Shown: piece by piece, positions 1-64,000 of the stretch
Position numbering within the stretch: position 1 is the first letter of the stretch
Layout of the letters: every line of letters starts with the position of its first letter
Assembly (NCBI GenBank): GCA_031553535.1
Contig: JAVBLM010000019.1
Location: 154,128 to 218,127 of the forward strand
Origin: Bacteroidales bacterium
Lineage (GTDB): Bacteria; Bacteroidota; Bacteroidia; Bacteroidales; WCHB1-69
DNA length: 64,000 nt
Direction: 5' to 3'
Position numbers and translations under genes: made by a program
The notes under the pieces: model-generated
Told to the model about the DNA's origin: nothing
The model's database searches: none
The model's input: the letters and a program-made list of their open reading frames with translations, nothing else

Positions 1-897
1 TGTTTGAGCATCATAGAGTTTGTCAAAAACAGCCACTTGTTGGGCTCCTGTTCTACAAAAATCCGCGACGATAGGCGTAATGGCGGAGAAACTTGCCGTA
101 GTACTAAAGCTTTTATACCACGATTCCACATAATTAAACCCATTAAAAGTATACTTATACAAACGATATCCTCTATCGGCACTAGCTCCGGAAGTTACAT
201 TTGTATTACTAACCAGAAAGATTGATGCATAAGTATCTCCAGTCAATTTAGCAATAACATAAGAATTGTCCGAGCCCCTGAAAGCCGGTGTAGTCAAAGA
301 TTGTTGCAACGTAACCACATTGGTTGTAGGATTTACTTCAAAAATTCTTAATCCGGATTCATTTGAATTTGCTAAAATTATTTCTATTCGTCCATCACCA
401 TCAATATCCCCTACCAAAGGCACTGACGCAACATGAACTGTTGAATTATCAATATTACTGGTTATCTGATTTATTTCCCAATCAAAAGGAGGAGGATCAA
501 TAGCACATATTCCCGTATATATATTATCCGGTTTATCATATACATATATATATACTGTTGCCGTACTTGTCACCCCACTTCCCGGGCAATAAATAGAATA
601 CCTTAATGAATCCATCCCCGCATATCCCGATTGCGGCCTATAATGCAACTTTTTATCCGTATCAAAATAAACAGACCCGTTTATTGCATGGGAAGGCATT
701 GTTGTAAGGCTTACCTCAATCGTATTACGAGTACACAGACCAAAGTCATCATTATACATTGGATCCCATATAGCATCCTGCGTACTATTAGGCGCTACAA
801 ATCCACTAAAGCTTTTTGCTTGCTGAGCTTTCGCTTTTCCGGGTAATAAGCAAATTAACAATATTATTAAAAATGGGTAAAATACAAAATTTCTCAT
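1..897 (-). CDS. secreted FG-GAP/VCBS-like repeat protein, partial (C-terminal part lies beyond window start)
   Basis: Absent from the ORF track because there is no stop in the window. Manual minus-strand translation from ATG 897-895 gives MRNFVFYPFLIILLICLLPGKAKAQQAKSF (signal peptide) and later PLVGDIDGDGRIEIILANSNESGLRIFEV (FG-GAP-type DxDxDG repeat). The frame stays open for all 299 codons down to position 1. Confidence 0.6.
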   Translation of the reverse strand, partial: MRNFVFYPFLIILLICLLPGKAKAQQAKSFSGFVAPNSTQDAIWDPMYNDDFGLCTRNTIEVSLTTMPSHAINGSVYFDTDKKLHYRPQSGYAGMDSLRYSIYCPGSGVTSTATVYIYVYDKPDNIYTGICAIDPPPFDWEINQITSNIDNSTVHVASVPLVGDIDGDGRIEIILANSNESGLRIFEVNPTTNVVTLQQSLTTPAFRGSDNSYVIAKLTGDTYASIFLVSNTNVTSGASADRGYRLYKYTFNGFNYVESWYKSFSTTASFSAITPIVADFCRTGAQQVAVFDKLYDAQT

Positions 898-963
898 TAT
901 CTTTATTTTATTCAATTCACTATTGTATGTTATACTCTATCTTGTCAGTAGTTTTATTTATAT

Positions 964-2103
964 TTATTCTTTAACTATTAATTTCTTAAATCCATCTGTA
1001 TATGATATCCTTAAATTATCATTATCATCTATAAAGATAAAATAGCCTTCAAACTGCGGATATTTTTTCAAGAAATCCATAGATTCTTTTTCTCCCATTA
1101 CCATAAATGCGGTAGCCAAAGCATCAGCTGTAATGCAATCGTCTGCAATAACAGTGGCACTTAATAACCGATGAGACACAGGATAACCTGTCCTGGGGTC
1201 AATAGTATGGGAATACCGAACCCCATTTTCTTCATAATATTTTCGATAAGTACCGGAAGTTGCAACAGATTTATCTTTTAATAATATAATACTTTGTACC
1301 GTCCTATCGGAAGAATTGTCTTTGGAAGGTTTTTCTATTCCAACATACCAAGGTGATCCATCCGGTTTTGTTCCTGAAGTACGAATCTCTCCCCCAATAT
1401 CCACTATAAAATTATCAATCCCATTATCCTGTAATTTTCTTGACATCAAATCAACAGAATAACCTTTTGCAATCGCATTAAAATCTATTTTTATCTCGGG
1501 AAATTTCTTTATCATCCTATTATTTCTTATCGCAATATTCCGGTATCCCGTATATTGTAATAAGCTATCGATCATTATCTGTGTAGGTTCTTGCCTGTTG
1601 CTAATACCAAACCCCCATATATTCACTAAATCTCCGACAGTAATATCAAAGGCTCCATTGGTCATTTCCGAGATTTCTTGTGCTTTATTAAAAATCGTAA
1701 TGAAATCTTCATTTAAAACCGGATGTTCATTCCTATTGACTTTAGCTATAAGAGAATTTTCTTCCCATAGAGAAGCTATTTGTAAGAAATTCGTTAAGAA
1801 TATCTCTATCTCCTGTTTTGTGAACACTGTACTTAAGGTGTAATATAGAATTCTATAATATGTTCCTTGTGTATATCCTTCTATCAGAACAGTATCTTGA
1901 TGTGCAGAAGATTGTTGTGAAAACTCGGATTTAATTGGATATCCTGAATGATTTAATTCCCATGCATTTCCAAAATTAATCAATGAATAGGAATAAAGAA
2001 TTGGACAATAAACAGATAATTCTAATTTTGCAGACCCATGCGATAAGGGAAATACAGAAAGTAATTTTATTATAATAAGGATTGGTAAGAATAATTTCTT
2101 CAT
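964..2103 (-). CDS. apbE: FAD:protein FMN transferase (ApbE family lipoprotein)
   Basis: 379 aa with a hydrophobic N-terminal leader. Motifs AFDITVGDLVNIWGFG, AIAKGYSVD, DIGGEI, ATSGTYRKY and SHTIDPRTGYP are typical of ApbE/Ftp. Confidence 0.85.
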   Translation of the reverse strand: MKKLFLPILIIIKLLSVFPLSHGSAKLELSVYCPILYSYSLINFGNAWELNHSGYPIKSEFSQQSSAHQDTVLIEGYTQGTYYRILYYTLSTVFTKQEIEIFLTNFLQIASLWEENSLIAKVNRNEHPVLNEDFITIFNKAQEISEMTNGAFDITVGDLVNIWGFGISNRQEPTQIMIDSLLQYTGYRNIAIRNNRMIKKFPEIKIDFNAIAKGYSVDLMSRKLQDNGIDNFIVDIGGEIRTSGTKPDGSPWYVGIEKPSKDNSSDRTVQSIILLKDKSVATSGTYRKYYEENGVRYSHTIDPRTGYPVSHRLLSATVIADDCITADALATAFMVMGEKESMDFLKKYPQFEGYFIFIDDNDNLRISYTDGFKKLIVKE

Positions 2104-2142
2104 CTACGAAATTTTAAACTTATCTAAATAAATTAGGGTTTC

Positions 2143-2150
2143 CAAAAATA
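2143..2150 (-). promoter_or_regulatory. candidate Bacteroidota -7 promoter box (TATTTTTG) for apbE
   Basis: The minus strand reads TATTTTTG, matching the TAnnTTTG consensus, about 40 nt upstream of the apbE ATG. Confidence 0.35.
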
Positions 2151-2898
2151 TATTTACCTTCCTGTTGTAATATAAAACTCTAATAAAAAAACACCTATTA
2201 AGAACAACGTCCTTAATAAACATTCTTAATCACTATATTGTTTACAAAAATAGTAATATTTAACAATAATTTCCGAATTAATTCAAAAAAAACATAGGAG
2301 ACAAAATATTACACTAGTAACCAATCAATTGTAGAGAAATAGAAAAGATTGATCTCCATAAAAAAGCATTCTACAGCATCTAAGAAAGTGCAAAAATTCA
2401 TAAAAAATGGAAGAAAAATTGCAAAATAAAGAATGAAACAAAAAAAAGAATTTGTTAAAGTTGGCATAATAAAATGATAATAAAAGCAATAATACCAAGA
2501 GTCTCCCCAGTATATTAATTTTATTTCATAACGAACGAATATATCTTTGAAAACACCTGGTCAGGCATTGGGTTTTTCTATTATAAAAGCCGATTATTAC
2601 AATCAGCAATAGATAAACCGGAAGCAACATGTAATACGGGGATAACAACAAGGCAACGCTGAAAAGCCAGACACCGGCTATGTAATTGAATATTGATCAG
2701 ATTATGATGTTTATACTTTTCATAATTTAAAATACTGCCTTAAAAAATGTTTTTGAAGGATAAAAAATCTCTATGTTATTCATCAACTTGTTCTTTCTTT
2801 GTTCTAATTTTATTATTTATATCTGTATTTTTCCCATAACAGGGAAAATTCTACCCTAAAATGAGTTTTATAGTGTTGCGAAAACTTCTCTGATGTAT

Positions 2899-3345
2899 CG
2901 GATATACTTTCACCGTATTGTGAAAGTGTTTCGACAGTAGTTTTCATACTTTCACGAAGTAGTGAAAGTATGCCGACAGCAGTTTTCATACTTTCGCAAG
3001 GTAGCGAAAGTGTGCCGACAGTAGTTTTCATACTTTCGCAGGGTAGCGAAAGTGTGCCGACAATGGTTTTCATACTTTCGCAGAGTAGTGAAAGTATGCC
3101 GACAGCAGTTTTCATACTTTCGCAGAGTAGTGAAAGTACGCCGACAGTAGTTTTCATACTTTCGCAGGGTAGTGAAAGTATGCCGACAGCGGTTTTCATA
3201 CTTTCGCAGAGTAGTGAAAGTACGCCGACAGTAGTTTTCATACTTTCGCAGGGTAGTGAAAGTATGCCGACAGCAGTTTTCATACTTTCGCAGAGTAGTG
3301 AAAGTACGCCGACAGTAGTTTTCATACTTTCGCAGTATTATGAAA
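2899..3345. repeat. tandem array A: 42-bp unit x ~10.6, each unit with a 9-bp-stem hairpin
   Basis: The unit is GTTTTCATACTTTCGCAGRGTAGTGAAAGTAYGCCGACAGYA. The anchor TGCCGA occurs at 2971/3013/3055/3097 and onward, exactly 42 apart. The inverted repeat is CATACTTTC/GAAAGTATG. Two unit subtypes alternate in the right half, giving an 84-bp higher-order repeat. The edge units are degenerate. Confidence 0.95.
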
Positions 3346-3692
3346 CCTTCCCCCGATGTATTGGAATAGCTCTGAAACATTTTTTAAAATAAAGCCCAAG
3401 TATCCGGACGATATTAACCTTGTTATCCAAGGCAAATATTTATGCTTATCCTAATCGAAATTCTATCTTCGTTGTAATCGAATGATTATTGATAATGAAA
3501 ATTCTAAAATGAGACTTACATCAATAACACTTTGTTTTAATATTATTACGATTACAAGGGACAAGAAAAAACAACCGAACTTGTTCTAATCGCCTAGCCA
3601 TGAAAGAGAAAGAAAAATTAATCCACAAATCAACTTTTGATAAGTTTATTTGCAAATAAATAGGATCCGGAATATTCCAGGTAAAGACAATT

Positions 3693-4628
3693 TTATTTCT
3701 TTCTATAATGATTTAAAAACCAATCATAGACTTTTGCAATACCTTCTCTTAATTCCGTTTTATGCTTGAACCCGATCGAGCGTAATTTAGTAACATCAAG
3801 TAATTTGCGAGGAGTTCCATCCGGCTTAGAAAGATCATTTACAATATCTCCATCAAAACCGACAATTTCTTTTATCAATAAAGCCAAATCACCTATCCGG
3901 ATATCTTCCCCTGTTCCCACATTTATATGCATTTCCTCCTTATAATGCAACATTAAATATAATAGCGCATCGGCTAAATCATCAACATATAAAAATTCAC
4001 GCATAGGGTTTCCCGTTCCCCATATTACTACTTCATGGGTACCATTGATCTTTGCCTCATGAAACTTACGAATCAATGCAGGTAAAACATGTGATGAATT
4101 AAGGTCAAAATTATCATTAATTCCATACAAGTTTGTCGGCATCGCTGAAATAAAATTACAACCATACTGACGACGATAAAACTTACATAATTCTATTCCT
4201 GCTATTTTAGCAATAGCATATGCTTCATTTGTTTCCTCCAAATAGTCACCCAATAAATATTCTTCTTTTATAGGTTGTGGAGCCATTTTTGGATAAATGC
4301 ATGAACTTCCTAAAAACAACAGCTTTGTAATACCATATTTATATGCAGCATGTATAATATTTGCTTCAATGAGTATATTATCATAAATAAATTCAGCAGG
4401 ATATGTATTATTTGCCAATATCCCCCCTACCTTTGCGGCAGCTAAAAAAACATATTGAGGCCTCTCTTTTTTAAAAAAGACATTTACTGCATGTTGATCC
4501 CGCAAGTCCAATTCTTTCAGGTCCCGTACAAGAATATTATGATAATCATTACGCTCCAAACAACGCATAATGGAAGAACCCACTAAACCGGTGTGTCCCG
4601 CGACATATATTTTTGAATTTTTATCCAT
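3693..4628 (-). CDS. fcl: GDP-L-fucose synthase (GDP-4-keto-6-deoxymannose 3,5-epimerase/4-reductase)
   Basis: 311 aa extended SDR with a GHTGLVGSS Rossmann loop, SSCIYP and the YAIAK catalytic YxxxK. It overlaps gmd by 8 nt. Confidence 0.85.
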
Positions 4629-5715
4629 TTTGTTTGCTTTCTGTTAATACATATTTCATATCATGAGTAACCATTATCTTTACTAATTGCTCAAACGAAG
4701 TTTTTGTAGGGTTCCAGCCTAATACTGTTTTTGCTTTTGTCGGATCCCCTAACAATAGGTCGACTTCTGTCGGACGAAAATAACGTGGATCTACCTCTAC
4801 TATAGCTTCATTTGTTTTAATATCAATTCCTCTCTCATTCACTCCTTCTCCTTCCCAACGAATAGTAATCCCGGCTTCTTGAAAAGCCAATGTACAAAAG
4901 TCACGTACCGAATGCATTTCCCCGGTGGCTATCACAAAATCCTGAGCTTCTTTTTGCTGCAAAATCAACCACATACACTCAACATAATCTCGTGCATATC
5001 CCCAATCCCTTTTTGCATCCAGATTTCCCAGATAAAGTTTCTTCTGTAATTTATGAGCAATACGTGCTGCTCCCAGTGTGATTTTACGGGTAACAAAGGT
5101 CTCTCCCCTTCTTTCGCTTTCGTGATTAAATAGTATTCCATTAGAAGCATACATGCCATAGGCTTCCCTATAATTCTTCGTGATCCAAAAACCATATAAC
5201 TTTGCAACCCCATAGGGAGAACGAGGATAAAATGGCGTTGTTTCCGATTGCGGAACTTCCTGTACCAAGCCATATAATTCCGAAGTCGATGCCTGATAGA
5301 TACGGGTTTTCTTTTCCATACCCAAAATACGTATCGCCTCTAGAATACGTAAAGTCCCTATTGCATCACTTTCTGCCGTATATTCCGGAACTTCAAAAGA
5401 AACTTTCACATGTGACTGCGCCGCAAGGTTATACACCTCATCGGGTTGCACCTGCTGAATAATACGAAGCAAAGACGACGAATCCGTCATATCACCGTAA
5501 TGTAAATTAATATTACGCTCTTTCTTTGTATCTTCAATCCATTGTTCAAAATACAAATGTTCTATACGCCCCGTATTAAAACTTGAACTTCTACGAAGAA
5601 TTCCATGCACTTCATAGTTCTTTTCCAATAAAAACTCGGCAAGAAATGACCCATCTTGTCCTGTAATTCCTGTAATAAGAGCTATTTTTTTACCCATATT
5701 TATTCTATTTATCAA
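4621..5715 (-). CDS. gmd: GDP-mannose 4,6-dehydratase
   Basis: 364 aa, collinear with E. coli Gmd as I recall it ([61 protein letters not shown]). The internal Met at 5697 ([10 protein letters not shown]) is an equally plausible start. Confidence 0.9.
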
Positions 5716-5727
5716 AAAATTATATTA

Positions 5728-6477
5728 TTATTTACAATTAAAGTTATCATTTTTAAAACAGCTCAATTCTTTTAGTTCAGTCTGAGCCTTTTGATAATCC
5801 TGAGGAATACCAATATCAATAAAATATCCATTCGATTGAAAAGCATAAAAAGGGGAAATACCCACATTGGCTTCTAATATATCTTTCTCAAATGAAAATT
5901 TTTCTTTCTGTATTATATTCTCACTTTCAAAAACATGTTTGGACATAACATAAACACCCGTATTGATAAAGCCCCTTTCTATCGCTTTTTTTTCATTAAA
6001 ATTAATAACTCTATCATTTTCTATGTTTAGTGTCCCGTATCGTTCAACATGATACATCTCTTTTACTGAAAGTGTCACCAACGCCTTTTTCGAAAAATGA
6101 AATCCGGCTAACCGGGCTAAATTAACATTAAAAAAGCTATCCCCATTTAACAAGAAAAAATCATTCTGGGAAATAAAGCCAAGACTATTTTTAATCCCGC
6201 CACCTGTACCTAGAGGTACTTCTTCGATAGCATAATCTAATTTAATATTACAATATTGATTACCAAAATAATTTTCTATCACTTCATGCTTATATCCTAC
6301 CGAAAGAACACAATGACGACACCCCTGGTTATTTAAAAAATACAATAAATATTCCAAAAATGGTTTCCCATTAATATCAGCCATGGGTTTGGGAATATCA
6401 TTAACCACAGAACGAAGTCTGGTTCCCTGTCCCCCGACTAAAATAACACATTCATGAATATTTATCTTATCGTCCAT
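5728..6477 (-). CDS. sugar-1-phosphate nucleotidylyltransferase (HddC-like guanylyltransferase)
   Basis: 249 aa NTP_transferase fold with the loop LVGGQGTRLRS...PKPM. It overlaps the upstream GHMP kinase gene by 16 nt. Confidence 0.75.
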   Translation of the reverse strand: MDDKINIHECVILVGGQGTRLRSVVNDIPKPMADINGKPFLEYLLYFLNNQGCRHCVLSVGYKHEVIENYFGNQYCNIKLDYAIEEVPLGTGGGIKNSLGFISQNDFFLLNGDSFFNVNLARLAGFHFSKKALVTLSVKEMYHVERYGTLNIENDRVINFNEKKAIERGFINTGVYVMSKHVFESENIIQKEKFSFEKDILEANVGISPFYAFQSNGYFIDIGIPQDYQKAQTELKELSCFKNDNFNCK

Positions 6478-7487
6478 GTTTCCAATCCATTATTTGTGAA
6501 CTCAAACCGTCGAACGGAACCACCGAATTTCTGAAGTGTATTCACAACTTTATATCTTGTATTTCCCGGGCAATAAAAAAAGATAAATCCCCCGCCTCCT
6601 GCACCTGATATTTTTCCACCACTTGCTCCTGCCTTTACGCCTGCTTCATATAACTCCTCAAAAAAATCGGTAGATATTCCTGTCGCCATTTGTCTTTTAA
6701 ACTGCCAACCCATATTAAAAATACGACCCATATCATCCAAATTTTCTTTCAATAAGGCCTCTTTCATTAAAACGGCTTGTTCTTTTAATTTGTGCATTGC
6801 CTCAATAGGACGTGCATTTTTTTCCTTCACATTTTTCTGCTGTTCCTTAAAAATATTAGTAGAATCACGGCTTGTTTCAGTATAATACAAAATTATATTC
6901 CGGGAAAGTTCATTGATGATCCTGCTTTTTATTCTTAACGGATTAATAATTACTTTATCTTTATCGTAAAATTCCATGAAATTAAATCCTCCGAAAGCAG
7001 CCGCATATTGATCTTGCTTTCCACCAGCCATTGCCATATCTTCACGCTCGATGGAATAGGCCAAGTGCGCCAAATCATATTCTCCAAGTGGCAGTGACAA
7101 CCATTCAGCAAAAGCTCCTAATACAGAAACTACCAACGTAGAAGATGTTCCCAAGCCTGATCCTGCCGGAGCATCTACATAAGTGGATATTTCAAAAGAC
7201 AACGAAGTTTTATGAAAATCTTTTACAACACGGTTATAAATGGCTTTTAACAAGTCAATTTCACCATCTATAGGCAATTGTTCCATCGAATCGTAAATAT
7301 ATGTTTTATTCCGATCTTCCAAATTAAAAACAATCTTTCCATCATTTCGCGGAATAATAGTTGTATAAGCATACAGGCTAATTGTCGCATTTAAAATCGC
7401 ACCTCCATATATATCAGAATAAGGGGATACATCTGTGCCACCCCCTGCTAAGCCTAATCGTAATGGTGCCTTACTTTGAATTTTCAT
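6462..7487 (-). CDS. GHMP-family sugar kinase (HddA / fucokinase-like)
   Basis: 341 aa with N-terminal PLRLGLAGGGTDVSPY, GHMP motif PAGSGLGTSST and C-terminal GKISGAGGGGF. Confidence 0.75.
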   Translation of the reverse strand: MKIQSKAPLRLGLAGGGTDVSPYSDIYGGAILNATISLYAYTTIIPRNDGKIVFNLEDRNKTYIYDSMEQLPIDGEIDLLKAIYNRVVKDFHKTSLSFEISTYVDAPAGSGLGTSSTLVVSVLGAFAEWLSLPLGEYDLAHLAYSIEREDMAMAGGKQDQYAAAFGGFNFMEFYDKDKVIINPLRIKSRIINELSRNIILYYTETSRDSTNIFKEQQKNVKEKNARPIEAMHKLKEQAVLMKEALLKENLDDMGRIFNMGWQFKRQMATGISTDFFEELYEAGVKAGASGGKISGAGGGGFIFFYCPGNTRYKVVNTLQKFGGSVRRFEFTNNGLETWTIR

Positions 7488-7526
7488 GTATCATTAATTT
7501 TATTACAAATGCTATTTACTCAGTCA

Positions 7527-8465
7527 TTATTTTCCTCGTTTCTTAGCAACAACAATCATTTCTTCCCCTATATTCAGGAATGATAATAAATTATAAGCAA
7601 TATTATGCGCTAAAACAAACAATTTCAATACAAACTTAGGTCTTTTTGTTATTTTGTTGAAATATTCCTGTCTTTCAGAGTGAGCTATATCAGACGAAGT
7701 TTGATCTTTCTGTTTTTTCTTTTGTATCCTGGAATAGACAACAAACATTAAGAATAATTTAAATTCTATTGATGATTTGATTTTGACAATATCGAAACCA
7801 TGTCTATCTAAAATAATCGGAATCGTTTTTTTTGAAAAATAATTTACATGCCCTGGCCCGATCATTGTCCAATTTTCCTTCTGACGCTTTGCCACAAAAC
7901 TATCTATTTGGGGAACTTGTATAAAAAGATATCCATCATCTTTTATTAAATCAGAACATTTTTCAAGTACTAAATCAGCATTATTAATATGTTCGAAGAC
8001 ATCCCACATTGTTATAATATCATACGAATTATCAGGTTTATCTAATTCAAAAAAGTCAACATGATCAACAGGAAGATTCAAGTCATTTTTGGCATAAATA
8101 TATGGATTATCCGCTATCTCTATGCCATATATATCATAACCTAACTGTTTTCCCGTATATAGAAAATGTCCCCAACCCGTTCCCAAATCAAACAAAGAAC
8201 CGGATTTTTTATATTTTCGAATGAGCTTATATCGTAGTAAGTTTCGTTGAACCTTCAACCAATTGTTGCCCTGACGAATTTGCTTAAGTTCCTCATCATC
8301 TTTATAATCTTTGTAATCAACAAATTCTTCATTGTTTTGCGGCACGAAATTAAAAGAACATTTTTTACATTCAACTACTACAAATTCTTTCAGATCGTAT
8401 TTCTCAATAAATTGAGACGGATCGTCATTCAAGCAACATTGACATATTATATTTTCTTTTCCCAT
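7527..8465 (-). CDS. class I SAM-dependent methyltransferase with N-terminal zinc ribbon
   Basis: 312 aa with CQCC...CKKC cysteine pairs at the N-terminus and SAM motif I LFDLGTGWGHF. Confidence 0.75.
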   Translation of the reverse strand: MGKENIICQCCLNDDPSQFIEKYDLKEFVVVECKKCSFNFVPQNNEEFVDYKDYKDDEELKQIRQGNNWLKVQRNLLRYKLIRKYKKSGSLFDLGTGWGHFLYTGKQLGYDIYGIEIADNPYIYAKNDLNLPVDHVDFFELDKPDNSYDIITMWDVFEHINNADLVLEKCSDLIKDDGYLFIQVPQIDSFVAKRQKENWTMIGPGHVNYFSKKTIPIILDRHGFDIVKIKSSIEFKLFLMFVVYSRIQKKKQKDQTSSDIAHSERQEYFNKITKRPKFVLKLFVLAHNIAYNLLSFLNIGEEMIVVAKKRGK

Positions 8466-8506
8466 TTTACTTACACATTGTTTAAAATATTTTTCCTCGG
8501 TTAAGT

Positions 8507-9658
8507 TTAATTATTCAACTGTTCATATATAGAATTTATTGTCAGAACAAGTTTATCCCATGTATATTTCTCTTTTTCCTCCCGGATACCATTAGAAAAG
8601 TCCGGTTTATTATTGAGAAATTCCAACATTGCTTTTGTAATCTCTTCTTTTACCGGTTCGACTACGTAACCAACTTTTCCGTTTGGAATAATCTCTGCTA
8701 ATCCACCTACATTAGTGACTAACATTGGCTTCTCAAAATGATACCCTATCTGCGTAACTCCACTTTGGGTGGCACTTTTATATGGTTGGACAATCAAATC
8801 AGCTGCAGAAAAATATTCTTTCACCTGTTCATTCGGAATAAAATCTGTCCTTAGCAATATATCATCAGATAGGTTAAATTTCTTAATAGCATCCAAATAA
8901 GGTTTTTCATTATCATAAAACTCTCCAGCCACAATTAATTTAACAGGAAACTTCCTTAACCGGGGATCCGCAAAGGCTTCTATTAACAAATCAAGCCCTT
9001 TATAAGAACGGATAAATCCGAAAAATAAAAAATAGATATTACCATCATCAAGCCCGAGTCGTTGTAAAGCTTCTTGTTTAGAAAGGATTTCTCCAAAATT
9101 ATCAAATAAGGGATGTGGAGAAAGTTTCTTTACTTTTCGAGGATCAAAATGATCAATATCTTCATAAACAGATTGCGACATTGCTATATAGCCATCTACC
9201 GGTTTTATGAAATATTTGGTTAGTAAGGTATCATAAAAATGTTTTTCATGTGGAATCATATTATCCACAATAGTAATAATCTTTGTATGATGGTTTTTTT
9301 TAACAATTCTTGCAATAGTTCCAAAACAAGGAGCCATAAATGGGGTCCAATACTTAAAAAGTAAAATATCCGGTCTTTGTTTTTTAATACGGTTTCCTAT
9401 TTTTACCCAGTTAAAAGGATTAACAGAATTTACACATACCTCAATATCTAAATCAGGCTTCTCCGAATCAGAGAATTGAGTCTTTCCAGGAAATAGCAAT
9501 GAGGGATACTGCAATGAAAATGTAAGTAACCTTGATATGTCTCCATTCTCGTTAAAAGCACGAGATAAGCGCTCATTAAAAGACGCAAGTCCTCCCCGCA
9601 ACGGATAAGCAGATCCTAAAATAATTATCTTTTTTTGTTTTTTACTCATATTTACCAC
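8507..9658 (-). CDS. glycosyltransferase family 4 (GT-B)
   Basis: 383 aa. The C-terminal half carries a GT1/GT4-like sugar-donor region (SATQSGVTQIGYHFEKPMLVTNVGGLAEII). Confidence 0.75.
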   Translation of the reverse strand: MVNMSKKQKKIIILGSAYPLRGGLASFNERLSRAFNENGDISRLLTFSLQYPSLLFPGKTQFSDSEKPDLDIEVCVNSVNPFNWVKIGNRIKKQRPDILLFKYWTPFMAPCFGTIARIVKKNHHTKIITIVDNMIPHEKHFYDTLLTKYFIKPVDGYIAMSQSVYEDIDHFDPRKVKKLSPHPLFDNFGEILSKQEALQRLGLDDGNIYFLFFGFIRSYKGLDLLIEAFADPRLRKFPVKLIVAGEFYDNEKPYLDAIKKFNLSDDILLRTDFIPNEQVKEYFSAADLIVQPYKSATQSGVTQIGYHFEKPMLVTNVGGLAEIIPNGKVGYVVEPVKEEITKAMLEFLNNKPDFSNGIREEKEKYTWDKLVLTINSIYEQLNN

Positions 9659-9766
9659 TGAATCAGGTTTTCCTATAATAAACTTCTCTATTTACTGAAA
9701 ATAATTCCGCAATCTTTCATATTTTTACTACAGAAGTAAAAATATCATCTTATTATTAGTATAAAT

Positions 9767-11173
9767 TTATTCATCTTTATATGTGTGTACATCAAGATCA
9801 CCTTTTTCTATCGTATCCCTTATATGCAAAATATCTTTCCATTTATCGTTGTAAGGTTCTCCTCTTGCAGTAGAGTGCAATAAGCGAAAATCTTTTGTTG
9901 TCAAATCCGCATTGTAAAATACAAAAATCGCATTCACCTGCCCATCCGGTAATGTATTGTATGTCCATATTTCATAAGGCGGTCCGTTAACATCCGAATG
10001 CTCATATTCGATATCATTTGGCGGGCCATATTTTAAATAATAATGACCTCGATCTGTCCTATATCCTTTTATCTTTAATGTAGTATAGTTATAATTTACC
10101 CGCATCACTTGATTGTAATATTTGTACCATTCTTCCTGCGGATTTTCTTTGTTGCGTTTATACCAGAAAAAGTTGAAAAAATCTTCTATCTCATTATATT
10201 TTTCCGGGCTTATATTCTCAATAAAGCTACGTTCTTCAATATCTGCAATAATATAAATATAATCCAAATACATTTTTAAAGTATCATATGGCAAACTGTC
10301 TGTCCGATGAGTACTTATTTCTCTTACAGAAGGATTACTCCTTTGAAAGAAGAAAGATTTATAAGCATGTAATGTATCCCTTCTATCCCTTACTTCTATT
10401 TTTAATTCATAATTTCCCGAAGGCAAACTATCAATCTTAAAACTTTGGAAAAGGACACTCATATCCAATTTCTTTGCAGCTTCCCATTTTTCATATTGTG
10501 AAGAAACAGGTTCATTCTTATTATAGTGTGAAATATAACTATGTACAACAAAATCATTTCCCCTGATAACGGTATCCGTATTATAAATTTCTGCCATGAA
10601 AGTCAATAAATCTATATTCTCAGGATAAAAGTTCGAGAAGTAAGGCATGTATTCTATCCCATGTTTGGTGAAGTTATCTGATTTTGTTGCCTGAGAAAAA
10701 AAACCAATCGGCATAATATCTGAGAAACTAACAATATTCCGGTTATAATCCACATCTAATTTATCTTCATAAAATAATGTATCGGCCTTTAATGAATTTC
10801 TATCATATAAAGCAATTTTCATTTGATATTTGCCATCCGGTAAAGGAACACGAACTACATTATAAATATTATCAGCGCGAGAAGCGCTATCTATATATTC
10901 ATCACTTGTGAAAGTATAATTCCGCTTTATAATGGTATCATCCTTAATAAAGGAAATATTTGTCCCGATCAATGCCTGATAGGTTCCCTTATCAGTCATC
11001 TTATACGTTAAACCATTACCTTGGAAAAGAAATTGTAACTCTATATAAGATGTTTCATCAGGAATATTAAACAGCAGATAATTAAAATTAGCTCTGAATT
11101 TTTGAGCAAAAGGAAATAAAGGTATCAACATTAATATCGCTACCAGTAATAGTTTATGTATGTATAATTTCAT
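9767..11173 (-). CDS. GWxTD domain-containing secreted protein
   Basis: 468 aa with a signal peptide. The C-terminal KGYRTDRGHYYLKYGPPNDIE ... PYEIWTY resembles the GWxTD domain family of Bacteroidota. Confidence 0.6.
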   Translation of the reverse strand: MKLYIHKLLLVAILMLIPLFPFAQKFRANFNYLLFNIPDETSYIELQFLFQGNGLTYKMTDKGTYQALIGTNISFIKDDTIIKRNYTFTSDEYIDSASRADNIYNVVRVPLPDGKYQMKIALYDRNSLKADTLFYEDKLDVDYNRNIVSFSDIMPIGFFSQATKSDNFTKHGIEYMPYFSNFYPENIDLLTFMAEIYNTDTVIRGNDFVVHSYISHYNKNEPVSSQYEKWEAAKKLDMSVLFQSFKIDSLPSGNYELKIEVRDRRDTLHAYKSFFFQRSNPSVREISTHRTDSLPYDTLKMYLDYIYIIADIEERSFIENISPEKYNEIEDFFNFFWYKRNKENPQEEWYKYYNQVMRVNYNYTTLKIKGYRTDRGHYYLKYGPPNDIEYEHSDVNGPPYEIWTYNTLPDGQVNAIFVFYNADLTTKDFRLLHSTARGEPYNDKWKDILHIRDTIEKGDLDVHTYKDE

Positions 11174-11359
11174 CTGAATATATATTTTCTAATAACATAC
11201 AAAAGTAAAATAAAATTCCATTCAATCACTCAAAATTTATATTATCCTAATATAATCCCACAGGAAACTTTCTCCGCAATAATATATTTTATCTTATAAC
11301 AAATTAAGAAAATAATGAAATAAATTTACATTTCATCTCATTAATTAGATAAAAAATAC

Positions 11360-11367
11360 TACCTTTG
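11360..11367 (+). promoter_or_regulatory. candidate -7 promoter box (TACCTTTG) for tRNA-Gly/ftsY
   Basis: Matches TAnnTTTG and ends 7 nt before the first tRNA nucleotide. Confidence 0.45.
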
Positions 11368-11373
11368 CACCAT

Positions 11374-11450
11374 GCGGAAGTAGCTCAGTTTGGTAGAGCA
11401 TCAGCTTCCCAAGCTGAGGGTCGCGAGTTCGAGTCTCGTTTTCCGCTCCA
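11374..11450 (+). tRNA. tRNA-Gly (anticodon CCC)
   Basis: Manual cloverleaf: acceptor GCGGAAG/TTTCCGC, D arm GCTC-AGTTTGGTA-GAGC, anticodon arm TCAGC-TTCCCAA-GCTGA, T arm GCGAG-TTCGAGT-CTCGT, with an encoded CCA. Confidence 0.9.
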
Positions 11451-11478
11451 ACTTTTTATTTATGAACTAACTATTATT

Positions 11479-12444
11479 ATGGGCTTTTTTTCCTTCTTTA
11501 ACAAAGAAAAAAAAGAAAGTCTGGATAAGGGATTGGAGAAAACAAAAGAAGGTTTTTTCTCAAAGTTATCCAGAGCTATTGTCGGGAAAAGCACGGTTGA
11601 TGATGAGGTATTGGATTCCCTGGAAGAAATACTTATCACATCAGATGTTGGTGTGGAAACCACACTTAAAATCATTGATCGCATTAATGCCAGGGTATCC
11701 GCAGATAAATATATCGGTACAAAGGAATTAAACAGGATACTACAAGAAGAGATTACCGGTCTGCTAACCAAATCAAATACGGAAGACTTAGAACCTTTTT
11801 CCTTACCGCCCGGAGCCGGGAAACCATACGTTATTATGGTAGTGGGGGTGAATGGTGTTGGAAAAACAACTACCATAGGGAAATTGGCTTACCAATTTAA
11901 ACAAAAAGGATATAATGTCATGCTGGGCGCGGCAGATACCTTCAGGGCGGCGGCTGTCGATCAATTAAAAATATGGTCTGAACGTGTCGATGTAGGTTTT
12001 GTAATGCAACCCATGGGCTCCGACCCTGCATCCGTTGCTTTTGATACCGTGAAATCCGCTATGGCAAAGAATGCGGATGTGGTTATTATCGATACGGCAG
12101 GAAGGCTACACAATCGCATCGGGTTAATGAATGAGTTAACAAAAATCAAGAATGTAATGAAAAAACTCATTCCCAATGCACCTCATGAAATACTCCTGGT
12201 ATTAGATGCCTCTACCGGGCAAAACGCTATTGAGCAGGCAACCCAGTTTTCCGCGGCAACAGATATCAATGCCCTGGCGATTACGAAGCTGGACGGAACG
12301 GCAAAAGGCGGTGTGGTTATCGGAATCTCCGATCAATTTCAAATTCCGATCAAATATATCGGTATCGGGGAGAAAAAGGAAGACCTGCAAGCCTTTAACC
12401 GTGCAGAGTTTATCCAATCAATCTTTGATCAAACAGAACCCTAA
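11479..12444 (+). CDS. ftsY: signal recognition particle receptor FtsY
   Basis: 321 aa from ATG 11479 (MGFFSFFNKEKK). SRP GTPase motifs are GVNGVGKTTTIGKLA, DTAGR and TKLDG. The track start at 11365 is rejected because it overlaps the tRNA. Confidence 0.9.
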   Translation: MGFFSFFNKEKKESLDKGLEKTKEGFFSKLSRAIVGKSTVDDEVLDSLEEILITSDVGVETTLKIIDRINARVSADKYIGTKELNRILQEEITGLLTKSNTEDLEPFSLPPGAGKPYVIMVVGVNGVGKTTTIGKLAYQFKQKGYNVMLGAADTFRAAAVDQLKIWSERVDVGFVMQPMGSDPASVAFDTVKSAMAKNADVVIIDTAGRLHNRIGLMNELTKIKNVMKKLIPNAPHEILLVLDASTGQNAIEQATQFSAATDINALAITKLDGTAKGGVVIGISDQFQIPIKYIGIGEKKEDLQAFNRAEFIQSIFDQTEP

Positions 12445-12456
12445 TAAATCCTCCCG

Positions 12457-13332
12457 ATGGAAATCACGATTGACCAAAACTCCGGCTTTTGTTTTGGAGT
12501 AGTGCATGCCATTGAAGCAGCAGAAAAGACACTCCAACATCAAAAACAACTATATTGCCTGGGAGATATTGTCCATAACAATGAAGAAGTGTCCCGTTTA
12601 AAAGAAATGGGAATGGTGGTGATTGATAAAGCAGAAATGGAAACATTGCACAATCAATGTGTCTTAATCCGCGCGCACGGGGAGCCTCCTTCCACATACG
12701 AACTGGCGGAAAAGAATAACCTTTTTATCATAGACGCCACATGCCCGGTTGTTTTAAAGCTCCAAAAGAATGTCTGCAAGGGTTTTCTGGAAATGGAAGA
12801 AAGAAACGGACAGGTAGCCATCTTCGGAAAGAAAGGGCACGCCGAAGTAATCGGGTTAACGGGACAAACCAATAATAAAGCAATCGTAATCAGTAGTCTC
12901 GAAGAAATAGATACCATCGATTTTTCGAGGCCATTGCGATTATATGCACAAACAACACAGAGCTTATCCACATTCCAATCATTAGTTGAGCTTATCAGGC
13001 AAAAATATATTGAATACGGTTCTGAAAAACCTGATTTTGTCTGGTATGACACGATTTGCCGTAAGGTATCAAACCGGGAATACAGTTTACGGAAATTTGC
13101 CTATGAACATGACGTGATTATCTTCGTTTCCGGAGAGAAAAGCTCTAACGGGTTAATCCTGTTTCAAATATGCCGGTCTGTAAACGAACGTTCTTATATG
13201 ATCTCGTCCGAAAAGGGTTTACAAAAAGAATGGTTTACCAATTGCAAAAGCGTAGGTGTATGCGGCGCAACGTCCACTCCCATGTGGCTGATGAATACCA
13301 TTGCAGAAAAAATTAAAATAATCACTCTCTAA
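12457..13332 (+). CDS. ispH: 4-hydroxy-3-methylbut-2-enyl diphosphate reductase
   Basis: 291 aa with motifs GFCFGV, IVHN, IRAHG, DATCP and SGEKSSN characteristic of IspH/LytB. Confidence 0.9.
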   Translation: MEITIDQNSGFCFGVVHAIEAAEKTLQHQKQLYCLGDIVHNNEEVSRLKEMGMVVIDKAEMETLHNQCVLIRAHGEPPSTYELAEKNNLFIIDATCPVVLKLQKNVCKGFLEMEERNGQVAIFGKKGHAEVIGLTGQTNNKAIVISSLEEIDTIDFSRPLRLYAQTTQSLSTFQSLVELIRQKYIEYGSEKPDFVWYDTICRKVSNREYSLRKFAYEHDVIIFVSGEKSSNGLILFQICRSVNERSYMISSEKGLQKEWFTNCKSVGVCGATSTPMWLMNTIAEKIKIITL

Positions 13333-13345
13333 TACATGCTAATTT

Positions 13346-14167
13346 ATGAACAGGACACAACTTATTGAAACAATACAAAAAAAGAAAAGTTTTTTATGCG
13401 TTGGGCTGGATACCGATATCCAAAAAATCCCAAAACACCTTCTGTCTTATGATGATCCCATCTTTGAGTTCAATAAAGCGATTGTCGATGCTACCCTGCC
13501 CTATACGTTGGCATATAAACCCAACCTGGCCTTTTATGAAGCACAAGGATGGAAAGGTTTACTCAGTTTAGATAAAACAATTGCTTATATCCGTTCCAAA
13601 AAAGAGCCTGTTTTCTTAATCGCAGACGCAAAAAGAGGGGATATCGGAAACACCTCCACCCAATATGCCGTTTCATTCTTCGGGCAAACAGATCCGGACT
13701 ATAATTACGACGCCGTTACGGTTGCCCCATACATGGGAGAAGACAGTATCAAGCCTTTTCTGGAATTTGAAAACAAATGGGTGATTCTTCTTGCGCTTAC
13801 GTCCAATAAAGGGTCGTCCGACTTCCAATTACTCAAATATAAGGATCGTTATCTATTCGAAACCGTGTTGGAAACATCCAGACAGTGGGGAGATGCATCC
13901 AAGTTGATGTATGTGGTTGGGGCAACAAAAGCCGAAATGTTGACCGGCATCCGTAAAATTGTTCCGGATAATTTTTTATTAATCCCCGGAGTGGGAGCAC
14001 AAGGCGGAAATCTGGCAGATGTTGTCAAATATGGTATGAATAAAGATTGCGGATTGATAGTTAATGCTTCCCGCAGCATAATTTATGCCTCTCAAGGGGA
14101 AGATTTTGCCCAAAAAGCAGGTGAAGAAGCCCATACCATGCAACAGGATATGGAGAAATATCTATAA
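13346..14167 (+). CDS. pyrF: orotidine-5'-phosphate decarboxylase (type 2)
   Basis: 273 aa with [17 protein letters not shown] and PGVGAQGG. Confidence 0.88.
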
Positions 14168-14451
14168 TCCGTCTATTTTATAGCTATAAAAGGATTTTAA
14201 CAGCCTCCGGATTGTTATCTCTTCCGGCATTACGCTTGGCTTAACAGGAGTTGCGCAAGTTGATAATTTACACAAAATTATAATTTAGTTGTTGAATTGT
14301 TTATCGTTTACGGTTTACACGTTTACTTCTTGTTGGTTTATCTATTTTATTGGCTTTATCCTTTCTGCCTTCTGCATGTTATTTATTCTCTACACGACTT
14401 CATGCCTACCAATGAAAGAGATTGTATTTCGTTCTGAATAAACCTCTTACC

Positions 14452-14516
14452 GTCATGCTGAACTCGATTCAGCATCCCCTTTTTTTAAGGGGGTTGCGGA
14501 TCAAGTCCGCAATGAC
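14452..14516. repeat. stand-alone copy of the 64-nt four-way-junction (cloverleaf) module
   Basis: The sequence is GTCAT-[GCTGAA CTCGA TTCAGC]-[ATCCCC T7AA GGGGGT]-[TGCGGA TCAAG TCCGCA]-ATGAC. The same module occurs at 17070-17136, 55363-55426 and 55788-55851. Confidence 0.85.
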
Positions 14517-14700
14517 GCTCCTGACAAACAAATTACTGTCATCTTCTCGCTGTTTGATATTTCTCATTGGATATTCGCCGTAATGCGTTTCTGTTAATTC
14601 GGTGCATAACTCGTCATTTATAATTCGTAATTCGTAATTTCTTTCTGCTTGCTGCAATTGTTACCTGTAACTTGTGTGATTTCTGAAAAACTATTACAGA

Positions 14701-15144
14701 TTATTTTTTCTTTCTTTTCCTGACGCGATGCCCCCATTCGGACGGATAGCATTTATGTATCCGGTAAAAGAATTGGGAAAAAGAAACAGCGGATGAAAAA
14801 TTCAGCTTTTTACTGATTTCGGCTATTGGTAAATCCGTTTTTTCCAATAGTTCACAGCTTGCCAGGTCTAGATATCCACATATCCATTCCCGGGCTCCTA
14901 TTCCTGTCATTGCCACAATCGCTGATGAAAAAACTATTGCATCCACACCCATCATTGAAGCGTATCTTTGTGATTGTAAATTACCATATTTATGGATAAG
15001 CTGTGCAAAAAGGTTAATAAAATCATTTCCCGTAAGGCGGTTGCCATTCAATTGGGGTAATCCATCCCTGTTAACAGTAATAGAAGAATCAAGTATCGTA
15101 ATAAACACATCGGAAGGAAGGATTTTCTTGTATTTTGTTTCCAT
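14701..15144 (-). CDS. small AraC-type helix-turn-helix protein (DNA-binding domain only)
   Basis: 147 aa. The C-terminal ~100 aa (LLEKTDLPIAEISKKLNFSSAVSFSQFFYRIHKCYPSEW) fits the AraC/XylS HTH. No recognisable sensor domain is present. Confidence 0.6.
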   Translation of the reverse strand: METKYKKILPSDVFITILDSSITVNRDGLPQLNGNRLTGNDFINLFAQLIHKYGNLQSQRYASMMGVDAIVFSSAIVAMTGIGAREWICGYLDLASCELLEKTDLPIAEISKKLNFSSAVSFSQFFYRIHKCYPSEWGHRVRKRKKK

Positions 15145-15175
15145 AATGTTATTTTTAAGGAGTTATTTATACTTG

Positions 15176-15183
15176 CAAAGGTA
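15176..15183 (-). promoter_or_regulatory. candidate -7 promoter box (TACCTTTG) for the AraC-like gene
   Basis: The minus strand reads TACCTTTG, 32 nt upstream of ATG 15144. Confidence 0.4.
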
Positions 15184-15302
15184 TATTTTTTCTCAATAAT
15201 ACTCGTATCTGATTATGATTGTATAAAAATCAATTCCGGAACCGGATCTGTTTAAAAAATTGCGGAAAAATTTACTATAATATATAAGTTATTCGAAAAT
15301 AT

Positions 15303-15492
15303 TTAATGCCGGATATTCAAGCATTAAATATATGTAATAAAAGTTAATGTCAGATATTCGGGCATTAAATATATGTGATAAAAGTTAATGCCGGATATTC
15401 AGGCATTAAATATATATGATAAAAGTTAATGTCAGACATTCAGGCATTAAATATATGTGATAAAAGTTAATGTCAGATATTCGGGCATTATA
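15303..15492. repeat. tandem array F: 41-bp unit x ~4.6 with 8-bp-stem hairpin
   Basis: The unit is TTAATGYCRGAYATTCRGGCATTAAATATATGTGATAAAAG. The anchor TTAATG occurs at 15303/15344/15385/15426/15467. The inverted repeat is TTAATGCC/GGCATTAA. Confidence 0.9.
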
Positions 15493-15953
15493 TATATTAA
15501 AAATAGTTGTAGGAAAATAAATCAATATCCGGGACCTTTTATCTTTTATCCTATGAAAACAAATCAAGGCCGGGAATCTATTGTAGATTATTGCCGGCCA
15601 TTATCTGCTTTCAGGGGATAAATGTTCATTTACAGTATAAAATCAAAATATAACTTCATATCAATGGCGATGTTTTCTTTATTATTTACAGAAGTTATGC
15701 AAGATATAGAAATGATGATTAATTCAAAATCCAAGGAGAAGAATTTAAGAAAAATCTGCGGATACCTGCGAAATCTGCGGGAAAAATATTCAGTGAATAA
15801 TGAATAATGAAAAGTGAATGACAAATAAATCCCCTCAACTCCGCAACCTCGAATCCCGAACCTCAAATCTTGTATTAATTTTTATTTTTTAAAACAATTC
15901 TTTCACTGATTTGTTAATAAGTCTGTAAATATATTTAATAAAATATTCATATT

Positions 15954-16871
15954 ATGATAAAGAAAGCGGTTATACTCGTCTGTTTATTCCAATTCCTGTT
16001 TTTAATTGCCCAAGCACAGTCCACAATAAAGAATTATGTATATACACATCGTGATACGGTCTCTTTATCCATGGATATATACACTCCCGCACAAATCAAA
16101 GATAAATACACTACAATTATTTTTATATTCGGGGGAGGATTTGTAAGCGGATCAAAGTCGGAAGAAGACAATGTTGCCTATTGTAAAAAATTAGCCAACG
16201 AAGGCTTTGCCGTAGCCAGTATAGATTACCGGCTGGGAATGATAGGAGTGAAAAAAGCAGGCCCTTATGCATTAAAACGCTTGCGTGATGCTATCAATAT
16301 GGGAGTGGAAGATTTGTATGACGCCACGAAATATCTGATTGCACATGCTGACGAATTAAAAATAGATACCGGAAAAATTATCCTCAATGGATCAAGCGCC
16401 GGCGCCATAATAGCACTGCATGCAGATCATGAACTTGCCAACCGTACGGCTATTGCATCGGTTCTTCCGGGTAATTTCCGCTATGCCGGGGTAATTTCAT
16501 TTGCAGGCGCCATCCTAAGTTTTGATGGGAAGCCAAAATACAAAACGCCTCCCGTCCCTACTCTTTTTTTCCATGGAATGGATGATAAATTGGTTAGATA
16601 TAAACAAATACAAATATTTAATGTAGGATTTTTCGGGTCCAATACATTAGTGAAACGCTTCAATAAATCGGATTACCCTTATTGTATTTTCCGTTACCGG
16701 AATATGGGGCATGAGATTGCGGTTCTTCCGATGATCCGGCATGTCCATGATGTTGCCTCTTTTATCAATGAATATATTATCCTGAAGCGGCCTTTGGAGA
16801 TTGATGTTACAATAGAAGACAGAGATTTAAAACGCATCTATTTTGCTACTCCAAAAGATTTGGGAAAATAA
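15954..16871 (+). CDS. secreted alpha/beta hydrolase (esterase/lipase-type)
   Basis: 305 aa with a signal peptide, an FGGGF oxyanion-type motif, the nucleophile elbow GSSAG (in NGSSAGA) and a C-terminal GH. Confidence 0.7.
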   Translation: MIKKAVILVCLFQFLFLIAQAQSTIKNYVYTHRDTVSLSMDIYTPAQIKDKYTTIIFIFGGGFVSGSKSEEDNVAYCKKLANEGFAVASIDYRLGMIGVKKAGPYALKRLRDAINMGVEDLYDATKYLIAHADELKIDTGKIILNGSSAGAIIALHADHELANRTAIASVLPGNFRYAGVISFAGAILSFDGKPKYKTPPVPTLFFHGMDDKLVRYKQIQIFNVGFFGSNTLVKRFNKSDYPYCIFRYRNMGHEIAVLPMIRHVHDVASFINEYIILKRPLEIDVTIEDRDLKRIYFATPKDLGK

Positions 16872-16956
16872 ATTCAAGGTTCAGGGAAATCTGCGAAAAT
16901 CCACAAGGAAAGTAAAATACAAGAAGCAACATGCAACAGGCAGAAAAGATAAAACA

Positions 16957-17225
16957 GAACTTGTCAAAAGTTGATATAAAATAAATAGAGATTATCTCAC
17001 TTCGTTTGATGTACTCATCTGCTTCGGGTTCGGGTGCTTTGTCGTTCCTCCTCACAGTGGCGGAAGTGCGTCATTGCGGACTCGATCCGCAATCCCCTCA
17101 ATAAAGAAGGGGATACTGAAACAAGTTTAGCATGACGGTAACAGGTTTGCTCATTGCGAAAAACGAAGCAACAGAGCTTGCAAGCTCAACGGAGTTAATC
17201 TCCTATCTCAACTTTTGACAAGTTC
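16957..17225. mobile_element. MITE-like element copy 1 (269 bp) with 18-bp terminal inverted repeats
   Basis: Left end GAACTTGTCAAAAGTTGA (16957-16974), right end TCAACTTTTGACAAGTTC (17208-17225). It carries the four-way-junction core at 17070-17136 and has no coding capacity. Confidence 0.8.
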
Positions 17226-17355
17226 GCAGATAAAAATACAGAAAAAAATCATTAACTGACAACTAATTACGAACGACTAAGTCTTATTTTGAAGTACCGG
17301 AAGTGCTGGAATCGCAAGGGTTCAACTTGGATAACTTCTGTTAATTATTTTTATG

Positions 17356-17363
17356 TAAATTTG
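17356..17363 (+). promoter_or_regulatory. candidate -7 promoter box (TAAATTTG)
   Basis: Matches TAnnTTTG, 53 nt upstream of the EamA-family gene. Confidence 0.35.
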
Positions 17364-17415
17364 TCATCTTAATTCAACATTGTTATAATACGTATAAGCT
17401 AAAGATTATAAAGCC

Positions 17416-17832
17416 ATGTGGAAATATTATGCTATTGCGTCTGCCATATTCGCTGCACTAACGGCTATCTTCGCAAAGATAGGAATAAAAAACGTAGATT
17501 CAAATCTGGCAACCGCTATACGTACCTGTATCATATTGTTTATAACATGGGGAATTGTTATTGCCAACAGCAGCCTCGGAGGAATCAAAGAATTAACGAA
17601 AACAAACTGGACTTTCTTAATCCTTTCCGGCATAGCAACCGGTTTATCCTGGTTATTCTATTTCAAAGCATTGCAACTGGGCGATGCCTCAAAAGTAGCC
17701 CCCATAGACAAGTTAAGCGTTGTGATTACTATATTTCTTTCTTTTATTATTCTGGGAGAATCCGTCAGCTGGAAGGTGATACTGGGTGGATGCCTGATCG
17801 CCGGTGGGTCTATCGTTATATTGATGGATTAA
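17416..17832 (+). CDS. EamA-family (DMT superfamily) small membrane transporter
   Basis: 138 aa with 4-5 predicted TM helices and a single EamA-type domain (AIFAKIGIKNVDSNLATAIRT...). Confidence 0.65.
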   Translation: MWKYYAIASAIFAALTAIFAKIGIKNVDSNLATAIRTCIILFITWGIVIANSSLGGIKELTKTNWTFLILSGIATGLSWLFYFKALQLGDASKVAPIDKLSVVITIFLSFIILGESVSWKVILGGCLIAGGSIVILMD

Positions 17833-17968
17833 AGTATAGTGGTTAATGGTTAGTTGTCAGTGATTAGTGTTAACTGCAAATTTTATATTAATTCTTAATT
17901 CTTAATTCTTAATTTCTTAGCAATGACGCTCTTTCGTTTGTTCAGCGTTAATAACTAACCACTAACAA

Positions 17969-19921
17969 CTATTTCCACTCTGATTTCAGATTATCCAATT
18001 GGGTAGATAATTTTTCCCATTCACTTACCGCTTGTTCCAAAGCCAGTTGATGATCTTGATATTGCTTATATAATTCACCGGAAGCAATTTGTTGCTGATA
18101 ATATTCAACGTCGGATAATTTATCATCCAACTGCTTTATTGCCTGCTCCAGGTTATGAATTTTACTTTCCTGGGTTTCAATCTGCTTTTCCAGCTTCCTG
18201 AATACACTATCCCTCTGTTTTTGTTCCTCCCAGGATAGTTTTTTATCTTTCTGCTCTTCTCTGTTTACTGAATTTATTTTTGATTGCTTGACTTCCAGGC
18301 TCTGTAAAGACTCCAAGTTCCGTTTCTCAATATAGTAACTGATATCGCCGATATATTCTTTAATATTCCCATCTTTAAACTCAAATACTTTATCTGTCAA
18401 TCCCTGTAGGAAATCACGATCATGTGAAACCAGTATCAATGTTCCGTCATAATGCAAAAGGGCATTTTTGAGAACATCTTTCGAACGCATATCCAAGTGA
18501 TTTGTCGGCTCATCCAGAATAAGTACATTATAGGGATGTAACAACAACTTGGCCAATGCCAAACGAGCTTTCTCTCCACCGGATAAAACCCCTACTTTCT
18601 TTTCTATATCATCACTGTCAAACAAAAAGCTACCCAAGATTCCCCGTACTTTGGTACGCATATCCCCTACCGCTATATCATCAATGGTTTCAAATACCGT
18701 TTTTTTCGGATCCAATAATGCATTCTGGTTTTGTGCATAATACCCTACTTTTACCATCGATCCTATCTTAAGATTTCCGGAAGTGGGCTGTAATTCCTGA
18801 TGCAGCATCCGGATAAGCGTGGTTTTTCCCTCACCGTTCCTTCCGACAAAAGCTACTTTTTCTTTCCGCTGAATAACAAAGTCCAGATTCCGTAAAATCG
18901 GTTTTACACTGTATGTTTTACATAGATTTTCAGCTTCAAATATAACTCTGTCTGCCGAAGGAGCAGGTGCAAATAGGAAATGAATATGGGAAGTATCCAG
19001 ATCATCTATTTCAACAATCTCCATTTTCTCCAATAATTTTATCCTGCTCTGAACCTGTTTTGCCTTGGTTGCTTTATAACGAAAACGTTCTACAAATTTC
19101 TCTATATCGGCAATTTCCTTTTGCTGATTTTCGAAAACTGATTTCTGATGCTCTATCCGTTCCGACCTGCGGTTTACATATTCCGAATAATTACAGTTAT
19201 AGTCAACAATTGCTCCCAATGTTATCTCAACCGTACGCTTACAGACTTTATCGAGGAACATTCTATCATGCGAAACCAAAATAACAGTACCTGAATAGGT
19301 CTGTAAAAACGATTCCAACCATTGAATGGATTCTATATCCAGATGATTTGTCGGCTCATCCAAAAGAATAATTTCCGTTTTGCGAAGCAAGATTTTTGCT
19401 AATTCCACACGCATCTGCCAACCACTGCTGAACTCACTCAAACTACGTTCAAAGTCAGTCTTTTGGAATCCCAGTCCAAGCAATACCTTTTCTGCTTCCG
19501 AATCTATATTATTTACATCCAGATATGTATATTGATGATTCAAATCTGCCAACCGCTCTAATAACTTGGCATAATGAGGAGACTCATAATCCGTAGTTTC
19601 TATTATTTCCCGATTTACTTCTTCAAGTTGTTTTTCAAGGTTGCGAATTTCAATAAAGGCGGTCATTGTTTCTGCCCATACTGTTTTGTCCGTATTTATC
19701 CGCATCTCTTGAGGCAGATAACCAATCCTGTGGCCGGAAGTAATAACTATCGTTCCTGTTTCCGGTAATAATTGTCCGGCTAAAATATTCAACAAAGTGG
19801 TTTTCCCGGCACCATTCTTCCCTACCAGCCCAATTCTATCATTGCCTCCAATAACAAAACTAACTTTATTAAATAAGTCTGTGCCCGTAAAATGAACCGA
19901 GAGATTGTTTACTGTAATCAT
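17969..19921 (-). CDS. ABC-F family ATPase (two ABC cassettes, C-terminal coiled coil)
   Basis: 650 aa with Walker A GKNGAGKTT and GRNGEGKTT, signature LSGGEKARL, Walker B ILLDEPTNHLD and LILDEPTNHLD. It has no TM domain and a Lys/Glu/Gln-rich coiled-coil tail. Confidence 0.88.
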   Translation of the reverse strand: MITVNNLSVHFTGTDLFNKVSFVIGGNDRIGLVGKNGAGKTTLLNILAGQLLPETGTIVITSGHRIGYLPQEMRINTDKTVWAETMTAFIEIRNLEKQLEEVNREIIETTDYESPHYAKLLERLADLNHQYTYLDVNNIDSEAEKVLLGLGFQKTDFERSLSEFSSGWQMRVELAKILLRKTEIILLDEPTNHLDIESIQWLESFLQTYSGTVILVSHDRMFLDKVCKRTVEITLGAIVDYNCNYSEYVNRRSERIEHQKSVFENQQKEIADIEKFVERFRYKATKAKQVQSRIKLLEKMEIVEIDDLDTSHIHFLFAPAPSADRVIFEAENLCKTYSVKPILRNLDFVIQRKEKVAFVGRNGEGKTTLIRMLHQELQPTSGNLKIGSMVKVGYYAQNQNALLDPKKTVFETIDDIAVGDMRTKVRGILGSFLFDSDDIEKKVGVLSGGEKARLALAKLLLHPYNVLILDEPTNHLDMRSKDVLKNALLHYDGTLILVSHDRDFLQGLTDKVFEFKDGNIKEYIGDISYYIEKRNLESLQSLEVKQSKINSVNREEQKDKKLSWEEQKQRDSVFRKLEKQIETQESKIHNLEQAIKQLDDKLSDVEYYQQQIASGELYKQYQDHQLALEQAVSEWEKLSTQLDNLKSEWK

Positions 19922-19942
19922 CCTGTCAAAAATTATCTTTTT

Positions 19943-21124
19943 CTATTTCCGTAAACGTTCGTCACCGTATTGTATCAGTTGACCTAATAACAATATCAAA
20001 TCAGTAAACAATATACCGGAATGAGCATTTTGTTCTATGTTAAGAATTGCTTCATTGATTACCTCTACTACTTTTTCCCCGTTGTAATTATTAATAAAAG
20101 GAGAAAAGTTAACTAACCATGCTGCCTCATCGGAGGAGGATTTCACCATGGATGATGCACCACAGTTGGTCAAAATACATTTCCGGACTAATGTCAAGGC
20201 ATAGCGCAGAAAAGATTTTTGTTTTTCACGCCCCAGACTTTCCAGATCTTTTATTAATGCCACCGTTTCAGGGAACACCACCTTTTCGGGACTATTGGTA
20301 AAATAGCAAATACGATATGCCGAACGCATCATGGAAACAAAACGAGTGAAATTTTCCTTTTCCAATATTTCCCGTTTGTCTGCATTAAAAGCATCTATCA
20401 AATTATTATCCGTAACCGATGCTATGGCGAACGCTTCATCACGAGTATAATTCAATTTTTGAGAAAGTATACCTACAAAATCTTCCGTAGTAAACTTATT
20501 AACCTTTACAAGCTGTAAACGCGAAAGAATAGTCGGCAATATTTGTTCGAAATTTTCACTGACCAGGATAAATAATGTTTTTCCGTCAGGCTCCTCCAAA
20601 CTCTTCAGCAGTTTATGTCCCATGGGAGTATATATTTTCTCCGCCATCCAGATAATGAAAACCTTATATTCCGATTCATATGGCTTGGTTACCTGTCCTT
20701 CCAATATCCGGGATATATCATTTTTATTAATATAAGCTTGTTTATTCTCTATTCCCAGCTTAGCATACCAGTCATCCAAAGAGAATAAAGCATTTGTTGC
20801 TGAAACAATCTCACGCCACTCTTCATAAAAAGAGGCAGATTCATTATCCTTCTTTATCTTTGATGTAAGGGCGTTAGGAAAAAAGAAATGCAAATCCGGA
20901 TGAGCCAGGTTTTGATATTTAACACAAGAAGGACATGTACCGCATGAATCAGTTTCTGTCCTGTTTTGGCAATTAATATATTGTGCGTACGCTATTGCCA
21001 ACGCTAAAGCATGAGTCCCCTCCTGAGCCAGAAACAACTGGGCATGGCTCACTCTTTGGTTATTAACCGTGTTAATTAATAACTGTTTTGTTTGTTGTGG
21101 AACAAGTACTTCGGAAAATAACAT
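19943..21124 (-). CDS. holB: DNA polymerase III subunit delta'
   Basis: 393 aa AAA+ clamp-loader fold with SHAQLF, the Zn module CQN...CGTCPSC and the SRLQ sensor motif. Confidence 0.75.
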   Translation of the reverse strand: MLFSEVLVPQQTKQLLINTVNNQRVSHAQLFLAQEGTHALALAIAYAQYINCQNRTETDSCGTCPSCVKYQNLAHPDLHFFFPNALTSKIKKDNESASFYEEWREIVSATNALFSLDDWYAKLGIENKQAYINKNDISRILEGQVTKPYESEYKVFIIWMAEKIYTPMGHKLLKSLEEPDGKTLFILVSENFEQILPTILSRLQLVKVNKFTTEDFVGILSQKLNYTRDEAFAIASVTDNNLIDAFNADKREILEKENFTRFVSMMRSAYRICYFTNSPEKVVFPETVALIKDLESLGREKQKSFLRYALTLVRKCILTNCGASSMVKSSSDEAAWLVNFSPFINNYNGEKVVEVINEAILNIEQNAHSGILFTDLILLLGQLIQYGDERLRK

Positions 21125-21130
21125 CTAGTA

Positions 21131-21967
21131 TTAATTAATGCGCAAAACTAATTCTTTAACTAACCGGCGTAACTTGGGCTCAGCTTCATTGGCAGCTTTG
21201 AGAACTTCTTCATGAGAAACTTTTTCTACAATACCGGGTATCCCCAAATCTGTAATTACTGAAAATGCTACGCAACGCATACTCGAATGACGTGCAACAA
21301 TAGCCTCAGGAACAGTCGACATTCCAACACAGTCTCCCCCTAAAGTATGAAACATACGATACTCTGCCGGAGTTTCAAATGTTGGCCCTTGCGTTCCTAC
21401 ATAAACCCCCTTTTGATAATTAATATTATTATCCGAAGCGATCTTTTCTGCCAAAGAGATCAATTCTTTAGAATAAACCTCACTCATGTCGGGAAAACGA
21501 GGCCCTAATGAGTTTTCATTCTTTCCATGTAGCGGGTTTTCCGGAAAAAGATTAATATGATCCGTGATAAAAACGAGATCTCCTACTTTATAACCGGGAT
21601 TCATTCCTCCGCTGGCATTGGACAATATCAAAATATCCACTCCTAAAGCTTTCATTACCCGTACAGGAAAGGTGACCTCTTTCATATTATATCCTTCATA
21701 ATAATGAAAGCGCCCCTGCATGGCAATTACTTCTATATTATTGATATTTCCAAAGAGTAATTTCCCTTCATGACCTTCTACTGTCGAAACCGGAAAATTT
21801 GGAATATCTGTATATAAAAGTGTTTTTTGTATTTCAATATCTTTAGCTAAACCATTCAAGCCACTTCCTAAAATAATTCCAATTCTGGCGTTTGTCTTAA
21901 TTTGGCTATTTATAAAATCAACTGTTTCTTTTATTCTTGTTAACATATTGTTGAACCTGTTCTTCAA
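21131..21967 (-). CDS. purine nucleoside phosphorylase (trimeric PunA type)
   Basis: 278 aa with GSGL, GRFHYYEG, SNASGG and GMSTVPE motifs. Its start overlaps the lpxK 3' end. Confidence 0.85.
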   Translation of the reverse strand: MKNRFNNMLTRIKETVDFINSQIKTNARIGIILGSGLNGLAKDIEIQKTLLYTDIPNFPVSTVEGHEGKLLFGNINNIEVIAMQGRFHYYEGYNMKEVTFPVRVMKALGVDILILSNASGGMNPGYKVGDLVFITDHINLFPENPLHGKNENSLGPRFPDMSEVYSKELISLAEKIASDNNINYQKGVYVGTQGPTFETPAEYRMFHTLGGDCVGMSTVPEAIVARHSSMRCVAFSVITDLGIPGIVEKVSHEEVLKAANEAEPKLRRLVKELVLRIN

Positions 21968-22979
21968 ACTCCTCTTTATATCTTCGATGAAACTTTACTT
22001 CTATAGGAATATAAAAAATCGGTAGTTTCTCCACTTCTCTTCTAAATTCACTATCTAGTAAACGCATTGCATCCTTTTCTGTTGTAATAACAGCGCAATT
22101 TTTCCGCATGGAGCGATTCACATACCTTTGCATTTTCTGGATATCTTTCTCTGTGAAACGATAGTGATCGGAAAAAACAAGTTGTTGCTTTTCTATGAAA
22201 TGATCATTTACATATTCCAGAAATGGATATGGGTTAGCTATTCCGCAAACAGCAACAGCACTTCGAAGGCTATCAACAGGTAATTCTTTTGCTTTCTGAG
22301 TCAACGGTGTTATTTCGCCAAACTCTATATACGAAAAATAGACTTTTTGATGAGGTAATGGTTTTACTTTATTTAAAATTATTCTTTCTTCAATTGTCGG
22401 TATTATCTTTGGTGATTTAGTAATAATGATTATGTCTGCATCCTTTGCCGCAGATCTTCCCTCACGAAGCCTGCCAACAGGAACAACATAATCTTGCATA
22501 TAGCTATAATAATAATCTGTTAACAAAATAGATAATCCGGGACGTAAAGGCATATATTGATATGCATCATCTAATAGGACAACATCCGTTTCAGGCAATT
22601 TTTCAAATATCTTATCCAACCCTTGAATCCTATTTTTAGAAACAGCAACAGAAGCCGATGTGTGCTTTTTATATAGTAATAAGGGTTCATCTCCAACATC
22701 TTTGCTGGAAGATAAAGAATCTACAAACCGAAAGCCTTTTGTTTTTCTTCCATGCCCGCGACTCAAAACAGCTATGTTAGAGTGATTTTTTTCCAATAAG
22801 TTGATAAGATATTCTACATGAGGCGTTTTTCCTGAACCTCCCATGCATAAATTTCCCACACAAATAGTAGGCTTTTTGTATTTTATTCGCCTTCCTTTAT
22901 TATAGAAAGCCCGCCTGATATACATAAACAGAGCCCATAAAGCAGAAAATGGAAAAAGAATAAATTTAAACATGTTCAC
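21918..22979 (-). CDS. lpxK: tetraacyldisaccharide 4'-kinase
   Basis: 353 aa with an N-terminal TM segment and the P-loop GNLCMGGSGKTP. Confidence 0.85.
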   Translation of the reverse strand: MNMFKFILFPFSALWALFMYIRRAFYNKGRRIKYKKPTICVGNLCMGGSGKTPHVEYLINLLEKNHSNIAVLSRGHGRKTKGFRFVDSLSSSKDVGDEPLLLYKKHTSASVAVSKNRIQGLDKIFEKLPETDVVLLDDAYQYMPLRPGLSILLTDYYYSYMQDYVVPVGRLREGRSAAKDADIIIITKSPKIIPTIEERIILNKVKPLPHQKVYFSYIEFGEITPLTQKAKELPVDSLRSAVAVCGIANPYPFLEYVNDHFIEKQQLVFSDHYRFTEKDIQKMQRYVNRSMRKNCAVITTEKDAMRLLDSEFRREVEKLPIFYIPIEVKFHRRYKEEFEEQVQQYVNKNKRNS

Positions 22980-23068
22980 ATAAAGGGGTATTTATCAGAT
23001 AAATAAAAAGTATATTGTTATCCCATTTAAATCATAAACCAAGTTTGCTAAGATAACATTTTTTTTTG

Positions 23069-23076
23069 TAATTTTG
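23069..23076 (+). promoter_or_regulatory. candidate -7 promoter box (TAATTTTG)
   Basis: Matches TAnnTTTG, 20 nt upstream of the NIF3-family ATG. Confidence 0.4.
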
Positions 23077-23096
23077 AAGAAATAATAAAAATAATA

Positions 23097-24191
23097 ATGA
23101 ATAATAAGATTTGTCAAGTAATAGAACATCTAGAAAGAATTGCTCCTCCTTATTACCAAGAGAGTTATGATAATTCAGGGCTATTAATAGGTAATCCAAA
23201 CACAATGCTGAGAAAAGGATTAATTTGTCTGGATGTTACACAATCAGTAATGGATGAAGCTATTGCAAATGATTGCAATTTAATCATTTCGCATCATCCA
23301 TTCATATTTAATTCGTTAAAGAAAATAACCGGAAATACATTATGCGAGAATATTATCATTCAAGCTATTAAAAACGATATTGTTATTTATGCAATACATA
23401 CCAATTTAGACAATATATTACATGGGGTCAATCAGCGTTTTGCCAATAACTTACACTTAACAAACATCAGGATACTCAAACCGGCACAAAATAACTTATG
23501 CAAATTGGCAACCTACATTCCCAATAAATATTCAAACTCTGTCAGGAATGCCCTATTCGAAGCAGGAGCCGGCACCATTGGAAATTACAGCTCCTGCAGC
23601 TATAATAGCGAAGGATATGGAACATTCAAGGCAAGTGAAGAAGCTAATCCATTTATTGGAAATAAAAATGAAATACATCAGGAAAGTGAAATCCGCACAG
23701 AGGTGATTTTCCCTGTTCATCTAAAAAAAGAAATCATTAACGCATTGATAAAAGCCCACCCATACGAAGAACCGGCCTATGATATTATCCCTATAATAAA
23801 TACAAACAAAAATATCGGTTCCGGTATGATAGGAGAACTAAATATGCCAATGAGTGAAACCGAATTTTTACAATTCCTGAAAAAACAAATGCAGCTATCT
23901 TGTATTAAACATAGTAAACTTACCAATAAACCGATTAAAACAGTTGCAATATGTGGCGGAAGCGGTTCGTTTCTTGTCCCGGAAGCGATTAAACAAAAAG
24001 CTGATATTTTCATTAGTGCAGATCTCAAGTATAATAATTTTATTGATCATGCCGATACACTTTTATTGGCCGACATAGGGCATTTTGAAAGTGAAATTCA
24101 AACAAAGCATCTTTTATATGATATACTTATCGAAAAATTTAGTACCTTTGCGGTTTCGCTAAATGAGCAAAATCCAATTTCATATTTGTAA
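23097..24191 (+). CDS. Nif3-like dinuclear metal centre protein (YbgI/GTP cyclohydrolase 1 type 2 homologue)
   Basis: 364 aa with N-terminal YQESYDNSGL and ISHHP, plus a C-terminal GGSG...ADIGH pattern of the NIF3 family with an inserted PII-like domain. Confidence 0.8.
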   Translation: MNNKICQVIEHLERIAPPYYQESYDNSGLLIGNPNTMLRKGLICLDVTQSVMDEAIANDCNLIISHHPFIFNSLKKITGNTLCENIIIQAIKNDIVIYAIHTNLDNILHGVNQRFANNLHLTNIRILKPAQNNLCKLATYIPNKYSNSVRNALFEAGAGTIGNYSSCSYNSEGYGTFKASEEANPFIGNKNEIHQESEIRTEVIFPVHLKKEIINALIKAHPYEEPAYDIIPIINTNKNIGSGMIGELNMPMSETEFLQFLKKQMQLSCIKHSKLTNKPIKTVAICGGSGSFLVPEAIKQKADIFISADLKYNNFIDHADTLLLADIGHFESEIQTKHLLYDILIEKFSTFAVSLNEQNPISYL

Positions 24192-24218
24192 TTAATATTT
24201 ACTTAAAATATTTTAAAA

Positions 24219-25049
24219 ATGGCAACCGCTAAACAAGGTAAAGACATGAAAATTAAGGAAAATAAAGAGGTTTCAAAATCAAGAAACAGTAATGATCTTG
24301 AATCCGGCATAGATAAATCCGTAGAAAACACACTAATTGCTTTATATAAATTGCAAACTATTTATTCTAGAATTGACAAAGTTCGCGTAATAAGAGGGGA
24401 GCTTCCTTTGGAAGTAAACGATTTGGAAGACGAATGTTTGGGTTTGCAAGCTCGTATAGATAAATTTGAAGAAACAGCTAAAGACTATCAGAATCAGATA
24501 TACGAAAAACAGGAATTAATAAAAAAATCACAAGCCCAAATCGCCAAATACAAAGAACAGTTAGATAATGTTCGTAATAACAGGGAATACGATGCATTAA
24601 GCAAAGAAATTGAATACGAAGAGCTTGATATACAATTGAACGAAAAAAAGATCCGCGAACTCATCGCAAAAATTACAGATAAGAAAGCTGAAATAGAAAG
24701 CTTAAGCATTGAATTGGGAAGAGCAAAAAAAGATTTAGACTCTAAAAAGGAAGAATTAAATACAATTATTGCTGAAACAGAAAAAGAAGAAAATGATTTG
24801 TTAGCACAAGCCAAAGAACAAGAAGTAAAAATTGAACCTCGAATGCTTAATGCGTTTACACGTATCCGGACAAATATGCGTAATGGCTTAGCTACAGTAA
24901 AAGTTGATAGAAATGCTTGTGGTGGATGTTTTAGTAAAATATCTCCTCAACGTCAATTAGATATACGCATGCATAAGAAAATCATTGTATGTGAATTTTG
25001 TGGTCGTATCTTGGTAGATGATGAGATAGCTTCATTAGCTTCCGAATAA
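24219..25049 (+). CDS. coiled-coil zinc-ribbon protein (COG1579 type)
   Basis: 276 aa with a long Glu/Lys coiled coil and a C-terminal CGGC...CEFCGR zinc ribbon. This family is commonly found next to NIF3. Confidence 0.75.
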   Translation: MATAKQGKDMKIKENKEVSKSRNSNDLESGIDKSVENTLIALYKLQTIYSRIDKVRVIRGELPLEVNDLEDECLGLQARIDKFEETAKDYQNQIYEKQELIKKSQAQIAKYKEQLDNVRNNREYDALSKEIEYEELDIQLNEKKIRELIAKITDKKAEIESLSIELGRAKKDLDSKKEELNTIIAETEKEENDLLAQAKEQEVKIEPRMLNAFTRIRTNMRNGLATVKVDRNACGGCFSKISPQRQLDIRMHKKIIVCEFCGRILVDDEIASLASE

Positions 25050-25072
25050 ATTTATTATCATCAACAAATCGA

Positions 25073-25113
25073 GTAGGAAGAAAACAAAGTAGTTTTCTTC
25101 CTACTTTCGTTTT
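25073..25113 (+). terminator. rho-independent terminator of the zinc-ribbon gene
   Basis: 13-bp perfect stem GTAGGAAGAAAAC / GTTTTCTTCCTAC with a 6-nt loop, followed by TTTCGTTTT. Confidence 0.75.
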
Positions 25114-25203
25114 CCGACCTCTCACACCACCGTACGTGCCGTTCGGCATACGGCGGTTCCTTACTTACGATACAACTTTACGATAACAATCCATCAGAAA
25201 TGG

Positions 25204-25542
25204 CTAGTTGGCTCGTTTGAGATTATCGTTGCTCAAGGCACGACTAAGAATAAAACTATGGGCAATATGCCAATAACCCTTGCGGGTATTAGCCCATTCC
25301 CACGCCTTTCTCTTATCAATACCACAGCGTTTGAGATTCTCAAAGCGGGTCTTCACTCTCTTCCAGCATTTCCAGATACACATACGGAGCCTGCTCCTAT
25401 ACCATTCATTCAATGTTTGAAGACGGTTCTTCATATCTGCCAGCTTGAATACTTCAAGCCAACCCAGTATAAAGGAGCCAAGAGAGCTTTTACGCTTCCC
25501 GTAGCCCAGACCGTTACTACGACCGGTCAATTCCTTTTGCAA
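25204..25542 (-). pseudogene. group II intron reverse transcriptase/maturase, C-terminal (X/maturase) fragment only
   Basis: The 112-aa ORF FILGWLEVFKLADMKNRLQTLNEWYRSRLRMCIWKCWKRVKTRFENLKRCGIDKRKAWEWANTRKGYWHIAHS matches the conserved C-terminus of bacterial intron-encoded proteins. The ~300-aa RT palm/fingers region is absent. Confidence 0.8.
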
Positions 25543-25618
25543 GAATACTATTTTTCCCCTTCTTATTTATCCTTTCATTTTCTTATTATCCTGAAAACTT
25601 TACCGGTTTCGCAGGAAA

Positions 25619-25921
25619 AAGAAAATATTTTACTGTTTGGGATAGACATTTTGGGGGAATCTGAAAACATTTTGCCATTTAGTTTGGATATTTTCAGAAG
25701 ATCCGAAAGCAACAAACCATTTGGTTTGGACGTTTCGGAAGATCCGAAAGAAGCAAACCATTTGGTTTGGACGTTTCGGAAGATCCGAAAGAAGCAAACC
25801 ATTTGGTTTGGACGTTTCGGAAGATCCGAAAGAAGCAAACCATTTGGTTTGGACGTTTCGGAAAGACCCGAAAGAAGCAAACCATTTGGTTTGGACGCTT
25901 CGGAAAGATCCGAAAGAAGCA
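25619..25921. repeat. tandem array B: 41-bp unit x ~7 with nested palindrome, inside the intron remnant
   Basis: The unit is GATCCGAAAGAAGCAAACCATTTGGTTTGGACGTTTCGGAA. The anchor ATCCGAA occurs at 25701/25742/25783/25824. The outer inverted repeat is TCCGAAA/TTTCGGA and the inner palindrome is CAAACCA-TT-TGGTTTG. The leftmost units are degenerate. Confidence 0.92.
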
Positions 25922-26528
25922 TCTATATTATATCGAATATTAAGATAAGTTATGAATGATTTTTCCGGAGAGGTTTATTCTTTATTAATGTCCTATCAGA
26001 ACACTTATCAAACAGGCAGGCCTATATCTGTGAGAGACACACTAAGGGGGATATTATCCGTACTTGAAAAAGTCTCAATTTATACCCCGAACTCACATTA
26101 CAATAAGGTTCTGTCCTTCAATACTTGGTAAGGTTCCTGCTGTACATTTTTTTTCATGGGCAGGCTTGTGTCCGTATCTACTATGGCATCGGCTGACTTC
26201 TCACAGCAAGCTTTATACTCCGTGCTTCCGAAAAAAAACATCCGCACGTCTGTGAGACCTCCCCAGTTAAGATTCTATTCTTTCCATCTTATACCTGCTT
26301 GATTTACCATGAACGTTCCCAATAGCTATGGGGCTTTGTTTTGTTTAGCAAACGATCCCACATTCTTTGGCCTTATATCAAGTTTCTGTGCGTCAGGCCA
26401 GATGTTTGCCGCTGACTTCCTTCAGATTCCTTCTCGCGATAGACACCCTTGTCGTTGGCTATACTCTTCCCGCTATCTGGGCGTGTTTAGGACTTGCACC
26501 TGTTAGAATAAAACCATGCTGAACGAAC

Positions 26529-26563
26529 CAAAAAAAAGGAGTGATTTTATCACTCCTTTTTTT
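26529..26563 (-). terminator. bidirectional hairpin terminator after the CNNM/CBS gene
   Basis: GGAGTGAT-TTT-ATCACTCC is flanked by A-run and T-run, so it gives a U-tract on either strand. It overlaps the stop codon region. Confidence 0.7.
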
Positions 26564-27893
26564 ATTCCTTCTGTTTCTCTTCTTCGATAATTATTACCAA
26601 AACTTTGTCTATTCTTGCTGCATCCATATTAAGTATCTCAAAGCTAAATTCTTTCCATCGAATAATTTCCCCAACTTGCGGAATATGCTCTGCTATGTCC
26701 AAAATAAGTCCACTCAATGTATTAAAGTCATACTCCTGAAAAATATCTTCCATATCAAAGTATGACAGAAAATCATAAAATGAATATTGTCCATCAACAA
26801 TCCACGTCCCATCTTCCTGTTCAATAATTGTTTCTTCATCATCATCAGGTAGGCTCATCCTACCAAGCAATGCTTCCATAATATCCACAGATGTAATCAT
26901 TCCCTGTAGCGAACCAAACTCATCTATAACAAACCCATAATATAACTGAGACTCTTTAAAACACTGCAATGCTTTATATGTACTGGTATTCTCCGGAAAA
27001 AAAACAGGATCACTAATAAATTCTCTGACATTAATCCTGCCGGAAGAAACACTTCCAAAGATATCTTTTAAAGAAATCACCCCTATAAGATTATCTAAAT
27101 GTTTATCAATTACGGGATAATATCCATGCATATCTTCATATACCACTGAACGAATAGTTTCTAAATCATCATTCACATCTATGCATATCAGATCGCTACG
27201 ATATGTCATTACAGAAGCTACATCCCTATCTCCCAGATCAAACACACGTTCAACAATGTCGTGCTCCACATCTTGAACTTCTCCCTCACTTGCACCTAAT
27301 TTAACTGCTGCAAGAATCTCTTCCTCTGTTATCTTACTTTCCTCTGACGGCTTTAGTCTTAACATACGCATAATCAATCTAACAGTAGACTCCAAAAGCC
27401 ACACAAAAGGATAAAAAAGCTTAGAAAAGAATTGCAAAAAACCAGAAAAACGACGTAGTAGTGTTTCCGGAAAAGTCATTGCCAATCGTTTTGGAATCAA
27501 TTCTCCTAATACAATAGTAAAATAAGTTATCACAAACACGACTATTACTTTTGCGATTATTCCGGCATAGTGCGCTATTGAAGGAAAAATTCCAACTAGC
27601 CAATCCCGTAAATAGGACGCCAATGTATCTCCACTATAGACCCCTGTTAAAATTCCAATCAAAGTAATTCCAACCTGAACTGTGGAAAGGAACCTATCCG
27701 GATTATCCATTAAAACCAATGCTTTCTTGGCGCCGCGTTTATCCGCTTTAGCTAAAACATTCATCTTGAGCTTACGCGAAGAAATTAAGGATATTTCAGA
27801 CAAGGAAAGCATTCCGTTGAATAAAATCAATAATAATATGATGAATATTTCCATTATAATATAATATTGAAAAAAAGAGTACCCACTTAGCAA
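26562..27893 (-). CDS. CNNM/DUF21-CBS-CorC_HlyC family protein (hemolysin/TlyC-like, putative divalent-cation transporter)
   Basis: 443 aa with an N-terminal 4-TM DUF21 (NGMLSLSEISLISS), tandem CBS domains and a C-terminal CorC/HlyC transporter-associated domain. Met14 (start 27854) is probably the true start. Confidence 0.85.
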   Translation of the reverse strand: MLSGYSFFQYYIIMEIFIILLLILFNGMLSLSEISLISSRKLKMNVLAKADKRGAKKALVLMDNPDRFLSTVQVGITLIGILTGVYSGDTLASYLRDWLVGIFPSIAHYAGIIAKVIVVFVITYFTIVLGELIPKRLAMTFPETLLRRFSGFLQFFSKLFYPFVWLLESTVRLIMRMLRLKPSEESKITEEEILAAVKLGASEGEVQDVEHDIVERVFDLGDRDVASVMTYRSDLICIDVNDDLETIRSVVYEDMHGYYPVIDKHLDNLIGVISLKDIFGSVSSGRINVREFISDPVFFPENTSTYKALQCFKESQLYYGFVIDEFGSLQGMITSVDIMEALLGRMSLPDDDEETIIEQEDGTWIVDGQYSFYDFLSYFDMEDIFQEYDFNTLSGLILDIAEHIPQVGEIIRWKEFSFEILNMDAARIDKVLVIIIEEEKQKE

Positions 27894-27917
27894 TTAGATA
27901 CTCTTTATATTTTATAT

Positions 27918-28223
27918 TTATGCGTCCCCCTTACTCTTACCAATATTTATAGGAATACCCCTATTAGGATCAAAATCAGGAATAACACCGTGCATCGACT
28001 CAAATCTTTTAATATTTTCGTCTAATGCCATTAACAATCGTTTGGCATGCTGAGGTGTGAGAATAATCCGCGATTTTACATTCCCTTTTGGTACACCCGG
28101 CATTAAAGAGACAAAGTCAATAATAAACTCCGAATGAGAATGAGTAATTATTGCCAAATTAGAATAAGTACCTTCTGCTATTTCATCACTAAGAGAAATA
28201 TCTATTTTCTTTTCCTCTTCCAT
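27918..28223 (-). CDS. DUF3467 domain-containing protein
   Basis: 101 aa, EGTYSNLAIITHSHSEFIIDFVSLMPG...RIILTPQHAKRLLMAL. It lies 4 nt downstream of the rpoC stop. Confidence 0.7.
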   Translation of the reverse strand: MEEEKKIDISLSDEIAEGTYSNLAIITHSHSEFIIDFVSLMPGVPKGNVKSRIILTPQHAKRLLMALDENIKRFESMHGVIPDFDPNRGIPINIGKSKGDA

Positions 28224-28227
28224 ATTT

Positions 28228-31200
28228 TTACCTGTTATTTTTGAGTTTTGAGGCCATCAAGTTATTATATTCTTCCATTGAGCCCACTACAATATTTTCA
28301 AATGTACGCAATCCGGTTCCGCTAGGAATCAACTTTCCGACAATTACATTTTCTTTCAATCCTAACAACTTATCCATTTTGGCATTAACTGCTGCTTCTG
28401 TTAAAACTTTTGTTGTTTCCTGGAATGATGCTGCCGAAATAAAACTACGAGTTTGTAAAGAAGCTCTTGTTATTCCCTGCAATACTTGTTTACCCGTAGC
28501 AGGAGATGCATCTCTCACTTCCAATCCTTGTTTATCCTGACGCCTTAACAATGAATTCTCATCACGAACTTCGCGAGCAGTTACAATTTGACCTCTTTGA
28601 TATTTGATAGAATCTCCAACTTCCACAACTACCTTTTTGTCCCATATCATATCATTCTCTTCCTGGAAATCAATTTTATTGATTAGCTCTCCTTCCAAGA
28701 AACGAGTATCACCCGGATCTTCTATTTCAACCTTTCGCATCATTTGACGTACAATTACTTCAAAATGTTTATCGTTGATTTTTACTCCCTGTAAACGATA
28801 TACTTCTTGTATTTCATTTACAATATACTCCTGAACCTGCATAGGACCACGAATTGCCAAAATATCAGCAGGTGTTAACGCCCCTTCCGAAAGAGGAGTT
28901 CCGGCACGAACAAAGTCATTTTCCTGTGCTAAGATCTGCTTCGAAGTCGAGATAAGATACTTTTTCTCCTCACCTGTTTTTGAGGTAATAATAACTTCCC
29001 TGTTACCACGTTTCAGTTTCTTGCTAAATGACACAACACCATCAATTTCTGCAACTACTGCTGGATCAGACGGATTTCTGGCTTCGAATAATTCCGTTAC
29101 ACGAGGAAGTCCTCCGGTAATATCTCCGGTTTTCCCAAACGTTCTCGGTATCTTTACTAATATATCCCCCGCCGTTATCGTATCTCCATCATTTACTTCT
29201 AAACGAGAACCCACAGGAATATCGTACTCCTTAATAATTTCTCCCAGTTTATCCAGAATCTTGATAGATGGACTTTTTGTTTTTTGTCTACTTTCGATGA
29301 CTACTTTAGAAGTCATACCGGTTTGTTCATCGGTCTCTGTACGATAAGTAACTGCCTCTATAATATCCGCAAAATGTACTTTTCCTGCAACTTCTGATAT
29401 AATTAAAGCATTAAATGCTTCCCAATCAGCAATTAATTCGCCTTTTTCAACTTCATCTCCGGATTTTTTATATAGAAACGACCCATAAGGTATATTAGCT
29501 GTTGCCAAAGTAAGCCCTGTCATCTTATCAATAATATGCATTTCTGCCGAACGTCCAATAACCCGCTCGCATTGAAGTAATCCTCCATCCGATCTACTAT
29601 CTCTAGTAACCGGAACTGAACGCAACTCATCAATAGATAAAAGTCCCGAAGCTTTTGCTTTTACATTCGCTTGAACACTCAAGTTACCTGCAACCCCCCC
29701 AACGTGAAACGTACGAAGAGTAAGCTGTGTTCCCGGTTCTCCAATCGACTGAGCGGCAATAACACCAACGGCTTCCCCAATTTGTACCATTTTAGAGGTC
29801 GCTAAATTACGTCCATAACATCTTGCGCAAACTCCACGCTTAGATTCACAGGTAAGGATAGAACGAATTTCTAACTCCTCAATACCTGCATCTTCTACCT
29901 TGTGGCTTAGTTCTTCATTAAGTTCTTCGCCTGCCTTAACGAGAAGTTCATTGGTCTCAGGATGATAAACATCGTGCAATGTTGTTCTTCCTAAAATTCT
30001 ATCATATAATGATTCTACAATCTCATCATTCTTTTTCAATGCTGTAACGATCAAACCACGCAAAGTTCCGCAATCATCTTCCGAGATAATAACATCATGG
30101 GCAACGTCTACCAAACGACGAGTTAAATACCCTGCATCAGCTGTTTTTAATGCCGTATCTGCCAACCCCTTACGTGCACCGTGTGTTGAAATAAAGTATT
30201 CCAATACAGATAATCCTTCTTTAAAGTTGGAAAGAATCGGGTTTTCAATAATTTCACCCCCAACAGCTCCCGCTTTGGTTGGTTTTGCCATCAATCCACG
30301 CATACCTGATAACTGACGAATCTGTTCCTGAGAACCACGAGCCCCAGAATCCAACATCATATACACAGGATTAAAGCCTTGACGATCTTGAGACAATTTA
30401 TTCAATAGAATACGACTCAACTTCGCATTTGTATGCGTCCATATATCAATTACTTGATTATAACGCTCTGTTCCTGTTATTAAACCACCATGATAGTGCA
30501 TCAATACTTCATCTACTTGCTCATTGGCTTCCTTTATTAACTCGGTCTTTTCTTCTGGAATAATAACATCTCCCAAGTTAAAGGATAAACCACCTTCAAA
30601 TGCCATTTGGTATCCTAAATCTTTTATATCATCCAGGAATTTAGCAGTTTTAGCAGTACCTGCTTTTTTCAATATATCATTAATGATGTTACGTAATGAT
30701 TTTTTTGTTAGCAACTCATTGATATAACCATATTCTTCCGGCACTACTCTATTGAATAACACTCTACCAACAGTAGTGTCAATCAACTGCATTTTACCAT
30801 CACCATTAAGATTTACCTTACACTTAATAACAGCATTTGTATGAACTTTCTTTTCTGCATGCGCCATGATAACTTCTTCAGGAGAATAAAATACCATATT
30901 CTCTCCCTTTACTTTCATGTCATCGGTAGATTTTAACGGTTTCGTTATGTAATATAATCCAAGTACCATATCCTGCGAAGGAACCGTAACCGGAGCACCA
31001 TTTGCAGGATTTAAAATATTATGAGATGCAAGCATTAACATTTGTGCTTCTAAGATTGCAGCATTACCAAGTGGAACATGAACTGCCATTTGGTCTCCAT
31101 CAAAATCCGCATTAAAAGCAGTACAGGTCAAGGGATGTAAACGAATTGCCTTACCTTCAACAAGCTTCGGCTGAAAGGCCTGTATCCCTAAACGGTGCAA

Positions 31201-32523
31201 TGTAGGAGCACGGTTTAACAATACCGGATGGCCTTTTAGGATATTCTCTAAAATATCCCAAACAACCGGATCTTTTCTATCTACGATCTTTTTAGCAGAT
31301 TTTACTGTTTTCACAATACCTCTTTCGAGCATCTTACGAATAATAAATGGCTTAAATAATTCCGAAGCCATTTCCTTAGGAAGTCCGCATTCATTCAAAC
31401 GCAATTCCGGCCCTACTACAATTACCGAACGACCGGAATAATCCACACGTTTTCCTAATAAGTTTTGACGAAAACGTCCTTGTTTTCCTTTCAAACTATC
31501 GGATAAAGATTTTAATGGTCTTGACTCGGATTTGAATGCATTCGATTTTCTGGAATTATCAAACAATGAATCCACCGCTTCTTGTAACATACGTTTTTCA
31601 TTACGCATAATTACATCAGGAGCCTTTATTTCCATTAATCGTTTCAAACGATTATTACGAATAATCACTCTACGGTATAACTCATTCAAGTCTGAAGTTG
31701 CAAAACGACCACCATCCAAAGGAACCAATGGACGTAATTCCGGAGGAATAACCGGAACAACTTTTACAATCATCCATTCCGGTTGGTTTTCTATCCGTTT
31801 TTTACTATCTCTAAACGATTCAAATACATGTAAACGTTTTAATATATCTTGTTTACGTTGTTGCGATGTTTCATTATTTGCCCTATCTCTAAGCTCGTAT
31901 GATTCTTTATCAATATCTATTCGTGAAATAAGGTCTTGAACTGCTTCAGCCCCCATTTTCGCTATAAATTTATTAGGATCATTATCTTCTAATAAAGCAT
32001 TTTCTTTAGGTAGTTTATCCAATATTTCAAAATAATCTTCCTCTGAAAGAAGATCTAACTTCTTAATACCCAACTCTTCTGCTATCCCCTGTTGAATAAC
32101 TACAAATTTTTCGAAGTAAATTATGGATTCCAATGCTTTTGAAGGTAAGCCTACAAAAGCACCTAATCTATTCGGTAAGGATTTAAAAAACCAAATATGT
32201 GCTACCGGAATTACCAACTGTATATGGCCCATTCGTTCCCTACGTACTTTCCGCTCGGTCACTTCAACACCACAATGATCACAAATTACTCCTTTATAAC
32301 GAATACGTTTATATTTTCCACAATGACATTCCCAATCTTTTACTGGTCCAAAAATACGCTCACAAAACAGTCCGTCTCTTTCTGCTTTATAAGTACGATA
32401 ATTAATGGTTTCAGGCTTTGTCACTTCTCCTTTTGAACGCTCCAATATAGATTCTGGAGAAGCTAAACTTATAGTGATTTTTGTAAAATCTTTTCTTAAA
32501 TTATTATCTTTTCTGAAAGCCAT
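28228..32523 (-). CDS. rpoC: DNA-directed RNA polymerase subunit beta'
   Basis: 1431 aa with the N-terminal Zn finger CHCGKY...CDHCGV and the catalytic motif NADFDGDQM. Confidence 0.98.
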
Positions 32524-32582
32524 GGTTTATTTATATGTATGTATATATTTCAAATATTAAATTTCTTATGAGTGCAATTAAT

Positions 32583-35500
32583 TTAGTCAAAAGTTACTTC
32601 CAATGCTAAACTACGTAACTCATTTACCAACACGTTAAATGATTCAGGTAATCCCGGAGGAGGCGGAACCTCTCCCTTAACTATCGCTTCGTATGTTTTT
32701 GCTCTACCCACAACATCATCTGATTTGACAGTTAGTATTTCCTGAAGAATATTTGCGGCTCCAAATGCCTCTAGAGCCCAAACTTCCATTTCTCCAAAAC
32801 GTTGTCCTCCAAATTGAGCTTTACCTCCTAATGGCTGTTGAGTAATCAATGAATACGGTCCTATAGAACGTGCATGCATCTTATCGTCAACCATATGGTG
32901 AAGTTTCAGCATATAAATATAACCAACAGTTACAGGCTGTTCAAAGCGCTCACCGGTTCCTCCATCATAAAGATAAACACTTCCATTTTCCGGCAAGCCA
33001 GCTTTTTTCAGATAAGTATTCACTTCTTCGATAGATGCACCATCAAAAATGGGAGTTCCAAAACTCAACCCTAACTCTTTACCTGCCCAACCTAAGATTG
33101 TTTCATAAATCTGTCCTATATTCATACGAGAAGGCACTCCTAACGGATTTAAAACAATATCAACAGGAGTTCCATTTTCCATAAACGGCATATCTTCTTC
33201 ACGAACAATCTTTGCGACAATCCCTTTATTACCGTGACGACCAGCCATTTTATCTCCAACTCTAAGCTTACGTTTATTTGCTAAATAAACCTTCGCCATT
33301 TGAACAATACCTGCCGGAAGCTCATCTCCAACTGTAATCGTAAATTTCTTACGTGTAGTAACAGCAACTAATTCACGTAATTTCTCATTGTAATTACGAA
33401 CAACTTGTTCTACCATAGAGTTAATTTTCTGATCCGTTGTCCAGCCGGAATGATTTACTATGCTATAATCAATAGTTGATAATGCTTTTTGCGAGAATTT
33501 AAGTCCACGTGGGATTAAAATGTTTTTAACATTATCGGCTACTCCATGAGAAAGTTTACCTTCTAGAATCTTATAAAGCTTTCCTACCAGTTTATTCTTT
33601 AATATATCTGCTTCCTTTTCAAAATGAAGCTCAACATCCTTAACCGTTTCCTTTTCTTTTATTTTACCTTTTCGGGTTTTAAGCATCCTTGAGAACAAAC
33701 GATTATCCAACACAACTCCTTCCGTTGAAGGTGGTGCTTTTAAAGAAGCATCTTTCACATCTCCTGCCTTATCTCCAAAAATCGCACGTAATAATTTCTC
33801 CTCTGGGGTAGGATAAGATTCACCTTTAGGAGTTATTTTTCCGATTAAGATATCCCCTTCTTTAACATGAGCTCCTATTCGAATCAATCCATTTTCATCC
33901 AAGTTTTTTGTAGCATCAGTACTAACATTAGGAATATCATTGGTTAATTCTTCTGCACCCCGTTTCGTATCACGAACTTCCAGCGTATACTCATCTACAT
34001 GAATAGAAGTAAACCAGTCTTCTTTAACAACCTTTTCGGATATTACGATTGCATCTTCAAAATTATATCCTTTCCAAGGCATGAAAGCTACTTTCAAATT
34101 ACGTCCTAACGCTAGTTCTCCTTTGCTGGTAGCATATCCTTCCGTAAGGATTTCTCCTTTTACAACACGTTGACCTTTGCGAACTATAGGATGAATATTT
34201 ATAGATGTACTTTGATTCGTCCTTTGGTACTTTGTAAGATAGTATGTTTTCAAATTCGAATCGAAACTAATCAATTCTTCTTTTTCTGAGCGATCGTATT
34301 TAATACGTATTTGAGCAGCATCTACATAGTCTACAATTCCATTTCCATCTGCATAAATTTGAGACCGGGAACTATGAGCTACCATTCCTTCTATGCCAGT
34401 ACCCACGATCGGAGCTTCCGGGCGCATTAATGGAACCGCTTGACGCATCATGTTTGATCCCATCAAAGCACGGTTTGCATCATCATGTTCCAAAAACGGA
34501 ATTAAAGAAGCTGCTATAGAAGCTATCTGATTTGGCGCCACATCTAATGCATCTACTTCTTCAGGACTTACGATTGGATAATCAGCTTCTTTTCTAGCCT
34601 TTATTCTATCAATCTCTAATTCGCCGGTTTTCGGATTAAATGGAGTTGTTGCCTGAGCAATGGTAAGATTTTCTTCTTCCTCTGCTCCCATATATAAAAA
34701 TGGTTCATCAACAGCCACTTTTCCACCCACTACCCTACGATAAGGAGTTTCTATAAATCCTAAATGATTAATTTTGGCATATACACATAATGATGATATC
34801 AATCCAATATTCGGACCTTCCGGAGTTTCAATCGTACATAAACGTCCGTAATGAGTATAGTGAACGTCCCTTACTTCAAAGCCTGCTCTATCTCTTGATA
34901 ACCCCCCTTGTCCTAAAGCAGAAATCCTTCGCTTATGAGTTACTTCCGCTAATGGATTTGTCTGATCCATAAATTGAGAAAGCTGATTGGTTCCAAAGAA
35001 AGAATTAATAACAGACGTTAATGTCTTTGCATTAATCAAATCAATTGGAGTGAAAAGTTCATTATCACGAACATTCATTCTATCACGAATAGTACGTGCC
35101 ATACGCATCAAACCAACACCAAACTGATTTGAAAGTTGTTCTCCTACTGTTCTTACTCTACGGTTACTCAAGTGATCAATATCATCAACCTCTGCTTTCG
35201 AGTTAATTAATTCAATTAAATGCTTAATGATTGAAATAATATCTTCCCGTGTAAGAACACGTATATCAGGAGAAGTATTTAAGTTCAATTTTTTATTAAT
35301 ACGATAACGACCTACTTCACCTAAGTCGTAACGTTTATCAGAGAAAAATAATTTATCCAACGCCAAGCGAGCAGTTTCCTCATCAGGAGGAGCTGCATTC
35401 CGCAATTGAAAATAAATATATTCAATGGCTTGTTTCTCTGAATTAGCAGGGTCTTTTTGTAATGTATTAAAGATCATGGAATAATCTACTGATGTATCTT

Positions 35501-36386
35501 CATCTTTATGAATCAGAATAGTCTTTATTCCATTATTTACAATCAAATTAATATGTTTATCTTCCAGTATTTCTTCGCGATCTATTAATATTTCAGTCCG
35601 AGGAATTGTCACTACTTCACCCGTTTCTTCATCTACAAAATCTTCATTCCATGTTCTAACAACCCTGGCTGCCAGTCTTGAACCTAATAATTTTTTCAGA
35701 TTTGTTTTTGTAGCCTTTACTTCATTAGCCATATCAAATATTTCCAGAATATCTTTATCTGTCTCATATCCAATAGCTCGAAGTAAAGTTGTTACAGGTA
35801 ATTTCTTTTTCCTGTCAATATATGCATACATAACATTGGAAATGTCCGTAGTAAATTCAATCCACGAACCTTTAAATGGTATAACCCTTGCAGAATATAA
35901 CTGAGTACCATTTGTATGATATGACGTTCCGAAAAACACTCCTGGAGAGCGATGTAACTGGGATACTACAACCCGTTCTGCACCATTAATAACAAATGTT
36001 CCTTTAGGTGTCATATAAGGAATCAATCCTAAATATACTTCTTGTATAATAGTTTCAAAATCCTCATGATCAACATCGGTGCAATATAGTCGTAGCTTTG
36101 CTTTTAAAGGAACACTATAAGTCAATCCTCTTTCTACACATTCTTCAATTGAATAACGAGGAGCATCGACAAAATAATCTAAAAATTCCAACACAAAGCT
36201 ATTACGCGTGTCGGAAATAGGGAAATTTTCTGTGAATACTTGATGCAATCCTTCTTTGCATCTTAGTTCAGGATTTGTATCCACACTAAAAAAATCTTTA
36301 AATGATTGCAATTGAATATCCAAAAAATCAGGATAATCTGTATGAGCCACAGAGGCAAAACTAATTCGTTCTGTATTATTAACCAA
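32583..36386 (-). CDS. rpoB: DNA-directed RNA polymerase subunit beta
   Basis: Unmistakable RpoB sequence. The track ORF starts at ATG 36452, but the first 22 residues ([22 protein letters not shown]) look non-native. A TTG at 36386 gives (M)[17 protein letters not shown], matching the usual Bacteroidia N-terminus, so the start is uncertain. Confidence 0.95.
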
Positions 36387-36497
36387 AGCTTTAGTTTTAA
36401 AATGTTTACGAATAAGAAAATTAAAGAACGTTGTTTTATTATTAAAACACATATAAGACCTTCCTTACAAAGGTCTTATATGTAAAAATCTACTTAA

Positions 36498-36872
36498 TTA
36501 TTTAATTTCAACGCTAGCACCAACTTCTTCTAATGATTTTTTAAGAGCTTCTGCTTCGTCTTTAGTTACACCTTCTTTTAACGGTTTGGGAGCAGCATCA
36601 ACTAATTCTTTTGCTTCTTTCAAACCAAGGCTGGTTAGTTCTTTTACTAACTTCACAACTGCTAATTTTTGGGCACCTGCTTCTTTTAAAATAACGTCGA
36701 AAGATGTTTTTTCTTCGGCTGCATCAGCTGCTGCTGCCGGAGCTGCTGCTACTGCAACTGCTGCTGCTGCTGGTTCAATACCGTATTCGTCTTTCAATAT
36801 TTGAGCTAATTCATTAACTTCTTTAACTGTTAAGTTAACTAATTGTTCTGCAAATGATTTCAAATCTGCCAT
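36498..36872 (-). CDS. rplL: 50S ribosomal protein L7/L12
   Basis: 124 aa with an Ala-rich hinge and the C-terminal domain [19 protein letters not shown]. Confidence 0.97.
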
Positions 36873-36910
36873 TTTTATTTTAATTTAAATTGTTTTTTTA
36901 CTTTGTTTAA

Positions 36911-37426
36911 TTAATTTCTTTCCGAAAGTGTTTTCACGATACCCGATAGTTTTGTTCCACCAGATTGCAATGCAGAAATAACATTACGTGCAGGTGATTG
37001 TAACAATCCAATAAGGTCACCAAGAAGTTCTTCTTTCGATTTGATTCCGCATAAAAAGTCTAACTGATCTCCAAAATATACACATTCTTCAATGTATGCT
37101 ACTTTTACAGCCGGAATTGAAGCCTTTTCACGAAAATCTTTAATAATGCGAGCAGGAAGATTACCTGCATCTGCAACCATTATTGCTGACGTCCCGTGTA
37201 AAGCCGGATACATTTCTGAATAGTCTGTTTCTGACTGTTCCATTGCTCTTTTCAGAAAGGTATTTTTTACCATTTTAAGCTTTACCCCTCTTTTAAAGCA
37301 AATTCTTCTTAATTCATTGCTCTTAGCAACAGTCAAACCAGATATATCAGCCACATAAACCGTATTATATGCAGAAAGGATGTCAACTATCTCATCAATA
37401 ACTTGAGCTTTATCTTCTTTTCTCAT
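36911..37426 (-). CDS. rplJ: 50S ribosomal protein L10
   Basis: 171 aa in the conserved position between rplA and rplL, with an L10-type sequence. Confidence 0.93.
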   Translation of the reverse strand: MRKEDKAQVIDEIVDILSAYNTVYVADISGLTVAKSNELRRICFKRGVKLKMVKNTFLKRAMEQSETDYSEMYPALHGTSAIMVADAGNLPARIIKDFREKASIPAVKVAYIEECVYFGDQLDFLCGIKSKEELLGDLIGLLQSPARNVISALQSGGTKLSGIVKTLSERN

Positions 37427-37440
37427 GATACTTTTTTAAA

Positions 37441-38136
37441 TTATAATGTAACTGATTTAGTATCTACCTGAACTCCAGGACTCATTGTACTGGACAAGTA
37501 AACACTCTTAATGTAAGTACCTTTCGCTGCTGTAGGTTTCAATTTTATAATTGTCTGCAATACTTCTCTCGCATTATCCAAGATAGCATCATTCGAAAAT
37601 GATACTTTCGCTACAGAGGTATGTATAATCCCATATTTGTCAACTTTAAAATCAATTTTACCTGCTTTAACTTCTTGTACAGCTTTTCCAACTTCCATTG
37701 TAACGGTTCCAGTTTTAGGGTTAGGCATCAATCCTCTCGGACCTAATATTTTACCTAATGCCCCAATTTTTGGCATTACACTTGGCATGGTGATAATCAC
37801 ATCAACATCTGTCCATCCATTCTTTATTTGTTGAATGTAATCGTCTAATCCAACATGTTCGGCTCCCGCTGCTCTTGCTTCTTCTTCTTTATCAGGAGTT
37901 ACCAATGCTAATACACGCACTGTTTTTCCTGTTCCATGCGGTAATGTTACAACACCCCTTACCATTTGATTGGCTTTACGAGGATCAACGCCCAAACGAA
38001 CGTCAATATCCACAGAAGCATCAAATTTCGTATAGGTAATGTTTTTAACAATCTGAATTGCATCAGACAAAGCATAAACCTGAGTCAAATCATGTTTTGC
38101 TTCTACCTCTTTGCGTTTCTTTGATATTTTTGCCAT
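37441..38136 (-). CDS. rplA: 50S ribosomal protein L1
   Basis: 231 aa with [12 protein letters not shown] and [15 protein letters not shown]. Confidence 0.96.
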
Positions 38137-38159
38137 TTTTACTTTTCTTTAAACGATTT

Positions 38160-38606
38160 TTAGTTTTCAAATGGATTGGTGCCGCCTTTTACATTGACTC
38201 CCATACTACGTGCCGTTCCAGCCACCATACTCATTGCCGATTCCACAGTAAAACAGTTCAAATCCGCCATTTTGCTTTCTGCAATTGTACGAACCTGATC
38301 CCATGTAATGGTAGCAATTTTGTTACGGTTTGGCTCCGGCGACCCTTTTTGGAGTTTTGCAACCTCCATTACTTGAACAGCAACAGGAGGAGTCTTAACA
38401 ATAAAATCAAATGATTTATCTTTATAAACAGTAATAATTACCGGTATCACTTTCCCTGCTTGGTCCTGTGTACGGGCGTTAAACTGTTTACAAAACTCCA
38501 TAATGTTTACTCCCTTTGATCCTAATGCCGGCCCTACGGGAGGAGATGGGTTCGCAGCACCTCCTTTAATTTGTAATTTAATGAGTCCTGCTACTTCTTT
38601 TGCCAT
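38160..38606 (-). CDS. rplK: 50S ribosomal protein L11
   Basis: 148 aa with [20 protein letters not shown]. Confidence 0.96.
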
Positions 38607-38656
38607 TTTTTAACTTTTTAATTTTAAACTTCAACTAATTTGCCTTCCAACAATTT

Positions 38657-39205
38657 TTAAGATTCCTTGACTACCTGTGAGAAATTTAATTCTAAAGGAG
38701 TCTTTCTGCCAAAAATCTTCACCGTAACTTTCAGCTTTTTCTTTTCATGGTTTATTTCTTCAATAATCCCAGTAAAACTGTTAAAAGGACCATCAGTAAC
38801 AATTATCGATTCTCCTACCATAAACGAACCTACCACTTCTTCTTCATTCTCGATCAATTCATCTACTTTTCCTAATAAACGCATCACTTCATGTTGACGT
38901 AACGGTTCCGGTTCTGCATTACCAAGAAAACCCAACACACCCGGAGTATGACGAAGCAAATGTTTTACTTCACCTTGAGAAAGGTCAGCTTCTACAAAAA
39001 CGTATCCCGGATAGAAATTCTTTTCTTTTGTTACCTTCTTTCCGTTTCTGATTTGAAAAACCTTCTCGATAGGAATTAGTACTTGTGAAACATATTCTTG
39101 AAATCCAAGACTCACAACTTCACTTTCAATGTGTAGTTTTATCTTTTTTTCCTGACCTGTAATGGCTCGTAACACATACCACTGCAAATTGCTTGTCTCA
39201 CTCAT
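38657..39205 (-). CDS. nusG: transcription termination/antitermination factor NusG
   Basis: 182 aa with an NGN domain (WYVLRAITGQEKK) and a C-terminal KOW (GESIIVTDGPFNSFTGIIEEI). Confidence 0.95.
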   Translation of the reverse strand: MSETSNLQWYVLRAITGQEKKIKLHIESEVVSLGFQEYVSQVLIPIEKVFQIRNGKKVTKEKNFYPGYVFVEADLSQGEVKHLLRHTPGVLGFLGNAEPEPLRQHEVMRLLGKVDELIENEEEVVGSFMVGESIIVTDGPFNSFTGIIEEINHEKKKLKVTVKIFGRKTPLELNFSQVVKES

Positions 39206-39317
39206 ACTATCGAATCAAAATATTACCAATCATTATAAAAACAAACCTCACCTTATTAAGTATGATTACTTAAGGAAGCAAGACGAGATTTTCAATTTCT
39301 TAAAATATAAATATAGA

Positions 39318-39542
39318 TTATGCACCGTACAAAAACCCTAATAATCCTTTCCAAACAAAGGATCCAAATTGGATATGTTGAATACCAAAAATGAAATCCA
39401 TTACGAAAACAATTAATGCAATAACTAATGATGCTATAGAAACAACAACAGCACTATTTTGCAATTCCGCCCATGTTGGCCATGTTACTTTATGCACCAA
39501 TTCATCATAGGACTCCCGTACGTATCTTACTATTTTCTTCAT
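39318..39542 (-). CDS. secE: preprotein translocase subunit SecE
   Basis: 74 aa with SYDELVHKVTWPTWAELQNS followed by a single TM helix, in conserved synteny between tRNA-Trp and nusG. Confidence 0.88.
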   Translation of the reverse strand: MKKIVRYVRESYDELVHKVTWPTWAELQNSAVVVSIASLVIALIVFVMDFIFGIQHIQFGSFVWKGLLGFLYGA

Positions 39543-39558
39543 TGTGTACTATATTTCG

Positions 39559-39629
39559 CAGGAGCAGAGAGATTCGAACTCCCATCAATGGTTTTGGAGA
39601 CCACTATTCTGCCGTTGAACTATGCTCCT
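39559..39629 (-). tRNA. tRNA-Trp (anticodon CCA)
   Basis: The minus strand reads AGGAGCA-TA-GTTC..GAAT-A-GTGGT-CTCCAAA-ACCAT-TGAT-GGGAG-TTCGAAT-CTCTC-TGCTCCT-G (71 nt). No CCA is encoded. Confidence 0.9.
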
Positions 39630-39654
39630 AAAAGGGAAGCAATAAATGCTTCCC
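39630..39654 (-). terminator. hairpin between tuf and tRNA-Trp (terminator/processing hairpin)
   Basis: The minus strand reads GGGAAGCA-TTTAT-TGCTTCCC followed by TTTT, which abuts the tRNA-Trp 5' end. Confidence 0.5.
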
Positions 39655-39678
39655 TCCAATTATAAAAACAATTTTGTA

Positions 39679-40866
39679 TTAATCCAAAATTTCTGTCACC
39701 TGACCGGCTCCTACGGTTCTTCCTCCTTCACGGATTGCAAAACGTAAGTTAAGGTTCAAGGCGATTTCCGATATTAATGTAACGTCTATTGTTAAGTTAT
39801 CGCCAGGCATAACCATTTCTACTCCTGCAGGTAATGTAATTTCACCTGTTACGTCAGTGGTTCTGAAATAGAACTGTGGACGATATTTGTTATGAAATGG
39901 GGTATGACGACCACCTTCTTCTTTCTTTAAGATATAAACTTCCGCTTTGAAATGTTTATGAGGTTTAATTGAACCTGGTTTTGCGATAACCATTCCACGA
40001 CGAATTTCATCTTTGTCTATACCGCGAAGTAATAAACCGGCGTTGTCACCAGCTTCACCTTCGTCTAATATTTTGCGGAACATTTCAACTCCCGTAACAA
40101 CAGATTTCAATTTCTCTGCTCCCATACCAATAATATCAACAGGGTCTCCTGTATGTATGATACCGGTTTCGATTCTACCTGTAGCAACAGTACCACGGCC
40201 TGTGATAGAGAAAACGTCTTCTATCGGCATTAAGAAATCTTTATCTTTCAAACGAGGAGGAAGTTGAATGTAAGTATCTACATTATCCATCAATTCAACG
40301 ATTTTTTCCACCCACTTTTCGTCATCGTTCAATCCGCCTAAAGCAGAACCGCGAATAACAGGTGCATTATCACCGTCATATCCATAGAAAGACAATAAAT
40401 CACGAATTTCCATTTCAACGAGATCTAACAATTCTTCATCGTCAACCATGTCACATTTGTTCATAAATACGACCAAACGAGGAATCCCTACCTGACGACC
40501 TAAAAGGATATGCTCACGCGTTTGTGGCATAGGGCCATCTGTAGCAGCAACTACCAAAATAGCTCCATCCATCTGAGCCGCACCCGTTACCATGTTTTTA
40601 ATATAGTCAGCGTGACCCGGACAGTCAACGTGAGCATAGTGACGGTTTAGCGTTTGGTATTCAACATGAGATGTATTAATAGTAATACCACGTTCTTTTT
40701 CTTCCGGAGCATTATCAATAGAGTCAAAACTTCTGAACTCTGACCAGCCTTTCTTTGCAAGCACTTGGGTAATTGCCGCAGTCAAAGTAGTTTTACCGTG
40801 GTCAATATGACCGATAGTTCCAATGTTTACGTGAGATTTGGACCTGTCAAATTTTTCTTTTGCCAT
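39679..40866 (-). CDS. tuf: elongation factor Tu
   Basis: 395 aa with [14 protein letters not shown] and NKCD, collinear with Bacteroides EF-Tu. Confidence 0.98.
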
Positions 40867-40915
40867 TTCTTTAAACTTTTAAGGATATTTGTTATAGATT
40901 TAAATGCGAAACTAG

Positions 40916-40987
40916 AGCCATTGACGAGAGTTGAACTCGTGACCTCTTCCTTACCAAGGAAGCGCTCTACCACTGAGCTACAACGGC
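40916..40987 (-). tRNA. tRNA-Thr (anticodon GGT)
   Basis: The minus strand reads GCCGTTG-TA-GCTC-AGTGGTA-GAGC-G-CTTCC-TTGGTAA-GGAAG-AGGTC-ACGAG-TTCAACT-CTCGT-CAATGGC-T (72 nt). Confidence 0.9.
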
Positions 40988-40995
40988 TTCTATCG

Positions 40996-41068
40996 AGCGG
41001 AAGACGGGGCTCGAACCCGCCACCTATAGCTTGGAAGGCTATCGCTCTACCAAATGAGCTACTTCCGC
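40996..41068 (-). tRNA. tRNA-Gly (anticodon TCC)
   Basis: The minus strand reads GCGGAAG-TA-GCTC-ATTTGGTA-GAGC-G-ATAGC-CTTCCAA-GCTAT-AGGTG-GCGGG-TTCGAGC-CCCGT-CTTCCGC-T (73 nt). Confidence 0.9.
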
Positions 41069-41124
41069 AAAAACAAAGACAGACAATATAGATACACTTA
41101 TTGCCGTTCTTCATTCAATACTCG

Positions 41125-41206
41125 TGGGGGGAGGAGGATTCGAACCTCCGAAGGCTTCGCCAACAGATTTACAGTCTGCCCCATTTGACCGCTCTGGTAT
41201 CCCCCC
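41125..41206 (-). tRNA. tRNA-Tyr (anticodon GTA)
   Basis: 82 nt with a long variable arm. Anticodon arm CAGAC-TGTAAAT-CTG..., acceptor GGGGGGA/TCCCCCC, T loop TTCGAAT. Confidence 0.88.
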
Positions 41207-41233
41207 ATTGAATACAATCATTCAAAGAACGTG

Positions 41234-41307
41234 AGCCACCAGAGGGATTCGAACCCCCGACCCGCTGATTACAAATCAGCCGCTCTGGCCAACTGAGCTA
41301 CGGTGGC
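41234..41307 (-). tRNA. tRNA-Thr (anticodon TGT)
   Basis: The minus strand reads GCCACCG-TA-GCTC-AGTTGGCCA-GAGC-G-GCTGA-TTTGTAA-TCAGC-GGGTC-GGGGG-TTCGAAT-CCCTC-TGGTGGC-T (74 nt). Confidence 0.9.
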
Positions 41308-41343
41308 GTTTCCGCTACAAAATTTTGTGTTTGAAACGGATTG

Positions 41344-41351
41344 CAAATGTA
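41344..41351 (-). promoter_or_regulatory. candidate -7 promoter box (TACATTTG) for the tRNA-tuf operon
   Basis: The minus strand reads TACATTTG, 37 nt upstream of the tRNA-Thr(TGT) 5' end. Confidence 0.45.
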
Positions 41352-41771
41352 CAACATTTTTTTATACAAATTACCTTTTCTTATTTTTTTTTTATCCAAC
41401 TTTATAATCATTTGTTTTTCAATTTATTTTATGATTAAAAGACTCCTCTTTAGATTGAAAACCATCATCTATAAATACAGAAAATACTATTCTCAACATA
41501 TTATCAGAGAAGAAATACCCACCATGTAAACATTGAATTGCTCTTAAAGAAAGTATTTACTATAACCTTGTCTAAAGTGAAGACAAAAGGGATAGGTATT
41601 AATAAGGAATAGGTATTAATTATGTTGAACCGACAGACAAGATCGGTTTGCCATACTTCCATTAACGCTTCGTTATCTATGACGGCATTTTTGTTTCTGC
41701 CTTCTGCTTATTAGAATTAATACCTGTAACTTGTATAACTTCCTCTAACTTGCGTAATGTATAATTACAAA

Positions 41772-42521
41772 TTATAAATTCGTAATTGAATCATTCTCCT
41801 CCCTGTTCTTTCTTGCGGCAACCCATCCCCTGCGTTGAACGATAAGGTATTTGTAATGTTCGATATGGATATTGTGTTCTTTGGCAAACGCAAGATAGGC
41901 AGCTTCTCCCTCCACGATCATCAAAACATCGATACATTTGATAAGAGTCCGGTAAGCGGCATCTATTTCCTTTCGGACGGTTTTCATCCTGAGGCCGGTT
42001 TTTCCCGTTGATTCGAGCGCACGCTCTTTTTTCAATTCCTCGAATTGCCCATTACAGGAATCCAGTTCTCTGATCCAGTCTTCCAGGCCAATCCTTGACG
42101 CATCTGCGGCATATTCCCCATTGAGATCCTGTATCAGGTCATAAATGGCTATCGTTTCCTTGTCATACGGTTTCTCATAAATTTTTCCATAGGTATCGAG
42201 AAGTATCTGCAACCGGTTAGCAGCCTGAGCCACATCCTGATCGAAATGATAGCTATATGCTTCCACTAAGAGGGTTAAACCGCGGGCAAGACGATCCCGT
42301 GCAGCATCCATTTCCGCCAGCAATGGGGTAAATGAACTTTTGAAAATCAACTTGAGGCATTCATCTTCCTTCTCGTAACTGGGAAGATACAACTCCTGCA
42401 ACGGCACATCGATTTTCAAGGCCAGGGCAGTATGCTCCCGAACTAAATTCAAAAATAGGGTTTGGAACTGGAAATGTTCTTCGTTGTGAAGAGGAATCAA
42501 GTCTATGTTTTTGATTTTCAT
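41772..42521 (-). CDS. hypothetical protein (all-helical; possibly a Bacteroidota DUF family)
   Basis: 249-aa ORF with coding-like composition and no repeats. I see no catalytic motif and the family was not identified with confidence. Confidence 0.55.
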   Translation of the reverse strand: MKIKNIDLIPLHNEEHFQFQTLFLNLVREHTALALKIDVPLQELYLPSYEKEDECLKLIFKSSFTPLLAEMDAARDRLARGLTLLVEAYSYHFDQDVAQAANRLQILLDTYGKIYEKPYDKETIAIYDLIQDLNGEYAADASRIGLEDWIRELDSCNGQFEELKKERALESTGKTGLRMKTVRKEIDAAYRTLIKCIDVLMIVEGEAAYLAFAKEHNIHIEHYKYLIVQRRGWVAARKNREENDSITNL

Positions 42522-42617
42522 ACTAAATGTTTTTTATACTATTCATACTAAAAGGAGAAAAGTCAAAGGGGAAAAGGAGAAAAAAATTACCGGCAGGCGT
42601 TCAAACTTCATTATATC

Positions 42618-42850
42618 CATCCTTCCGGCCGCCTGCCAACTTTGAGAAGTTGCCGGGTTCCTGTTTGAGATTGAAAACAACCTTCCAGGAGTTCCTGGAT
42701 TCCTGTCTGGGTTTTCCAACAGGCTTTTCCGCACGTGGTATTCCCTGTTTGGACTTTCAAACAGGTTCCCAGGAGTTGCTGGATCCCTATTTGGAATTGA
42801 AAACGACCTTCCGGAAGCTCCTGGATCCTCGCCCGGAATTGAAAACCGGT
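42618..42850. repeat. tandem array C: 42-bp unit x ~5.5 (inverted relative of array D)
   Basis: Anchors at 42660/42702/42744/42786/42828 are all 42 apart. Units contain the palindrome CCAGGA-GT-TCCTGG and a TGTTT..AAACA hairpin. The reverse complement of unit 42660-42701 matches array D unit 54696-54737 at 31/42 positions by hand alignment. Confidence 0.85.
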
Positions 42851-42979
42851 TTTTAAGGCGTTTGAAGCCTTTCAGGAGGATTGGCAAAACACATTCCGGC
42901 CTTCTGGAGCGGTTGCCGGTAAATCCGACATGCCTTTCATGGCCGAAAACACGTTTGCCGGAGGCGGACAATAAGCGGT

Positions 42980-43022
42980 TGTAAAAGAAAAACCTCTTTC
43001 CATAAAAAAGAAAGAGGTTTTC
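42980..43022 (-). terminator. strong hairpin terminator (minus-strand orientation)
   Basis: 12-bp stem AAAACCTCTTTC / GAAAGAGGTTTT with a 9-nt loop. On the minus strand it is followed by TTTTCTTTTAC. Confidence 0.6.
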
Positions 43023-43261
43023 CTGTAATAATTGTAATATCTTCATGATCCGGTTCCGGCAGTAACCGGCCACTATCCGCCGGGAATGGCATTTTGTCCG
43101 GCTATATACAAGTAAAAAATCCCTGTAAGGAAAGAAATGAAGACCTTCCCCCATCCTTTTCTCAAAATTTAGAAGATGATGTTGCCTGTTTGCCGGTGTC
43201 ATATAGGGTTCCATTTAAAATCTTTTCAAGATATATTAAATCACATGCATGATTTTGCCTG

Positions 43262-43269
43262 CAAATATA
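43262..43269 (-). promoter_or_regulatory. candidate -7 promoter box (TATATTTG) driving an unannotated ~270-nt transcript/leader
   Basis: The minus strand reads TATATTTG. The hairpin terminator at 42980-43022 lies about 240-275 nt downstream. Confidence 0.4.
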
Positions 43270-43900
43270 CAACTATTTTATTAGCTATATCATTTTTTTA
43301 AAATATTATTATTATTGTAAATACATGTTTCGCTATTTTGATCTATTGGGGAATGCGGCAAAGCAAAACACCTGTAAAAACAGTTGAAAAGAGATTGAAA
43401 TGATTTGCTATCTTCTTATTGTTTTTTTATTGTTGCCCAGCTTTGTTTTTAGCCTTGTGCAAGAGAACATTCATCTTTTTTCTGAACAGTTATTCTCTAT
43501 AGTAAAACAAGCTAATTATAGTTCATTTAATTTGTTTATCCTCTATGTACATGCGATCTATAATATTGAAAAAGATCCGGGAAGATAAGAAAAAAATGCC
43601 ATAACGCCACACAAAGAGAAAGAATTGTTTGTCTTTATTATAGAACTTGTCAAAAGCTGATGATGAAGTTTTTGAATAACGTTATAGCCATCAATTGACA
43701 GAAAACGTTTTTTGAGATTATTTCATGAAACAAAAATTCTTTAATGTAGTTATGAATGAATCAAATTCTTACAATCAAAAAACATCGACAGATTTAAACA
43801 ACTTCATAATCGAAAAAACTTATAAAGAGATATTCCGAGATATTGTTTTACTATTTTTATTATCTCTCATTTCTTTATTCAAACAAGAACACAAAAGTTG

Positions 43901-43908
43901 TAATTTTG
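43901..43908 (+). promoter_or_regulatory. candidate -7 promoter box (TAATTTTG)
   Basis: Matches TAnnTTTG, 55 nt upstream of ATG 43963. Confidence 0.4.
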
Positions 43909-43962
43909 CAGCTTCACCATTATCTGTTGTATCTTGTATTATTTATCAAAGACTATTTATTT

Positions 43963-44985
43963 ATGAATATCTCCGGTCAATTGCATGATTTTTTTGCTTA
44001 TGTGTTTCGTAGGACCGGAAAAGCATGCTGGATCCTGTTTAAACTCATGATACCCGTCTCTATTATTATTCGCATTATCCAACAGACAGGATTGCTGACA
44101 TATATCAGTGATGTATTACACCCAATCATGCGTATTGTCGGTCTTCCTGCCGAAACGGCAATAGTCTGGCTAACGGCAATGGTTGTAAATATTTACGGGG
44201 GATTACTTTCTTTATTTTCGATATATCCTTCTTTAAGCGAACCCATGACTGTTGCCCAAATGACAGTGCTATTGACTATGATATTAATTGCACATACTTT
44301 TCCCATCGAACTGGGCATTTCTCAAAAAACAGGTATTCGTATTATTATTATGTTTATGATTCGTTTCGGACTGGGAATAGTGCTGGGTATCTTACTCTCC
44401 CGCATCTATTTATTCTTTAATCTCCTGCAGGAACCCGCACACATAACCCCTATTTTCACTACGAGTGGAACATCATGGCCGGCATGGGCGTTGAACGAAT
44501 TAAAAAATTACGGGATTATTATTGTTATCATCTTCTTATTAGTCGCATTTATTCATTTACTGGATGTAACAGGAATATTGAAAATTGTTAATAAAACGAT
44601 GGAGCCTGTTTTGAAATGGCTGGGTATCAGTAGCGCGATGTTACCCCTCACTGTAGTTGGCCTGACACTGGGAATCGCTTATGGAGGCGGACTGCTGGTT
44701 GAAGAAGGAAGGCAGAAAGGACTTAAAGCCAAAGAAATTTTTTATTCCATGACATTGATGGGACTATTCCACAGCATATTTGAAGATACATTGTTGATGC
44801 TTTCCATGGGCGGCCATTGGTCAGGAGTGATTGTATTCAGGGCAATTTTTGCTTTTGCATGTACCTATCTAATTGTTCGTTGTACCCGGAATATTGACGA
44901 GAGACGATTTCTGAGAATATGTATGACAAAATCATACACAAAACAATACCTTAAAACCGAAACCTTCAAATCTACATCCGGATGA
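43963..44985 (+). CDS. nucleoside-recognition (Gate) domain membrane protein
   Basis: 340 aa from ATG 43963 (MNISGQLHDFFAYVFRRTGKACWILFKLMIPVSIIIRIIQQTG). It is polytopic with two Gate-like halves. The track's longer start at 43843 is an AT-rich extension. Confidence 0.65.
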   Translation: MNISGQLHDFFAYVFRRTGKACWILFKLMIPVSIIIRIIQQTGLLTYISDVLHPIMRIVGLPAETAIVWLTAMVVNIYGGLLSLFSIYPSLSEPMTVAQMTVLLTMILIAHTFPIELGISQKTGIRIIIMFMIRFGLGIVLGILLSRIYLFFNLLQEPAHITPIFTTSGTSWPAWALNELKNYGIIIVIIFLLVAFIHLLDVTGILKIVNKTMEPVLKWLGISSAMLPLTVVGLTLGIAYGGGLLVEEGRQKGLKAKEIFYSMTLMGLFHSIFEDTLLMLSMGGHWSGVIVFRAIFAFACTYLIVRCTRNIDERRFLRICMTKSYTKQYLKTETFKSTSG

Positions 44986-45731
44986 AAGCCATGATTTTTG
45001 CAGCCGGTCTGGGCACACGTCTTAAACATTTAACTGAACATACTCCTAAAGCATTAATAAAAGTTGGGGGAATAACACTTCTGGAACGAGTTATTAATAA
45101 ATTAAAAGATGCCGGTGTTGAGGAGATTATCATCAACACACACCATTTCTCCGAACAGATTATCGATTTTATCAAGGAATATGATTTTGGAATAGAAATT
45201 TGTTTTTCCATTGAGAACGAAAAACTACTGGATACCGGAGGAGGATTGAAAAAGGCATCCTGGTTTTTCAATGACAATAAACCCTTTATTATTCATAACG
45301 TAGATGTTATCAGTGATATCAATATACAGGAGATGTATGAATTTCATTGCCGGGAGAATGTAATAGCGACCCTTGCCGTTCGAAACCGGATCACACAACG
45401 TTATTTCTTATTCGATGAAAAGAATTATTTATGCGGCAGAGAGAATATAAAGACGAATGAATGTATCATGGTAGCCAATATTCCACCCAACACAAAAATA
45501 CATCGTTTGGCCTTTAGTGGAATACATGTCGTCTCTCCTCAAATTTTCGAGTTAATGCCGGAGGAAGATATTTTTTCCATCGTAGATATATACCTGAAAG
45601 CTCATGCTAGGATATTGGGCTACCCGCATGATTACGGCATGTGGATGGATATGGGAAAGATTGAAGATATTGACGCTTACCGGGAAATAATAGAAAATGA
45701 AGAACGCAATAAACAAAATATTTCATCATGA
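44982..45731 (+). CDS. sugar-1-phosphate nucleotidylyltransferase (MurU/mannose-1-P guanylyltransferase-like)
   Basis: 249 aa with MIFAAGLGTRLKHLTEHTPKALIKVGG (NTP_transferase signature). An ATGA overlap links it to both neighbours. Confidence 0.75.
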   Translation: MKAMIFAAGLGTRLKHLTEHTPKALIKVGGITLLERVINKLKDAGVEEIIINTHHFSEQIIDFIKEYDFGIEICFSIENEKLLDTGGGLKKASWFFNDNKPFIIHNVDVISDINIQEMYEFHCRENVIATLAVRNRITQRYFLFDEKNYLCGRENIKTNECIMVANIPPNTKIHRLAFSGIHVVSPQIFELMPEEDIFSIVDIYLKAHARILGYPHDYGMWMDMGKIEDIDAYREIIENEERNKQNISS

Positions 45732-46150
45732 ACAATCAATTATTAAGGGACAAAGAAATATATCCTGACAATAAAATTTTAGAATTAACACTTGGAGATA
45801 TCTACCCTGTTTATAATAATTTTACAAATATCATAACAGATGATAAATATAATTTAGAGCTTCAGTGGAATTATTATAATGATGGAAAAGCCTGGCTGTG
45901 CAAAGTGGTCTATAAAAAAAAGACGGTCTTTTGGTTATCTATATGGGCAGGGTATTTTAAAACCAGTTTCTTTTTTACACAAAAGAATGACAGTGGTATA
46001 AAAGACTTAAACATTGATGAATCTATAAAAGAATCTTATTATTCGAACAAGGCAATAGGAAAATTAAAACCCTTGATATTAGACATAAATACATCCGGTC
46101 AATTACATGATGTATTGGAGATTATCAATTATAAAAAGAACTTAAAGTAA
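45728..46150 (+). CDS. DUF3788-like small protein
   Basis: 140 aa, WNYYNDGKAWLCKVVYKKKTVFWLSIWAGYFKTSFFF. The family call is from memory only. Confidence 0.5.
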   Translation: MNNQLLRDKEIYPDNKILELTLGDIYPVYNNFTNIITDDKYNLELQWNYYNDGKAWLCKVVYKKKTVFWLSIWAGYFKTSFFFTQKNDSGIKDLNIDESIKESYYSNKAIGKLKPLILDINTSGQLHDVLEIINYKKNLK

Positions 46151-46235
46151 TGATGATTATAAGTTTGCAAGTTGACAAGTTTATCTTTCTCTATTCCCTA
46201 ATTGACGAATCAGCTAATTGGCTTAATAACTTACT

Positions 46236-46643
46236 TTAATCATCATCATTTAAGGAAAGAAAATCCTTCAGGTATTCTATCTGCCTTCTATCCCGTTTGG
46301 TAGGTCTGCCAAGACCATGATCTCGTTTTTCGGTTTGTTGGGCTATCAACTTTACCCGTTCGTACTCTTCTTCGGAAGTAAGATCCAAATAATATTCGGG
46401 AACAGATTTTGCAGGAATCCGGTTTTTAGGATAGTCGATTACTTTAATTGTTTTCTGCAATTGCCCTATACGAACTTGTATTTCATCGTCGATTTTTATT
46501 TCCCGGGAGGGTTTACAATTGACATTATTAATTTTAACTTTCCCTGCAATGCAAGCATCATTGGCTATGGTTCTGGTTTTAAATAAACGTACCATCCACA
46601 ACCATTTGTCTATCCTGACTTTTGTATTATCTTGTGAAGGCAT
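46236..46643 (-). CDS. RNA-binding S4 domain protein (Hsp15/HslR-like)
   Basis: 135 aa with VRIDKWLWMVRLFKTRTIANDACIAGKVKIN (S4 domain). Confidence 0.8.
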   Translation of the reverse strand: MPSQDNTKVRIDKWLWMVRLFKTRTIANDACIAGKVKINNVNCKPSREIKIDDEIQVRIGQLQKTIKVIDYPKNRIPAKSVPEYYLDLTSEEEYERVKLIAQQTEKRDHGLGRPTKRDRRQIEYLKDFLSLNDDD

Positions 46644-47271
46644 ACTGAATTATGTTAGCACCCATTTGAAGCGCTTTGGCACGTATCTCTTCACTATCCA
46701 GATGTACCGCATAATCTTCCCAGCCATCGCCCAAATCACTTTCGTAGGAATAGAAACAAACCAACCTGCCCTCATAAATCAATCCAAATCCCTGAGGGGA
46801 TTTATTATCATGTTCATGAATTTTAGGCAATCCGTTTGGAAAATTATATTTCTGATTATAGATAGGATGATTCTTTGGCAATTCTACAAAATCCAGCTCC
46901 GGAAACACTCTTTTCATTTGGGAACGAATAAATTTATCCAATCCATAATTGTCATCAATGTGTAAGAAGCCCCCTGATATAAGATATGTACGCAGGTTTC
47001 GGCATTCTTCATCAGAAAAGACCACATTCCCGTGCCCTGTAAGATGAATAAGTGGATAATTGAAAATATCTTTGCTTCCAACTTCTACTGTTGCCGGTTC
47101 AGATAATGTCATTCCCAAATTCTTATTACAGAATTTCACCAAATTAGGTAAAGACGTTGGATTGGCATACCAGTCTCCCCCACCGCGATATTTCACTAAT
47201 GCAATTTGTTGTCCATAGCCTATAGCTACGCTAAAGAATAACAATAAAAAACAAACAGTTTTCAGGCGCAT
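46627..47271 (-). CDS. DUF4159 domain-containing protein
   Basis: 214 aa with a signal peptide and YRGGGDWYANPTSLPNL. It overlaps the S4 gene by 17 nt and abuts the RNase G gene. Confidence 0.7.
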   Translation of the reverse strand: MRLKTVCFLLLFFSVAIGYGQQIALVKYRGGGDWYANPTSLPNLVKFCNKNLGMTLSEPATVEVGSKDIFNYPLIHLTGHGNVVFSDEECRNLRTYLISGGFLHIDDNYGLDKFIRSQMKRVFPELDFVELPKNHPIYNQKYNFPNGLPKIHEHDNKSPQGFGLIYEGRLVCFYSYESDLGDGWEDYAVHLDSEEIRAKALQMGANIIQYAFTR

Positions 47272-48839
47272 TAATTGGTATTTTTTTCGTTAGGAGTCCA
47301 AAAGTTTATTTCCCCTAGCTTTTTACTATAAAACCGATACTCTAATAGTTGGAACGAATTCCTGGCTTGCAATTTGATCCAGCATTTGTATTTAATCATC
47401 CACTTTATACGATAAAAATGTTTGATTAGATATGAATATAAGAATGGATGTAATGCAAGTGTAAGATTTTTCTCTTTTTGGGTCTTTACCAATAACTGCA
47501 AACTATTGCTGATATCATCGATAATTAAGATAGGAGGACGAACCATCCCCGTACCATTGCAGGAAGGACACATTTCCCTGACATCAATACTTACTTCCGG
47601 ACGAACTCTTTGCCGGGTGATCTGCACCAAGCCGAATTTATTCGGGGGTAGAATTGTATGCCTCGCTTTGTCTTTTTGCATTTCCGTAGCAATGCGATTA
47701 TATAACTCCCTGCGATGTGCGGCTTCATGCATATCAATAAAGTCGATGACAATAATTCCTCCCATATCTCTCAATCGCAATTGACGGGCAATCTCACCGG
47801 CAGCACGCATATTCACTTCCAATGCATTGGTCTCTTGCGTTTTGTCGGAATTAACACGATGTCCGCTATTAACATCTATTACATGCAATGCCTCTGTATG
47901 CTCAATAACGATATATACACCTCCTTTGATAGAAACACTTTTTCCAAAAGAGCCTTTTATTTGTTTATCAATTTCATAATGCTCGAAAAGAGGAGTTTTT
48001 CCTTTATATAGTTTTACAATATCAACCTTGTCCGGAGCTATTTGCTGAAGATAAGACCGCATTTCCGGATAGTAAGAGTTATTCACATAGATGGCATCGA
48101 AAGTATCATTGAGAATATCCCGAAGCAAAGCAGATACTTTATCCAATTCGCTAATTACTTTCTTAGGAAATTTATTACCACTTATATTGGCAACTATTTC
48201 TTTCCATTTATCAAGCAATGCCCTCATGTCGGCATGCAAAACATCAATACTCTGATCTTTAGCCACAGTACGTATAATGATGCCCATATTCTTGGGTTTA
48301 ATACTCAACATTGCTTTACGTAAGCGGATTCTTTCATCTGAGTTAGTGATTTTCTGTGAAACCATCACTTTATCTGTAAAAGGCACCAAGACAACATATC
48401 GTCCGGCAAGGGCAATTTCTCCAGTCAGGCGCGGCCCTTTAGTGGATATTGCTTCTTTTGCTATCTGGACTAATATTAATTGATTAATAGAAAGTACATC
48501 CTTTATTTTTCCATTTTTAGGAATAGGATCATCCAACTTCACATCCGATAGAGACGGACTTTTTATATTTCCTGATAAACAATCTTTCACATATTTATTA
48601 AAGGCAAGAATATTGCTTCCTAAATCCAAATAATGCAGAAAGGCATCTTTTTCATGACCAATATCTATAAAAGCAGCATTTAATCCCGGAATGATTTTTT
48701 TTACACGACCAATAAAAATATCCCCTACATGGAAATTATCAGAGGTTTTCTCACCATGTAACTCTACCAAAACTCTATCTTCCAGTAGTGCTATCTTTAC
48801 TTCATTTTCATGTGTATCTATGTATAATTCTTTTCGCAC
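47271..48839 (-). CDS. rng: ribonuclease E/G family (RNase G-like)
   Basis: 522 aa with an S1 domain (GDIFIGRVKKIIPGLNAAFIDIG), the catalytic region HVIDVNSG, and IIVIDFIDM. Confidence 0.88.
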   Translation of the reverse strand: MRKELYIDTHENEVKIALLEDRVLVELHGEKTSDNFHVGDIFIGRVKKIIPGLNAAFIDIGHEKDAFLHYLDLGSNILAFNKYVKDCLSGNIKSPSLSDVKLDDPIPKNGKIKDVLSINQLILVQIAKEAISTKGPRLTGEIALAGRYVVLVPFTDKVMVSQKITNSDERIRLRKAMLSIKPKNMGIIIRTVAKDQSIDVLHADMRALLDKWKEIVANISGNKFPKKVISELDKVSALLRDILNDTFDAIYVNNSYYPEMRSYLQQIAPDKVDIVKLYKGKTPLFEHYEIDKQIKGSFGKSVSIKGGVYIVIEHTEALHVIDVNSGHRVNSDKTQETNALEVNMRAAGEIARQLRLRDMGGIIVIDFIDMHEAAHRRELYNRIATEMQKDKARHTILPPNKFGLVQITRQRVRPEVSIDVREMCPSCNGTGMVRPPILIIDDISNSLQLLVKTQKEKNLTLALHPFLYSYLIKHFYRIKWMIKYKCWIKLQARNSFQLLEYRFYSKKLGEINFWTPNEKNTN

Positions 48840-48875
48840 AAGCTTTCTTTAATTATTCTTTACAAAATAATATAT

Positions 48876-48924
48876 ACACAAAAAACTAAATCACATATTA
48901 TTTACAATATGCGATTTAGTTTTT
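48876..48924 (-). terminator. long hairpin terminator downstream of HU/bS22-like genes
   Basis: The arms AAAACTAAATCACATATT / AATATGCGATTTAGTTTT give an ~18-bp stem with one G-U pair, flanked by A and T runs on both sides. Confidence 0.6.
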
Positions 48925-48946
48925 ATAATTGTAATTTCACAAAAGG

Positions 48947-49036
48947 TTATTTCTTTTTATGCCTATTTTTACGCAAGCGTTTTTTCCTTTTGTGAGTTGC
49001 CATCTTATGTCTTTTCCTTTTTTTTCCACTTGGCAT
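48947..49036 (-). CDS. bS22-like / AURKAIP1-COX24-type highly basic ribosomal micro-protein (29 aa)
   Basis: Below the ORF-track size cut-off. Manual translation gives MPSGKKRKRHKMATHKRKKRLRKNRHKKK*. The composition and the KRKxRxHK...RKKRxRxxRHKKK pattern resemble the small basic 30S protein described in Flavobacterium and mycobacterial ribosomes. Confidence 0.6.
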   Translation of the reverse strand: MPSGKKRKRHKMATHKRKKRLRKNRHKKK

Positions 49037-49051
49037 AATCTTATACTTTTA

Positions 49052-49336
49052 CTATTTTACTTTTGTTTTAATCGTAGTTGAAAAAGATTTTGCAGGTTTA
49101 AATGCTGGGATTTTATGAGCCGGAATAACGATAGTCGTATTTTTTGAAATATTTCTACCTGTTTTTTTAGCTCTTTCTTTAATAATGAAACTACCAAAAC
49201 CCCTTAAATATACATTTTCCTTTTTTAATAAAGAATTCTTTACAGTTGTCATGAATGTTTCAACTACAACTTGAACTGCTGCTTTGTCAACTCCTGTTTT
49301 GTTGGCTATTTCTGCCACTAAATCTGCTTTTGTCAT
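49052..49336 (-). CDS. hup: HU family DNA-binding protein
   Basis: 94 aa with MTKADLVAEIANKTG...LRGFGSFIIKERAKKTGRNISKNTTIVIPAHKIPAFKPAK. Confidence 0.92.
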   Translation of the reverse strand: MTKADLVAEIANKTGVDKAAVQVVVETFMTTVKNSLLKKENVYLRGFGSFIIKERAKKTGRNISKNTTIVIPAHKIPAFKPAKSFSTTIKTKVK

Positions 49337-49415
49337 ATCTCAATTACTTTTTTTGATAAATAATTAATAAATTCATTTTGATAACTTCCTAAACATTAGG
49401 TATCATTTAAAGATG

Positions 49416-49423
49416 CAAATGTA
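49416..49423 (-). promoter_or_regulatory. candidate -7 promoter box (TACATTTG) for hup
   Basis: The minus strand reads TACATTTG, about 80 nt upstream of ATG 49336. Confidence 0.4.
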
Positions 49424-50065
49424 CAACTATTTTGAATATCAAATATATAAAAAAACAAAAAAAACAAATACATAACTTCTATCTGTTTGATATTCAGAAA
49501 TAAAAAATAAGAAACAACATTTCTAAGCCTCTTTTCTGTAAATTATTATTTATTTAGTATTCAGGAATATATAAAACAACGAAAATGTTATAATTTTTAA
49601 TACTTAGTTTATCATTATCCGTACAGTTAGAAGGTTTTATTTTTTTTCCTCTTAAGAAATTATTTGAAAGCATGTAATTTAGAACAGGTTTTATCTTCTC
49701 GATTTATCAAGAAAGATATTAATCATCAAAAGAAGATGCTAATATACTCTTTATGCACATAGAAATCGATTGATAATTAATTGTTTTTTTTTATTAAAGT
49801 GGTAGAAATAGAAAAATAAATTGTTTTTTTGTCAAAAATATAGAAATATTATTATACTTTTGCTGATTAATAATCTGTTATTAAATGGATGTAAATGAAA
49901 CGACTATTTTTATTCTGTGAATTATACCACATCAGCTTATTTTAAGTTCAGTGATTACATTCACTTAAAGAATAAAATTAATTGATTTTCATTTTATTAT
50001 TATATAATTTAAATAAAGAATTAACTATTGCAAATTTTTGAAAAGAGTGAAGGAAATTAAGATTT

Positions 50066-50941
50066 ATGAATAGTCGATTACTAGTTATATTAATCATGTT
50101 TAGCAGTTTGACTGCTTTTTCACAGACAAAACACTGCCTCCGTGCCAGTGGAACTGTCGGAATGAACTCTCTATTCTATAGTATAGATGGAGGATCAAGC
50201 AAACCTAAACTTGGTTTTGGTGGAAAATTTAACTATACTTATTATTTTACCCCTAACTGGGGGATTATGACAGGCGTTGAAGCATCTATGTATTCAACAG
50301 ACGGATATTTAGATGGTGCTTACATTTCCATTGATGATCAAATCGATGATGAAGGCGATGTCTATCGGAAAGATATCTATTTTAGAGACTGGCATGAAAA
50401 CGAAAAGATCCTCTTTGCCGAAATTCCGGTAATGCTTACCTATCAATATGATTTTGGCCTAAGAAAACGGAGAAAAATATACATCGACCTGGGAGTAAAA
50501 GTACAAGTTCCGCTAATTGCCAACTACAAAGTTACCAGTGGAGAATTGGAAATCCAAGGATATTATGAAAGATGGAATGTAACTCTTTTCGGGTTACCCA
50601 ACCATGGTTTTGGAACACAAGGAGCTAAAAACACCGCCGGTAAATTAAATATTCCGTTTAATATTTCCGCAACATTAGGGATAGGCTTCTCTTTCGAAGT
50701 TTCTAAAATGGTAGATATCTTCATAGGAGGCACTTTCGATTACGGTTTCATGAATATGAAAACCACCGATAATGGAGACTTGCTTTGTATGGACGCTAAT
50801 CAAAATCTGCAATATAACGGAATCCTCAACTCTTCGGCCATTGAAAAAGCAAATACGGTTTCCGTACAGGGAGAAGTTGGCGTACGTATTGCCGTAGGCA
50901 AACAAGGCCCTGGCGGAATTTACGGTTATCGTCACAAATAA
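50066..50941 (+). CDS. outer-membrane beta-barrel protein
   Basis: 291 aa with a signal peptide (SLTAFSQ), alternating amphipathic beta-strand pattern and an aromatic C-terminal region. Confidence 0.65.
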   Translation: MNSRLLVILIMFSSLTAFSQTKHCLRASGTVGMNSLFYSIDGGSSKPKLGFGGKFNYTYYFTPNWGIMTGVEASMYSTDGYLDGAYISIDDQIDDEGDVYRKDIYFRDWHENEKILFAEIPVMLTYQYDFGLRKRRKIYIDLGVKVQVPLIANYKVTSGELEIQGYYERWNVTLFGLPNHGFGTQGAKNTAGKLNIPFNISATLGIGFSFEVSKMVDIFIGGTFDYGFMNMKTTDNGDLLCMDANQNLQYNGILNSSAIEKANTVSVQGEVGVRIAVGKQGPGGIYGYRHK

Positions 50942-51290
50942 GATCGAAAGCCATGCTGATGTCCCTTTCTGATTCACGTTAATTTAGCGACAGAAGTTAT
51001 ACAGGCTATACAAAATTACAGGAAGTCATAAATAATGGTGAATGATTAATGATAAATGGTTAATTCCGCTTTTTGTTTTCTTCCTTTTCAACTGTCTTTT
51101 TATTATTAATTAGTAGCTGAATATATTTTTTCCGCCAATCTCCCGGATTTTTCCCTGAATCTTACATTTTGAATCTTGAATTTACCATTAATCACTATTT
51201 CTATAACTTGTGTAACTTCTTATAACTTGCGCAACTTCTATCGGCGAAGAAATATTTTTCCGGATTTACGCTTTGTAAAGAGAGAAATGG

Positions 51291-51298
51291 TATATTTG
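51291..51298 (+). promoter_or_regulatory. candidate -7 promoter box (TATATTTG)
   Basis: Matches TAnnTTTG, 34 nt upstream of ATG 51332. Confidence 0.4.
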
Positions 51299-51331
51299 TG
51301 GACAAATTTTAAGAATAATCGAAAGCGAACC

Positions 51332-52618
51332 ATGAATACACTCAATACTTCTAAAACAAGATTATTAATAATCGCACTGTTGCTGGTAACTTTATCCGGA
51401 TCGGTTTTCGCCCAAAAAGGTAAATCAAAAAATGAGAAAGTAGTTGATACAACTATTGTATCGGAGGAGAATATACCCGCCGACGTTTTTAAAACATATA
51501 AAAAACGGTATGCAACAGCCGTCGATCCTGTTTGGAGATTCTATAAAGATGTACAAATATATAAAGTCAACTGTGTATACCGGAATATTCCTTCCGTAAT
51601 ATCCTATACAAAGGAAGGAAACTGGATTGAAACTATTGAAGAATGGGAAATTGACAGATTGCCTTCGGCTTGTATAAAAAGTATTAATTTATATTATAAC
51701 GACTACGAGATTAATTCAGTTCAAAAAATACTCGACAGCAGTAAAAACGACCTATTTATCGTAGGAATCTTCGAGAAACAAAATATAAAAAAGAAACTTG
51801 AAACAACAGTATACCTGGATAAGTCAGGAAAATATATTCGATCGGAAGAGCCCGTCGAAACAGATGCAGATGGAACAGGGACAAGTAAGGCCGATAAAAA
51901 GCAAGCGAAAGAAGATGAAAGATTGAAGAAGGAATTCGAAAAAGACAGACGATTAGATATCTATCCTACAAAATTAACGGAAGAGGAACTTCCGCCTTCT
52001 ATTCAAAGATGGGTAAAGGTAAATTATCCTGATTATGTTTATAAAGATATCGCATACGAAGAATACGATGAGTTTGAAAATGAAGGGAATGTTTATCAAA
52101 TCGTGATACAGAGAACCGGAATTAATCAACCGCACGCAACCGTTTGGTTTACCAGGGATGGGGATTTTCTGAAACTGGAAGACCTCTTTAAAGAAGAAAC
52201 CCAAAACGAAGAACAACAAGCTGAGGAACCGGTTCCTGTAGTGAAGCGAGAAGTAAAACCGGAAACAGTTACCGCCTTTGAGACCAAATATCCCCGGGCA
52301 AAAAACACCTCCTGGGAAGAAGATGAAGACGGGAATTGGGTTGCTTCCTATACGGATCAATACGGGGAAAACCAGGCTACATTCTCAGATAAATCCTCCG
52401 AATGGATGTATACAAAAACACGTGTTTCCGATGTAAACAGAATCCCATCAGCGATACGTACATATATCGATAAAAATTACCCTAAACAGGAGATAACACA
52501 AGGGTGGTCGATAAAAACGCCTGACACAAAACCGTATTATACTGTTGAATTATACTATAAAAAGATGAAATCAACAGAATATCTTGATTTCTGGACAACC
52601 GGAAAGCCTAAAGAATAA
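51332..52618 (+). CDS. PepSY-like (DUF2874) repeat secreted protein
   Basis: 428 aa from ATG 51332 (MNTLNTSKTRLLIIALLLVTLSGSVFAQ signal peptide). It carries four copies of the P..v...f...YP module (IPADVFKTYKKRY, LPPSIQRWVKVNYPDY, VTAFETKYPRAK, IPSAIRTYIDKNYPKQ) and an acidic/Lys-rich linker. Confidence 0.7.
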   Translation: MNTLNTSKTRLLIIALLLVTLSGSVFAQKGKSKNEKVVDTTIVSEENIPADVFKTYKKRYATAVDPVWRFYKDVQIYKVNCVYRNIPSVISYTKEGNWIETIEEWEIDRLPSACIKSINLYYNDYEINSVQKILDSSKNDLFIVGIFEKQNIKKKLETTVYLDKSGKYIRSEEPVETDADGTGTSKADKKQAKEDERLKKEFEKDRRLDIYPTKLTEEELPPSIQRWVKVNYPDYVYKDIAYEEYDEFENEGNVYQIVIQRTGINQPHATVWFTRDGDFLKLEDLFKEETQNEEQQAEEPVPVVKREVKPETVTAFETKYPRAKNTSWEEDEDGNWVASYTDQYGENQATFSDKSSEWMYTKTRVSDVNRIPSAIRTYIDKNYPKQEITQGWSIKTPDTKPYYTVELYYKKMKSTEYLDFWTTGKPKE

Positions 52619-52625
52619 CCGTTAT

Positions 52626-54446
52626 ATGAAGCTTCTGGAGTTGCTTGCCCCTGCTAAAAACCTGTCGGGAGGGAAAAAAGCAATAAATTATGGTGCCGAT
52701 GCGGTGTATATAGGTGCTGATCGTTTTGGCGCAAGAAAACAGGCAGGGAACAGCCTGCCGGATATTGCAGCTTTAATAGGATATGCTCATTTATATCGAT
52801 CCAAAGTATATATTACATTAAATACACTATTCTATCAGGAAGAACTGGAGGATGTTCATAAACTGATCGTCGAATTATACAATATTGGTGCGGACGCTTT
52901 GATAATTCAGGATGTTGCCATATTGGAAATGGACTTACCTCCCATACCTATCCATGCAAGTACCCAGATGCATAATTCGGATCTCCTGAAAATAAAATTC
53001 TGGGAAGAAAACGGCTTCAAACGTGTCGTCTTAGCCAGGGAATTGCTGCCCTCTGAAATCTCAACGATCCGGGCAAATACGAATATTGAGTTGGAATGCT
53101 TCATTCACGGTGCATTATGTGTTTGTTATAGCGGACAATGTTATCTGAGTGAATATATTGGTGGCAGGAGTGCCAATCGTGGCATGTGTGCTCAGCCCTG
53201 CCGGTTGCCTTATAATCTATTGGATAAAAATAAACAGAAGATCATTGAAAACAAGCATTTGTTATCGTTGAAGGATATGAACAGAGCAGAGTATCTCTCC
53301 GGTTTAATACATGCAGGAGTAAGTTCTTTTAAAATAGAAGGACGATTAAAAGATGAACCCTACATTACAAATGTGGTGAGTTATTACCGTCAATTACTGG
53401 ATGATTTTATGACGGGGAATAACGGCGGATACAAAAAGGCATCTATCGGGAATACCCTTGTATCCTTCATGCCGGATGTGGAAAAAACATTTAACCGGGG
53501 TTATATTCCTTATTTTATAGATGAACATTCTTCCGGCCTGGCCAACTTCGACACACCGAAATCACTGGGGAAATACATCGGGAAAGTTGATAAGATACAA
53601 CAAAATGCCTTCCATCTAAACACAACAGAAACCATAATCAACGGGGACGGACTATGTTGGATAACAGGGGAAGGATTATTAGACGGATCAAATGTAGATT
53701 CCGTAGACGGTAATTGGATAAAAAAAACAAACAACCATACGCCTGCCGTTGGAACCGAAGTGTTTCGAAATTATGATCATGCATTTATTTCCATGCTTGG
53801 GAATGATAAGGCAACCCGCAGGATTAAATGTACCTTTTTATTGGAAGAATCCCCCGGTGGTTTTGTTTTACGCTTGACAGATGAGCAAAACAACCAAACA
53901 ACTATTGATTTTCCTTTACAAAAAGAGCTTGCCAGGAATCCTGAATCAGCACAGCAAAACATAATCAATCAGTTGAAAAAATCAGGAGATTCTATTTTTG
54001 TTGTTGATCAGGTGTTTCTAAACCTGGATAATGATTATTTTTTCCCGATATCGGCATTAAATGCCATGCGCCGGAAAGCATTCGAATACCATGAACGGTT
54101 TTTACTTCAATCATACACTCCGGTAAGGATTGAATACAAAAAAAACCGCACAAAATATCCGCTCCATCCTGTTGATTTCCGGTTAAATGTAACGAACCCG
54201 TTAGCAGAACAATTTTACAGGGACAGAGGGGCGGAAACGGATAAATTATTTTTGGAAGAACCTGTAAATTGGAAGGGCAAAATCATATTTACCTCAAAGT
54301 ATTGCCTGCGCAGGGAACTGAACAGTTGTCTGAAAAAGAACCATGGGAAAAACGCACAAGATCCTTTCTATTTGAGTTATAATGATTACCTGTTCCGCCT
54401 GCAATTCGATTGCGGCAAGTGTTGTATGCACCTTATTGCCGAATAA
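52626..54446 (+). CDS. peptidase U32 family protein (with C-terminal DUF3656-like extension)
   Basis: 606 aa from ATG 52626 (MKLLELLAPAKN). It has U32 motifs, the Cys cluster ECFIHGALCVCYSGQCYLS...MCAQPCR, and SFKIEGR. Confidence 0.85.
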   Translation: MKLLELLAPAKNLSGGKKAINYGADAVYIGADRFGARKQAGNSLPDIAALIGYAHLYRSKVYITLNTLFYQEELEDVHKLIVELYNIGADALIIQDVAILEMDLPPIPIHASTQMHNSDLLKIKFWEENGFKRVVLARELLPSEISTIRANTNIELECFIHGALCVCYSGQCYLSEYIGGRSANRGMCAQPCRLPYNLLDKNKQKIIENKHLLSLKDMNRAEYLSGLIHAGVSSFKIEGRLKDEPYITNVVSYYRQLLDDFMTGNNGGYKKASIGNTLVSFMPDVEKTFNRGYIPYFIDEHSSGLANFDTPKSLGKYIGKVDKIQQNAFHLNTTETIINGDGLCWITGEGLLDGSNVDSVDGNWIKKTNNHTPAVGTEVFRNYDHAFISMLGNDKATRRIKCTFLLEESPGGFVLRLTDEQNNQTTIDFPLQKELARNPESAQQNIINQLKKSGDSIFVVDQVFLNLDNDYFFPISALNAMRRKAFEYHERFLLQSYTPVRIEYKKNRTKYPLHPVDFRLNVTNPLAEQFYRDRGAETDKLFLEEPVNWKGKIIFTSKYCLRRELNSCLKKNHGKNAQDPFYLSYNDYLFRLQFDCGKCCMHLIAE

Positions 54447-54654
54447 TTGAGAGGATTTAACGTTACAAATTCAAGATTCAACGTTCAAGATTATAAATAA
54501 TTTTTCTGCATTTTATCTATTTTATCTGCTTTATCTGCTTTATCGATTTTATCAGTTTAATTTTTCCCGCAGACCCCGCAGATTTTCCGCAGATTTTTTA
54601 TTGTAAAATTCGCATTACTAATTCTTAATTCTTAATTTTTAATTCTTAATTCTC

Positions 54655-55150
54655 CAGAGCAGGCGTTCAGATGCCTTAGATACCTGCTTGCAATTCCGGA
54701 CAAAGGTTCAGGAACTCCTGAATACCTGTTTTCAATCTCAGACAAGTATCCGGGAAGTCTCGAAACCCTGTTTCCAGTTCCGGACAATGGTTCAGGAAGC
54801 CCTGGAACCCAGTTTGAAAATTCAAACAAGGAATACAAAAGGGGAAAAACCCTGTTTAAAAATCTAAACAGGGAATATCGCAGATGGAAAACCCTGTTTG
54901 AAAATCCAAACAAGGAATTCCACAGGAGGAAAACCCTGTTTGAAAATTCAAACAGGTAATACCATGACAAAGACTGCCTGTTTGAAAATCAAAACAGGAT
55001 TCATTACGGCAAAGACTGCCTGTTTAAAAATAAAAACAGGGTACATTACGACAAAGGCTGCCTGTTTAGAAATAAAAACAGGGTACACTATGACAAAGGC
55101 TGCCTGTTTGAAAATCAAAACAGGGTCTGTTGCAATGGAAAGAACCGGGA
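54655..55150. repeat. tandem array D: 42-bp unit x ~11.8, two diverged sub-families in one strict register
   Basis: CCTG anchors at 54683, 54725, 54767, 54851, 54893, 54935, 54977, 55019, 55061 and 55103 are all multiples of 42 apart. The right-hand units are GCCTGTTTGAAAATCAAAACAGG+19 nt (inverted repeat CCTGTTT/AAACAGG). The left-hand units carry the palindrome TTCAGGA-AC-TCCTGAA. Confidence 0.93.
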
Positions 55151-55207
55151 CAAAACCGTTTGCCCGTATTCCTTTTTCTTTCTTTTGCCTTTTCTGTTTT
55201 TTACTTT

Positions 55208-55500
55208 GAACTTGTCAAAAGTTGACACAAGAATCGATCTTTTGTCAGGGATTATCTCACTACGTTTCGATGCTCTCACCTGCTTCGCGCTCGGGTGCCA
55301 CGTCGCTCGTGCCTCATTCCTGCCTGACAGAGATCAGACCTCGCTCTTAATAACATATTGCCGTCATGCTGAACTTGTTTCAGCATCCCCGTTTTTAAGG
55401 GGATTGCGGATCAAGTCCGCAATGACGCTCTTAACTAATATATTACCATTATCATTTGCGATGAACGAAGTAATCCCTTAAATCAACTTTTGACAACTTT
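55208..55500. mobile_element. MITE-like element copy 2 (293 bp)
   Basis: Left end GAACTTGTCAAAAGTTGA (55208-55225), right end TCAACTTTTGACAAC (55483-55497). The four-way-junction core at 55363-55426 is inverted relative to copies 1 and 3, while the left subterminal arm (TTATCTCACTAC..GATGC.CTCACCTGCTTCGCG) keeps the same orientation. Confidence 0.78.
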
Positions 55501-55649
55501 TTTATAAAAACAATATAGCGAAAGGAAGAAATCAATCAAGAGAAAGGGAAAGATTTTTCTCTTTTAAGTTAGCCGGGTATTTTTCCGACGCCTCATTATA
55601 GGGCTTAACCATTTTAATATTGGCTTTTGCAAATCTCAATAAAAAATTA

Positions 55650-55657
55650 TACTTTTG
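55650..55657 (+). promoter_or_regulatory. candidate -7 promoter box (TACTTTTG) upstream of MITE copy 3 and the antiporter gene
   Basis: Matches TAnnTTTG. MITE copy 3 starts 17 nt downstream, and the next plus-strand gene starts at 56120. Confidence 0.35.
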
Positions 55658-55673
55658 CAAGTAATCATATAGT

Positions 55674-56009
55674 GAACTTGTCAAAAGTTGATATAAAATG
55701 AATAAAGGTTATCTCACTACATGTCGATGCACTCACCTGCTTCGCGTCCGGATGCTTCGTCGTTCCTCCTTACAATGGCGGAAGTGTGTCATTGCGGACT
55801 TGATCCGCAATCCCCTTAAAAACGGGGATGCTGAAACAAGTTCAGCATGACGGTAGCAGGTTTATTCAGAGCGAGAACCGAAATCCGAAGGATTCGGTAT
55901 AGCCAACCACCCGAGCCACGGAGTGTAGCGATTGCATCGACACGTAGCGAGATAACCGAACTTGCGAGCTCAATGGAGTTAACCTCCGGTATCAACTTTT
56001 GACAAGTTC
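55674..56009. mobile_element. MITE-like element copy 3 (336 bp)
   Basis: Perfect 18-bp terminal inverted repeats (55674-55691 and 55992-56009). It has ~30-bp subterminal inverted repeats (GGTTATCTCACTACATGTCGATGCA / TGCATCGACACGTAGCGAGATAACC) and the core at 55788-55851. Confidence 0.82.
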
Positions 56010-56119
56010 AATAATAGCTTGGAATCGTAATATATCGGAATCAAATAAACAAATAAATATAGAATAATGTGAACATTACTACTACTACACGGAGTTTAAT
56101 GTGTCTTTAGATAGTCTGC

Positions 56120-57589
56120 ATGGGAATAACCTTTGAAAATGCGCTTTTAGTCCTTTCGATTTTACTGTTTGTTTCCCTTATCGGAGGGAAAACATCTTAC
56201 CGGTTTGGCGTTCCCGTATTAATTTTTTTTCTTGCTTTAGGAATGATAACCGGTTCGGAAGGTCTTGGCGGTATTTATTTTGATAATCCCAATGTTGCCC
56301 AGAACTTAGGGATCGTCGCCTTGAATTTTATTCTTTTTTCCGGCGGGCTGAGTACCAATTGGAAGTTTATAAAACCCGTTTTATGGCAAGGAATCAGTTT
56401 ATCTACATTAGGGGTATTACTTACGGCTATTTCTGTAGGTCTCTTTGTCTGGTTACTGACAGATTTCTCCATCTATGAAGGATTATTATTGGGTTCGATA
56501 ATATCATCAACCGATTCTGCTGCCGTTTTTTCTATTTTACGTTCTAAAAACTTATCATTGAAAGGTTATTTGCGTCCTGTGTTAGAATTAGAAAGCGGAA
56601 GCAACGATCCTATGGCTTATGTTTTGACGATTACGTTTCTAACACTTATCACAACTCCGGAAATGAGTTTATTGGGAGCGATTCCTATCTTTCTGCAACA
56701 AATCGGACTCGGTATAATATTTGGATTTGCAATGGGATGGATCGGGAAAAAAGTAATTAATAATATACGGTTAGATTACGAAGGAATGTACCCTGTGTTA
56801 ATGATCGTAATCATGTTTTTTGCTTTCTCATTTACTAATTTCCTGGGAGGAAACGGATTCCTGGCTATTTATTTATCTGCAGTATATCTCGGAAATCAAG
56901 ATATTATACATAAACAACAAATTATAAAGTGGTTTGACGGGTTTGCATGGTTAATGCAGATTTTGTTATTCCTAACGCTGGGGCTTCTTGTTTTTCCTTC
57001 CCACCTTATCGCAGTAGCAGGAATAGGATTGCTGATATCCCTGTTTTTAATGTTTGTAGCACGTCCAATCAGTGTATTCATCAGTTTATCATTTTTCAAA
57101 ACATCGATACGTTACCGTAGCTTTATTTCATGGGTAGGACTCCGGGGTGCGGTTCCCATTGTATTTGCCACCTACCCCATGATTGCGGGCTTGCCTATTG
57201 CCGAGACAATTTTCAATATTGTATTTTTTGTTTCGTTAACTTCCCTGTTTTTGCAGGGAACTACCTTATCGCAGGTAGCAAAATGGATGGGATTACTTGA
57301 AGAAGATGTTCCCAATGTGGATATGCCTCTGACCATTCTAGAAAATGATAATATCCGTTCTAAATTAACGGAAATTGTACTTACCCAGGATAGCTTTGCC
57401 ATTAATCGACGAATTGTAGATTTAGAAATACCGAAAGATATTCTAATTGCATTGATTCATCGGGGAGACGAGTATCTGATTCCGAATGGATCTACCGAAC
57501 TGGAGGAAGGTGACCAGTTGTTTTTAGTATCGGGAGATCAAAAAGCAATTTATCGTGCGTTTTATAATGATATTGATGAAGATGAATAG
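56120..57589 (+). CDS. potassium/proton antiporter (CPA1, NhaP2/CvrA-like) with C-terminal TrkA_C domain
   Basis: 489 aa with ~12 TM helices of Na_H_exchanger type (SSTDSAAVFSILR) and a C-terminal RCK_C-like domain (LIPNGSTELEEGDQLFLV). Confidence 0.85.
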   Translation: MGITFENALLVLSILLFVSLIGGKTSYRFGVPVLIFFLALGMITGSEGLGGIYFDNPNVAQNLGIVALNFILFSGGLSTNWKFIKPVLWQGISLSTLGVLLTAISVGLFVWLLTDFSIYEGLLLGSIISSTDSAAVFSILRSKNLSLKGYLRPVLELESGSNDPMAYVLTITFLTLITTPEMSLLGAIPIFLQQIGLGIIFGFAMGWIGKKVINNIRLDYEGMYPVLMIVIMFFAFSFTNFLGGNGFLAIYLSAVYLGNQDIIHKQQIIKWFDGFAWLMQILLFLTLGLLVFPSHLIAVAGIGLLISLFLMFVARPISVFISLSFFKTSIRYRSFISWVGLRGAVPIVFATYPMIAGLPIAETIFNIVFFVSLTSLFLQGTTLSQVAKWMGLLEEDVPNVDMPLTILENDNIRSKLTEIVLTQDSFAINRRIVDLEIPKDILIALIHRGDEYLIPNGSTELEEGDQLFLVSGDQKAIYRAFYNDIDEDE

Positions 57590-59666
57590 AACAAATGTAA
57601 TTTCCGTTGCAATACTTTTAATTCACATTGTTGTTATTATATTGTATCATGTTTTTGGATACATTGGCCATTACGGATACGATGATATACAGTATGCAAA
57701 ACTGTCAAGCGATTTAATAAATGGCCAGATAGACTATAATGATCACTTTGTATATAGAACTCCGGTTATTCTACTTACGGCATTATCCTATCTGGTTTTT
57801 GGAATCAATGACCTTGCGTCCTCTCTTCCGTCGCTTTTTATTACCATAGGAATTCTTATATGCATCTTCTTTTTATTAAAGGAAAAAGGGAACATTCCAT
57901 TAATAATAGGTTTGTCTTTAACTACATTCTCGAACTGGTTTATATTTTATTCCGATAAATTAATGCCGGATATATATGTCGCCTTTTTTGTTATACTATC
58001 CCTATTCATTTTACATTCGTATAAATTTAAAACGGCAAAGAAAAAACCATTTCTATATGCTTCCTTATTTTCATTGGCCTTATTTTTTGGCTTCTTGTCA
58101 AAAGGCACAATTGTATTGATATTACCACTCTTACTTTATTATCTTATCGTAGATATTTTATGTAAAAGAGATATTCGATTCTGGGTATATACCCTGTTTA
58201 CAGGGTTAGCATTTCTTGTGATCTATTTCTTTATTATATGGTTGTTAACCGGAGATTTTTTCAAGCGGTTTGATGCTATCACAAGCAATAGTTATTTGAA
58301 TTTATGTAGTTATGATCAGCAATCCTGGAAAGTCCTGTTAAAAAGAATCACTATTGACTTTTTTATGTTAATGATTCATCAGGGAATGATAACCGGTTTT
58401 ATTTTTGTTTTAGCATTCCTTCTTCGCAGGAATACTTTTTCCTATTACAAGCTGGATGATTCTTTTTCGTTTTTCCTTATTTCCGCTCTGATTCTTTTTC
58501 TTTCCTCTAATTTTATGACGATATCTATATCTTCATATTCTCCAATGTGTTTAGATCCCCGGCATTATTTATTCCTGATACCTGTTGTGGCTGTGCCTGC
58601 GTCATTAATTATCACCGGTTTTATAAAAGAAAAGAAATACGCCTTTCAGATAATAGGCATACTGCTATTAATAGCTGCGATTGCCTTTGTTACAAAAAAT
58701 AGTTCCTGCTGGAAATTATATTTGCCGTTAACTTTATTATTCGGGATATATTTCTTTATTAAAGACAGCAATAAATACCGAACTGTTTTTATCCTCGGTT
58801 TTATTTTTATCCTGGCAATCATTCCTTTTGACATGATAAGATACGCACAAAAGGTAAATTATCCTGAACAAAGAGAAATAATCAACCAACATATATTATC
58901 AATAAATGAAGATTGTTACATCATAACAGATGAAGTGCAAAACCGGTTAGGGAATTATTATTGTGGATTTAATAATAATTCGAATATCCATTTCCTGTCA
59001 TACCATCAATTTGATATCGACTCCCTGGATATGAACAAAAGGAAGATACTATATTTGAATAACTACACCTGTAATTTGTCCGGTTATGATTTTAATGACT
59101 TACCCTATTATGCACAGATAATCGACACGGCAAATATCCTGCTCTTTGCAGATAAAGAACTGGGCATCTCTATTTATGAAATGAATACCCTTTCAGACCC
59201 TTCTTCTACAGGAATTTTACTTTTAGAATCATCTGCCTCCTTCGAACATGGCGTTCTTCCCCATTGGAATATCAACGATAATGAATTAGTTAATAAAGAT
59301 GGAAAACGAGTGAATAAAGTGACGGAGTATTCCGCTACATTCTCCTATCCTGTTGATTCGTTACTTGCTGATCTAAATTCGAATTTATTAATATCATGTG
59401 AATTGCAATCATATTTCGAAGATAAAACAGAAGCAATGCTGGTAATTTCCATTGAGGATCACGAAAATTCATATATCTGGAAGGGAATTAATGTTAATAA
59501 ATATATCCGGGCATATTCAAACTGGCAATTGCTGAAATTGAATACGGTCATACCTGAAAATGAAATAAAAGAACATTCGATAATGAAGATCTATTTATGG
59601 AATAAAGACAAGAAAACAGCTTATATCGATGATTTTGTAATTAAAATAATTACTTCGGAAAACTAA
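57582..59666 (+). CDS. GT-C fold membrane glycosyltransferase (family 39 / ArnT-PMT-like) with C-terminal soluble domain
   Basis: 694 aa from ATG 57582 (an ATGAATAG overlap with the antiporter stop). It has >10 TM helices, an acidic first-loop motif YGYDDIQY, and a ~270-aa non-membrane C-terminus. Confidence 0.6.
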   Translation: MNRTNVISVAILLIHIVVIILYHVFGYIGHYGYDDIQYAKLSSDLINGQIDYNDHFVYRTPVILLTALSYLVFGINDLASSLPSLFITIGILICIFFLLKEKGNIPLIIGLSLTTFSNWFIFYSDKLMPDIYVAFFVILSLFILHSYKFKTAKKKPFLYASLFSLALFFGFLSKGTIVLILPLLLYYLIVDILCKRDIRFWVYTLFTGLAFLVIYFFIIWLLTGDFFKRFDAITSNSYLNLCSYDQQSWKVLLKRITIDFFMLMIHQGMITGFIFVLAFLLRRNTFSYYKLDDSFSFFLISALILFLSSNFMTISISSYSPMCLDPRHYLFLIPVVAVPASLIITGFIKEKKYAFQIIGILLLIAAIAFVTKNSSCWKLYLPLTLLFGIYFFIKDSNKYRTVFILGFIFILAIIPFDMIRYAQKVNYPEQREIINQHILSINEDCYIITDEVQNRLGNYYCGFNNNSNIHFLSYHQFDIDSLDMNKRKILYLNNYTCNLSGYDFNDLPYYAQIIDTANILLFADKELGISIYEMNTLSDPSSTGILLLESSASFEHGVLPHWNINDNELVNKDGKRVNKVTEYSATFSYPVDSLLADLNSNLLISCELQSYFEDKTEAMLVISIEDHENSYIWKGINVNKYIRAYSNWQLLKLNTVIPENEIKEHSIMKIYLWNKDKKTAYIDDFVIKIITSEN

Positions 59667-59705
59667 ACCGGATTGATTAAGCGCTATCTACCCCAAATTA
59701 TAAAG

Positions 59706-60293
59706 CTATAAATATCTAATTACTTTACAGGGATTCCCCACCGCAAGGCAATTGGATGGTATTGATTTTGTGACTACACTCCCCGCCCCTATTGTTGTGT
59801 TATCACCGATAGTAATACCCGCCAAAAGAACAGAACCTCCTCCTATCCATACATTACTCCCAATTGTTACAGGTGCAGTATATGATTTCCATAACACAGA
59901 TGATGAATCATTCTCTTTTTTCAGTAAACGTTGTTGAGGATTTACAGGATGTGTGACCGCATAAATCTGAACATTAGGCCCTATTCCGGAATTACTTCCA
60001 ATTGTAATTTTATTACAGTCCAGAAAGACGCAATTCATATTTATCTCACAATTATCTCCGATATGAATATTTTCTCCATAATCAACGAAGAAGGGAGGAG
60101 CAATTAAGACATTGTTTCCTTTTGTTCCCAACAATTGTAACAGAACCTGGTCGCGGGCTTCCACATTACGGGTGTCCAATTGATTGTATTTACTGGTCAA
60201 TTCTTTTGCCAAATGCCATCGGGCAATTAATTCAGGGTCGGTAAAATCATATATTTCGCCTGCAAGCATCTTTTCTTTTTCTGTTTTCACCAT
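59706..60293 (-). CDS. sugar O-acetyltransferase (maltose/galactoside acetyltransferase family)
   Basis: 195 aa with the Mac N-terminal domain (KMLAGEIYDFTDPELIARWHLAKEL) and left-handed beta-helix hexapeptide repeats. Confidence 0.85.
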   Translation of the reverse strand: MVKTEKEKMLAGEIYDFTDPELIARWHLAKELTSKYNQLDTRNVEARDQVLLQLLGTKGNNVLIAPPFFVDYGENIHIGDNCEINMNCVFLDCNKITIGSNSGIGPNVQIYAVTHPVNPQQRLLKKENDSSSVLWKSYTAPVTIGSNVWIGGGSVLLAGITIGDNTTIGAGSVVTKSIPSNCLAVGNPCKVIRYL

Positions 60294-60457
60294 ATATTTA
60301 TCTTTTTAAAAACAACATCTTTGTTTTAGCGTAACATTACAGCTTCATTTTATAACATGACTGTCATAAGAATAGATTTATCCATGCAAAAATACAATTA
60401 ATTATAAGTTATCAGGGTAATGTATCATTTCAATTTTACAGATTCAGCAGAAAAGTG

Positions 60458-60465
60458 TAATTTTG
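60458..60465 (+). promoter_or_regulatory. candidate -7 promoter box (TAATTTTG) immediately upstream of recR
   Basis: Matches TAnnTTTG and ends 5 nt before ATG 60471, which implies a leaderless or near-leaderless mRNA. Confidence 0.35.
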
Positions 60466-60470
60466 CATAT

Positions 60471-61100
60471 ATGCAGAATTATTCATCAAAACTTTTAGAA
60501 AACGCAGTTAATCAAATATCCAAACTTCCGGGCATAGGAAAGCGGACAGCTATAAGATTGGCGCTATACCTTCTTAAACAATCGCCGGAGGATGTATCCG
60601 CTTTTACATCTTCTATTCTGGCAATGCGTAATGATGTATTTTTTTGCATAAACTGTCATAATATCTCTGATAATGAACAATGCGAAATTTGCCGGGACCC
60701 GCAAAGGAATAAAACACTTGTTTGTGTTGTACAGGATATTCGTGATGTAATCGCTATCGAAAACACCCATGCTTACCGTGGTGTTTATCACATTCTGGGA
60801 GGGGTTATTTCCCCAATGAATGGAATCGGAGTAGCCGAATTGAATCTGCAATCATTATTCGAACGCATGCAAAACGAAGCAATTGAAGAAATCGTGCTGG
60901 CTCTGCCTTCAACAACGGAAGGAGATACAACAGGATACTACATATTTAAACATGTACAATCTTCGGGATATCCTACTAAAGTAACTGTCATTGCCCGCGG
61001 ATTATCGGTTGGCGATGAATTGGAATATGCCGATGAAATAACGCTGAGCAGATCATTATTAAACCGGCTCGATTTTGAATCATCCATATTAAAGAAATAG
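60471..61100 (+). CDS. recR: recombination protein RecR
   Basis: 209 aa from ATG 60471. It has the HhH LPGIGKRTAIRLA, the C4 zinc finger CINCHN..CEIC and a Toprim domain (VCVVQDIRD). The track start at 60420 adds 17 non-conserved residues. Confidence 0.9.
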   Translation: MQNYSSKLLENAVNQISKLPGIGKRTAIRLALYLLKQSPEDVSAFTSSILAMRNDVFFCINCHNISDNEQCEICRDPQRNKTLVCVVQDIRDVIAIENTHAYRGVYHILGGVISPMNGIGVAELNLQSLFERMQNEAIEEIVLALPSTTEGDTTGYYIFKHVQSSGYPTKVTVIARGLSVGDELEYADEITLSRSLLNRLDFESSILKK

Positions 61101-61200
61101 TTTCGAATGAAATGTCCATGAAATAAAAGTCCCACACTCAACGGAAATAATTAGGAAGGACATTCCATGTGATCTTAATTCAAAATAAAAATATAAGCAG

Positions 61201-62346
61201 ATGAAATTTGATGTTTTTGACTTCTTTTCCCAGGTACTTATTATTACGTTTGTCGTAATCATGATGATGGTACTCATTGAATTTCTCAATGTCAAAACAC
61301 GAGGGAAATTGCTTGTTTTACTGGAAAAGCATCCAAGAATCCAGATCTGGATTGCCGCATTGCTGGGGCTGATTCCCGGTTGTATTGGAATCTTTGCGGT
61401 AGTGTCTTTATATACTCATCGTTTAGTGACTTTCGGAGCCTTGCTGGCAGCTGCCATTACCAGTTTTGGAGATGAAGCTTTCTTTATGATTTCACTCATC
61501 CCAAAGCAAACGCTGATCCTTGTCGTTATCTTATTTGGAATTGCTATCATAGCAGGATACATTACCGATTTGATTTCACACAGGAAAACAGCACAACAAA
61601 TCGACCAGGAAGATACGTTTGATGTACACCAGCACGATTCCTGTACAACACATACCGGAAAAGAAACAAAATATATTTTCGGTAAAGTTTCCATACACCG
61701 CGTTATTTCCATAGTAGTGGTTGGAATGTTCATTATAGGAATTACAACCGGTTCTCTGGGTCATGATCATTCCATCGCGGACAGTTTTTCTCTTCATTCG
61801 CATATAGAAGATCAAGAGGTAACAGATTGTGACCATAGCACCCATGATCACCGGCATATGGAGCATCATCATAGCCCGTTTTCAGGGGAGAATCTGGTTT
61901 TCCTTATCATTGCCGCATTCACATTTATCTTATTACTCACCGTAAATGATCATTTCTTCGAAGAACATATCTGGAATCATGTCATCAAGAAGCATTTTCT
62001 GAAAATTTTCATCTGGGTATTCTCTATCATGCTGCTTATAAAAATCGCCGGATTGTTTATTGATGTGGAAGCCTTTTCTTATAGCGCATGGGGAAAGGTC
62101 ATTTTGTTATTCTTCGCTTTATTAATAGCATTAATCCCTGAGTCGGGGCCGAATTTGATTATTTTGTTCCTTTTTATCGATGGAGTTATTCCATTTAGTA
62201 CTTTACTTGCAAATTCAATCTTACAGGAAGGCCATGGCGGATTGCCGCTTATCGCAGAAAAACCCAAGGATTTTTTAAAATTGAAGGTTATCAAGTTTAT
62301 AATTGCTTTAGTTGTCGGTTTGTCGGGATTGTACTTCGGGTTTTAA
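61201..62346 (+). CDS. putative 10-TM metal (manganese/heavy-metal) transporter with His-rich central loop
   Basis: 381 aa with two 5-TM halves separated by a loop rich in His/Asp (HDHSIADSFSLHSHIEDQEVTDCDHSTHDHRHMEHHHS). It resembles the ArsP_2 / 'putative manganese transporter' family from memory. Confidence 0.55.
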   Translation: MKFDVFDFFSQVLIITFVVIMMMVLIEFLNVKTRGKLLVLLEKHPRIQIWIAALLGLIPGCIGIFAVVSLYTHRLVTFGALLAAAITSFGDEAFFMISLIPKQTLILVVILFGIAIIAGYITDLISHRKTAQQIDQEDTFDVHQHDSCTTHTGKETKYIFGKVSIHRVISIVVVGMFIIGITTGSLGHDHSIADSFSLHSHIEDQEVTDCDHSTHDHRHMEHHHSPFSGENLVFLIIAAFTFILLLTVNDHFFEEHIWNHVIKKHFLKIFIWVFSIMLLIKIAGLFIDVEAFSYSAWGKVILLFFALLIALIPESGPNLIILFLFIDGVIPFSTLLANSILQEGHGGLPLIAEKPKDFLKLKVIKFIIALVVGLSGLYFGF

Positions 62347-62469
62347 TCAGTACAATACAGTCTATTTAAAAATATTGTACTTGCAATAAATGCAATCCCA
62401 TCGAAACGGAGCAAAATAAACCGTTTGTATTTATTCCCTCATTACGGGATGTCAAGGAATAGTATATGT

Positions 62470-62855
62470 TTCCCCCTGTAACATCTGTATAAACCTTTCC
62501 GAGAACTGGGACACCTATAAACGAGAGTAAATATATCTTTCCCAGAATTGGGACACCTATAAACGAGGATAAATATACCTTTCCCAGAGTTGGGACACCT
62601 ATAAACGAGGATGAATATACCTTTCCCAGGATTGGGATACCTCTAAACGAGAGTGAATATATCTTTCCCAGGATTGGGATACCTCTAAACGAGAGTGAAT
62701 ATATCTTTCCCAGGATTGGGATACCTCTAAACGAGGATAAATATACCTCTCCCAGAGTTGGGACACCTCTAAACGAGGGTGAATATACCTTTCCCAGGGT
62801 TGGGATACCTCCAAACGAGAGTGAATATATCTTTCCCAGAGCTGGGAAACATTCA
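62470..62855. repeat. tandem array E: 42-bp unit x ~9 with short palindrome
   Basis: The unit is CTTTCCCAGRRTTGGGAYACCTMTAAACGAGRRTRAATATAY. The anchor TCCCAG occurs at 62540/62582/62624/62666/62708/62750/62792/62834. The palindrome is TCCCA-GAAT-TGGGA. Confidence 0.93.
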
Positions 62856-63122
62856 TGCAAGAGTGCGGACATGTTGACAAAAGGACAATTCTTTTTAACA
62901 TTATTATTCCCCTCTGTTTAATTTTCTATTATTGGCCACTACCAATGATGCTTTTTCATTTGTTCTGTGTTATTTACCATTGATCATTATTTCTATAACT
63001 TCTATTGCCTGGAAGATCTTAATATCATCATTTCTGTTGTCATTTTACTATATCAACTTTGAACAAGTTCGAATGAAAAAATAGTGTATTTTTGTAATCC
63101 TTAACTATCGGTATATAAGCTT

Positions 63123-64000
63123 ATGAGAAAATTAATGATTGTGCTCTATATATTCTCTATAGGACATATTGCATTTGCCCAGGACGCATATTGGGTATTC
63201 TTCACTGATAAAAATAACACTTGTTTTGACCCTTTCAGCTATTTCGATTCTTATGCGATAGAACGAAGAATACAAAATAATATCTCACTATACGATTCGA
63301 CCGACTTTCCTCTAACATCCTCATACGTGGAAAAAGTAACTCTTTTAGCGGAAGAAGTTTTGGGAGAAACCCGATGGTTCAATGCCCTTGCTATCTTTGC
63401 CACAGAAGAAAATTTTTTAAAGATACAAACCTTCCCTTTTGTAAGAGAAATTGTTCCTATACGTTCATCTCTTATGCTTTGCCAATACCGTGATCTGATA
63501 AGTGAACAAGAAGTTCCTGTGAGCAATAACAATATTGATTCTTCCAAAACCATTTTTGCATCAGCCCAGGTACAACGTATGGAGGGAGACTCGTTTATTG
63601 AAAAAGGAATCGATGGAAAAGGAATCCGCATTGCTGTTTTTGACGGAGGATTTCCGGAAGTAGATACGCATATTGCTTTCGAACATTTACGGAAAAACAA
63701 CAAGATTATCAAAACATGGAATTTCTGCAACAAAAAAGAAGACGTATATGGTTACAGTTCTCACGGAAGAATGGTTCTTTCATGTATTGCCGGCATAAAA
63801 GGCAATCAAAAGCTAGGGCTTGCAACCGGAGCCGAATTCCTATTAGCCAGGACAGAAGTCGAGATAGAACGATACAAGGAAGAAGTATGGTGGCTAATGG
63901 CTGCAGAATGGGCAGATAAAAACGGCGCCCATATTATTAACAGTTCTTTAGGATATGGTGGGGAACGTTATTATCCATCACAGATGGATGGAAAATACTC
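63123..64000 (+). CDS. S8 family serine peptidase (subtilisin-like), partial (continues beyond window end)
   Basis: Absent from the ORF track because there is no stop. Manual translation from ATG 63123 gives MRKLMIVLYIFSIGHIAFAQ (signal peptide), then GKGIRIAVFDGGF (catalytic Asp motif) and SSHGRMVLSCIAG (catalytic His motif), and the frame is open to the window end. Confidence 0.75.
   Translation, partial: MRKLMIVLYIFSIGHIAFAQDAYWVFFTDKNNTCFDPFSYFDSYAIERRIQNNISLYDSTDFPLTSSYVEKVTLLAEEVLGETRWFNALAIFATEENFLKIQTFPFVREIVPIRSSLMLCQYRDLISEQEVPVSNNNIDSSKTIFASAQVQRMEGDSFIEKGIDGKGIRIAVFDGGFPEVDTHIAFEHLRKNNKIIKTWNFCNKKEDVYGYSSHGRMVLSCIAGIKGNQKLGLATGAEFLLARTEVEIERYKEEVWWLMAAEWADKNGAHIINSSLGYGGERYYPSQMDGKY

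Follow-up and report, generated by a model that had tools for sequence, protein, structure and literature searches.

The window considered here, by which we mean the whole 64-kb stretch of DNA that was analysed, carries the genes fcl and apbE, and the 1.6-kb spacer that extends from the terminator of fcl to the promoter of apbE houses a tandem array, referred to below as array A (Table 1). The gene fcl was named by the NCBIfam model GDPFucSynFcl (501 bits) and has its stop codon at 3693, while the identity of ApbE, whose gene starts at 2103, was confirmed by both Pfam and NCBIfam. The motif TAnnTTTG is the -7 consensus of Bacteroidetes. A scan for it returned the box in front of apbE, and array A is located about 700 bp further upstream of this box. 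Inspection of the array's flanks revealed no coding remnants, and no suf remnant was found in the fcl-apbE spacer.

Table 1. Positions of the arrays, MITE copies, terminus words and transcription signals in the window.
Feature	Position	Strand	Description
Bacteroidetes-type -7 box TATTTTTG	2143..2150	-	40 nt upstream of apbE start; TAnnTTTG motif scan
Proposed left terminus GAATTTGTTAAAGTTGG	2448..2464	+	chance-level resemblance; outside the feature under study
Third terminator-like hairpin	2589..2607	-	between array A and apbE; consensus scan only
Array A, full	2857..3402	.	13 in-register 42-bp units (register listing, unit identity matrix)
Array A, decayed edge units	2857-2940 and 3319-3402		within the full extent of array A
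Array A, well-preserved core	2941..3335	.	~9.4 units; 33-42/42 positions common to units
84-bp higher-order repeat	3109..3318	.	2.5 copies; two alternating unit subtypes
Unit palindrome, example	3113..3140	+	C-ATACTTTCGC / AGAGTA / GTGAAAGTA-C-G; stem of 9-11 pairs, 6-nt loop
Second terminator-like hairpin, with T-run	3394..3409	-	abuts right edge of array A; consensus scan only
Solo MITE-end-like word TCAACTTTTGATAAGTTT	3630..3647	+	16/18; 228 bp from edge of array A
Terminator-like hairpin	3667..3680	-	directly after fcl stop codon
Internal MITE fragment	14416-14535		
Array B	15290..15497	.	41-bp units x ~5; palindrome TTAATGYC..GGCATTAA
Reference full MITE copy	16957..17225	+	269 bp; 18-bp terminal inverted repeat GAACTTGTCAAAAGTTGA
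Array C	25651..25938	.	41-bp units x ~6-7; palindrome TTTCGGA-AGA-TCCGAAA
Array F	42640..42870	-	42-bp array, decayed; inverted homologue of array D
Array D	54680..55141	+	eleven 42-bp units; intact MITE begins 67 bp downstream
Further full MITE copies	55208-55500 and 55674-56009		
Array E	62486..62863	.	42-bp units x ~9; 126-bp higher-order repeat; palindrome TCCCA-N4-TGGGA

Array A is built of whole 42-bp units that repeat head-to-tail without any unique segment. Autocorrelation places the region at 2849-3410, and TRF reports 2920-3335 with a period of 42, 9.9 copies and 90% matches. Its GC content is 41%, and the arrays of the window range from 41 to 44%, compared with 27-30% in the flanks. 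A sequence-only reading of this locus had described an alternation of two unit subtypes, GCAGAG..GTACGCC..GTAG and GCAGGG..GTATGCC..GCAG, and this description holds, with the variable sites 18, 31 and 40 alternating perfectly between A and G, C and T, and T and C, respectively. The units at 3109, 3193 and 3277 are identical at 42 of 42 positions and those at 3151 and 3235 at 41 of 42, whereas adjacent units agree at only 38-39. The 84-bp periodicity proposed from these subtypes is likewise borne out by a self-similarity of 0.99 at lag 84 versus 0.93 at lag 42, over 2.5 copies of the block only. This block is the youngest part of the array, and its three identical and two near-identical alternating units support the suggestion of recent growth in two-unit (84-bp) steps. 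The edge units had been called old and degenerate, which proved correct, and the decay reaches beyond the limits originally given, to 2857 and 3402. In-register units are still recognisable at 2857-2898 and 3319-3402, and the outermost two are alike in their 3' halves. Such in-register edges with similar outermost units point to a long residence at this site and not to a recent insertion.

With head-to-tail units in the range of 10-100 bp and a non-coding, intergenic position, array A classifies as a minisatellite (VNTR). A CRISPR array was considered and rejected, because whole 42-bp units repeat and no unique spacers separate them. Indirectly, the organisation into 84-bp blocks speaks for a recent gain of units. 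An independent short-read contig reproduces the left edge of array A and ends within it, as is usual for repeats; the other assemblies of this organism consist of short-read contigs only, which are broken inside arrays.

Every core unit of array A contains a palindrome, with a stem of 10-11 bp. A two-unit segment is predicted to fold with -26.5 kcal/mol (z -3.75) on the plus strand and -26.9 kcal/mol (z -5.9) on the minus strand, and in a count of the structure 89% of cells pair. Stem pair 14-23 appears as A:U in two sequences, as G:C in two and as G.U in five; covariation in the stem was tested and is not statistically significant. An Rfam search returned microRNA noise only. The array could in principle code for a repetitive protein, for example through a 170-aa minus-strand ORF at 2813-3325 with 14-residue repeats (MKTTVGVLSLLCES), given that the 42-bp unit is divisible by three and that three of the six frames are open throughout. 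However, in the open minus-strand frame each of the three alternating sites changes the amino acid, with Leu/Pro among the exchanges, the ORF extends into the AT-rich spacer without a start context, and the 41-bp units of sister arrays shift the reading frame at every repeat. In addition, no homologue turned up when the three ORFs of the array were searched against 5.8 billion proteins, a weak negative since the window's own array was missed as well, its ORF having been either never called as a gene or filtered as repetitive. A coding role is thus effectively refuted, its probability being close to nil, and array A should not be annotated as a gene on account of its three open frames.

The window also hosts a MITE family with three full copies and an internal fragment. 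A member of it lies intact 67 bp beside array D, in a similarly long AT-rich spacer. The match to the right MITE terminus that the sequence-only reading had noticed at 3630-3647 withstands scrutiny: the word agrees with TCAACTTTTGACAAGTTC at 16 of 18 positions, and this terminus has nine matches in the window at an edit distance of at most 2, where the null model expects 0.05 in the window and 0.01 in its intergenic DNA. The word contains the palindrome AACTT-N5-AAGTT, and inward of it about 15 further nucleotides resemble the right-end type TAATCC..AAA; by eye, the likeness covers about 33 nt. A MITE profile run in nhmmer with --max matched only the terminal ~20 nt at this position (E about 2-5), for which reason a decayed MITE between array A and the word was rejected; beyond this, neither BLAST nor the nhmmer profile detected any MITE sequence in 2104-3692. 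The word put forward as the left terminus, at 2448-2464, is present as written, but its likeness to a terminus is at chance level. Its edit distance of 4 comprises two substitutions, one deletion and one end mismatch, and at this distance the window contains 12 matches outside the family, with 11.2 expected. For intergenic DNA alone the expectation is 2.55, and 93% of simulations hold at least one. When measured against random frequency the two words part company, the class of the right word (at most two edits) standing far above the null and that of the left word (four edits) coinciding with it. Scans of viral contigs for the MITE or its parent IS gave two chance matches inside a phage terminase gene and zero for the MITE core, and a Pfam search among the ORFs of the window identified no transposase, HUH, Cas protein or RAYT.

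Array A is one of at least six arrays in the 64 kb; together they occupy 3% of the window at a density of about one in every 10 kb, and five of them have a clear palindrome. Window-wide, all five long-period self-similar regions lie at a lag of 41 or 42, and the sixth, decayed array has a period of 42. In circular alignments the units of arrays A to E cannot be matched to one another (z below 2), they share k-mers no better than shuffles do, and no motif common to the arrays exceeds shuffled expectation; a GTAG-N5-hairpin resemblance between A and the D3 subtype of array D was dismissed as a non-significant 4-mer. A second array of the A type was not found in the window. The family formed by D and F, on the other hand, occupies two loci, which requires some means of dispersal. 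Along array D the sequence drifts from D1 through D2 to D3 without loss of the register or of the CCTGTTT palindrome arm: D1 and D2 still align with a z of 4.6 and D2 and D3 with 6.3, whereas D1 and D3 can no longer be aligned (z 1.2) in spite of their single 42-bp register. This complete turnover of the unit sequence with a conserved register is most simply read as an old, fast-evolving satellite population. Array C sits within a degenerate group II intron in place of the deleted RT gene, and a comparison with a related intron revealed no clean insertion boundaries, the RT gene being replaced and not interrupted. The hairpin of array E is weak (z about -1); 190 bp downstream of this array, at 63053-63070, follows a solo MITE-end word. 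Overall, array placement varies from downstream of genes to between divergent genes to the inside of the dead intron.

Beyond the window, a close relative was sought via ApbE in GTDB species genomes and among 5.8 billion proteins, with nothing above 62% identity. In the best homologues (53-62% identical) apbE directly follows sufS and there is no fcl-apbE junction; the two nearest contexts that were fetched, at 58% identity, are sufS-apbE as well. Arrays in relatives have periods of 21-32 bp, not 41-42. A hairpin-pattern scan of JGI metagenome contigs for the A unit yielded 14 single chance hairpins and no array, and literature searches for prokaryotic arrays of 41 or 42 bp turned up only papers on Porphyromonas gingivalis, next to eukaryotic satellites.

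Known families of bacterial repeats provide a frame to place these arrays. The MIRU-type minisatellites (VNTR) of Mycobacterium tuberculosis have units that are homologous between loci and are without a palindrome core. They resemble the arrays of the window in their head-to-tail units of tens of bp, intergenic position, many loci and gain or loss of whole units, but the loci described here agree solely in their period and in having a palindrome. REP and BIME elements, found in enterobacteria and pseudomonads, are built on one consensus throughout the genome, alternate their orientation inside a cluster and are associated with RAYT transposases. Similar to them, the arrays of the window contain short imperfect intergenic palindromes that can form hairpins, sometimes in multi-unit clusters; unlike them, they are direct repeats with unrelated sequences between arrays and no RAYT encoded in the window. 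The units of A to E, which are not alignable, do not follow a single consensus of the REP/BIME type.

The nearest known cases to array A are MITEPgRS and BrickBuilt of P. gingivalis, whose defining features it does not show in the data searched. MITEPgRS (MITE464) contains tandem 41-nt direct repeats in up to 14 copies and variable copy number (PMC2575886; PMC4596501). Array A resembles it in its Bacteroidales host, intergenic location and near-equal repeat length, a likeness drawn from the published descriptions. In MITEPgRS both TIRs are identical to those of ISPg1, each TIR encloses conserved Repeat A/B blocks, and the same unit recurs in about 20 dispersed copies. At array A a single TIR-like word is seen, leader and tail are not conserved, and the data searched contain no further copy. 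BrickBuilt, a MITE with a 23-nt minisatellite, shares with array A the spacer-less minisatellite and a strictly intergenic position, and many of its copies have one TIR or none (PMC4596501).

These precedents lend some appeal to the central proposal of the sequence-only reading, namely that a TIR-bounded, ~1.2-kb non-autonomous element at 2448-3647, inserted between fcl and apbE, contains array A as its internal minisatellite. In its full form the idea holds that an element of the MITEPgRS/BrickBuilt kind was mobilised in trans via the terminal inverted repeats of the resident MITE, its left end having decayed since. The genuine right word with its similar nucleotides further inward fits this idea, as do the word 190-230 bp to one side of both A and E, the higher GC content of the arrays relative to their flanks, and the up to 14 tandem 41-nt repeats between the TIRs of a Bacteroidales MITE (PMC2575886). 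Even a one-ended, decayed element is conceivable at array A, because both TIRs are retained in only 4 of the 19 copies of BrickBuilt in P. gingivalis (PMC4596501). Against it stand the chance-level left word, which leaves the array without TIRs at both ends, and the missing target-site duplication, with aaaaaaaa outside 2448, atttgcaa outside 3647 and no matching direct repeat. BLAST and nhmmer found no leader or tail homology (nor Repeat A/B blocks) between A and E or between A and the MITE interior, and the flanks of A are unlike those of the other arrays. The word beside E is of the left-end type and that beside A of the right-end type, which argues against a single architecture, and at arrays D and F the terminus word faces away from the array. 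Regular bracketing of arrays by the 18-bp terminus, which the proposal had led one to look for, was seen at none of the six arrays in the 64-kb window. Furthermore, no second copy of the segment or the unit was found in the window, the JGI metagenome contigs or the called proteins, and the decayed in-register edges argue for long evolution in place. Two alternative pairs of TIRs, a perfect 13-nt inverted pair at 2740-2752 and 3375-3387 and a 14-nt pair at 2115-2128 and 3635-3648, were discarded as A/T-rich, without target-site duplications and of approximately chance frequency. Altogether, the bounded element is not supported, and we regard an origin of this kind as improbable.

Two further explanations address the common features of the arrays. 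According to one of them the arrays are functional structured elements, either transcribed as repeated-hairpin RNAs that titrate a protein or serve as processing substrate, or acting as DNA scaffolds whose palindromes, four helical turns apart, bind proteins or extrude cruciforms and thereby insulate transcription units. Palindromes are indeed kept in nearly all arrays although the sequences are unrelated, arrays A and B carry G.U/G.T-compatible variants on the plus strand, and the period of 41-42 bp is close to 4 x 10.5 bp. Moreover, a -7-box-like TATCTTTG at 2542-2549 (+) points into array A, terminator-like hairpins frame it, and BrickBuilt segments show promoter activity (PMC4596501). Yet the two strands fold to about the same extent, which leaves no basis for naming a transcribed one, and the absence of an inter-array motif beyond shuffles leaves no common binding partner evident. 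The inconsistent placement relative to genes, the lack of an Rfam match and the weak hairpin of array E speak in the same direction, and we consider such a function unlikely. The other explanation invokes a length-measuring process, an enzyme or a dedicated mobile agent, that builds 41-42-bp arrays from arbitrary hairpin-containing sequence, array A being one product. This would account for the fact that every long-period array in the 64 kb has a period of 41 or 42 with non-alignable units and no common motif, against periods of 21-32 bp in relatives, and array C in the place of a deleted RT gene shows that arrays arise in new places. It seems a long shot, however, since the window offers no candidate enzyme (no transposase, HUH or Cas protein by Pfam) and array C has no clean insertion boundaries. 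As array D shows, turnover of the sequence under a conserved register can wipe out any likeness, and the equal period then follows from common descent without a ruler.

We favour, with a probability of roughly 0.6, the explanation that array A is a resident, non-coding intergenic hairpin minisatellite that evolved in place, with a solo MITE-end relic nearby. Its length would change in situ when units pair out of register, through replication slippage or unequal recombination, and the hairpins probably assist this pairing. In the latest growth a two-unit block would have been copied at least twice, and the edges may be what is left of an earlier state of the array. The MITE-end word to its right would then be a leftover of the resident MITE family, separate from the array, whose boundary it does not mark. 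A sequence-specific function is not expected; at most, array A may serve as structured spacer DNA between two transcription units. Plain slippage leaves the common 41-42-bp period of the window's long-period arrays unexplained.

Bacterial minisatellites with a higher-order repeat are nothing unusual, and the interpretation of array A as part of a transposon does not stand up. In practical terms, array A disrupts short-read assemblies and would suit strain typing as a locus. More curious than this array itself are the six arrays of the same 41-42-bp period with unrelated units. It is a tentative and rather doubtful thought that this uncultured lineage of Bacteroidales carries dense hairpin minisatellites whose unit length is held at 41-42 bp, close to four turns of the helix, in spite of unrelated sequences. 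If true, the fixed length implies either a length-measuring way of building arrays or selection on the helical phasing of the palindromes, and not ordinary slippage, and the 41-nt MITEPgRS repeats of P. gingivalis could be another face of the same phenomenon. Should the pattern extend genome-wide, it would raise the question of how a bacterial genome can fix the length of its repeats regardless of their sequence.

Array A, a 42-bp tandem array in the 1,589-bp spacer between apbE and fcl (2104-3692), is read here, with a probability of roughly 0.6, as a resident intergenic hairpin minisatellite with a solo MITE-end relic beside it, which would gain and lose units in place through slippage or unequal exchange, the latest steps measuring 84 bp each. 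TRF places the array at 2920-3335 with 9.9 copies of a 42-bp period and 90% matches, and a register listing follows in-register units to the limits given in the table. A sequence-only reading had proposed an 84-bp higher-order repeat made by recent duplication in two-unit steps, and the comparison of units bears this out. The units at 3109, 3193 and 3277 are identical, those at 3151 and 3235 differ by a single base and adjacent units by 3-4 bases; the main variable sites (18 A/G, 31 C/T and 40 T/C) alternate without exception, and in 120-bp windows self-identity is 0.99 at lag 84 vs 0.93 at lag 42. The 84-bp block is present in 2.5 copies, so the latest growth steps copied two units together. 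The edge units had also been called old and degenerate. Those at 2857-2898 and 3319-3360 agree with the centre at only 17-27 of 42 positions, still resemble each other in their 3' halves (GCGAAAACTTCTCTGATGTAT vs ATGAAACCTTCCCCCGATGTA), and show that the decay extends further out than first stated. This is the pattern expected of an old array with a renewed centre. The left edge reappears in independent short-read contigs, which then end inside the array.

Each unit of array A carries the palindrome (C)ATACTTTCRC-N6-GYGAAAGTAT(G), and two units fold at -26.5 kcal/mol on the plus strand (z -3.75) and -26.9 kcal/mol on the minus strand (z -5.9). Stem pair 14-23 is A:U, G:C or G.U depending on the unit; stem covariation among the units has no statistical significance. 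Rfam gave no match for the array, and its identity as a CRISPR array was rejected because it has no spacers. Despite three open frames a coding role is ruled out, as all three alternating sites in the longest frame are non-synonymous, Leu/Pro included. The 42-bp unit has three frames free of stop codons, so ORFs cross the array, and annotation could mistake them for repeat proteins; spurious ORFs likewise occur at array C (25258-25959) and array E (62366-62872). Searching the protein collection with the array ORFs returned zero matches, a weak negative given that the array's own ORF was also not recovered. In JGI metagenome contigs the unit was not found, only 14 isolated chance hairpins.

Features of the window, with strand where assigned
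Feature	Position	Strand	Remark
Array A	2857-3402
Array B	15290-15497
Array C	25651-25938
Array D	54680-55141	+
Array E	62486-62863
Array F	42640-42870	-	decayed; reverse-oriented relative of D
apbE	964-2103	-	start borders spacer; Pfam and NCBIfam
fcl	3693-4628	-	stop borders spacer; Pfam and NCBIfam
gmd	upstream of fcl		Pfam and NCBIfam
Spurious ORF across array A	2813-3325	-	140-170 aa
Spurious ORF across array A	2952-3380	-	140-170 aa
Spurious ORF across array A	2970-3392	+	140-170 aa
Full MITE copy	16957-17225
Full MITE copy	55208-55500
Full MITE copy	55674-56009
Internal MITE fragment	14416-14535
Solo MITE ends	3630, 43643, 63053
Degenerate group II intron	25066-26461	-
Intron D1-D4	26272-26443		Rfam
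Intron domain V/VI	25068-25158		Rfam
GIIM-only ORF in intron	25204-25542

The resident MITE family is genuine. Its members measure 269-336 bp and have an 18-bp terminal inverted repeat (TIR), GAACTTGTCAAAAGTTGA, which holds the palindrome AACTT-N5-AAGTT, and a conserved core, GTCATTGCGGACTTGATCCGCAATCCCC...GCTGAAACAAGTTCAGCATGACGG. The window encodes no parent transposase, and no clear target-site duplication was seen. Two copies stand side by side after array D. The solo words at 43643 and 63053 match the MITE terminus only. An S8 peptidase gene (63123) is preceded by a Bacteroidetes-type -7 box, TATTTTTG (63087-63094), with the latter word (63053-63070) 17 nt upstream of the box; this MITE end may supply the upstream portion of the gene's promoter.

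The sequence-only reading had further placed array A inside a TIR-bounded, non-autonomous element of ~1.2 kb. At its right end, the word at 3630-3647 matches the MITE TIR at 16 of 18 positions, and the word is real, since nine sites within edit distance 2 occur in the window vs 0.05 expected under the null (0.01 for its 13.5 kb of intergenic DNA) and ~15 more nucleotides inward resemble the MITE right end by eye. The proposed left end (2448-2464) was rejected: it lies at edit distance 4 (two substitutions, one deletion and one end mismatch), where the window holds 12 non-family matches vs 11.2 expected and 93% of intergenic-only simulations yield at least one. No direct repeat flanks 2448/3647. 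Within the spacer, BLAST with 9-nt words finds MITE-like sequence at 3627-3662 only, and an nhmmer profile search with --max finds the terminal ~20 nt only. Regular bracketing by the TIR word did not hold either, as none of the window's six arrays is flanked by it left and right; each array has its nearest word to one side, 67-1,460 bp away in either orientation, and at arrays D and F it points away from the array. The stretch that separates array from word at A is not homologous to that at E. Array D, with two intact MITEs 67 bp away, shows that MITEs and arrays merely both occupy the few long AT-rich spacers. An enclosing element is very unlikely, though given some weight by BrickBuilt of P. 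gingivalis, where no more than 4 of 19 copies still have both TIRs (PMC4596501).

The closest known systems are MITEPgRS/MITE464 of P. gingivalis, with ISPg1-type TIRs, Repeat A/B blocks, ~20 copies and a Repeat C of 41-nt units, up to 14 in tandem (PMC2575886), and BrickBuilt, a 23-nt minisatellite plus leader, tail and TIRs (PMC4596501). Like them, array A lies between genes in a host of the same group and has a near-identical unit length, but of their defining features it lacks a second TIR, a leader and tail that are conserved, and a target-site duplication. As to dispersal in several copies, the window holds one A-type array, and the D/F family occurs at two loci. It works similarly to a MIRU-type VNTR or REP cluster, from which it differs in that its units are direct and palindromic, with no consensus common to loci.

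The host is an uncultured Bacteroidales-like organism, and the window is core chromosome (GC 36%) with rpoB/rpoC, ribosomal proteins, ftsY, lytB, pyrF and lpxK; its proteins are also present in Logan assemblies of SRR23967707/09. ApbE finds matches of at most 53% identity in GTDB species genomes and 62% in 5.8 billion proteins, and by this protein the searched collections hold no close relative. In the two nearest fetched contexts (58% identity) sufS is directly followed by apbE; the fcl-apbE spacer contains no suf remnant. In the nearest fetched loci (L085 and L087-L089, 58% identity) apbE closes a sufB-C-D-S cluster with a gap of 10-12 bp. Here it is solitary, behind a 1.6-kb spacer and adjoining a giant adhesin-like gene of ~4,245 aa, and its product has ~60 additional N-terminal residues relative to those loci that look like a signal peptide.

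Autocorrelation over lags 12-139 picks out just five repetitive regions in the 64 kb, arrays A-E, each with 41 or 42 bp as its primary period. Arrays A-F together cover ~3.3% of the window. A clear palindrome is present in five of the six, with stems of 7-10 bp in A-D; that of array E is weak (5-bp stem, z about -1). Apart from the related D and F, units of different arrays cannot be aligned, whatever the rotation or strand (z below 2), and no motif common to the arrays exceeds shuffles. Arrays D and F, 12 kb apart in opposite orientation, are homologous composite arrays with the same two unit subtypes in identical order, each with a pyrimidine-rich tail between it and the next gene or MITE. 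At least for this family, dispersal or duplication has taken place. Array C stands where the reverse-transcriptase gene of a group II intron would be; compared with a related intron (L106), ~1.05 kb of ORF is exchanged for ~550 bp (about 26090-25538) containing the array, and this comparison gives no clean insertion boundaries. Short tandem-repeat clusters also occupy intergenic spacers (14299-14326, 14606-14639, 15794-15819, 17837-17971, 51033-51239 and 54469-54653), with units mostly of 7 bp (TTAATTC, TAATTCT, TAGTGGT, TAATGAT) and also of 9 and 11 bp; the TTAATTC/TAATTCT run recurs at 17886-17914 and 54616-54658. We take these clusters to resemble the heptamer STRR repeats of cyanobacteria.

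In relatives, array periods are 21-32 bp across 1.3 Mb of fetched loci. A 30-bp unit is repeated 7.4 times between sufB and sufC in the nearest isolates, OttesenSCG-928 (L087, 5264-5488; also L088 and L089), and a 21-bp palindromic unit (GCTAAATTTATTTTAGC...) 20 times in a Bacteroidales MAG (L048, 4752-5177), with 42- and 63-bp higher-order structure; both arrays are intergenic. The unit of array D drifts in sequence until its two ends cannot be aligned, and keeps its 42-bp register, so the equal period can be explained by common descent and fast turnover of sequence, and no special mechanism is needed. A process that constrains unit length is unlikely. This population of arrays with equal period and unrelated sequence is the sole aspect worth following on the full genome.

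Follow-up and report, generated by a model that had tools for sequence, protein, structure and literature searches.

Results

Six non-coding tandem-repeat arrays

The stretch of DNA analysed here (the window) is a 64-kb housekeeping region from a Bacteroidales bacterium, Bacteroidota-like and poorly sampled. Pfam scans of its open reading frames (ORFs) and of Logan gene calls returned only housekeeping families. Among the window ORFs that these scans covered, none proved to be a transposase, RAYT, Nop/Tas or cas gene, and no ParA/ParB domain lies near any array. The closest homologue of one neighbouring gene is only 54% identical. An HU-family gene lies at 49052-49336 and is not linked to the arrays.

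In intergenic or dead DNA of this region lie six non-coding tandem-repeat arrays, as the original prediction had it: five (A, F, B, D and E) are clear and were recovered by TRF, and the sixth, C, which is related to D but decayed, was confirmed by its lag signal and its homology to D. Array A (2878..3381) holds ten near-identical 42-bp units at 2920-3339 (TRF: 2920-3335, period 42, 9.9 copies, 90% matches), with an 84-bp higher-order repeat; a single decayed unit borders these on the left (2878-2919) and another on the right (3340-3381). Array F (15303..15590) consists of about five 41-bp units (15303-15507; TRF: 15303-15497, period 41, 4.8 copies, 89% matches) followed by a degenerate pair (15507-15590), and array B (25593..25921) of a core of 41-bp units (25716-25838) edged on both sides by units of 42 bp (TRF: 25675-25921, period 41, 6.0 copies, 94% matches). 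Array D (54655..55150) comprises eleven 42-bp units at 54683-55144, which fall into three sub-families, D1, D2 and D3 (TRF: 54683-55126, period 42), and array E (62476..62855) has some 8.5 units, each 42 bp long, and a higher-order repeat of 126 bp (TRF: 62489-62847, period 42, 8.5 copies, 89% matches). The anchor words from which the periods had been read were verified in three arrays: TGCCGA in A (2971, 3013 and onward), TCCCA..TGGGA in E (eight sites, 62540 to 62834) and CCTG in D (ten sites, 54683 to 55103). Array C (42618..42869) falls under the TRF threshold; its five or six decayed 42-bp units are in exact register, with CCTG or CCTA at 42660, 42702, 42744 and 42786, and its best autocorrelation lags are 126 (0.60) and 42 (0.55), against ~0.35 at unrelated lags. 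A faint lag-42 signal runs on past this array to ~42920. The arrays are annotated without strand, all units within them are in direct orientation, and no solitary copies of the palindromes or units were found elsewhere in the window.

Short-read contigs in Logan, drawn from two runs, match the window at 100% identity and break at 2987 and 3306 (array A), at 15461 (array F) and at 54641 (just left of D). Contigs that are identical and break at the arrays indicate that the repeats are real in the reads; these independent contigs thus bear out their presence, the copy numbers being those of a single assembly. No relative of the arrays was detected in viral contigs, JGI metagenomes or plasmids.

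Genomic setting

The flanking genes are co-directional, divergent or convergent, and no consistent position of the arrays relative to genes was found, four of the six lying 120-350 bp downstream of a same-strand gene. Neither terminal inverted repeats nor target duplications were detected, the 120-bp flanks having no inverted or direct match above shuffles, and homology between the flanks in different intergenic regions is confined to C and D.

Array B lies within a degenerate group II intron on the minus strand (25072..26499, ends approximate), which was identified by Rfam (RF02001 at 26272-26443, RF00029 at 25068-25158), by a GIIM domain and by alignment. The intron retains its 5' domains and domains V-VI, and its maturase is reduced to the last 112 amino acids (25204-25542). 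By alignment to a full-length relative (L013), ~640 bp of DNA with essentially no homology, the array among it, stands in place of ~1.1 kb of the reverse transcriptase (RT) ORF, and a tblastn search for the RT was negative. An array within a decayed intron that lacks its RT ORF demonstrates that these repeats can sit in non-functional DNA.

A unit length of 42 bp

Sliding autocorrelation of the 64-kb window over periods 8-199 yielded only periods of 41 and 42 and their near-multiples, and the non-redundant TRF list for periods 26-500 contains only 41, 42 or 126, whereas 20 block shuffles of the window produced no tandem repeat with a period above 25. The predicted enrichment at 41-42 bp therefore holds within the window, but its two values are not equivalent: the edge units of array B (25597-25680 and 25807-25870) and the degenerate pair to the right of array F (15486-15590) repeat at lag 42. 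Because the older edge units of both 41-bp arrays keep this spacing, 42 bp is the likely ancestral length in all arrays, and 41 bp is derived, the cores of B and F having been taken over by a unit 1 bp shorter.

The proposal that spacing rather than linker sequence is constrained agrees with array D, in which the arms (CCTGTTT-N8-AAACAGG) are conserved, with hardly any variation at positions 1-7 and 16-22, and the 20-bp linker is almost random between sub-families, yet the register is exact, with zero indels in 11 units. The register of array C is likewise intact despite ~55% identity between neighbouring units. From these alignments, it is spacing that looks constrained, and not the sequence of the linker.

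Unit sequences and hairpins

Pairwise comparison revealed no similarity beyond shuffles among the units of A, B, E, F and C/D, upholding the claim that they are mutually dissimilar; a search of the window shows these five unit sequences to be locus-specific except for the C/D family. Units of C match those of D in reverse complement at 30/42 positions (0/300 shuffles as good), and the two arrays are homologous at ~68% identity over ~150 bp with the register kept, C belonging in reverse complement to the D1 family. The family thus occupies two loci 12 kb apart, at which sequence has diverged while length and palindrome have been kept.

Each unit sequence has its own inverted repeat. In array A, the 11-bp arms GTGAAAGTATG and CATACTTTCGC have 14 nt and 6 nt between them; array F has the hairpin TTAATG(C/T)C-N9-GGCATTAA; and nearly the entire unit of array B is an imperfect hairpin with an outer stem TGGTTTG/CAAACCA and an inner stem TTTCGGA/TCCGAAA. 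The unit of array C carries two palindromes (CCTGTTT..AAACAGG and TCCAGGA..TCCTGGA), and array E combines unvarying TCCCA/TGGGA arms with a variable 4-nt loop. With stems of 5-11 bp and loops of 4-14 nt, the shared design that had been proposed comes down to one inverted repeat per 42-bp unit.

By folding energy, the unit hairpin is significant for A, B, C, D2 and the C-variant of F (z -2.7 to -4.7). The scores are -3.1 for A, -2.7 to -2.9 for the F C-variant, -4.7 for D2, -3.7 (plus strand) and -4.3 (minus strand) for B, and -3.3 and -4.4 for C. The hairpin of array E is not above chance (z -0.9 and -1.1) and that of D3 is not significant (z -1.4), such that the expected hairpin in every unit is present by this measure in only some of them. 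Compensatory changes in the stems, for which 16 C/D units were checked, were not found: the stem arms of array D are conserved rather than covarying, and transitions in stems yield G-T on either strand without bias. There are no T-tracts 3' of the hairpins, and no array was matched by an Rfam 15 covariance model, whether at gathering score or with E <= 1.

Discussion

Proteins and RNAs as possible products of the arrays

Forty-two base pairs correspond to 14 codons, several frames remain open across A, C and E, and the copy numbers of the arrays rest on one assembly. That the arrays code for proteins with 14-residue repeats, or are artefacts of assembly, nevertheless seems extremely improbable. 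No repeat protein could be read from the 41-bp cores, variability among units lacks the 3-base periodicity of codons, no frame is open throughout array D, and the array ORFs have no Pfam domain beyond spurious summed matches and, in translation, no homologue among 5.8 billion proteins; on these grounds, a tandem-repeat protein-coding region was rejected. Nor are graded edge decay and higher-order repeats features of an assembler artefact, and contigs that are identical up to the array edges and break inside the arrays are what is expected of true repeats. It is also very unlikely that the arrays function as structured RNA, either as processed guide-like or small-RNA arrays or as stem-loops stabilizing or terminating neighbouring transcripts. 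Units do fold into stable hairpins, and the location of four arrays downstream of same-strand genes would suit such a role, as would the resemblance to TIGR arrays, which have regular units of 36-42 nt and stem-loop variants, and whose repeats vary from locus to locus (PMC12045711). TIGR and CRISPR arrays, however, carry unrelated variable spacers beside tas or cas genes, whereas the units here are near-identical (89-94% over their full length in A, B, E and F) or, as in the linkers of D, gradually diverging copies of one another. We therefore concur that this is not CRISPR, as no cas gene was found among the scanned window ORFs. A TIGR-Tas array was rejected as well: there are no paired variable blocks, the stem-enclosed segment of D is 20 nt when, by inference from PMC12045711, at least ~28 nt would be needed for two boxed 9-nt spacers, and no Nop domain or tas gene occurs among the ORFs scanned. 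With no Rfam match, no compensatory substitution in the C/D units, unbiased stem transitions, no T-tracts after the hairpins and inconsistent gene contexts, the suggested role as RNA stem-loops is unsupported.

Possible mobile elements or binding platforms

Mobility offers a second route to hairpin arrays, in which non-autonomous elements would be built up by repeated insertion beside an existing copy, moved in trans by a hairpin-specific enzyme from another part of the genome: a Y1/HUH RAYT, an IS200/IS605 TnpA or a recombinase. Hairpin-centred units within intergenic DNA, the two loci of the C/D family, the entry of array B into an intron (or its replacement of part of one) and the activity of other MITE-like elements in the same regions all speak for such an origin, but we consider it rather improbable: C/D excepted, the unit sequences are locus-specific, every unit is in direct orientation, and there is no leader or tail, terminal inverted repeat, target duplication or transposase in the window, nor any copy in the viral contigs, metagenomes or plasmids, and higher-order repeats with decayed edges fit amplification in situ better than serial insertion. 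The known elements of this type differ accordingly. REP/BIME (REPIN) sequences resemble the arrays as short palindromic units in intergenic DNA that may occur in clusters; REPs form high-copy families of one sequence, usually alternate in orientation within clusters, and are tied to a RAYT gene. The units here are direct and locus-specific, with no solitary copies and no RAYT in the window, and a REPIN-RAYT identity is not supported. The boxB module of BOX elements is ~45 bp long. In Streptococcus pneumoniae, BOX (boxA-boxB(n)-boxC) is likewise intergenic, non-coding and hairpin-forming, with a tandem boxB module whose number changes by slippage or unequal crossover (PMC3049150), but it occurs with the same sequence at >100 loci, framed by boxA and boxC as terminal inverted repeats. 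Here the unit sequence is particular to each locus and framing modules are lacking, flanks carrying no shared repeats above shuffles, and the proposed membership in BOX or BIME is unsupported. Kinship with BrickBuilt of Porphyromonas gingivalis, also raised in the original prediction, is likewise unsupported: both are intergenic, spacer-less minisatellites with imperfect repeats in a Bacteroidota genome, yet BrickBuilt repeats a 23-nt unit of a single sequence family found at 19 loci and has conserved leader and tail segments bearing terminal inverted repeats (PMC4596501), as opposed to five unrelated, locus-specific units of 41-42 bp whose flanks carry no inverted or direct repeat above shuffles. 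Somewhat less improbable, though still unlikely, is that the arrays are phased platforms on which each palindrome would be bound by a dimeric or structure-specific protein, be it nucleoid-associated, partition-like or a decoy-bound regulator. The arithmetic is sound, since 42 bp amounts to four helical turns and would place bound proteins on one face, and unrelated units share one period; array D, with its conserved arms, free linker sequence and exact linker length, fits sequence-specific recognition, the arms being conserved rather than covarying. The window also contains the HU-family gene, unlinked to the arrays, and there is precedent in sopC of the F plasmid, which has 12 x 43 bp repeats, each with a 16-bp inverted-repeat site for SopB (PMC3177203). 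In architecture alone, the arrays conform to the sopC type, as direct repeats of about four helical turns made of an inverted repeat and a linker. However, sopC is one array of one sequence beside sopAB, bound by SopB, whereas here six chromosomal arrays carry five sequences with no partition genes nearby. Five unrelated palindromes of very different geometry (arms of 5-11 bp, spacers of 4-14 bp) would need five readers or one structure-specific reader, and they have no single copies elsewhere in the window; the 41-bp cores of B and F drift ~34 degrees per unit, breaking strict phasing; no parA/parB or other dedicated binder adjoins any array; and array B sits within a dead intron. A sopC-type centromere with a parA/parB operon and a single cognate site was rejected.

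A proposed family of hairpin minisatellites

The explanation that we favour, tentatively and at a little short of an even chance, is that the arrays are lineage-specific non-coding minisatellites of one architectural family, a 42-bp unit around an inverted repeat. They have the attributes of generic bacterial minisatellites or VNTRs (head-to-tail units of 10-100 bp, a homogenized core, decayed edges and higher-order repeats), and cores that are homogenized, edges that are decayed and higher-order repeats of 84 and 126 bp are the mark of arrays that grow, shrink and homogenize in steps of whole units. We infer slippage, promotion by hairpins and dispersal from one strain and 64 kb of its genome: arrays would turn over by replication slippage and unequal sister-strand exchange, and the hairpin would promote misalignment, such that expansion continues in arrays keeping their palindrome and gives way to decay in those losing it, of which C seems to be one. 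Arrays might now and then seed new loci and then diverge past recognition, and unit length would persist because change occurs in whole units and indel variants are rarely fixed. The shared 42 bp would be mainly inherited, and this length may be reinforced by a putative factor that reads structure or length; no gene-specific regulatory role is implied. Against inheritance alone, five families with zero detectable similarity differ in unit length by at most 1 bp, and the linker of D is saturated with substitutions and free of indels. A length lock that persists despite such divergence, with a linker lacking indels, points to active constraint on length and palindrome.

Many tandem repeats of the same period and different sequence within one genome are also found in cyanobacterial STRR, which have 7-bp units without hairpins, in contrast to the 42-bp units here, which show no 7-bp sub-periodicity. 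The window does have an excess of heptamer micro-arrays (9 observed versus 2.2 expected) in the same intergenic regions as the arrays, where MITE-like elements also occur, indicating that this genome both tolerates and generates intergenic repeats.

Arrays with a common period

Tandem Repeats Finder (TRF) recovered array A at 2920-3335 (period 42, 9.9 copies as assembled, 90% matches), array F at 15303-15497 (period 41, 4.8 copies as assembled), array B at 25675-25921 (period 41, 6.0 copies as assembled), array D at 54683-55126 (period 42, with higher-order rows of 84 bp and 126 bp) and array E at 62489-62847 (period 42, 8.5 copies as assembled). Array C fell under the TRF threshold; its top lags were 126 (0.60) and 42 (0.55), against approximately 0.35 for unrelated lags, and its CCTG/CCTA words stand at 42660, 42702, 42744 and 42786. 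After removal of overlaps, all tandem repeats in the window with a period of 26-500 had a period of 41, 42 or 126, sliding autocorrelation of the window (periods 8-199) placed 41, 42 and their near-multiples at array loci only, and 20 block shuffles of the window contained no period above 25. The shared 41-42 bp period of the original prediction, whose anchor-word coordinates were all right on re-check, is thus confirmed far above chance for one 64-kb window of one strain. An assembly artefact is contradicted by Logan (short-read) contigs from two runs, SRR23967707 and SRR23967709, which are identical to the window and whose ends lie at 2987 and 3306 (array A), 15461 (array F) and 54641 (just left of D). 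Short-read assemblies of the lineage break at the arrays.

Roughly one array is present every 10 kb in this core part of the chromosome, which includes the rpoBC and ribosomal-protein operons; arrays B and C have the rpoBC, ribosomal-protein and tuf cluster between them. Ordinary chromosomal genes neighbour every array, among them ApbE, sugar epimerases, an AraC-type regulator, an esterase, a CNNM transporter, a DUF6261 protein, a U32 peptidase, a Na/H exchanger, an ArsP_2 exporter and RecR. Gene orientation is co-directional around A, D and E, divergent around F and C, and convergent around B, and we found no consistent placement of arrays relative to promoters or 3' ends. Transposase, cas, Nop/Tas and ParB genes were absent among the window ORFs scanned. 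Intergenic regions of 0.8-1.7 kb, as present in the window, are unusually long for a bacterium. Two further features of the region are a 703-aa ORF (57555-59666, plus strand) between the Na/H exchanger and acetyltransferase genes, which matches no Pfam family even at E 0.01, and a giant protein gene (>4,245 aa; FG-GAP, Cadherin-like, Ig_7, Big_9) that begins just past the left end of the window and occupies the extra 9 kb recovered there (positions 2091-12024 of the recovered sequence, L009).

Five unit families and their original length

Consensus units were compared in every circular permutation and on both strands against shuffles. Units A, B, E, F and the C/D group showed no similarity to one another above shuffles, whereas C and sub-family D1 of array D match at 30/42 positions in reverse complement (equalled by 0/300 shuffles), a kinship also recovered by blastn between intergenic regions. 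On the strength of these two comparisons, the unit sequences are best described as five independent ones, with one family (C/D) at two loci; a single origin for all units is rejected, since the circular two-strand comparison exceeds shuffles only within C/D. Solitary copies of the array palindromes were not found elsewhere in the window. By our own estimate, the chance that four more families would lie within 1 bp of the first is about 1e-6 under an assumed null in which periods are spread evenly over roughly 10-100 bp.

The 41-bp period appears to be derived, because the edge units of array B and a pair of units right of array F still repeat at lag 42. In one-unit windows, the core of B has lag 41 and both of its edges (25597-25680 and 25807-25870) have lag 42; similarly, a degenerate pair at 15507-15590, directly right of F's 41-bp core, has lag 42 with 27/42 positions identical and retains a ATATCCGGGAC-like half of the F hairpin. 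Read most simply, the six arrays would all have started with 42-bp units, and a 1-bp-deletion variant would later have been amplified in two of them.

Unit anatomy and turnover

An inverted repeat is present in every unit, in differing forms: arms of 11 bp in A and 8 bp in F, a nested hairpin over nearly the whole unit in B, two alternating palindromes in C and D1, CCTGTTT-N8-AAACAGG in D2 and D3, and TCCCA-N4-TGGGA only in E. Folding energies differed significantly from those of shuffled units for A (z -3.1), B (-3.7, -4.3), C (-3.3, -4.4), D2 (-4.7) and the C-variant of F (-2.7 to -2.9), and not for E (z -0.9), D3 (z -1.4) and the T-variant of F. Sub-periods of 7 bp or 21 bp within units were absent from the best lags. 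Homogenised cores carry higher-order repeats, of 84 bp in A, 82 bp in F and 126 bp in both E and C, and units at the array edges show progressive decay, a combination that classically marks turnover in steps of whole units, by slippage or by unequal exchange.

Array D, with 11 units in three sub-families, is the most informative: entropy is almost zero in its arms (positions 1-7 and 16-22), its 20-bp linker is close to random, and 0/11 units have gained or lost a base. Across the 16 C/D units there was no compensatory double change at any base pair, which argues against selection at the level of structure; the C/D arms are conserved as sequence. The original prediction had proposed that length is constrained and sequence is not; this finds support in C/D and is plausible in general.

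An array inside a degenerate group II intron

Array B lies in a degenerate group II intron (25072-26499, minus strand) situated between convergent genes, with its 5' domains and domains V-VI intact; Rfam matches to group II intron domains lie at 26272-26443 and 25068-25158, minus strand. The sole surviving part of the maturase is its C-terminal domain, a 112-aa ORF at 25204-25542. The closest full-length relative (L013) is located in a Bacteroidales conjugative element (L013/L014) and has 79% maturase protein identity. In the alignment of the two introns, the 5' 360 nt and 3' 490 nt are conserved, and the RT-encoding part of the relative, ~1.1 kb, is replaced by ~640 bp of essentially non-homologous DNA that includes array B and holds no trace of RT coding sequence. 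The B unit has no recognisable origin in the intron's own sequence, and has no significant match to the full-length relative. Because B sits in a dead intron, arrays can reside or arise in non-functional DNA, and this therefore argues against a locus-specific regulatory role.

Comparison with known repeat systems

A coding function is rejected: the 41-bp cores cannot hold a frame, no frame stays open along the whole of D, the variability lacks 3-base periodicity, and array ORFs yield only spurious summed Pfam hits. Concatenated array-encoded peptides had no homologues among 5.8 billion proteins. As originally stated, the arrays are not CRISPR, since they lack unrelated spacers and no cas genes occur among the window ORFs scanned. 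TIGR (TIGR-Tas) arrays were considered because they have 36-42-nt units, locus-specific repeats and stem-loop variants (PMC12045711); unlike these, the arrays have no paired variable spacers, their stem-enclosed segment is too short (20 nt), and no Nop-domain gene is adjacent among the ORFs scanned, so that TIGR fails on all three. To repeat finders, such arrays nonetheless resemble questionable CRISPR or TIGR arrays: D has the appearance of 22-bp repeats separated by spacers of 20 bp.

A common sequence is what normally defines intergenic repeats of bacteria (REP, BOX, BrickBuilt and MIRU, for example), whereas the arrays share unit length and a palindrome and have no detectable similarity. 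The minisatellite-MITE BrickBuilt consists of a 23-nt unit with one sequence at 19 loci, and has a leader and a tail with terminal inverted repeats (PMC4596501). Inverted or direct repeats in the array flanks did not exceed shuffles, and a MITE architecture is rejected by these flank alignments, which reveal no terminal repeats. The kinship with BrickBuilt or BOX/BIME that had been suggested therefore reduces to an architectural analogy. In the literature, we found 41-bp or 42-bp tandem repeats only in eukaryotes. We class the arrays as bacterial intergenic hairpin minisatellites, a family defined by unit length and not by sequence; this assessment is provisional because its basis is one 64-kb window from one strain.

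Relatives of the arrays and of their host

For the U32 peptidase encoded beside an array, a single database entry is identical (from an NCBI contig of 337,626 bp and from Logan), and the next match among 5.8 billion proteins is 54% identical; named matches are from Bacteroidales, Bacteroidota and Ignavibacteria at 45-49%, and a scan of a genome collection gave 42% identity at best. Look-ups by exact protein gave either no match or nothing but short Logan contigs from this one strain, and the organism is carried by only the two SRA runs and the one NCBI contig (337.6 kb); a literature search with the run accessions yielded no publication. By these protein comparisons, the lineage is isolated, deep and barely sampled, and probably belongs to the Bacteroidota. 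The contigs with the closest U32 homologues (L011 and L012) contain no 41-42 bp arrays, and at only 3-4 kb hold too little sequence for a test. In L011, an iteron-like word, (A/T)CTGCACTATTT, recurs several times within the 830-bp region (2031-2861) downstream of the gene for the 54% homologue. When viral contigs were scanned for the patterns of the five unit types, the only match was a chance 17-mer; scanning metagenomes for a pair of neighbouring C/D palindromes separated by a free gap turned up three repeats, all unrelated (periods ~39, ~57 and 55-65 bp), and blastn with all arrays found no relatives in plasmids.

Origin and maintenance of the unit length

We favour in-situ turnover of hairpin-bearing minisatellites by slippage and unequal exchange, a process that we infer from the pattern displayed by the arrays. 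Hairpins promote replication misalignment, and for this reason arrays with a palindrome would go on expanding and homogenising and those losing it would decay: hairpins would be selected at the level of the array, with no need for a cellular function. Arrays would now and then seed new loci, as C and D may exemplify, and then diverge while keeping unit length and palindrome. Inheritance alone is not a fully satisfying explanation for the common 42 bp. Some constraint on length seems likely from the unit sequences, because no more than 1 bp of length separates the five substitution-saturated families, and because the linker of D is randomised without an indel.

The main rival to such turnover is by analogy with the F-plasmid centromere sopC, in which each of 12 x 43 bp repeats holds a 16-bp inverted-repeat site (PMC3177203): the arrays would be phased sets of protein-binding sites. 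That the arms of D are conserved in sequence and do not covary fits this reading, but the five palindromes are unrelated and very different in geometry, the amplified cores are 41 bp, no binder gene lies beside the arrays among the ORFs scanned, and one array copy sits in a dead intron. Hairpin elements mobilised in trans are less likely, as are RNA arrays; no array matched Rfam at gathering score or at E <= 1.

We consider it improbable, though of consequence if true, that the lineage possesses a sequence-independent ruler, either a protein that reads hairpins or cruciforms with a four-turn footprint or an enzyme or process that makes tandem units of a fixed ~42 bp out of whatever sequence is present locally. 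Unrelated sequences would then be shaped time and again into hairpin arrays of 42-bp units, and these would be a new class of bacterial repeat with a templated length; the putative ruler would be comparable in kind to Cas1-Cas2, which sets CRISPR repeat length, but would operate without spacers. 

A genome-wide spike at 42 bp, if true, would mean that length is measured or preserved independently of sequence, implying either unusual concerted evolution or a factor that reads structure or length.

Other repeats in the same intergenic regions

A MITE-like element of 260-330 bp occurs at 16961-17221, 55212-55496 and 55678-56005 (inverted), with a partial copy at ~14400-14560; two of the copies lie directly right of array D. 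Its ends are a palindromic repeat, TTGTCAAAAGTTGA (11 matches with <=2 mismatches, against 1.6 expected), and its interior has a conserved double hairpin, GTCATGCTGAA..TTCAGCATC and TTGCGGATCAAGTCCGCAATGAC. Solo TIR-like motifs are present at 3630, 43647 and 63053, the last of which overlaps a likely -33/-7 promoter.

Intergenic heptamer micro-arrays (3-5 copies, of differing sequences) are found at 14299, 14621, 15794, 17837, 17888, 17949, 51033, 51156, 54469 and 54619: nine have period 7, against 2.2 expected, besides three with period 14. Nonamer arrays are likewise in excess (7 against 2.75 expected). With one period and many sequences, the heptamer micro-arrays resemble cyanobacterial STRR repeats and parallel the 42-bp arrays; 42 is 6 x 7, yet the 42-bp units have no 7-bp sub-period. 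Clusters of a CCGCAGATTT motif at 54567-54598 (plus strand) and 15752-15783 (minus strand), with a single copy at 16887 (minus strand), adjoin heptamer repeats in the intergenic regions of arrays D and F. The order is common to both loci (F in reverse complement), running from heptamers to CCGCAGATTT to array, an arrangement that may be a composite repeat island or else a leader that the two loci share.

Follow-up and report, generated by a model that had tools for sequence, protein, structure and literature searches.

A 64-nt module recurs four times, in both orientations, in the stretch of Bacteroidales DNA analyzed here (64,000 nucleotides, hereafter the window; ∼36% G+C, with a tuf–rpoBC cluster). 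The IspH encoded in the window has its closest matches among proteins named “Bacteroidales bacterium”, with 80% identity to the best named hit. The original prediction read this module as a gap-free four-way junction, in which three 6-bp hairpins are closed by a 5-bp helix, and took the junction to be under selection. The locus raises the question of which structure has been conserved, the junction as a whole or a smaller element from which it is assembled. We find that the functional unit is best explained as a single hairpin, with a YGTC head, an 8-bp stem starting with AT, a 5-nt loop, and a C-rich tail. The module is a local variant of a known repeat (CGTC-tagged REP, or NTS/SRM) and not a new structure.

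Results

The module consists of two inverted hairpin units

All four copies were located where they had been reported (14452-14516, 17070-17136, 55363-55426, and 55788-55851), with the reported sequence arrangement and with every proposed helix able to pair in each. The loops differ among copies as described, and the G-T wobble noted in one stem lies in copy 1 (GGGGGT). The arm word TTGCGGA-N5-TCCGCAAT is present at 4 of 4 module sites, on both strands; with up to 3 mismatches allowed, the window holds 9 matches where shuffles predict 1.4, and a count of 9 did not arise in any of 100 shuffles. The module is real and non-random. A shared flanking word, CTGAATAAACC, was confirmed at 14434-14444, and its reverse complement occupies 55859-55869, one base off the position first given.

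Each module resolves into two mutually inverted units. From 5′ to 3′ on its own strand, a unit comprises YGTC, AT plus a 6-bp stem, a 5-nt loop (CTYGW), the complementary stem plus AT, and CCCC. The head is CGTC in seven of the eight window units and TGTC in the eighth; the loop is CTTGA, CTTGT, or CTCGA; and all eight have a 5-nt loop and a CCCC tail. The stem ends are AT..AT in every unit except unit 1b, which has AT..AC, and the wobble of copy 1 arises because this unit carries AC. One further conserved base per unit lies just outside the module and had been missed, namely C or T before GTCAT and G after ATGAC. The closing helix of the proposed junction corresponds to GTC plus AT of the first unit facing AT plus GAC of the second, and its central helix to the two AT plus CCCC tails. 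Both helices pair automatically, because they are made of the invariant head and tail of two inverted units. The units, the dimers they form, and the composite elements around them are as follows.

14424..14543, no strand assigned: fragment of a composite element, carrying dimer 1
14451..14479, plus strand: hairpin unit 1a, with CGTC head, AT plus GCTGAA stem, CTCGA loop, TTCAGC plus AT, and CCCC tail
14489..14517, minus strand: hairpin unit 1b, which in minus-strand reading has CGTC, AT plus TGCGGA, CTTGA, TCCGCA plus AC, and CCCC
16957..17225: composite palindromic element with an 18-nt terminal inverted repeat, carrying dimer 2
17069..17137: dimer 2, a TGCGGA unit (plus strand), an 11-nt spacer, and an ACTGAA/TTTAGC unit (minus strand)
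55208..55497, reverse orientation: composite element carrying dimer 3
55362..55427: dimer 3, a GCTGAA unit (plus strand), an 8-nt spacer, and a TGCGGA unit (minus strand)
55674..56009: composite element carrying dimer 4
55787..55852: dimer 4, a TGCGGA unit with head TGTC (plus strand) and a GCTGAA unit (minus strand)

Copies 2–4 lie in the middle of composite palindromic elements of 270–340 bp that are bounded by the 18-nt terminal inverted repeat GAACTTGTCAAAAGTTGA. As single-stranded DNA, the element at 55674..56009 folds into a long rod enclosing the three hairpins. Copy 1 had been described as stand-alone; its similarity to the others continues for ∼50 nt past the module, making it a fragment of such an element, and it sits between the convergent pyrF (ending at 14167) and an HTH gene (ending at 14701). 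Solo words resembling the composite elements also occur near 3630-3645 and 43643-43660 of the window.

The units are CGTC-tagged REPs

The suspicion that the module is a relative of hairpin-based REP elements is borne out by the anatomy of the unit. CGTC-tagged REPs (Di Nocera 2013, PMC3733652) have a head of CGTC or TGTC (CCTC also occurs), an unpaired terminal tag at one end of a palindrome, followed by an 8–9-bp stem that almost always starts with complementary A and T, a 4–5-nt loop, and an unpaired 3-nt tail of consensus CCA. Their dimers are predominantly tags-outside (HH), heterodimers of units with unlike stems are frequent, and the ends of some spacers are complementary; the Bacteroidetes/Chlorobi are among the hosts, and dRS3 of Neisseria is a member (PMC3733652). 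All eight window heads are of the CGTC or TGTC type, the AT-plus-6-bp stems and 5-nt loops of all window units agree with this description, the tail is CCCC, and all four window sites are tags-outside dimers. Tails in relatives read CCA, CTC, CCC, or CTA. A four-way junction, then, reads too much into what are two inverted copies of a known hairpin repeat: the module belongs to a catalogued family with a simpler structure.

Di Nocera 2013 found no dedicated transposase for CGTC-tagged REPs (PMC3733652). The association between this kind of repeat and a GIY-YIG nuclease, together with its mechanism, is already published (Chenal 2025, PMC11893778). NTS (CGTCATTCCCGCGMAVGCGGGAATCYRG) and related SRM hairpins flank ssnA in many phyla, and the ssnA product is a 94-aa single-domain GIY-YIG protein (cd10448). 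SsnA binds the NTS hairpin only as single-stranded DNA and on one strand only, does not bind RNA, and cuts a few nucleotides upstream (5′) of the hairpin head (PMC11893778). Cutting depends on the three bases that precede the palindrome and binding on the C that follows it, and the Neisseria enzyme requires a specific stem sequence in addition to the hairpin shape (PMC11893778). Single-stranded binding and cutting are known for four Neisseria and Wolbachia enzymes, 71% of Ssn homologue loci carry an SRM, and the Ssn system lowers Neisseria transformation by NTS-bearing DNA (PMC11893778). The NTS-ssnA-NTS layout resembles an insertion sequence, with mobility raised as a hypothesis only (PMC11893778).

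We compared the collected units with the published SRM pattern, HGTCWYN(0-2)YYVSBRHN(0-5)WNVSBRGN(0-2)RNCYNB. This pattern, a search tool derived from 29 genomes and not a functional definition, matches none of the window units, whose heads and tails fit and whose GCTGAA and TGCGGA stems fail, and it matches 57 of 438 collected units overall.

Stems vary and stay complementary within single units

Relatives were collected by scanning one genome per species with the skeleton GTCAT-N17-ATCCCC-N6-12-GGGGRT-N17-ATGAC, which returned 95 loci against about 0.5 expected by chance (our own estimate). Class I loci have window-like arms and come from Bacteroidales, Marinilabiliaceae, Prolixibacteraceae, Rikenellaceae, and MAGs labelled Clostridiales/Oscillospiraceae, with many of the MAGs originating from termite-gut metagenomes. 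A second class with arms CCYGAGCGNAGCGARGG is found in Acidobacteriota, Thermoanaerobaculia, Armatimonadia, and Proteobacteria. The search pattern left the base before GTCAT free; among the 141 hairpins that GTCAT precedes, 94 have C at this position and 43 have T. The extended inverted repeats around the module are limited to the window, a Marinilabiliaceae MAG, and a small number of other lineages, and among the 95 genome loci searched there was no match beyond the ∼80-nt module region of the window elements. Because it is restricted in this way, the larger MITE-like shell seems to be lineage-specific and to lie outside the conserved unit.

Several observations concern individual loci. The second class includes L002, L027, L051, L053, and L062; by our reading of the sequence, its arms CCYGAGCGNAGCGARGG fold on one strand only into a GCGAAGC mini-hairpin enclosed by tandem G.A mismatches, and in several of its dimers the outer stem positions differ between units and are complementary within each. 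In the dimer at L050 (91-156), neither arm complements itself (TCCGGA..TTCAGC), yet each is the exact inverse copy of the other, which leaves one long hairpin as the only possible fold; the dimer has the look of a recombinant of two stem types.

Covariation was measured on 57 distinct class I modules (alignment A2). The side stems are 96% paired, 11 of their 12 pairs change on both sides (for example, UA/GC/CG or GC/AU), and every shuffled and slid control scored far below them. A single long hairpin pairing arm to arm was rejected as a model: it scored worse than the shuffles, and many sequences leave its variable positions unpaired, as many as 65% of them at the outermost positions of the arms. 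In this set the closing and central helices do not vary, both having been fixed by the search pattern, and they show no independent covariation. The proposal that structure is under selection is supported for the side hairpins, whose stems vary and stay complementary, and is not supported for the four-way junction as the selected unit.

We repeated the scan on metagenomes with heads and loops fixed and the center left free. Tails and spacer ends vary among these dimers yet remain complementary (CCAG/CTGG, CTCT/AGAG, CCCC/GGGG, CTAT/ATAG, CGCT/AGCG, and AACA/TGTT). This complementarity follows from the presence of two inverted copies of one unit and needs no selection for pairing. Several dimers have spacers of 6–8 nt (CCATGG, CTTGAG) that are unable to form a hairpin. 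Single units were found at 59 sites versus 192 tags-outside dimer sites, in samples that had been chosen for dimers. The stem ends are AT..AT in 390 of 413 related units, and the rare double changes (AC..GT, GC..GC) compensate within one unit and not across units, which supports an 8-bp unit hairpin.

A GIY-YIG gene lies between inverted units in relatives

An all-against-all comparison of the ORFs within 2.5 kb of the module at the 95 loci revealed no family recurring across many genomes; the link to a GIY-YIG gene came from genes lying between neighboring units. A small single-domain GIY-YIG gene is flanked on both sides by inverted units at five loci (L086, a Prevotellaceae MAG; L181; L202; L218; and L226). 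At L202 the gene is bordered by TGTCATCCCCGCGAAGGCGGGGATCC, which is close to the Neisseria NTS, and by the inverse of this sequence. The 64-kb window itself has no GIY-YIG gene. The original prediction had anticipated a co-occurring Y1 transposase or structure-specific nuclease, and was right in kind as to the latter: the partner in relatives is a GIY-YIG nuclease.

A search from the GIY-YIG protein returned 1574 homologues. Among the 120 closest, 88 have IAGQARND, DCGSSPQ-stop, or LRVKPAMT at the C terminus, and these endings are the three reading frames of the unit GGGGATTGCGGGTCAAGCCCGCAATGAC; that is, the C-terminal tails are encoded by the repeat. Several of the remaining proteins among the 120 have degenerate tails, and some of the 120 encode a whole dimer in the tail (RHAELVSAS…GIAGQARND). 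The DNA around two such proteins, in unrelated contexts, has the same layout of unit, ribosome-binding site, ORF, and inverted unit. One is at L218 (2955-3400), where the Ssn-like GIY-YIG gene and its two flanking units separate hsdS from hsdR in a type I restriction-modification operon; the other lies downstream of a thioredoxin-family gene. At L218 the upstream hairpin unit is inside the end of the hsdS reading frame, and the hsdS/hsdR insertion recurs in at least ten assemblies (also L216-L225). The core of these proteins is ∼95 aa, and PF01541 is the sole Pfam domain in the 120 closest homologues, save one that also matches PF10544. Their best solved relatives are UPF0213 structures, with a weak sequence match (E = 0.03).

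Alternative readings of the module

We considered whether the whole 64-nt module might act as a DNA four-way junction (cruciform or cloverleaf) that is recognized as such, for example by a Holliday-junction-type enzyme, with its gap-free geometry under selection. Each of the four helices is able to pair, relatives have spacer ends that are complementary despite their varied sequence, and the AT..AC variant of unit 1b retains a G-T wobble in the central helix. Folded as RNA, the strand that reads GCTGAA first has the cloverleaf as its minimum, at −29.5 to −30.3 kcal/mol in copies 1, 3, and 4 (z about −5.4); the same strand of copy 2 folds at −22.4 kcal/mol, and the opposite strand prefers a long imperfect hairpin. 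With DNA parameters, however, the minimum-energy fold comprises three adjacent hairpins (8, 4–6, and 8 bp) with the GTC heads unpaired, and the cloverleaf lies 0.5 kcal/mol above this minimum in copies 3 and 4 and 6–7 kcal/mol above it in copy 1. The closing and central helices, being the heads and tails of inverted copies, would pair without any selection, dimers with 6–8-nt spacers cannot form the central hairpin at all, single units are common even in a sample chosen for dimers, and the compensatory changes fall within units. The characterized enzyme, SsnA, also acts on one hairpin. We consider recognition of the junction as a whole very unlikely.

A structured RNA (a four-way-junction ncRNA, a terminator, or an mRNA stabilizer) selected at the RNA level appears highly improbable. 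It would account for the stable RNA folds (z from −4 to −6) and for the position of copy 1 after pyrF, where the left hairpin and a T-run score as terminator-like, and REPs have been proposed to act in RNA. The T-run, however, is confined to this one copy, the copies occur in both orientations relative to neighboring genes, and the Rfam matches in the window at gathering thresholds are tRNAs and a group II intron only, none of which overlaps a module copy. The conserved unpaired head and tail and the link to a gene point instead to recognition of DNA, and SsnA lacks RNA binding. The doublet could also be REPIN-like and mobilized by a REP-associated Y1 (HUH) transposase (RAYT), since an inverted REP doublet is the architecture of REPINs and the Bacteroidetes have RAYT subclasses with atypical structures. 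Against this, the head is CGTC, not GTAG/GTGG, CGTC REPs are reported never to flank RAYT genes, and the gene found between units in relatives encodes a GIY-YIG protein; we regard mobilization by a RAYT as extremely unlikely. The best explanation, and probably the correct one, is that the module is a tags-outside pair of two different CGTC-REP hairpins of the NTS/SRM kind, which would be nicked by an Ssn-family nuclease.

The group II intron matched by Rfam spans 25068-26443 on the minus strand, with D5-D6 at 25068-25158 and D1-D4 at 26272-26443, and has no reverse-transcriptase-sized ORF; the usual place of the ORF is occupied by a 41-nt × 6 array (25675-25921). This is one of five tandem arrays in the window with a period of 41–42 nt, the others being at 2920-3335, 15303-15497, 54683-55126, and 62489-62847, outside annotated genes. 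The unit sequences are unrelated between arrays, and each unit has its own short hairpin.

Dimers as candidate mobile DNA

In a Dysgonamonadaceae MAG (L079), the rplJ-rplL spacer contains the module with short flanks, ∼83 nt in all, and the orthologous site in the window lacks it. This difference is consistent with the gain or loss of a dimer as a unit. In a second Dysgonamonadaceae MAG (L085, 3252-3316), a dimer lies between two tRNA genes of a cluster adjoining tuf; the tRNA cluster of the window (40916-41307) has no dimer.

The short dimers resemble the unit-ssn-unit layout of relatives in miniature and without the gene, and they appear to behave as mobile or unstable intergenic DNA. That they derive from a selfish unit-ssn-unit element by loss of the gene, and are still mobilized in trans by Ssn, is a possibility that we put forward tentatively. 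MAGs with the labels Bacteroidales, Clostridiales, and Oscillospiraceae, many of which derive from termite guts, share a common head, loop, and tail, and the labels of these dimer carriers would point to cross-phylum spread.

Discussion

Our analysis suggests the following model, which draws on analogy with Neisseria and Wolbachia. A cognate small single-domain GIY-YIG nuclease of the Ssn family would be encoded elsewhere in the host genome. When the DNA becomes single-stranded, during replication or repair or as incoming DNA, each strand would offer one correctly oriented hairpin. Ssn would bind this single-stranded hairpin unit and nick the DNA a few nucleotides 5′ of its head, which in a tags-outside dimer would mean one nick per strand, at the outer edges. 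Nicking might move the dimer, restrict how far incoming DNA recombines, as it does in Neisseria, or have both effects.

What looked like an exotic junction in DNA or RNA reduces to a known repeat–nuclease system. The system is extended to uncultured Bacteroidales and to Clostridiales-labelled genomes, with hairpins that escape the published pattern. Where Ssn nucleases are of interest as single-stranded DNA tools, these lineages offer candidate hairpin/enzyme pairs with new stem specificities. For annotation, the repeat explains many GIY-YIG “proteins” with odd tails (IAGQARND, DCGSSPQ), and the identity of the module as a repeat is consistent with the many copies at contig ends. If the short dimers are indeed gene-less derivatives, their sequences would be direct evidence for Ssn systems being mobile elements, now or in the recent past.

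Among known systems, REPINs and RAYTs (Bertels & Rainey 2011) resemble the dimers in that a repeated inverted REP doublet is tied to a repeat-flanked single-copy nuclease gene. They differ in having a GTAG head, a nuclease of the HUH Y1 fold, and doublets in which pairing between the arms yields a single long hairpin, whereas the arms of window-type dimers do not pair with each other. Within the CGTC-tagged REPs, the closest family is CGTC-2 (8-bp stem, 5-nt loop; PMC3733652), a placement made from its text description. Like other CGTC-REP dimers, those of the window are HH, intergenic, and built from different stems, with complementary spacer ends; unlike them, they have CCCC in place of the consensus tail CCA and very short spacers of 8–11 nt, which make the compact three-hairpin form possible. 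With the SRM, the window units share the head (HGTCWY), the hairpin, and the tail (RNCYNB), and the relatives share with the NTS/SRM–Ssn system the unit-gene-unit layout around a ∼95-aa single-domain GIY-YIG protein. The window differs from that system in the absence of an ssn gene, in stems that fall outside the published pattern, and, in contrast to the stem specificity of the Neisseria enzyme, in the presence of two stem types within one dimer. The main text of Chenal 2025 (PMC11893778) makes no mention of Bacteroidota.

Follow-up and report, generated by a model that had tools for sequence, protein, structure and literature searches.

What kind of repeat can carry its core in either orientation while the sequence around that core keeps its own? 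The question is raised by a small family of elements in a Bacteroidales MAG, three full copies of which lie in the window (the whole stretch of 64 kb that was analysed). An earlier note on this DNA described the family as MITE-like and proposed that the core, reversed in one copy, had been placed by nested insertion of an independently mobile core or turned round by inversion across its own symmetric arms. We attribute the pattern, with a probability of roughly 0.62, to a composite of two repeat systems: a lineage-specific palindromic frame bounded by terminal inverted repeats (TIRs), and a separately acquired or replaced dimer of CGTC-2-type REPs at the apex of that palindrome. All comparisons of units, dimers and frames reported below cover eight REP units, four dimers and three frames within the 64-kb window (Table 1).

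Table 1. Positions of the frame copies, REP units, frame-less module, direct repeats and truncated ends in the window.
Feature	Position	Strand	Description
Truncated end	3618-3647	-	TIR with 2 mismatches and ~12 nt of subterminal homology
Frame-less module	14400-14543	+	144 bp; unit B 14451-14478 (+), unit A 14490-14517 (-); 80% identical to copy 2 interior
Copy 1	16957-17225	+	269 bp; left TIR 16957-16974, left arm, REP dimer 17069-17137, tail, right arm, right TIR 17208-17225
Copy 1, REP unit A	17069-17096	+	CGTC-ATTGCGGA-CTCGA-TCCGCAAT-CCC; regex scan for tag plus hairpin
Copy 1, REP unit B	17110-17137	-	CGTC-ATGCTAAA-CTTGT-TTCAGTAT-CCC; stem decayed, one G.T pair and one A.C mismatch
Truncated left end	43643-43685	+	TIR with 1 mismatch, spacer and arm start
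Copy 2	55208-55500	+	293 bp; left TIR 55208-55225, L-type left frame to ~55314, module of the 14400-14543 type ~55314-55453 with the REP dimer reversed inside it, short right frame, degenerate right TIR 55483-55500
Copy 2, direct repeat, left copy	55343-55362	+	GCTCTTAATAACATATTGCC; imperfect 21-bp repeat, abuts dimer
Copy 2, REP unit B	55362-55389	+	CGTC-ATGCTGAA-CTTGT-TTCAGCAT-CCC
Copy 2, REP unit A	55400-55427	-	CGTC-ATTGCGGA-CTTGA-TCCGCAAT-CCC
Copy 2, direct repeat, right copy	55427-55447	+	GCTCTTAACTAATATATTACC; local alignment score 14 against left copy, 18/21 matches
Copy 3	55674-56009	+	336 bp; TIRs 55674-55691 and 55992-56009, left arm, REP dimer 55787-55852, tail 55852-55872, extra 75-bp segment
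Copy 3, REP unit A	55787-55814	+	tag mutated to TGTC
Copy 3, REP unit B	55825-55852	-	regex scan
Truncated end	63039-63070	-	TIR with 2 mismatches and ~14 nt of subterminal homology

The outer frame is most easily recognised by its ends. Three copies with shared 18-bp termini had been placed at 16957-17225, 55208-55500 and 55674-56009, and these boundaries hold: the 18-mer GAACTTGTCAAAAGTTGA is free of mismatches at five termini out of six, and at the sixth, the right end of copy 2, two positions differ. When up to three mismatches are allowed the 18-mer is found nine times in the window, compared to 0.10 times expected from shuffles. The terminus carries a palindrome of its own (AACTT-N5-AAGTT), and a three-way alignment shows a left subterminal arm, TTATCTCACT...CTGCTTCG, common to all three copies; both features had been described in the earlier note and both are present. 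Left and right arms are imperfect inverted repeats of each other. Copy 3 has an extra segment of 75 bp, missing from copy 1, within which a second, inverted left arm is found (55930-55957 against 55707-55734 in self-BLAST). Folded as single-stranded DNA, each of the three full copies is predicted to form one long hairpin in which TIR pairs with TIR and arm with arm, leaving the REP dimer at the apex (copy 1, -54.1 kcal/mol, z = -7.7; copy 2, -46.4 kcal/mol, z = -5.1; copy 3, -75.5 kcal/mol, z = -8.1).

Identity among the copies is unevenly distributed. The TIRs match at 18 of 18 positions at five of the six ends and the dimers are 87-98.5% identical, whereas the frames agree at 74-86% and the sequences flanking the dimer at just 33-75%. 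Two conserved islands, the TIRs and the dimer, in a diverged background are what would be expected of two separate selfish or functional modules. All copies are intergenic, positioned downstream of, or between, co-directional or convergent genes. The terminus-like words reported at 43643-43660, 3630-3647 and 63053-63070 are also real, and self-BLAST extends them into truncated ends with 12-27 nt of homology past the 18-mer (~30-45 nt in total), scattered over other intergenic regions. Minisatellites of 41-42 bp adjoin TIR words outside the copies; no tandem array was detected by TRF inside any of the three copies, the arrays being external in every case. A composite element made of minisatellite plus TIR was rejected: there is no opposite end upstream of the arrays, and the proximity remains an association.

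With its 18-bp TIRs, length of 269-336 bp, non-coding sequence and long predicted hairpin, the frame family looks MITE-like, and the label used in the earlier note stands insofar as it refers to TIRs, small size and lack of coding capacity. Less in keeping with that label, a candidate target-site duplication (TSD) is confined to copy 1 and no autonomous partner was found. The candidate is an 8-bp sequence, AGATAAAA, located 2 bp outside both TIRs, with a chance probability of ~0.2-0.4%; the same check revealed nothing at copies 2 and 3, whose flanks share only 4-mers. Pfam scans of 30 ORFs bore out the claim that the window contains no transposase, and no Y1_Tnp or HUH domain was present in any scanned ORF. 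The other ORFs belong to housekeeping neighbourhoods, as judged from the Pfam calls of neighbouring genes together with ORF size or position.

The search for an autonomous element with the same termini, proposed in the earlier note, returned none in the window and matches at chance level in public collections. Among GTDB species-representative genomes, exact GAACTTGTCAAAAGTTGA occurs as 16 single matches in unrelated taxa, where ~17 are expected by chance (2 x 596 Gb / 4^18). JGI metagenomes contain 35 single matches, none with arm homology, and IMG/VR contains two. Plasmid and phage collections hold no homologue of the frame: only the REP units find matches there. Among 5.8 billion proteins none is homologous to an ORF that runs across the copies; neither the 98-aa ORF of copy 2, nor a query of 1,928 residues in which 17 of the 18 six-frame translations of the three copies were joined, had a match in that set at E up to 10. 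The chance-level frequency of the TIR and the lack of any frame homologue mean that, as far as these collections show, the frame is specific to this Bacteroidales lineage. As a family, the frame is new and limited to this lineage; the class of core that it carries, and the occurrence of REP dimers in longer palindromes, are already published.

Related genomes and independent assemblies complete the picture of distribution. The nearest relatives by ABC-F protein (80-84% identity) are MAGs assigned to 'Bacteroidales' and 'Lentimicrobiaceae', one of them from a termite-gut assembly. In related-species loci (80-82% ABC-F protein identity) there are no copies, and no synteny at the insertion sites. 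Copy 1 is unchanged in Logan contig L001; other Logan contigs, from two samples, end inside repeats or minisatellites, and no empty site was found in the Logan contigs from two samples. On the left side, beyond the window, the Logan contigs reveal one giant adhesin-like gene.

It is necessary to ask whether the frame is a mobile element at all. The palindrome might instead have been selected by the host, as a protein-binding site, as an element acting on transcript ends or stability, or as a REP cluster with co-amplified flanks, an arrangement that has been described (PMC3733652); the 18-mers would in that case be operator-like sites and not ends recognised by a transposase. In favor of this, the terminus has its own palindrome, TSDs are inconsistent, the window lacks a cognate IS, the TIR is found publicly at chance frequency and all copies are intergenic. 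Nevertheless, perfect termini enclosing an interior of 74-86% identity are a typical MITE signature, truncated ends are scattered across intergenic space and copy 1 is flanked by an 8-bp direct repeat; we consider host selection of the frame improbable.

The core at the apex is of a different nature. The earlier note gave its size as 64 nt; the existence of the core is confirmed, with a measured length of 66-69 nt. It comprises two hairpins whose tags point outward, that is, a head-to-head heterodimer. Unit A reads CGTC-ATTGCGGA-CTTGA-TCCGCAAT-CCC, and unit B, on the opposite strand, CGTC-ATGCTGAA-CTTGT-TTCAGCAT-CCC. The spacer between the two is 10-13 nt, and the CCC/GGG tails pair (CCCC-loop-GGGG) round an A/T-rich loop to give a third, central hairpin: the result is a compact unit of three hairpins.

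The tag is CGTC in seven of the eight units and TGTC in the eighth (unit A of copy 3). Stems are invariably 8 bp in length with AT at the start; six are perfect, and positions that depart from Watson-Crick pairing are found in unit B of copy 1 (two) and unit A of the frame-less module (one). Every loop has 5 nt (CTTGA, CTCGA or CTTGT), and every tail is a paired CCC, compared to the unpaired CCA of the published consensus. All four pairs are head-to-head heterodimers, with the dimer of copy 1 being 87-88% identical to those of the other copies.

These properties correspond closely to a known class. CGTC REPs are defined as stem-loops tagged at one end by CGTC, with TGTC and CCTC accepted as variants; in the CGTC-2 type the stem is 8 bp with A and T as its first two positions, the loop is 5 nt and a short unpaired 3-nt tail is mostly CCA (Di Nocera, De Gregorio & Rocco 2013, BMC Genomics 14:522, PMC3733652). 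They occur mostly as head-to-head dimers, among which heterodimers dominate in CGTC-2, and their spacers may hold stem-loops (PMC3733652). Because the tag, the 8-bp stem starting with AT, the 5-nt loop, the 3-nt tail and the outward pairing are the defining features of CGTC and CGTC-2 REPs, the sequence makes it very likely that the core is a dimer of CGTC-tagged REPs of the CGTC-2 type. A core of this kind is already published, and it is pseudo-symmetric by construction.

Strong predicted folds could also be read as the mark of a structured non-coding RNA gene or of a ribozyme-bearing retroelement, comprising the core or the whole element, particularly as the three hairpins appear to be closed by a GTCAT/ATGAC stem in the manner of a four-way junction. 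The 'closing stem', however, is nothing other than the two outward CGTC tags plus the first bases of their stems, and the core is found in both orientations relative to flanking genes. Moreover, no Rfam family matches the elements, whether the gathering threshold or a permissive limit of E up to 10 is applied; a spurious miRNA, at 19.7 bits, scores highest. An RNA gene or ribozyme is accordingly a very poor candidate.

Matches to the REP units extend well beyond the Bacteroidales. Unit B is found over 27-28 nt at 96-100% identity on plasmids of Novosphingobium and Sphingobium, including p1 of Novosphingobium sp. ES2-1, and REPs of Novosphingobium have the same stem and loop as unit B, the stem being shared by REPs on Treponema plasmids as well. 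On pNL2 of N. aromaticivorans, which is a named CGTC-2 host (PMC3733652), unit B is again part of a head-to-head dimer, there with a CCA tail. The whole dimer aligns to pTS1 of Treponema saccharophilum at 79% over 66 nt. In IMG/VR unit B matches 53 loci with 57 distinct sites: the tag is CGTC or TGTC at all but one (GGTC), a head-to-head partner with a different stem lies 9-57 nt away at 30 of the 57, and the tail is CCA at 32. Unit A matches two IMG/VR contigs. A similar pair of hairpins was met by chance at a Zixibacteria locus. A literature search with the literal hairpin sequences returned nothing relevant. Published hosts of CGTC REPs are Proteobacteria, Chlorobi, Bacteroidetes, Spirochaetes and Thermotogae (PMC3733652).

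Resemblance to the published CGTC-2 REPs (PMC3733652) embraces the CGTC/TGTC tag, the AT-start 8-bp stem, the 5-nt loop and the 3-nt tail, as well as head-to-head heterodimers with a structured spacer, an extragenic location between co-directional or convergent genes and the lack of an associated transposase. The elements described here differ in that the tails are CCC and mutually paired (not CCA), the spacer is 10-13 nt within a 66-69-nt unit, the host is a Bacteroidales MAG and the dimers lie within a larger, TIR-bounded element. Location inside a longer palindrome has precedents: CGTC-1 dimers of H. neapolitanus are found in 41-bp palindromes, and GTAG-15 dimers of A. variabilis in long ones (PMC3733652). 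There, as here, the REP dimer is central to a longer palindromic repeat and no 'empty' palindromes were found. The present frame is distinguished by its length (~200-270 bp), 18-bp TIRs, asymmetric arms, dimers in both orientations and truncated ends elsewhere.

Other modular repeats offer more distant parallels. The BIMEs of E. coli and the BOX elements of pneumococcus are intergenic mosaics, modular in construction, in which REP-like palindromes alternate in orientation; they have no sequence relationship to the elements studied here, and they lack a frame with 18-bp TIRs. REPINs are REP doublets of the GTAG type that are linked to a gene for a REP-associated tyrosine transposase (RAYT) and mobilised by such enzymes. 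Like the core, a REPIN consists of two REP hairpins in inverted arrangement, behaves as a unit and has the alternative of folding into a single long hairpin; the tag here is CGTC, not GTAG, and the window contains no RAYT or HUH gene. [quoted passage not shown] Within the Bacteroidales, the BrickBuilt MITE of Porphyromonas gingivalis is likewise a composite, MITE-like element; it is restricted to one species, lies between genes in every case and is associated with minisatellites (Klein et al. 2015, PMC4596501). In BrickBuilt a 23-nt minisatellite lies between leader and tail, whereas here the interior is a REP dimer.

The orientation of the core can now be considered. Self-BLAST aligns positions 108-191 of copy 1 to 55432-55352 at 86%: the core of copy 2 runs opposite to those of copies 1 and 3, as their reverse complement. 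Each arm repeats the other in inverted form, and insertion of a complete element back to front might for that reason pass for reversal of the core alone, the symmetry of the arms giving the illusion of a fixed frame; positions 1-225 of copy 2 do align to the reverse complement of positions 109-336 of copy 3 at 72%. Outside the dimer, however, that reverse alignment is weak. Aligned to the left frames of copies 1 and 3, the left frame of copy 2 (excluding the TIR) scores 32-36 (72-74%), and the match includes an L-specific stretch, CACCTGCTTCGCG.TCGGGTGC; aligned to the reverse complement of the right frame of copy 3, it scores only 11 (61%). The L-type match exceeds the reverse match by such an extent that the left frame of copy 2 must keep its orientation while the core is reversed, just as the earlier note had claimed. 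Backward insertion of a whole element is largely refuted and deserves almost no weight.

A fourth core provides the key comparison. Located at 14451-14517, and absent from the earlier note, it has no TIRs or arms around it in self-BLAST. Its neighbours are convergent: an OMP decarboxylase gene (13346-14167, + strand) and an AraC-type HTH gene (14701-15144, - strand). Its downstream flank bears a weak likeness to an arm (z = 3.9 in a set of 24 tests), which was rejected, the orientation being wrong for a frame of this core. When the four cores are aligned in one orientation, the dimer and a tail of ~25 nt, GGTARNAGGTTTATTCAGAGCGA, are common to all. The core is a unit independent of the frame, because it exists as a frame-less copy and its hairpin units are present in many unrelated genomes.

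The interior of copy 2 proved to be related to this frame-less module. Positions 107-246 of copy 2 are collinear with 14400-14543 at 80% over 140 bp, on both sides of the dimer, and homology of copy 2 to the frames of copies 1 and 3 is found in positions 1-109 and 249-292; the breakpoints of the module coincide with the frame boundaries. Over the 28 nt that border the dimer next to unit A, copy 2 shares 41-45% identity with copies 1 and 3 (45% with copy 3) compared to 68% with the frame-less module.

Loop inversions bounded by inverted repeats are well known, minute inversions in chloroplast DNA being an example. By analogy, the inverted arms within one element might have recombined, or allowed template-switching during replication, and so have flipped the apex in situ: every copy is a long imperfect palindrome with the core at its apex, and the dimers of copies 2 and 3 are identical at 65 of 66 positions though oppositely oriented. 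Against this, outside the dimer and its ~25-nt tail the arm-to-dimer sequence of copy 2 does not correspond to that of copies 1 and 3 read in reverse complement (the 41-45% given above), the interior is collinear with the frame-less module on both sides, and an exchange of this kind would call for a long right arm, which copy 2 does not have. Since the interiors of copies 1 and 3, when reverse-complemented, do not give that of copy 2, inversion in situ is disfavored and separate acquisition or replacement is favored; the mismatch on the unit-A side, together with the collinearity to the frame-less module, means that a simple flip of an interior of the copy 1 and 3 type cannot yield copy 2. We hold a flip in situ to be unlikely. 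The earlier note had itself stated that copy 2 would speak against inversion if it were a chimera of two adjacent, separately bounded elements, and the breakpoints of copy 2 do reveal a separate version of the module within the frame. Of its two explanations, the independent core is supported by the frame-less copy and the units in unrelated genomes; inversion across the symmetric arms of the core is not supported.

Copies 2 and 3 warrant a further comment. Their near-identical dimers are 425 bp apart and inverted, while their frames are only 76% identical. This suggests gene conversion between neighbors, or recent arrival from a common source; as the 65/66 identity fits conversion between neighbors equally well, the history of the dimer is blurred. 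The dimer of copy 2 is also abutted by the imperfect 21-bp direct repeat listed in Table 1. As a general TSD of CGTC dimers the repeat was rejected: the score of 14 is reached only in copy 2, the frame-less module gives a weak score (6), and the repeat is absent from copies 1 and 3 and from 32 IMG/VR dimers.

A composite of frame and dimer accommodates these observations as follows. The outer frame would be a non-coding palindromic element with 18-bp TIRs, any whole copy of which could fold to a hairpin or cruciform, and its apex would hold the compact head-to-head CGTC-2-type heterodimer. Being pseudo-symmetric and independent of the frame, the dimer can sit in either orientation. Copy 2 would carry a different version of the dimer module, the type seen at 14400-14543, in the orientation opposite to that of copies 1 and 3; the module at the apex would have been acquired separately or replaced, by insertion or by gene conversion, with no flip in situ. 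The odds, in our judgement, lie somewhat on the side of such nested acquisition or replacement of the dimer. No empty frame (TIR-arm-arm-TIR without a dimer) was seen among the three frames in the window, and insertion into a pre-existing frame is for this reason something that we infer rather than observe. The dimer may have reached the apex by REP-type single-strand mobilisation or by conversion. As for the frame, its conserved termini would be consistent with movement by a trans-acting transposase that recognises the TIRs. A role at the level of the host, for example as an RNA or DNA hairpin affecting transcript ends, is conceivable.

The composite nature of these elements has practical consequences. 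Recognising the core as a REP dimer means that it need not be mistaken for a novel invertible switch, for a ribozyme or for an sRNA. It is also of note to those who assemble such genomes that these repeats break short-read assemblies exactly at the repeat positions, as the Logan contigs show.

The wider interest lies in the REPs themselves. CGTC-tagged REPs are present in several phyla, yet no enzyme that mobilises them is known and there is no agreed function. Where, as here, dimers lie either way round at the tip of a repeat bounded by TIRs, the movement of REPs could become easier to date relative to their carrier; the frame-less copy, along with dimers that are nearly identical although their frames have diverged, could assist in working out which targets REPs prefer. 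A more specific proposal, which we advance tentatively and regard as a long shot, is that the apex of the lineage-specific palindrome is a preferred landing site, or a conversion hot-spot, for CGTC dimers in either orientation. If true, the near-identity of the dimers in copies 2 and 3 and the 21-bp direct repeat of copy 2 would be footprints of recent CGTC-REP mobility, and this genome would be a natural system in which to learn how CGTC REPs move.

The REP dimers at the cores of copies 2 and 3 (head-to-head pairs of CGTC-tagged hairpins; 55362-55427 and 55787-55852, respectively) are identical at 65 of 66 positions and lie in inverted orientation in these two neighboring elements. Outside the dimers, the frames formed by the terminal inverted repeats (TIRs) and arms share 76% identity, and the immediate flanks just 45-66%. 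Such a sharp step in identity suggests that the two dimers underwent gene conversion or came recently from a common source. Both tags of the copy 2 dimer are directly abutted by an imperfect direct repeat of 21 bp (18/21; 55343-55362 and 55427-55447), which was not seen flanking other CGTC dimers.

The surrounding intergenic DNA holds further repetitive sequence. Short runs of a heptamer microsatellite (TTAATTC / TAATTCT / TAATTCG) occur at 17888-17919, 54619-54653 and ~14615-14640, sharing intergenic regions with copy 1, copy 2 and the frame-less module, which holds a REP dimer devoid of TIRs and arms. Downstream of that module, positions 14592-14682 weakly resemble a frame arm (z = 3.9 among 24 tests). 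The match is oriented in a way incompatible with the module, and the stretch may be what is left of another, heavily decayed copy.

The window also contains six intergenic minisatellites with a period of 41-42 bp. Each unit includes a short palindrome, and unit sequences differ among the six arrays; the arrays at ~42600-42920 and 54683-55002 are related to each other (64-73%), in inverted orientation. At four TIR sites in the window, namely the truncated ends at 3630, 43643 and 63053 and the left TIR of copy 2 at 55208, an array lies 60-430 bp away. A search upstream of the arrays for the opposite end of a possible composite element, made up of array and TIR word, found none. One array sits inside a group II intron of only ~1.4 kb, where it occupies the usual position of the intron ORF; no reverse-transcriptase ORF was detected in this intron. 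Directly outside the left end of the window, a neighboring sequence (L066) encodes a giant protein that contains cadherin-like, Ig-like and FG-GAP repeats.

Coordinates of minisatellite arrays, the group II intron and the giant-protein gene.
Feature	Sequence	Position	Strand	Details
Minisatellite array	Window	2920-3335
Minisatellite array	Window	15303-15497
Minisatellite array	Window	25675-25921		41 bp x 6
Minisatellite array	Window	~42600-42920
Minisatellite array	Window	54683-55126
Minisatellite array	Window	62489-62847
Group II intron	Window	25068-26443	-	Rfam D1-D4-3, 133 bits; D5/D6 model, 46 bits
Giant-protein gene	L066	2091-12024		>4,245 aa

Two further observations concern IMG/VR contigs. 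Near position 2750 of the unrelated viral contig L076 (IMGVR_UViG_3300025132_008480), a CGTC REP dimer is flanked by a 13-bp inverted repeat, GGTCATCACCCGC / GCGGGTGATGACC, and is thereby a further example of a REP dimer in a palindrome. In L026 (7410-7480), two tandem partial copies, GTCATTGCaaaaaaatcgt twice, precede unit A, one of the two hairpins of the dimer, an arrangement suggestive of local slippage at the REP or of partial duplications in series.
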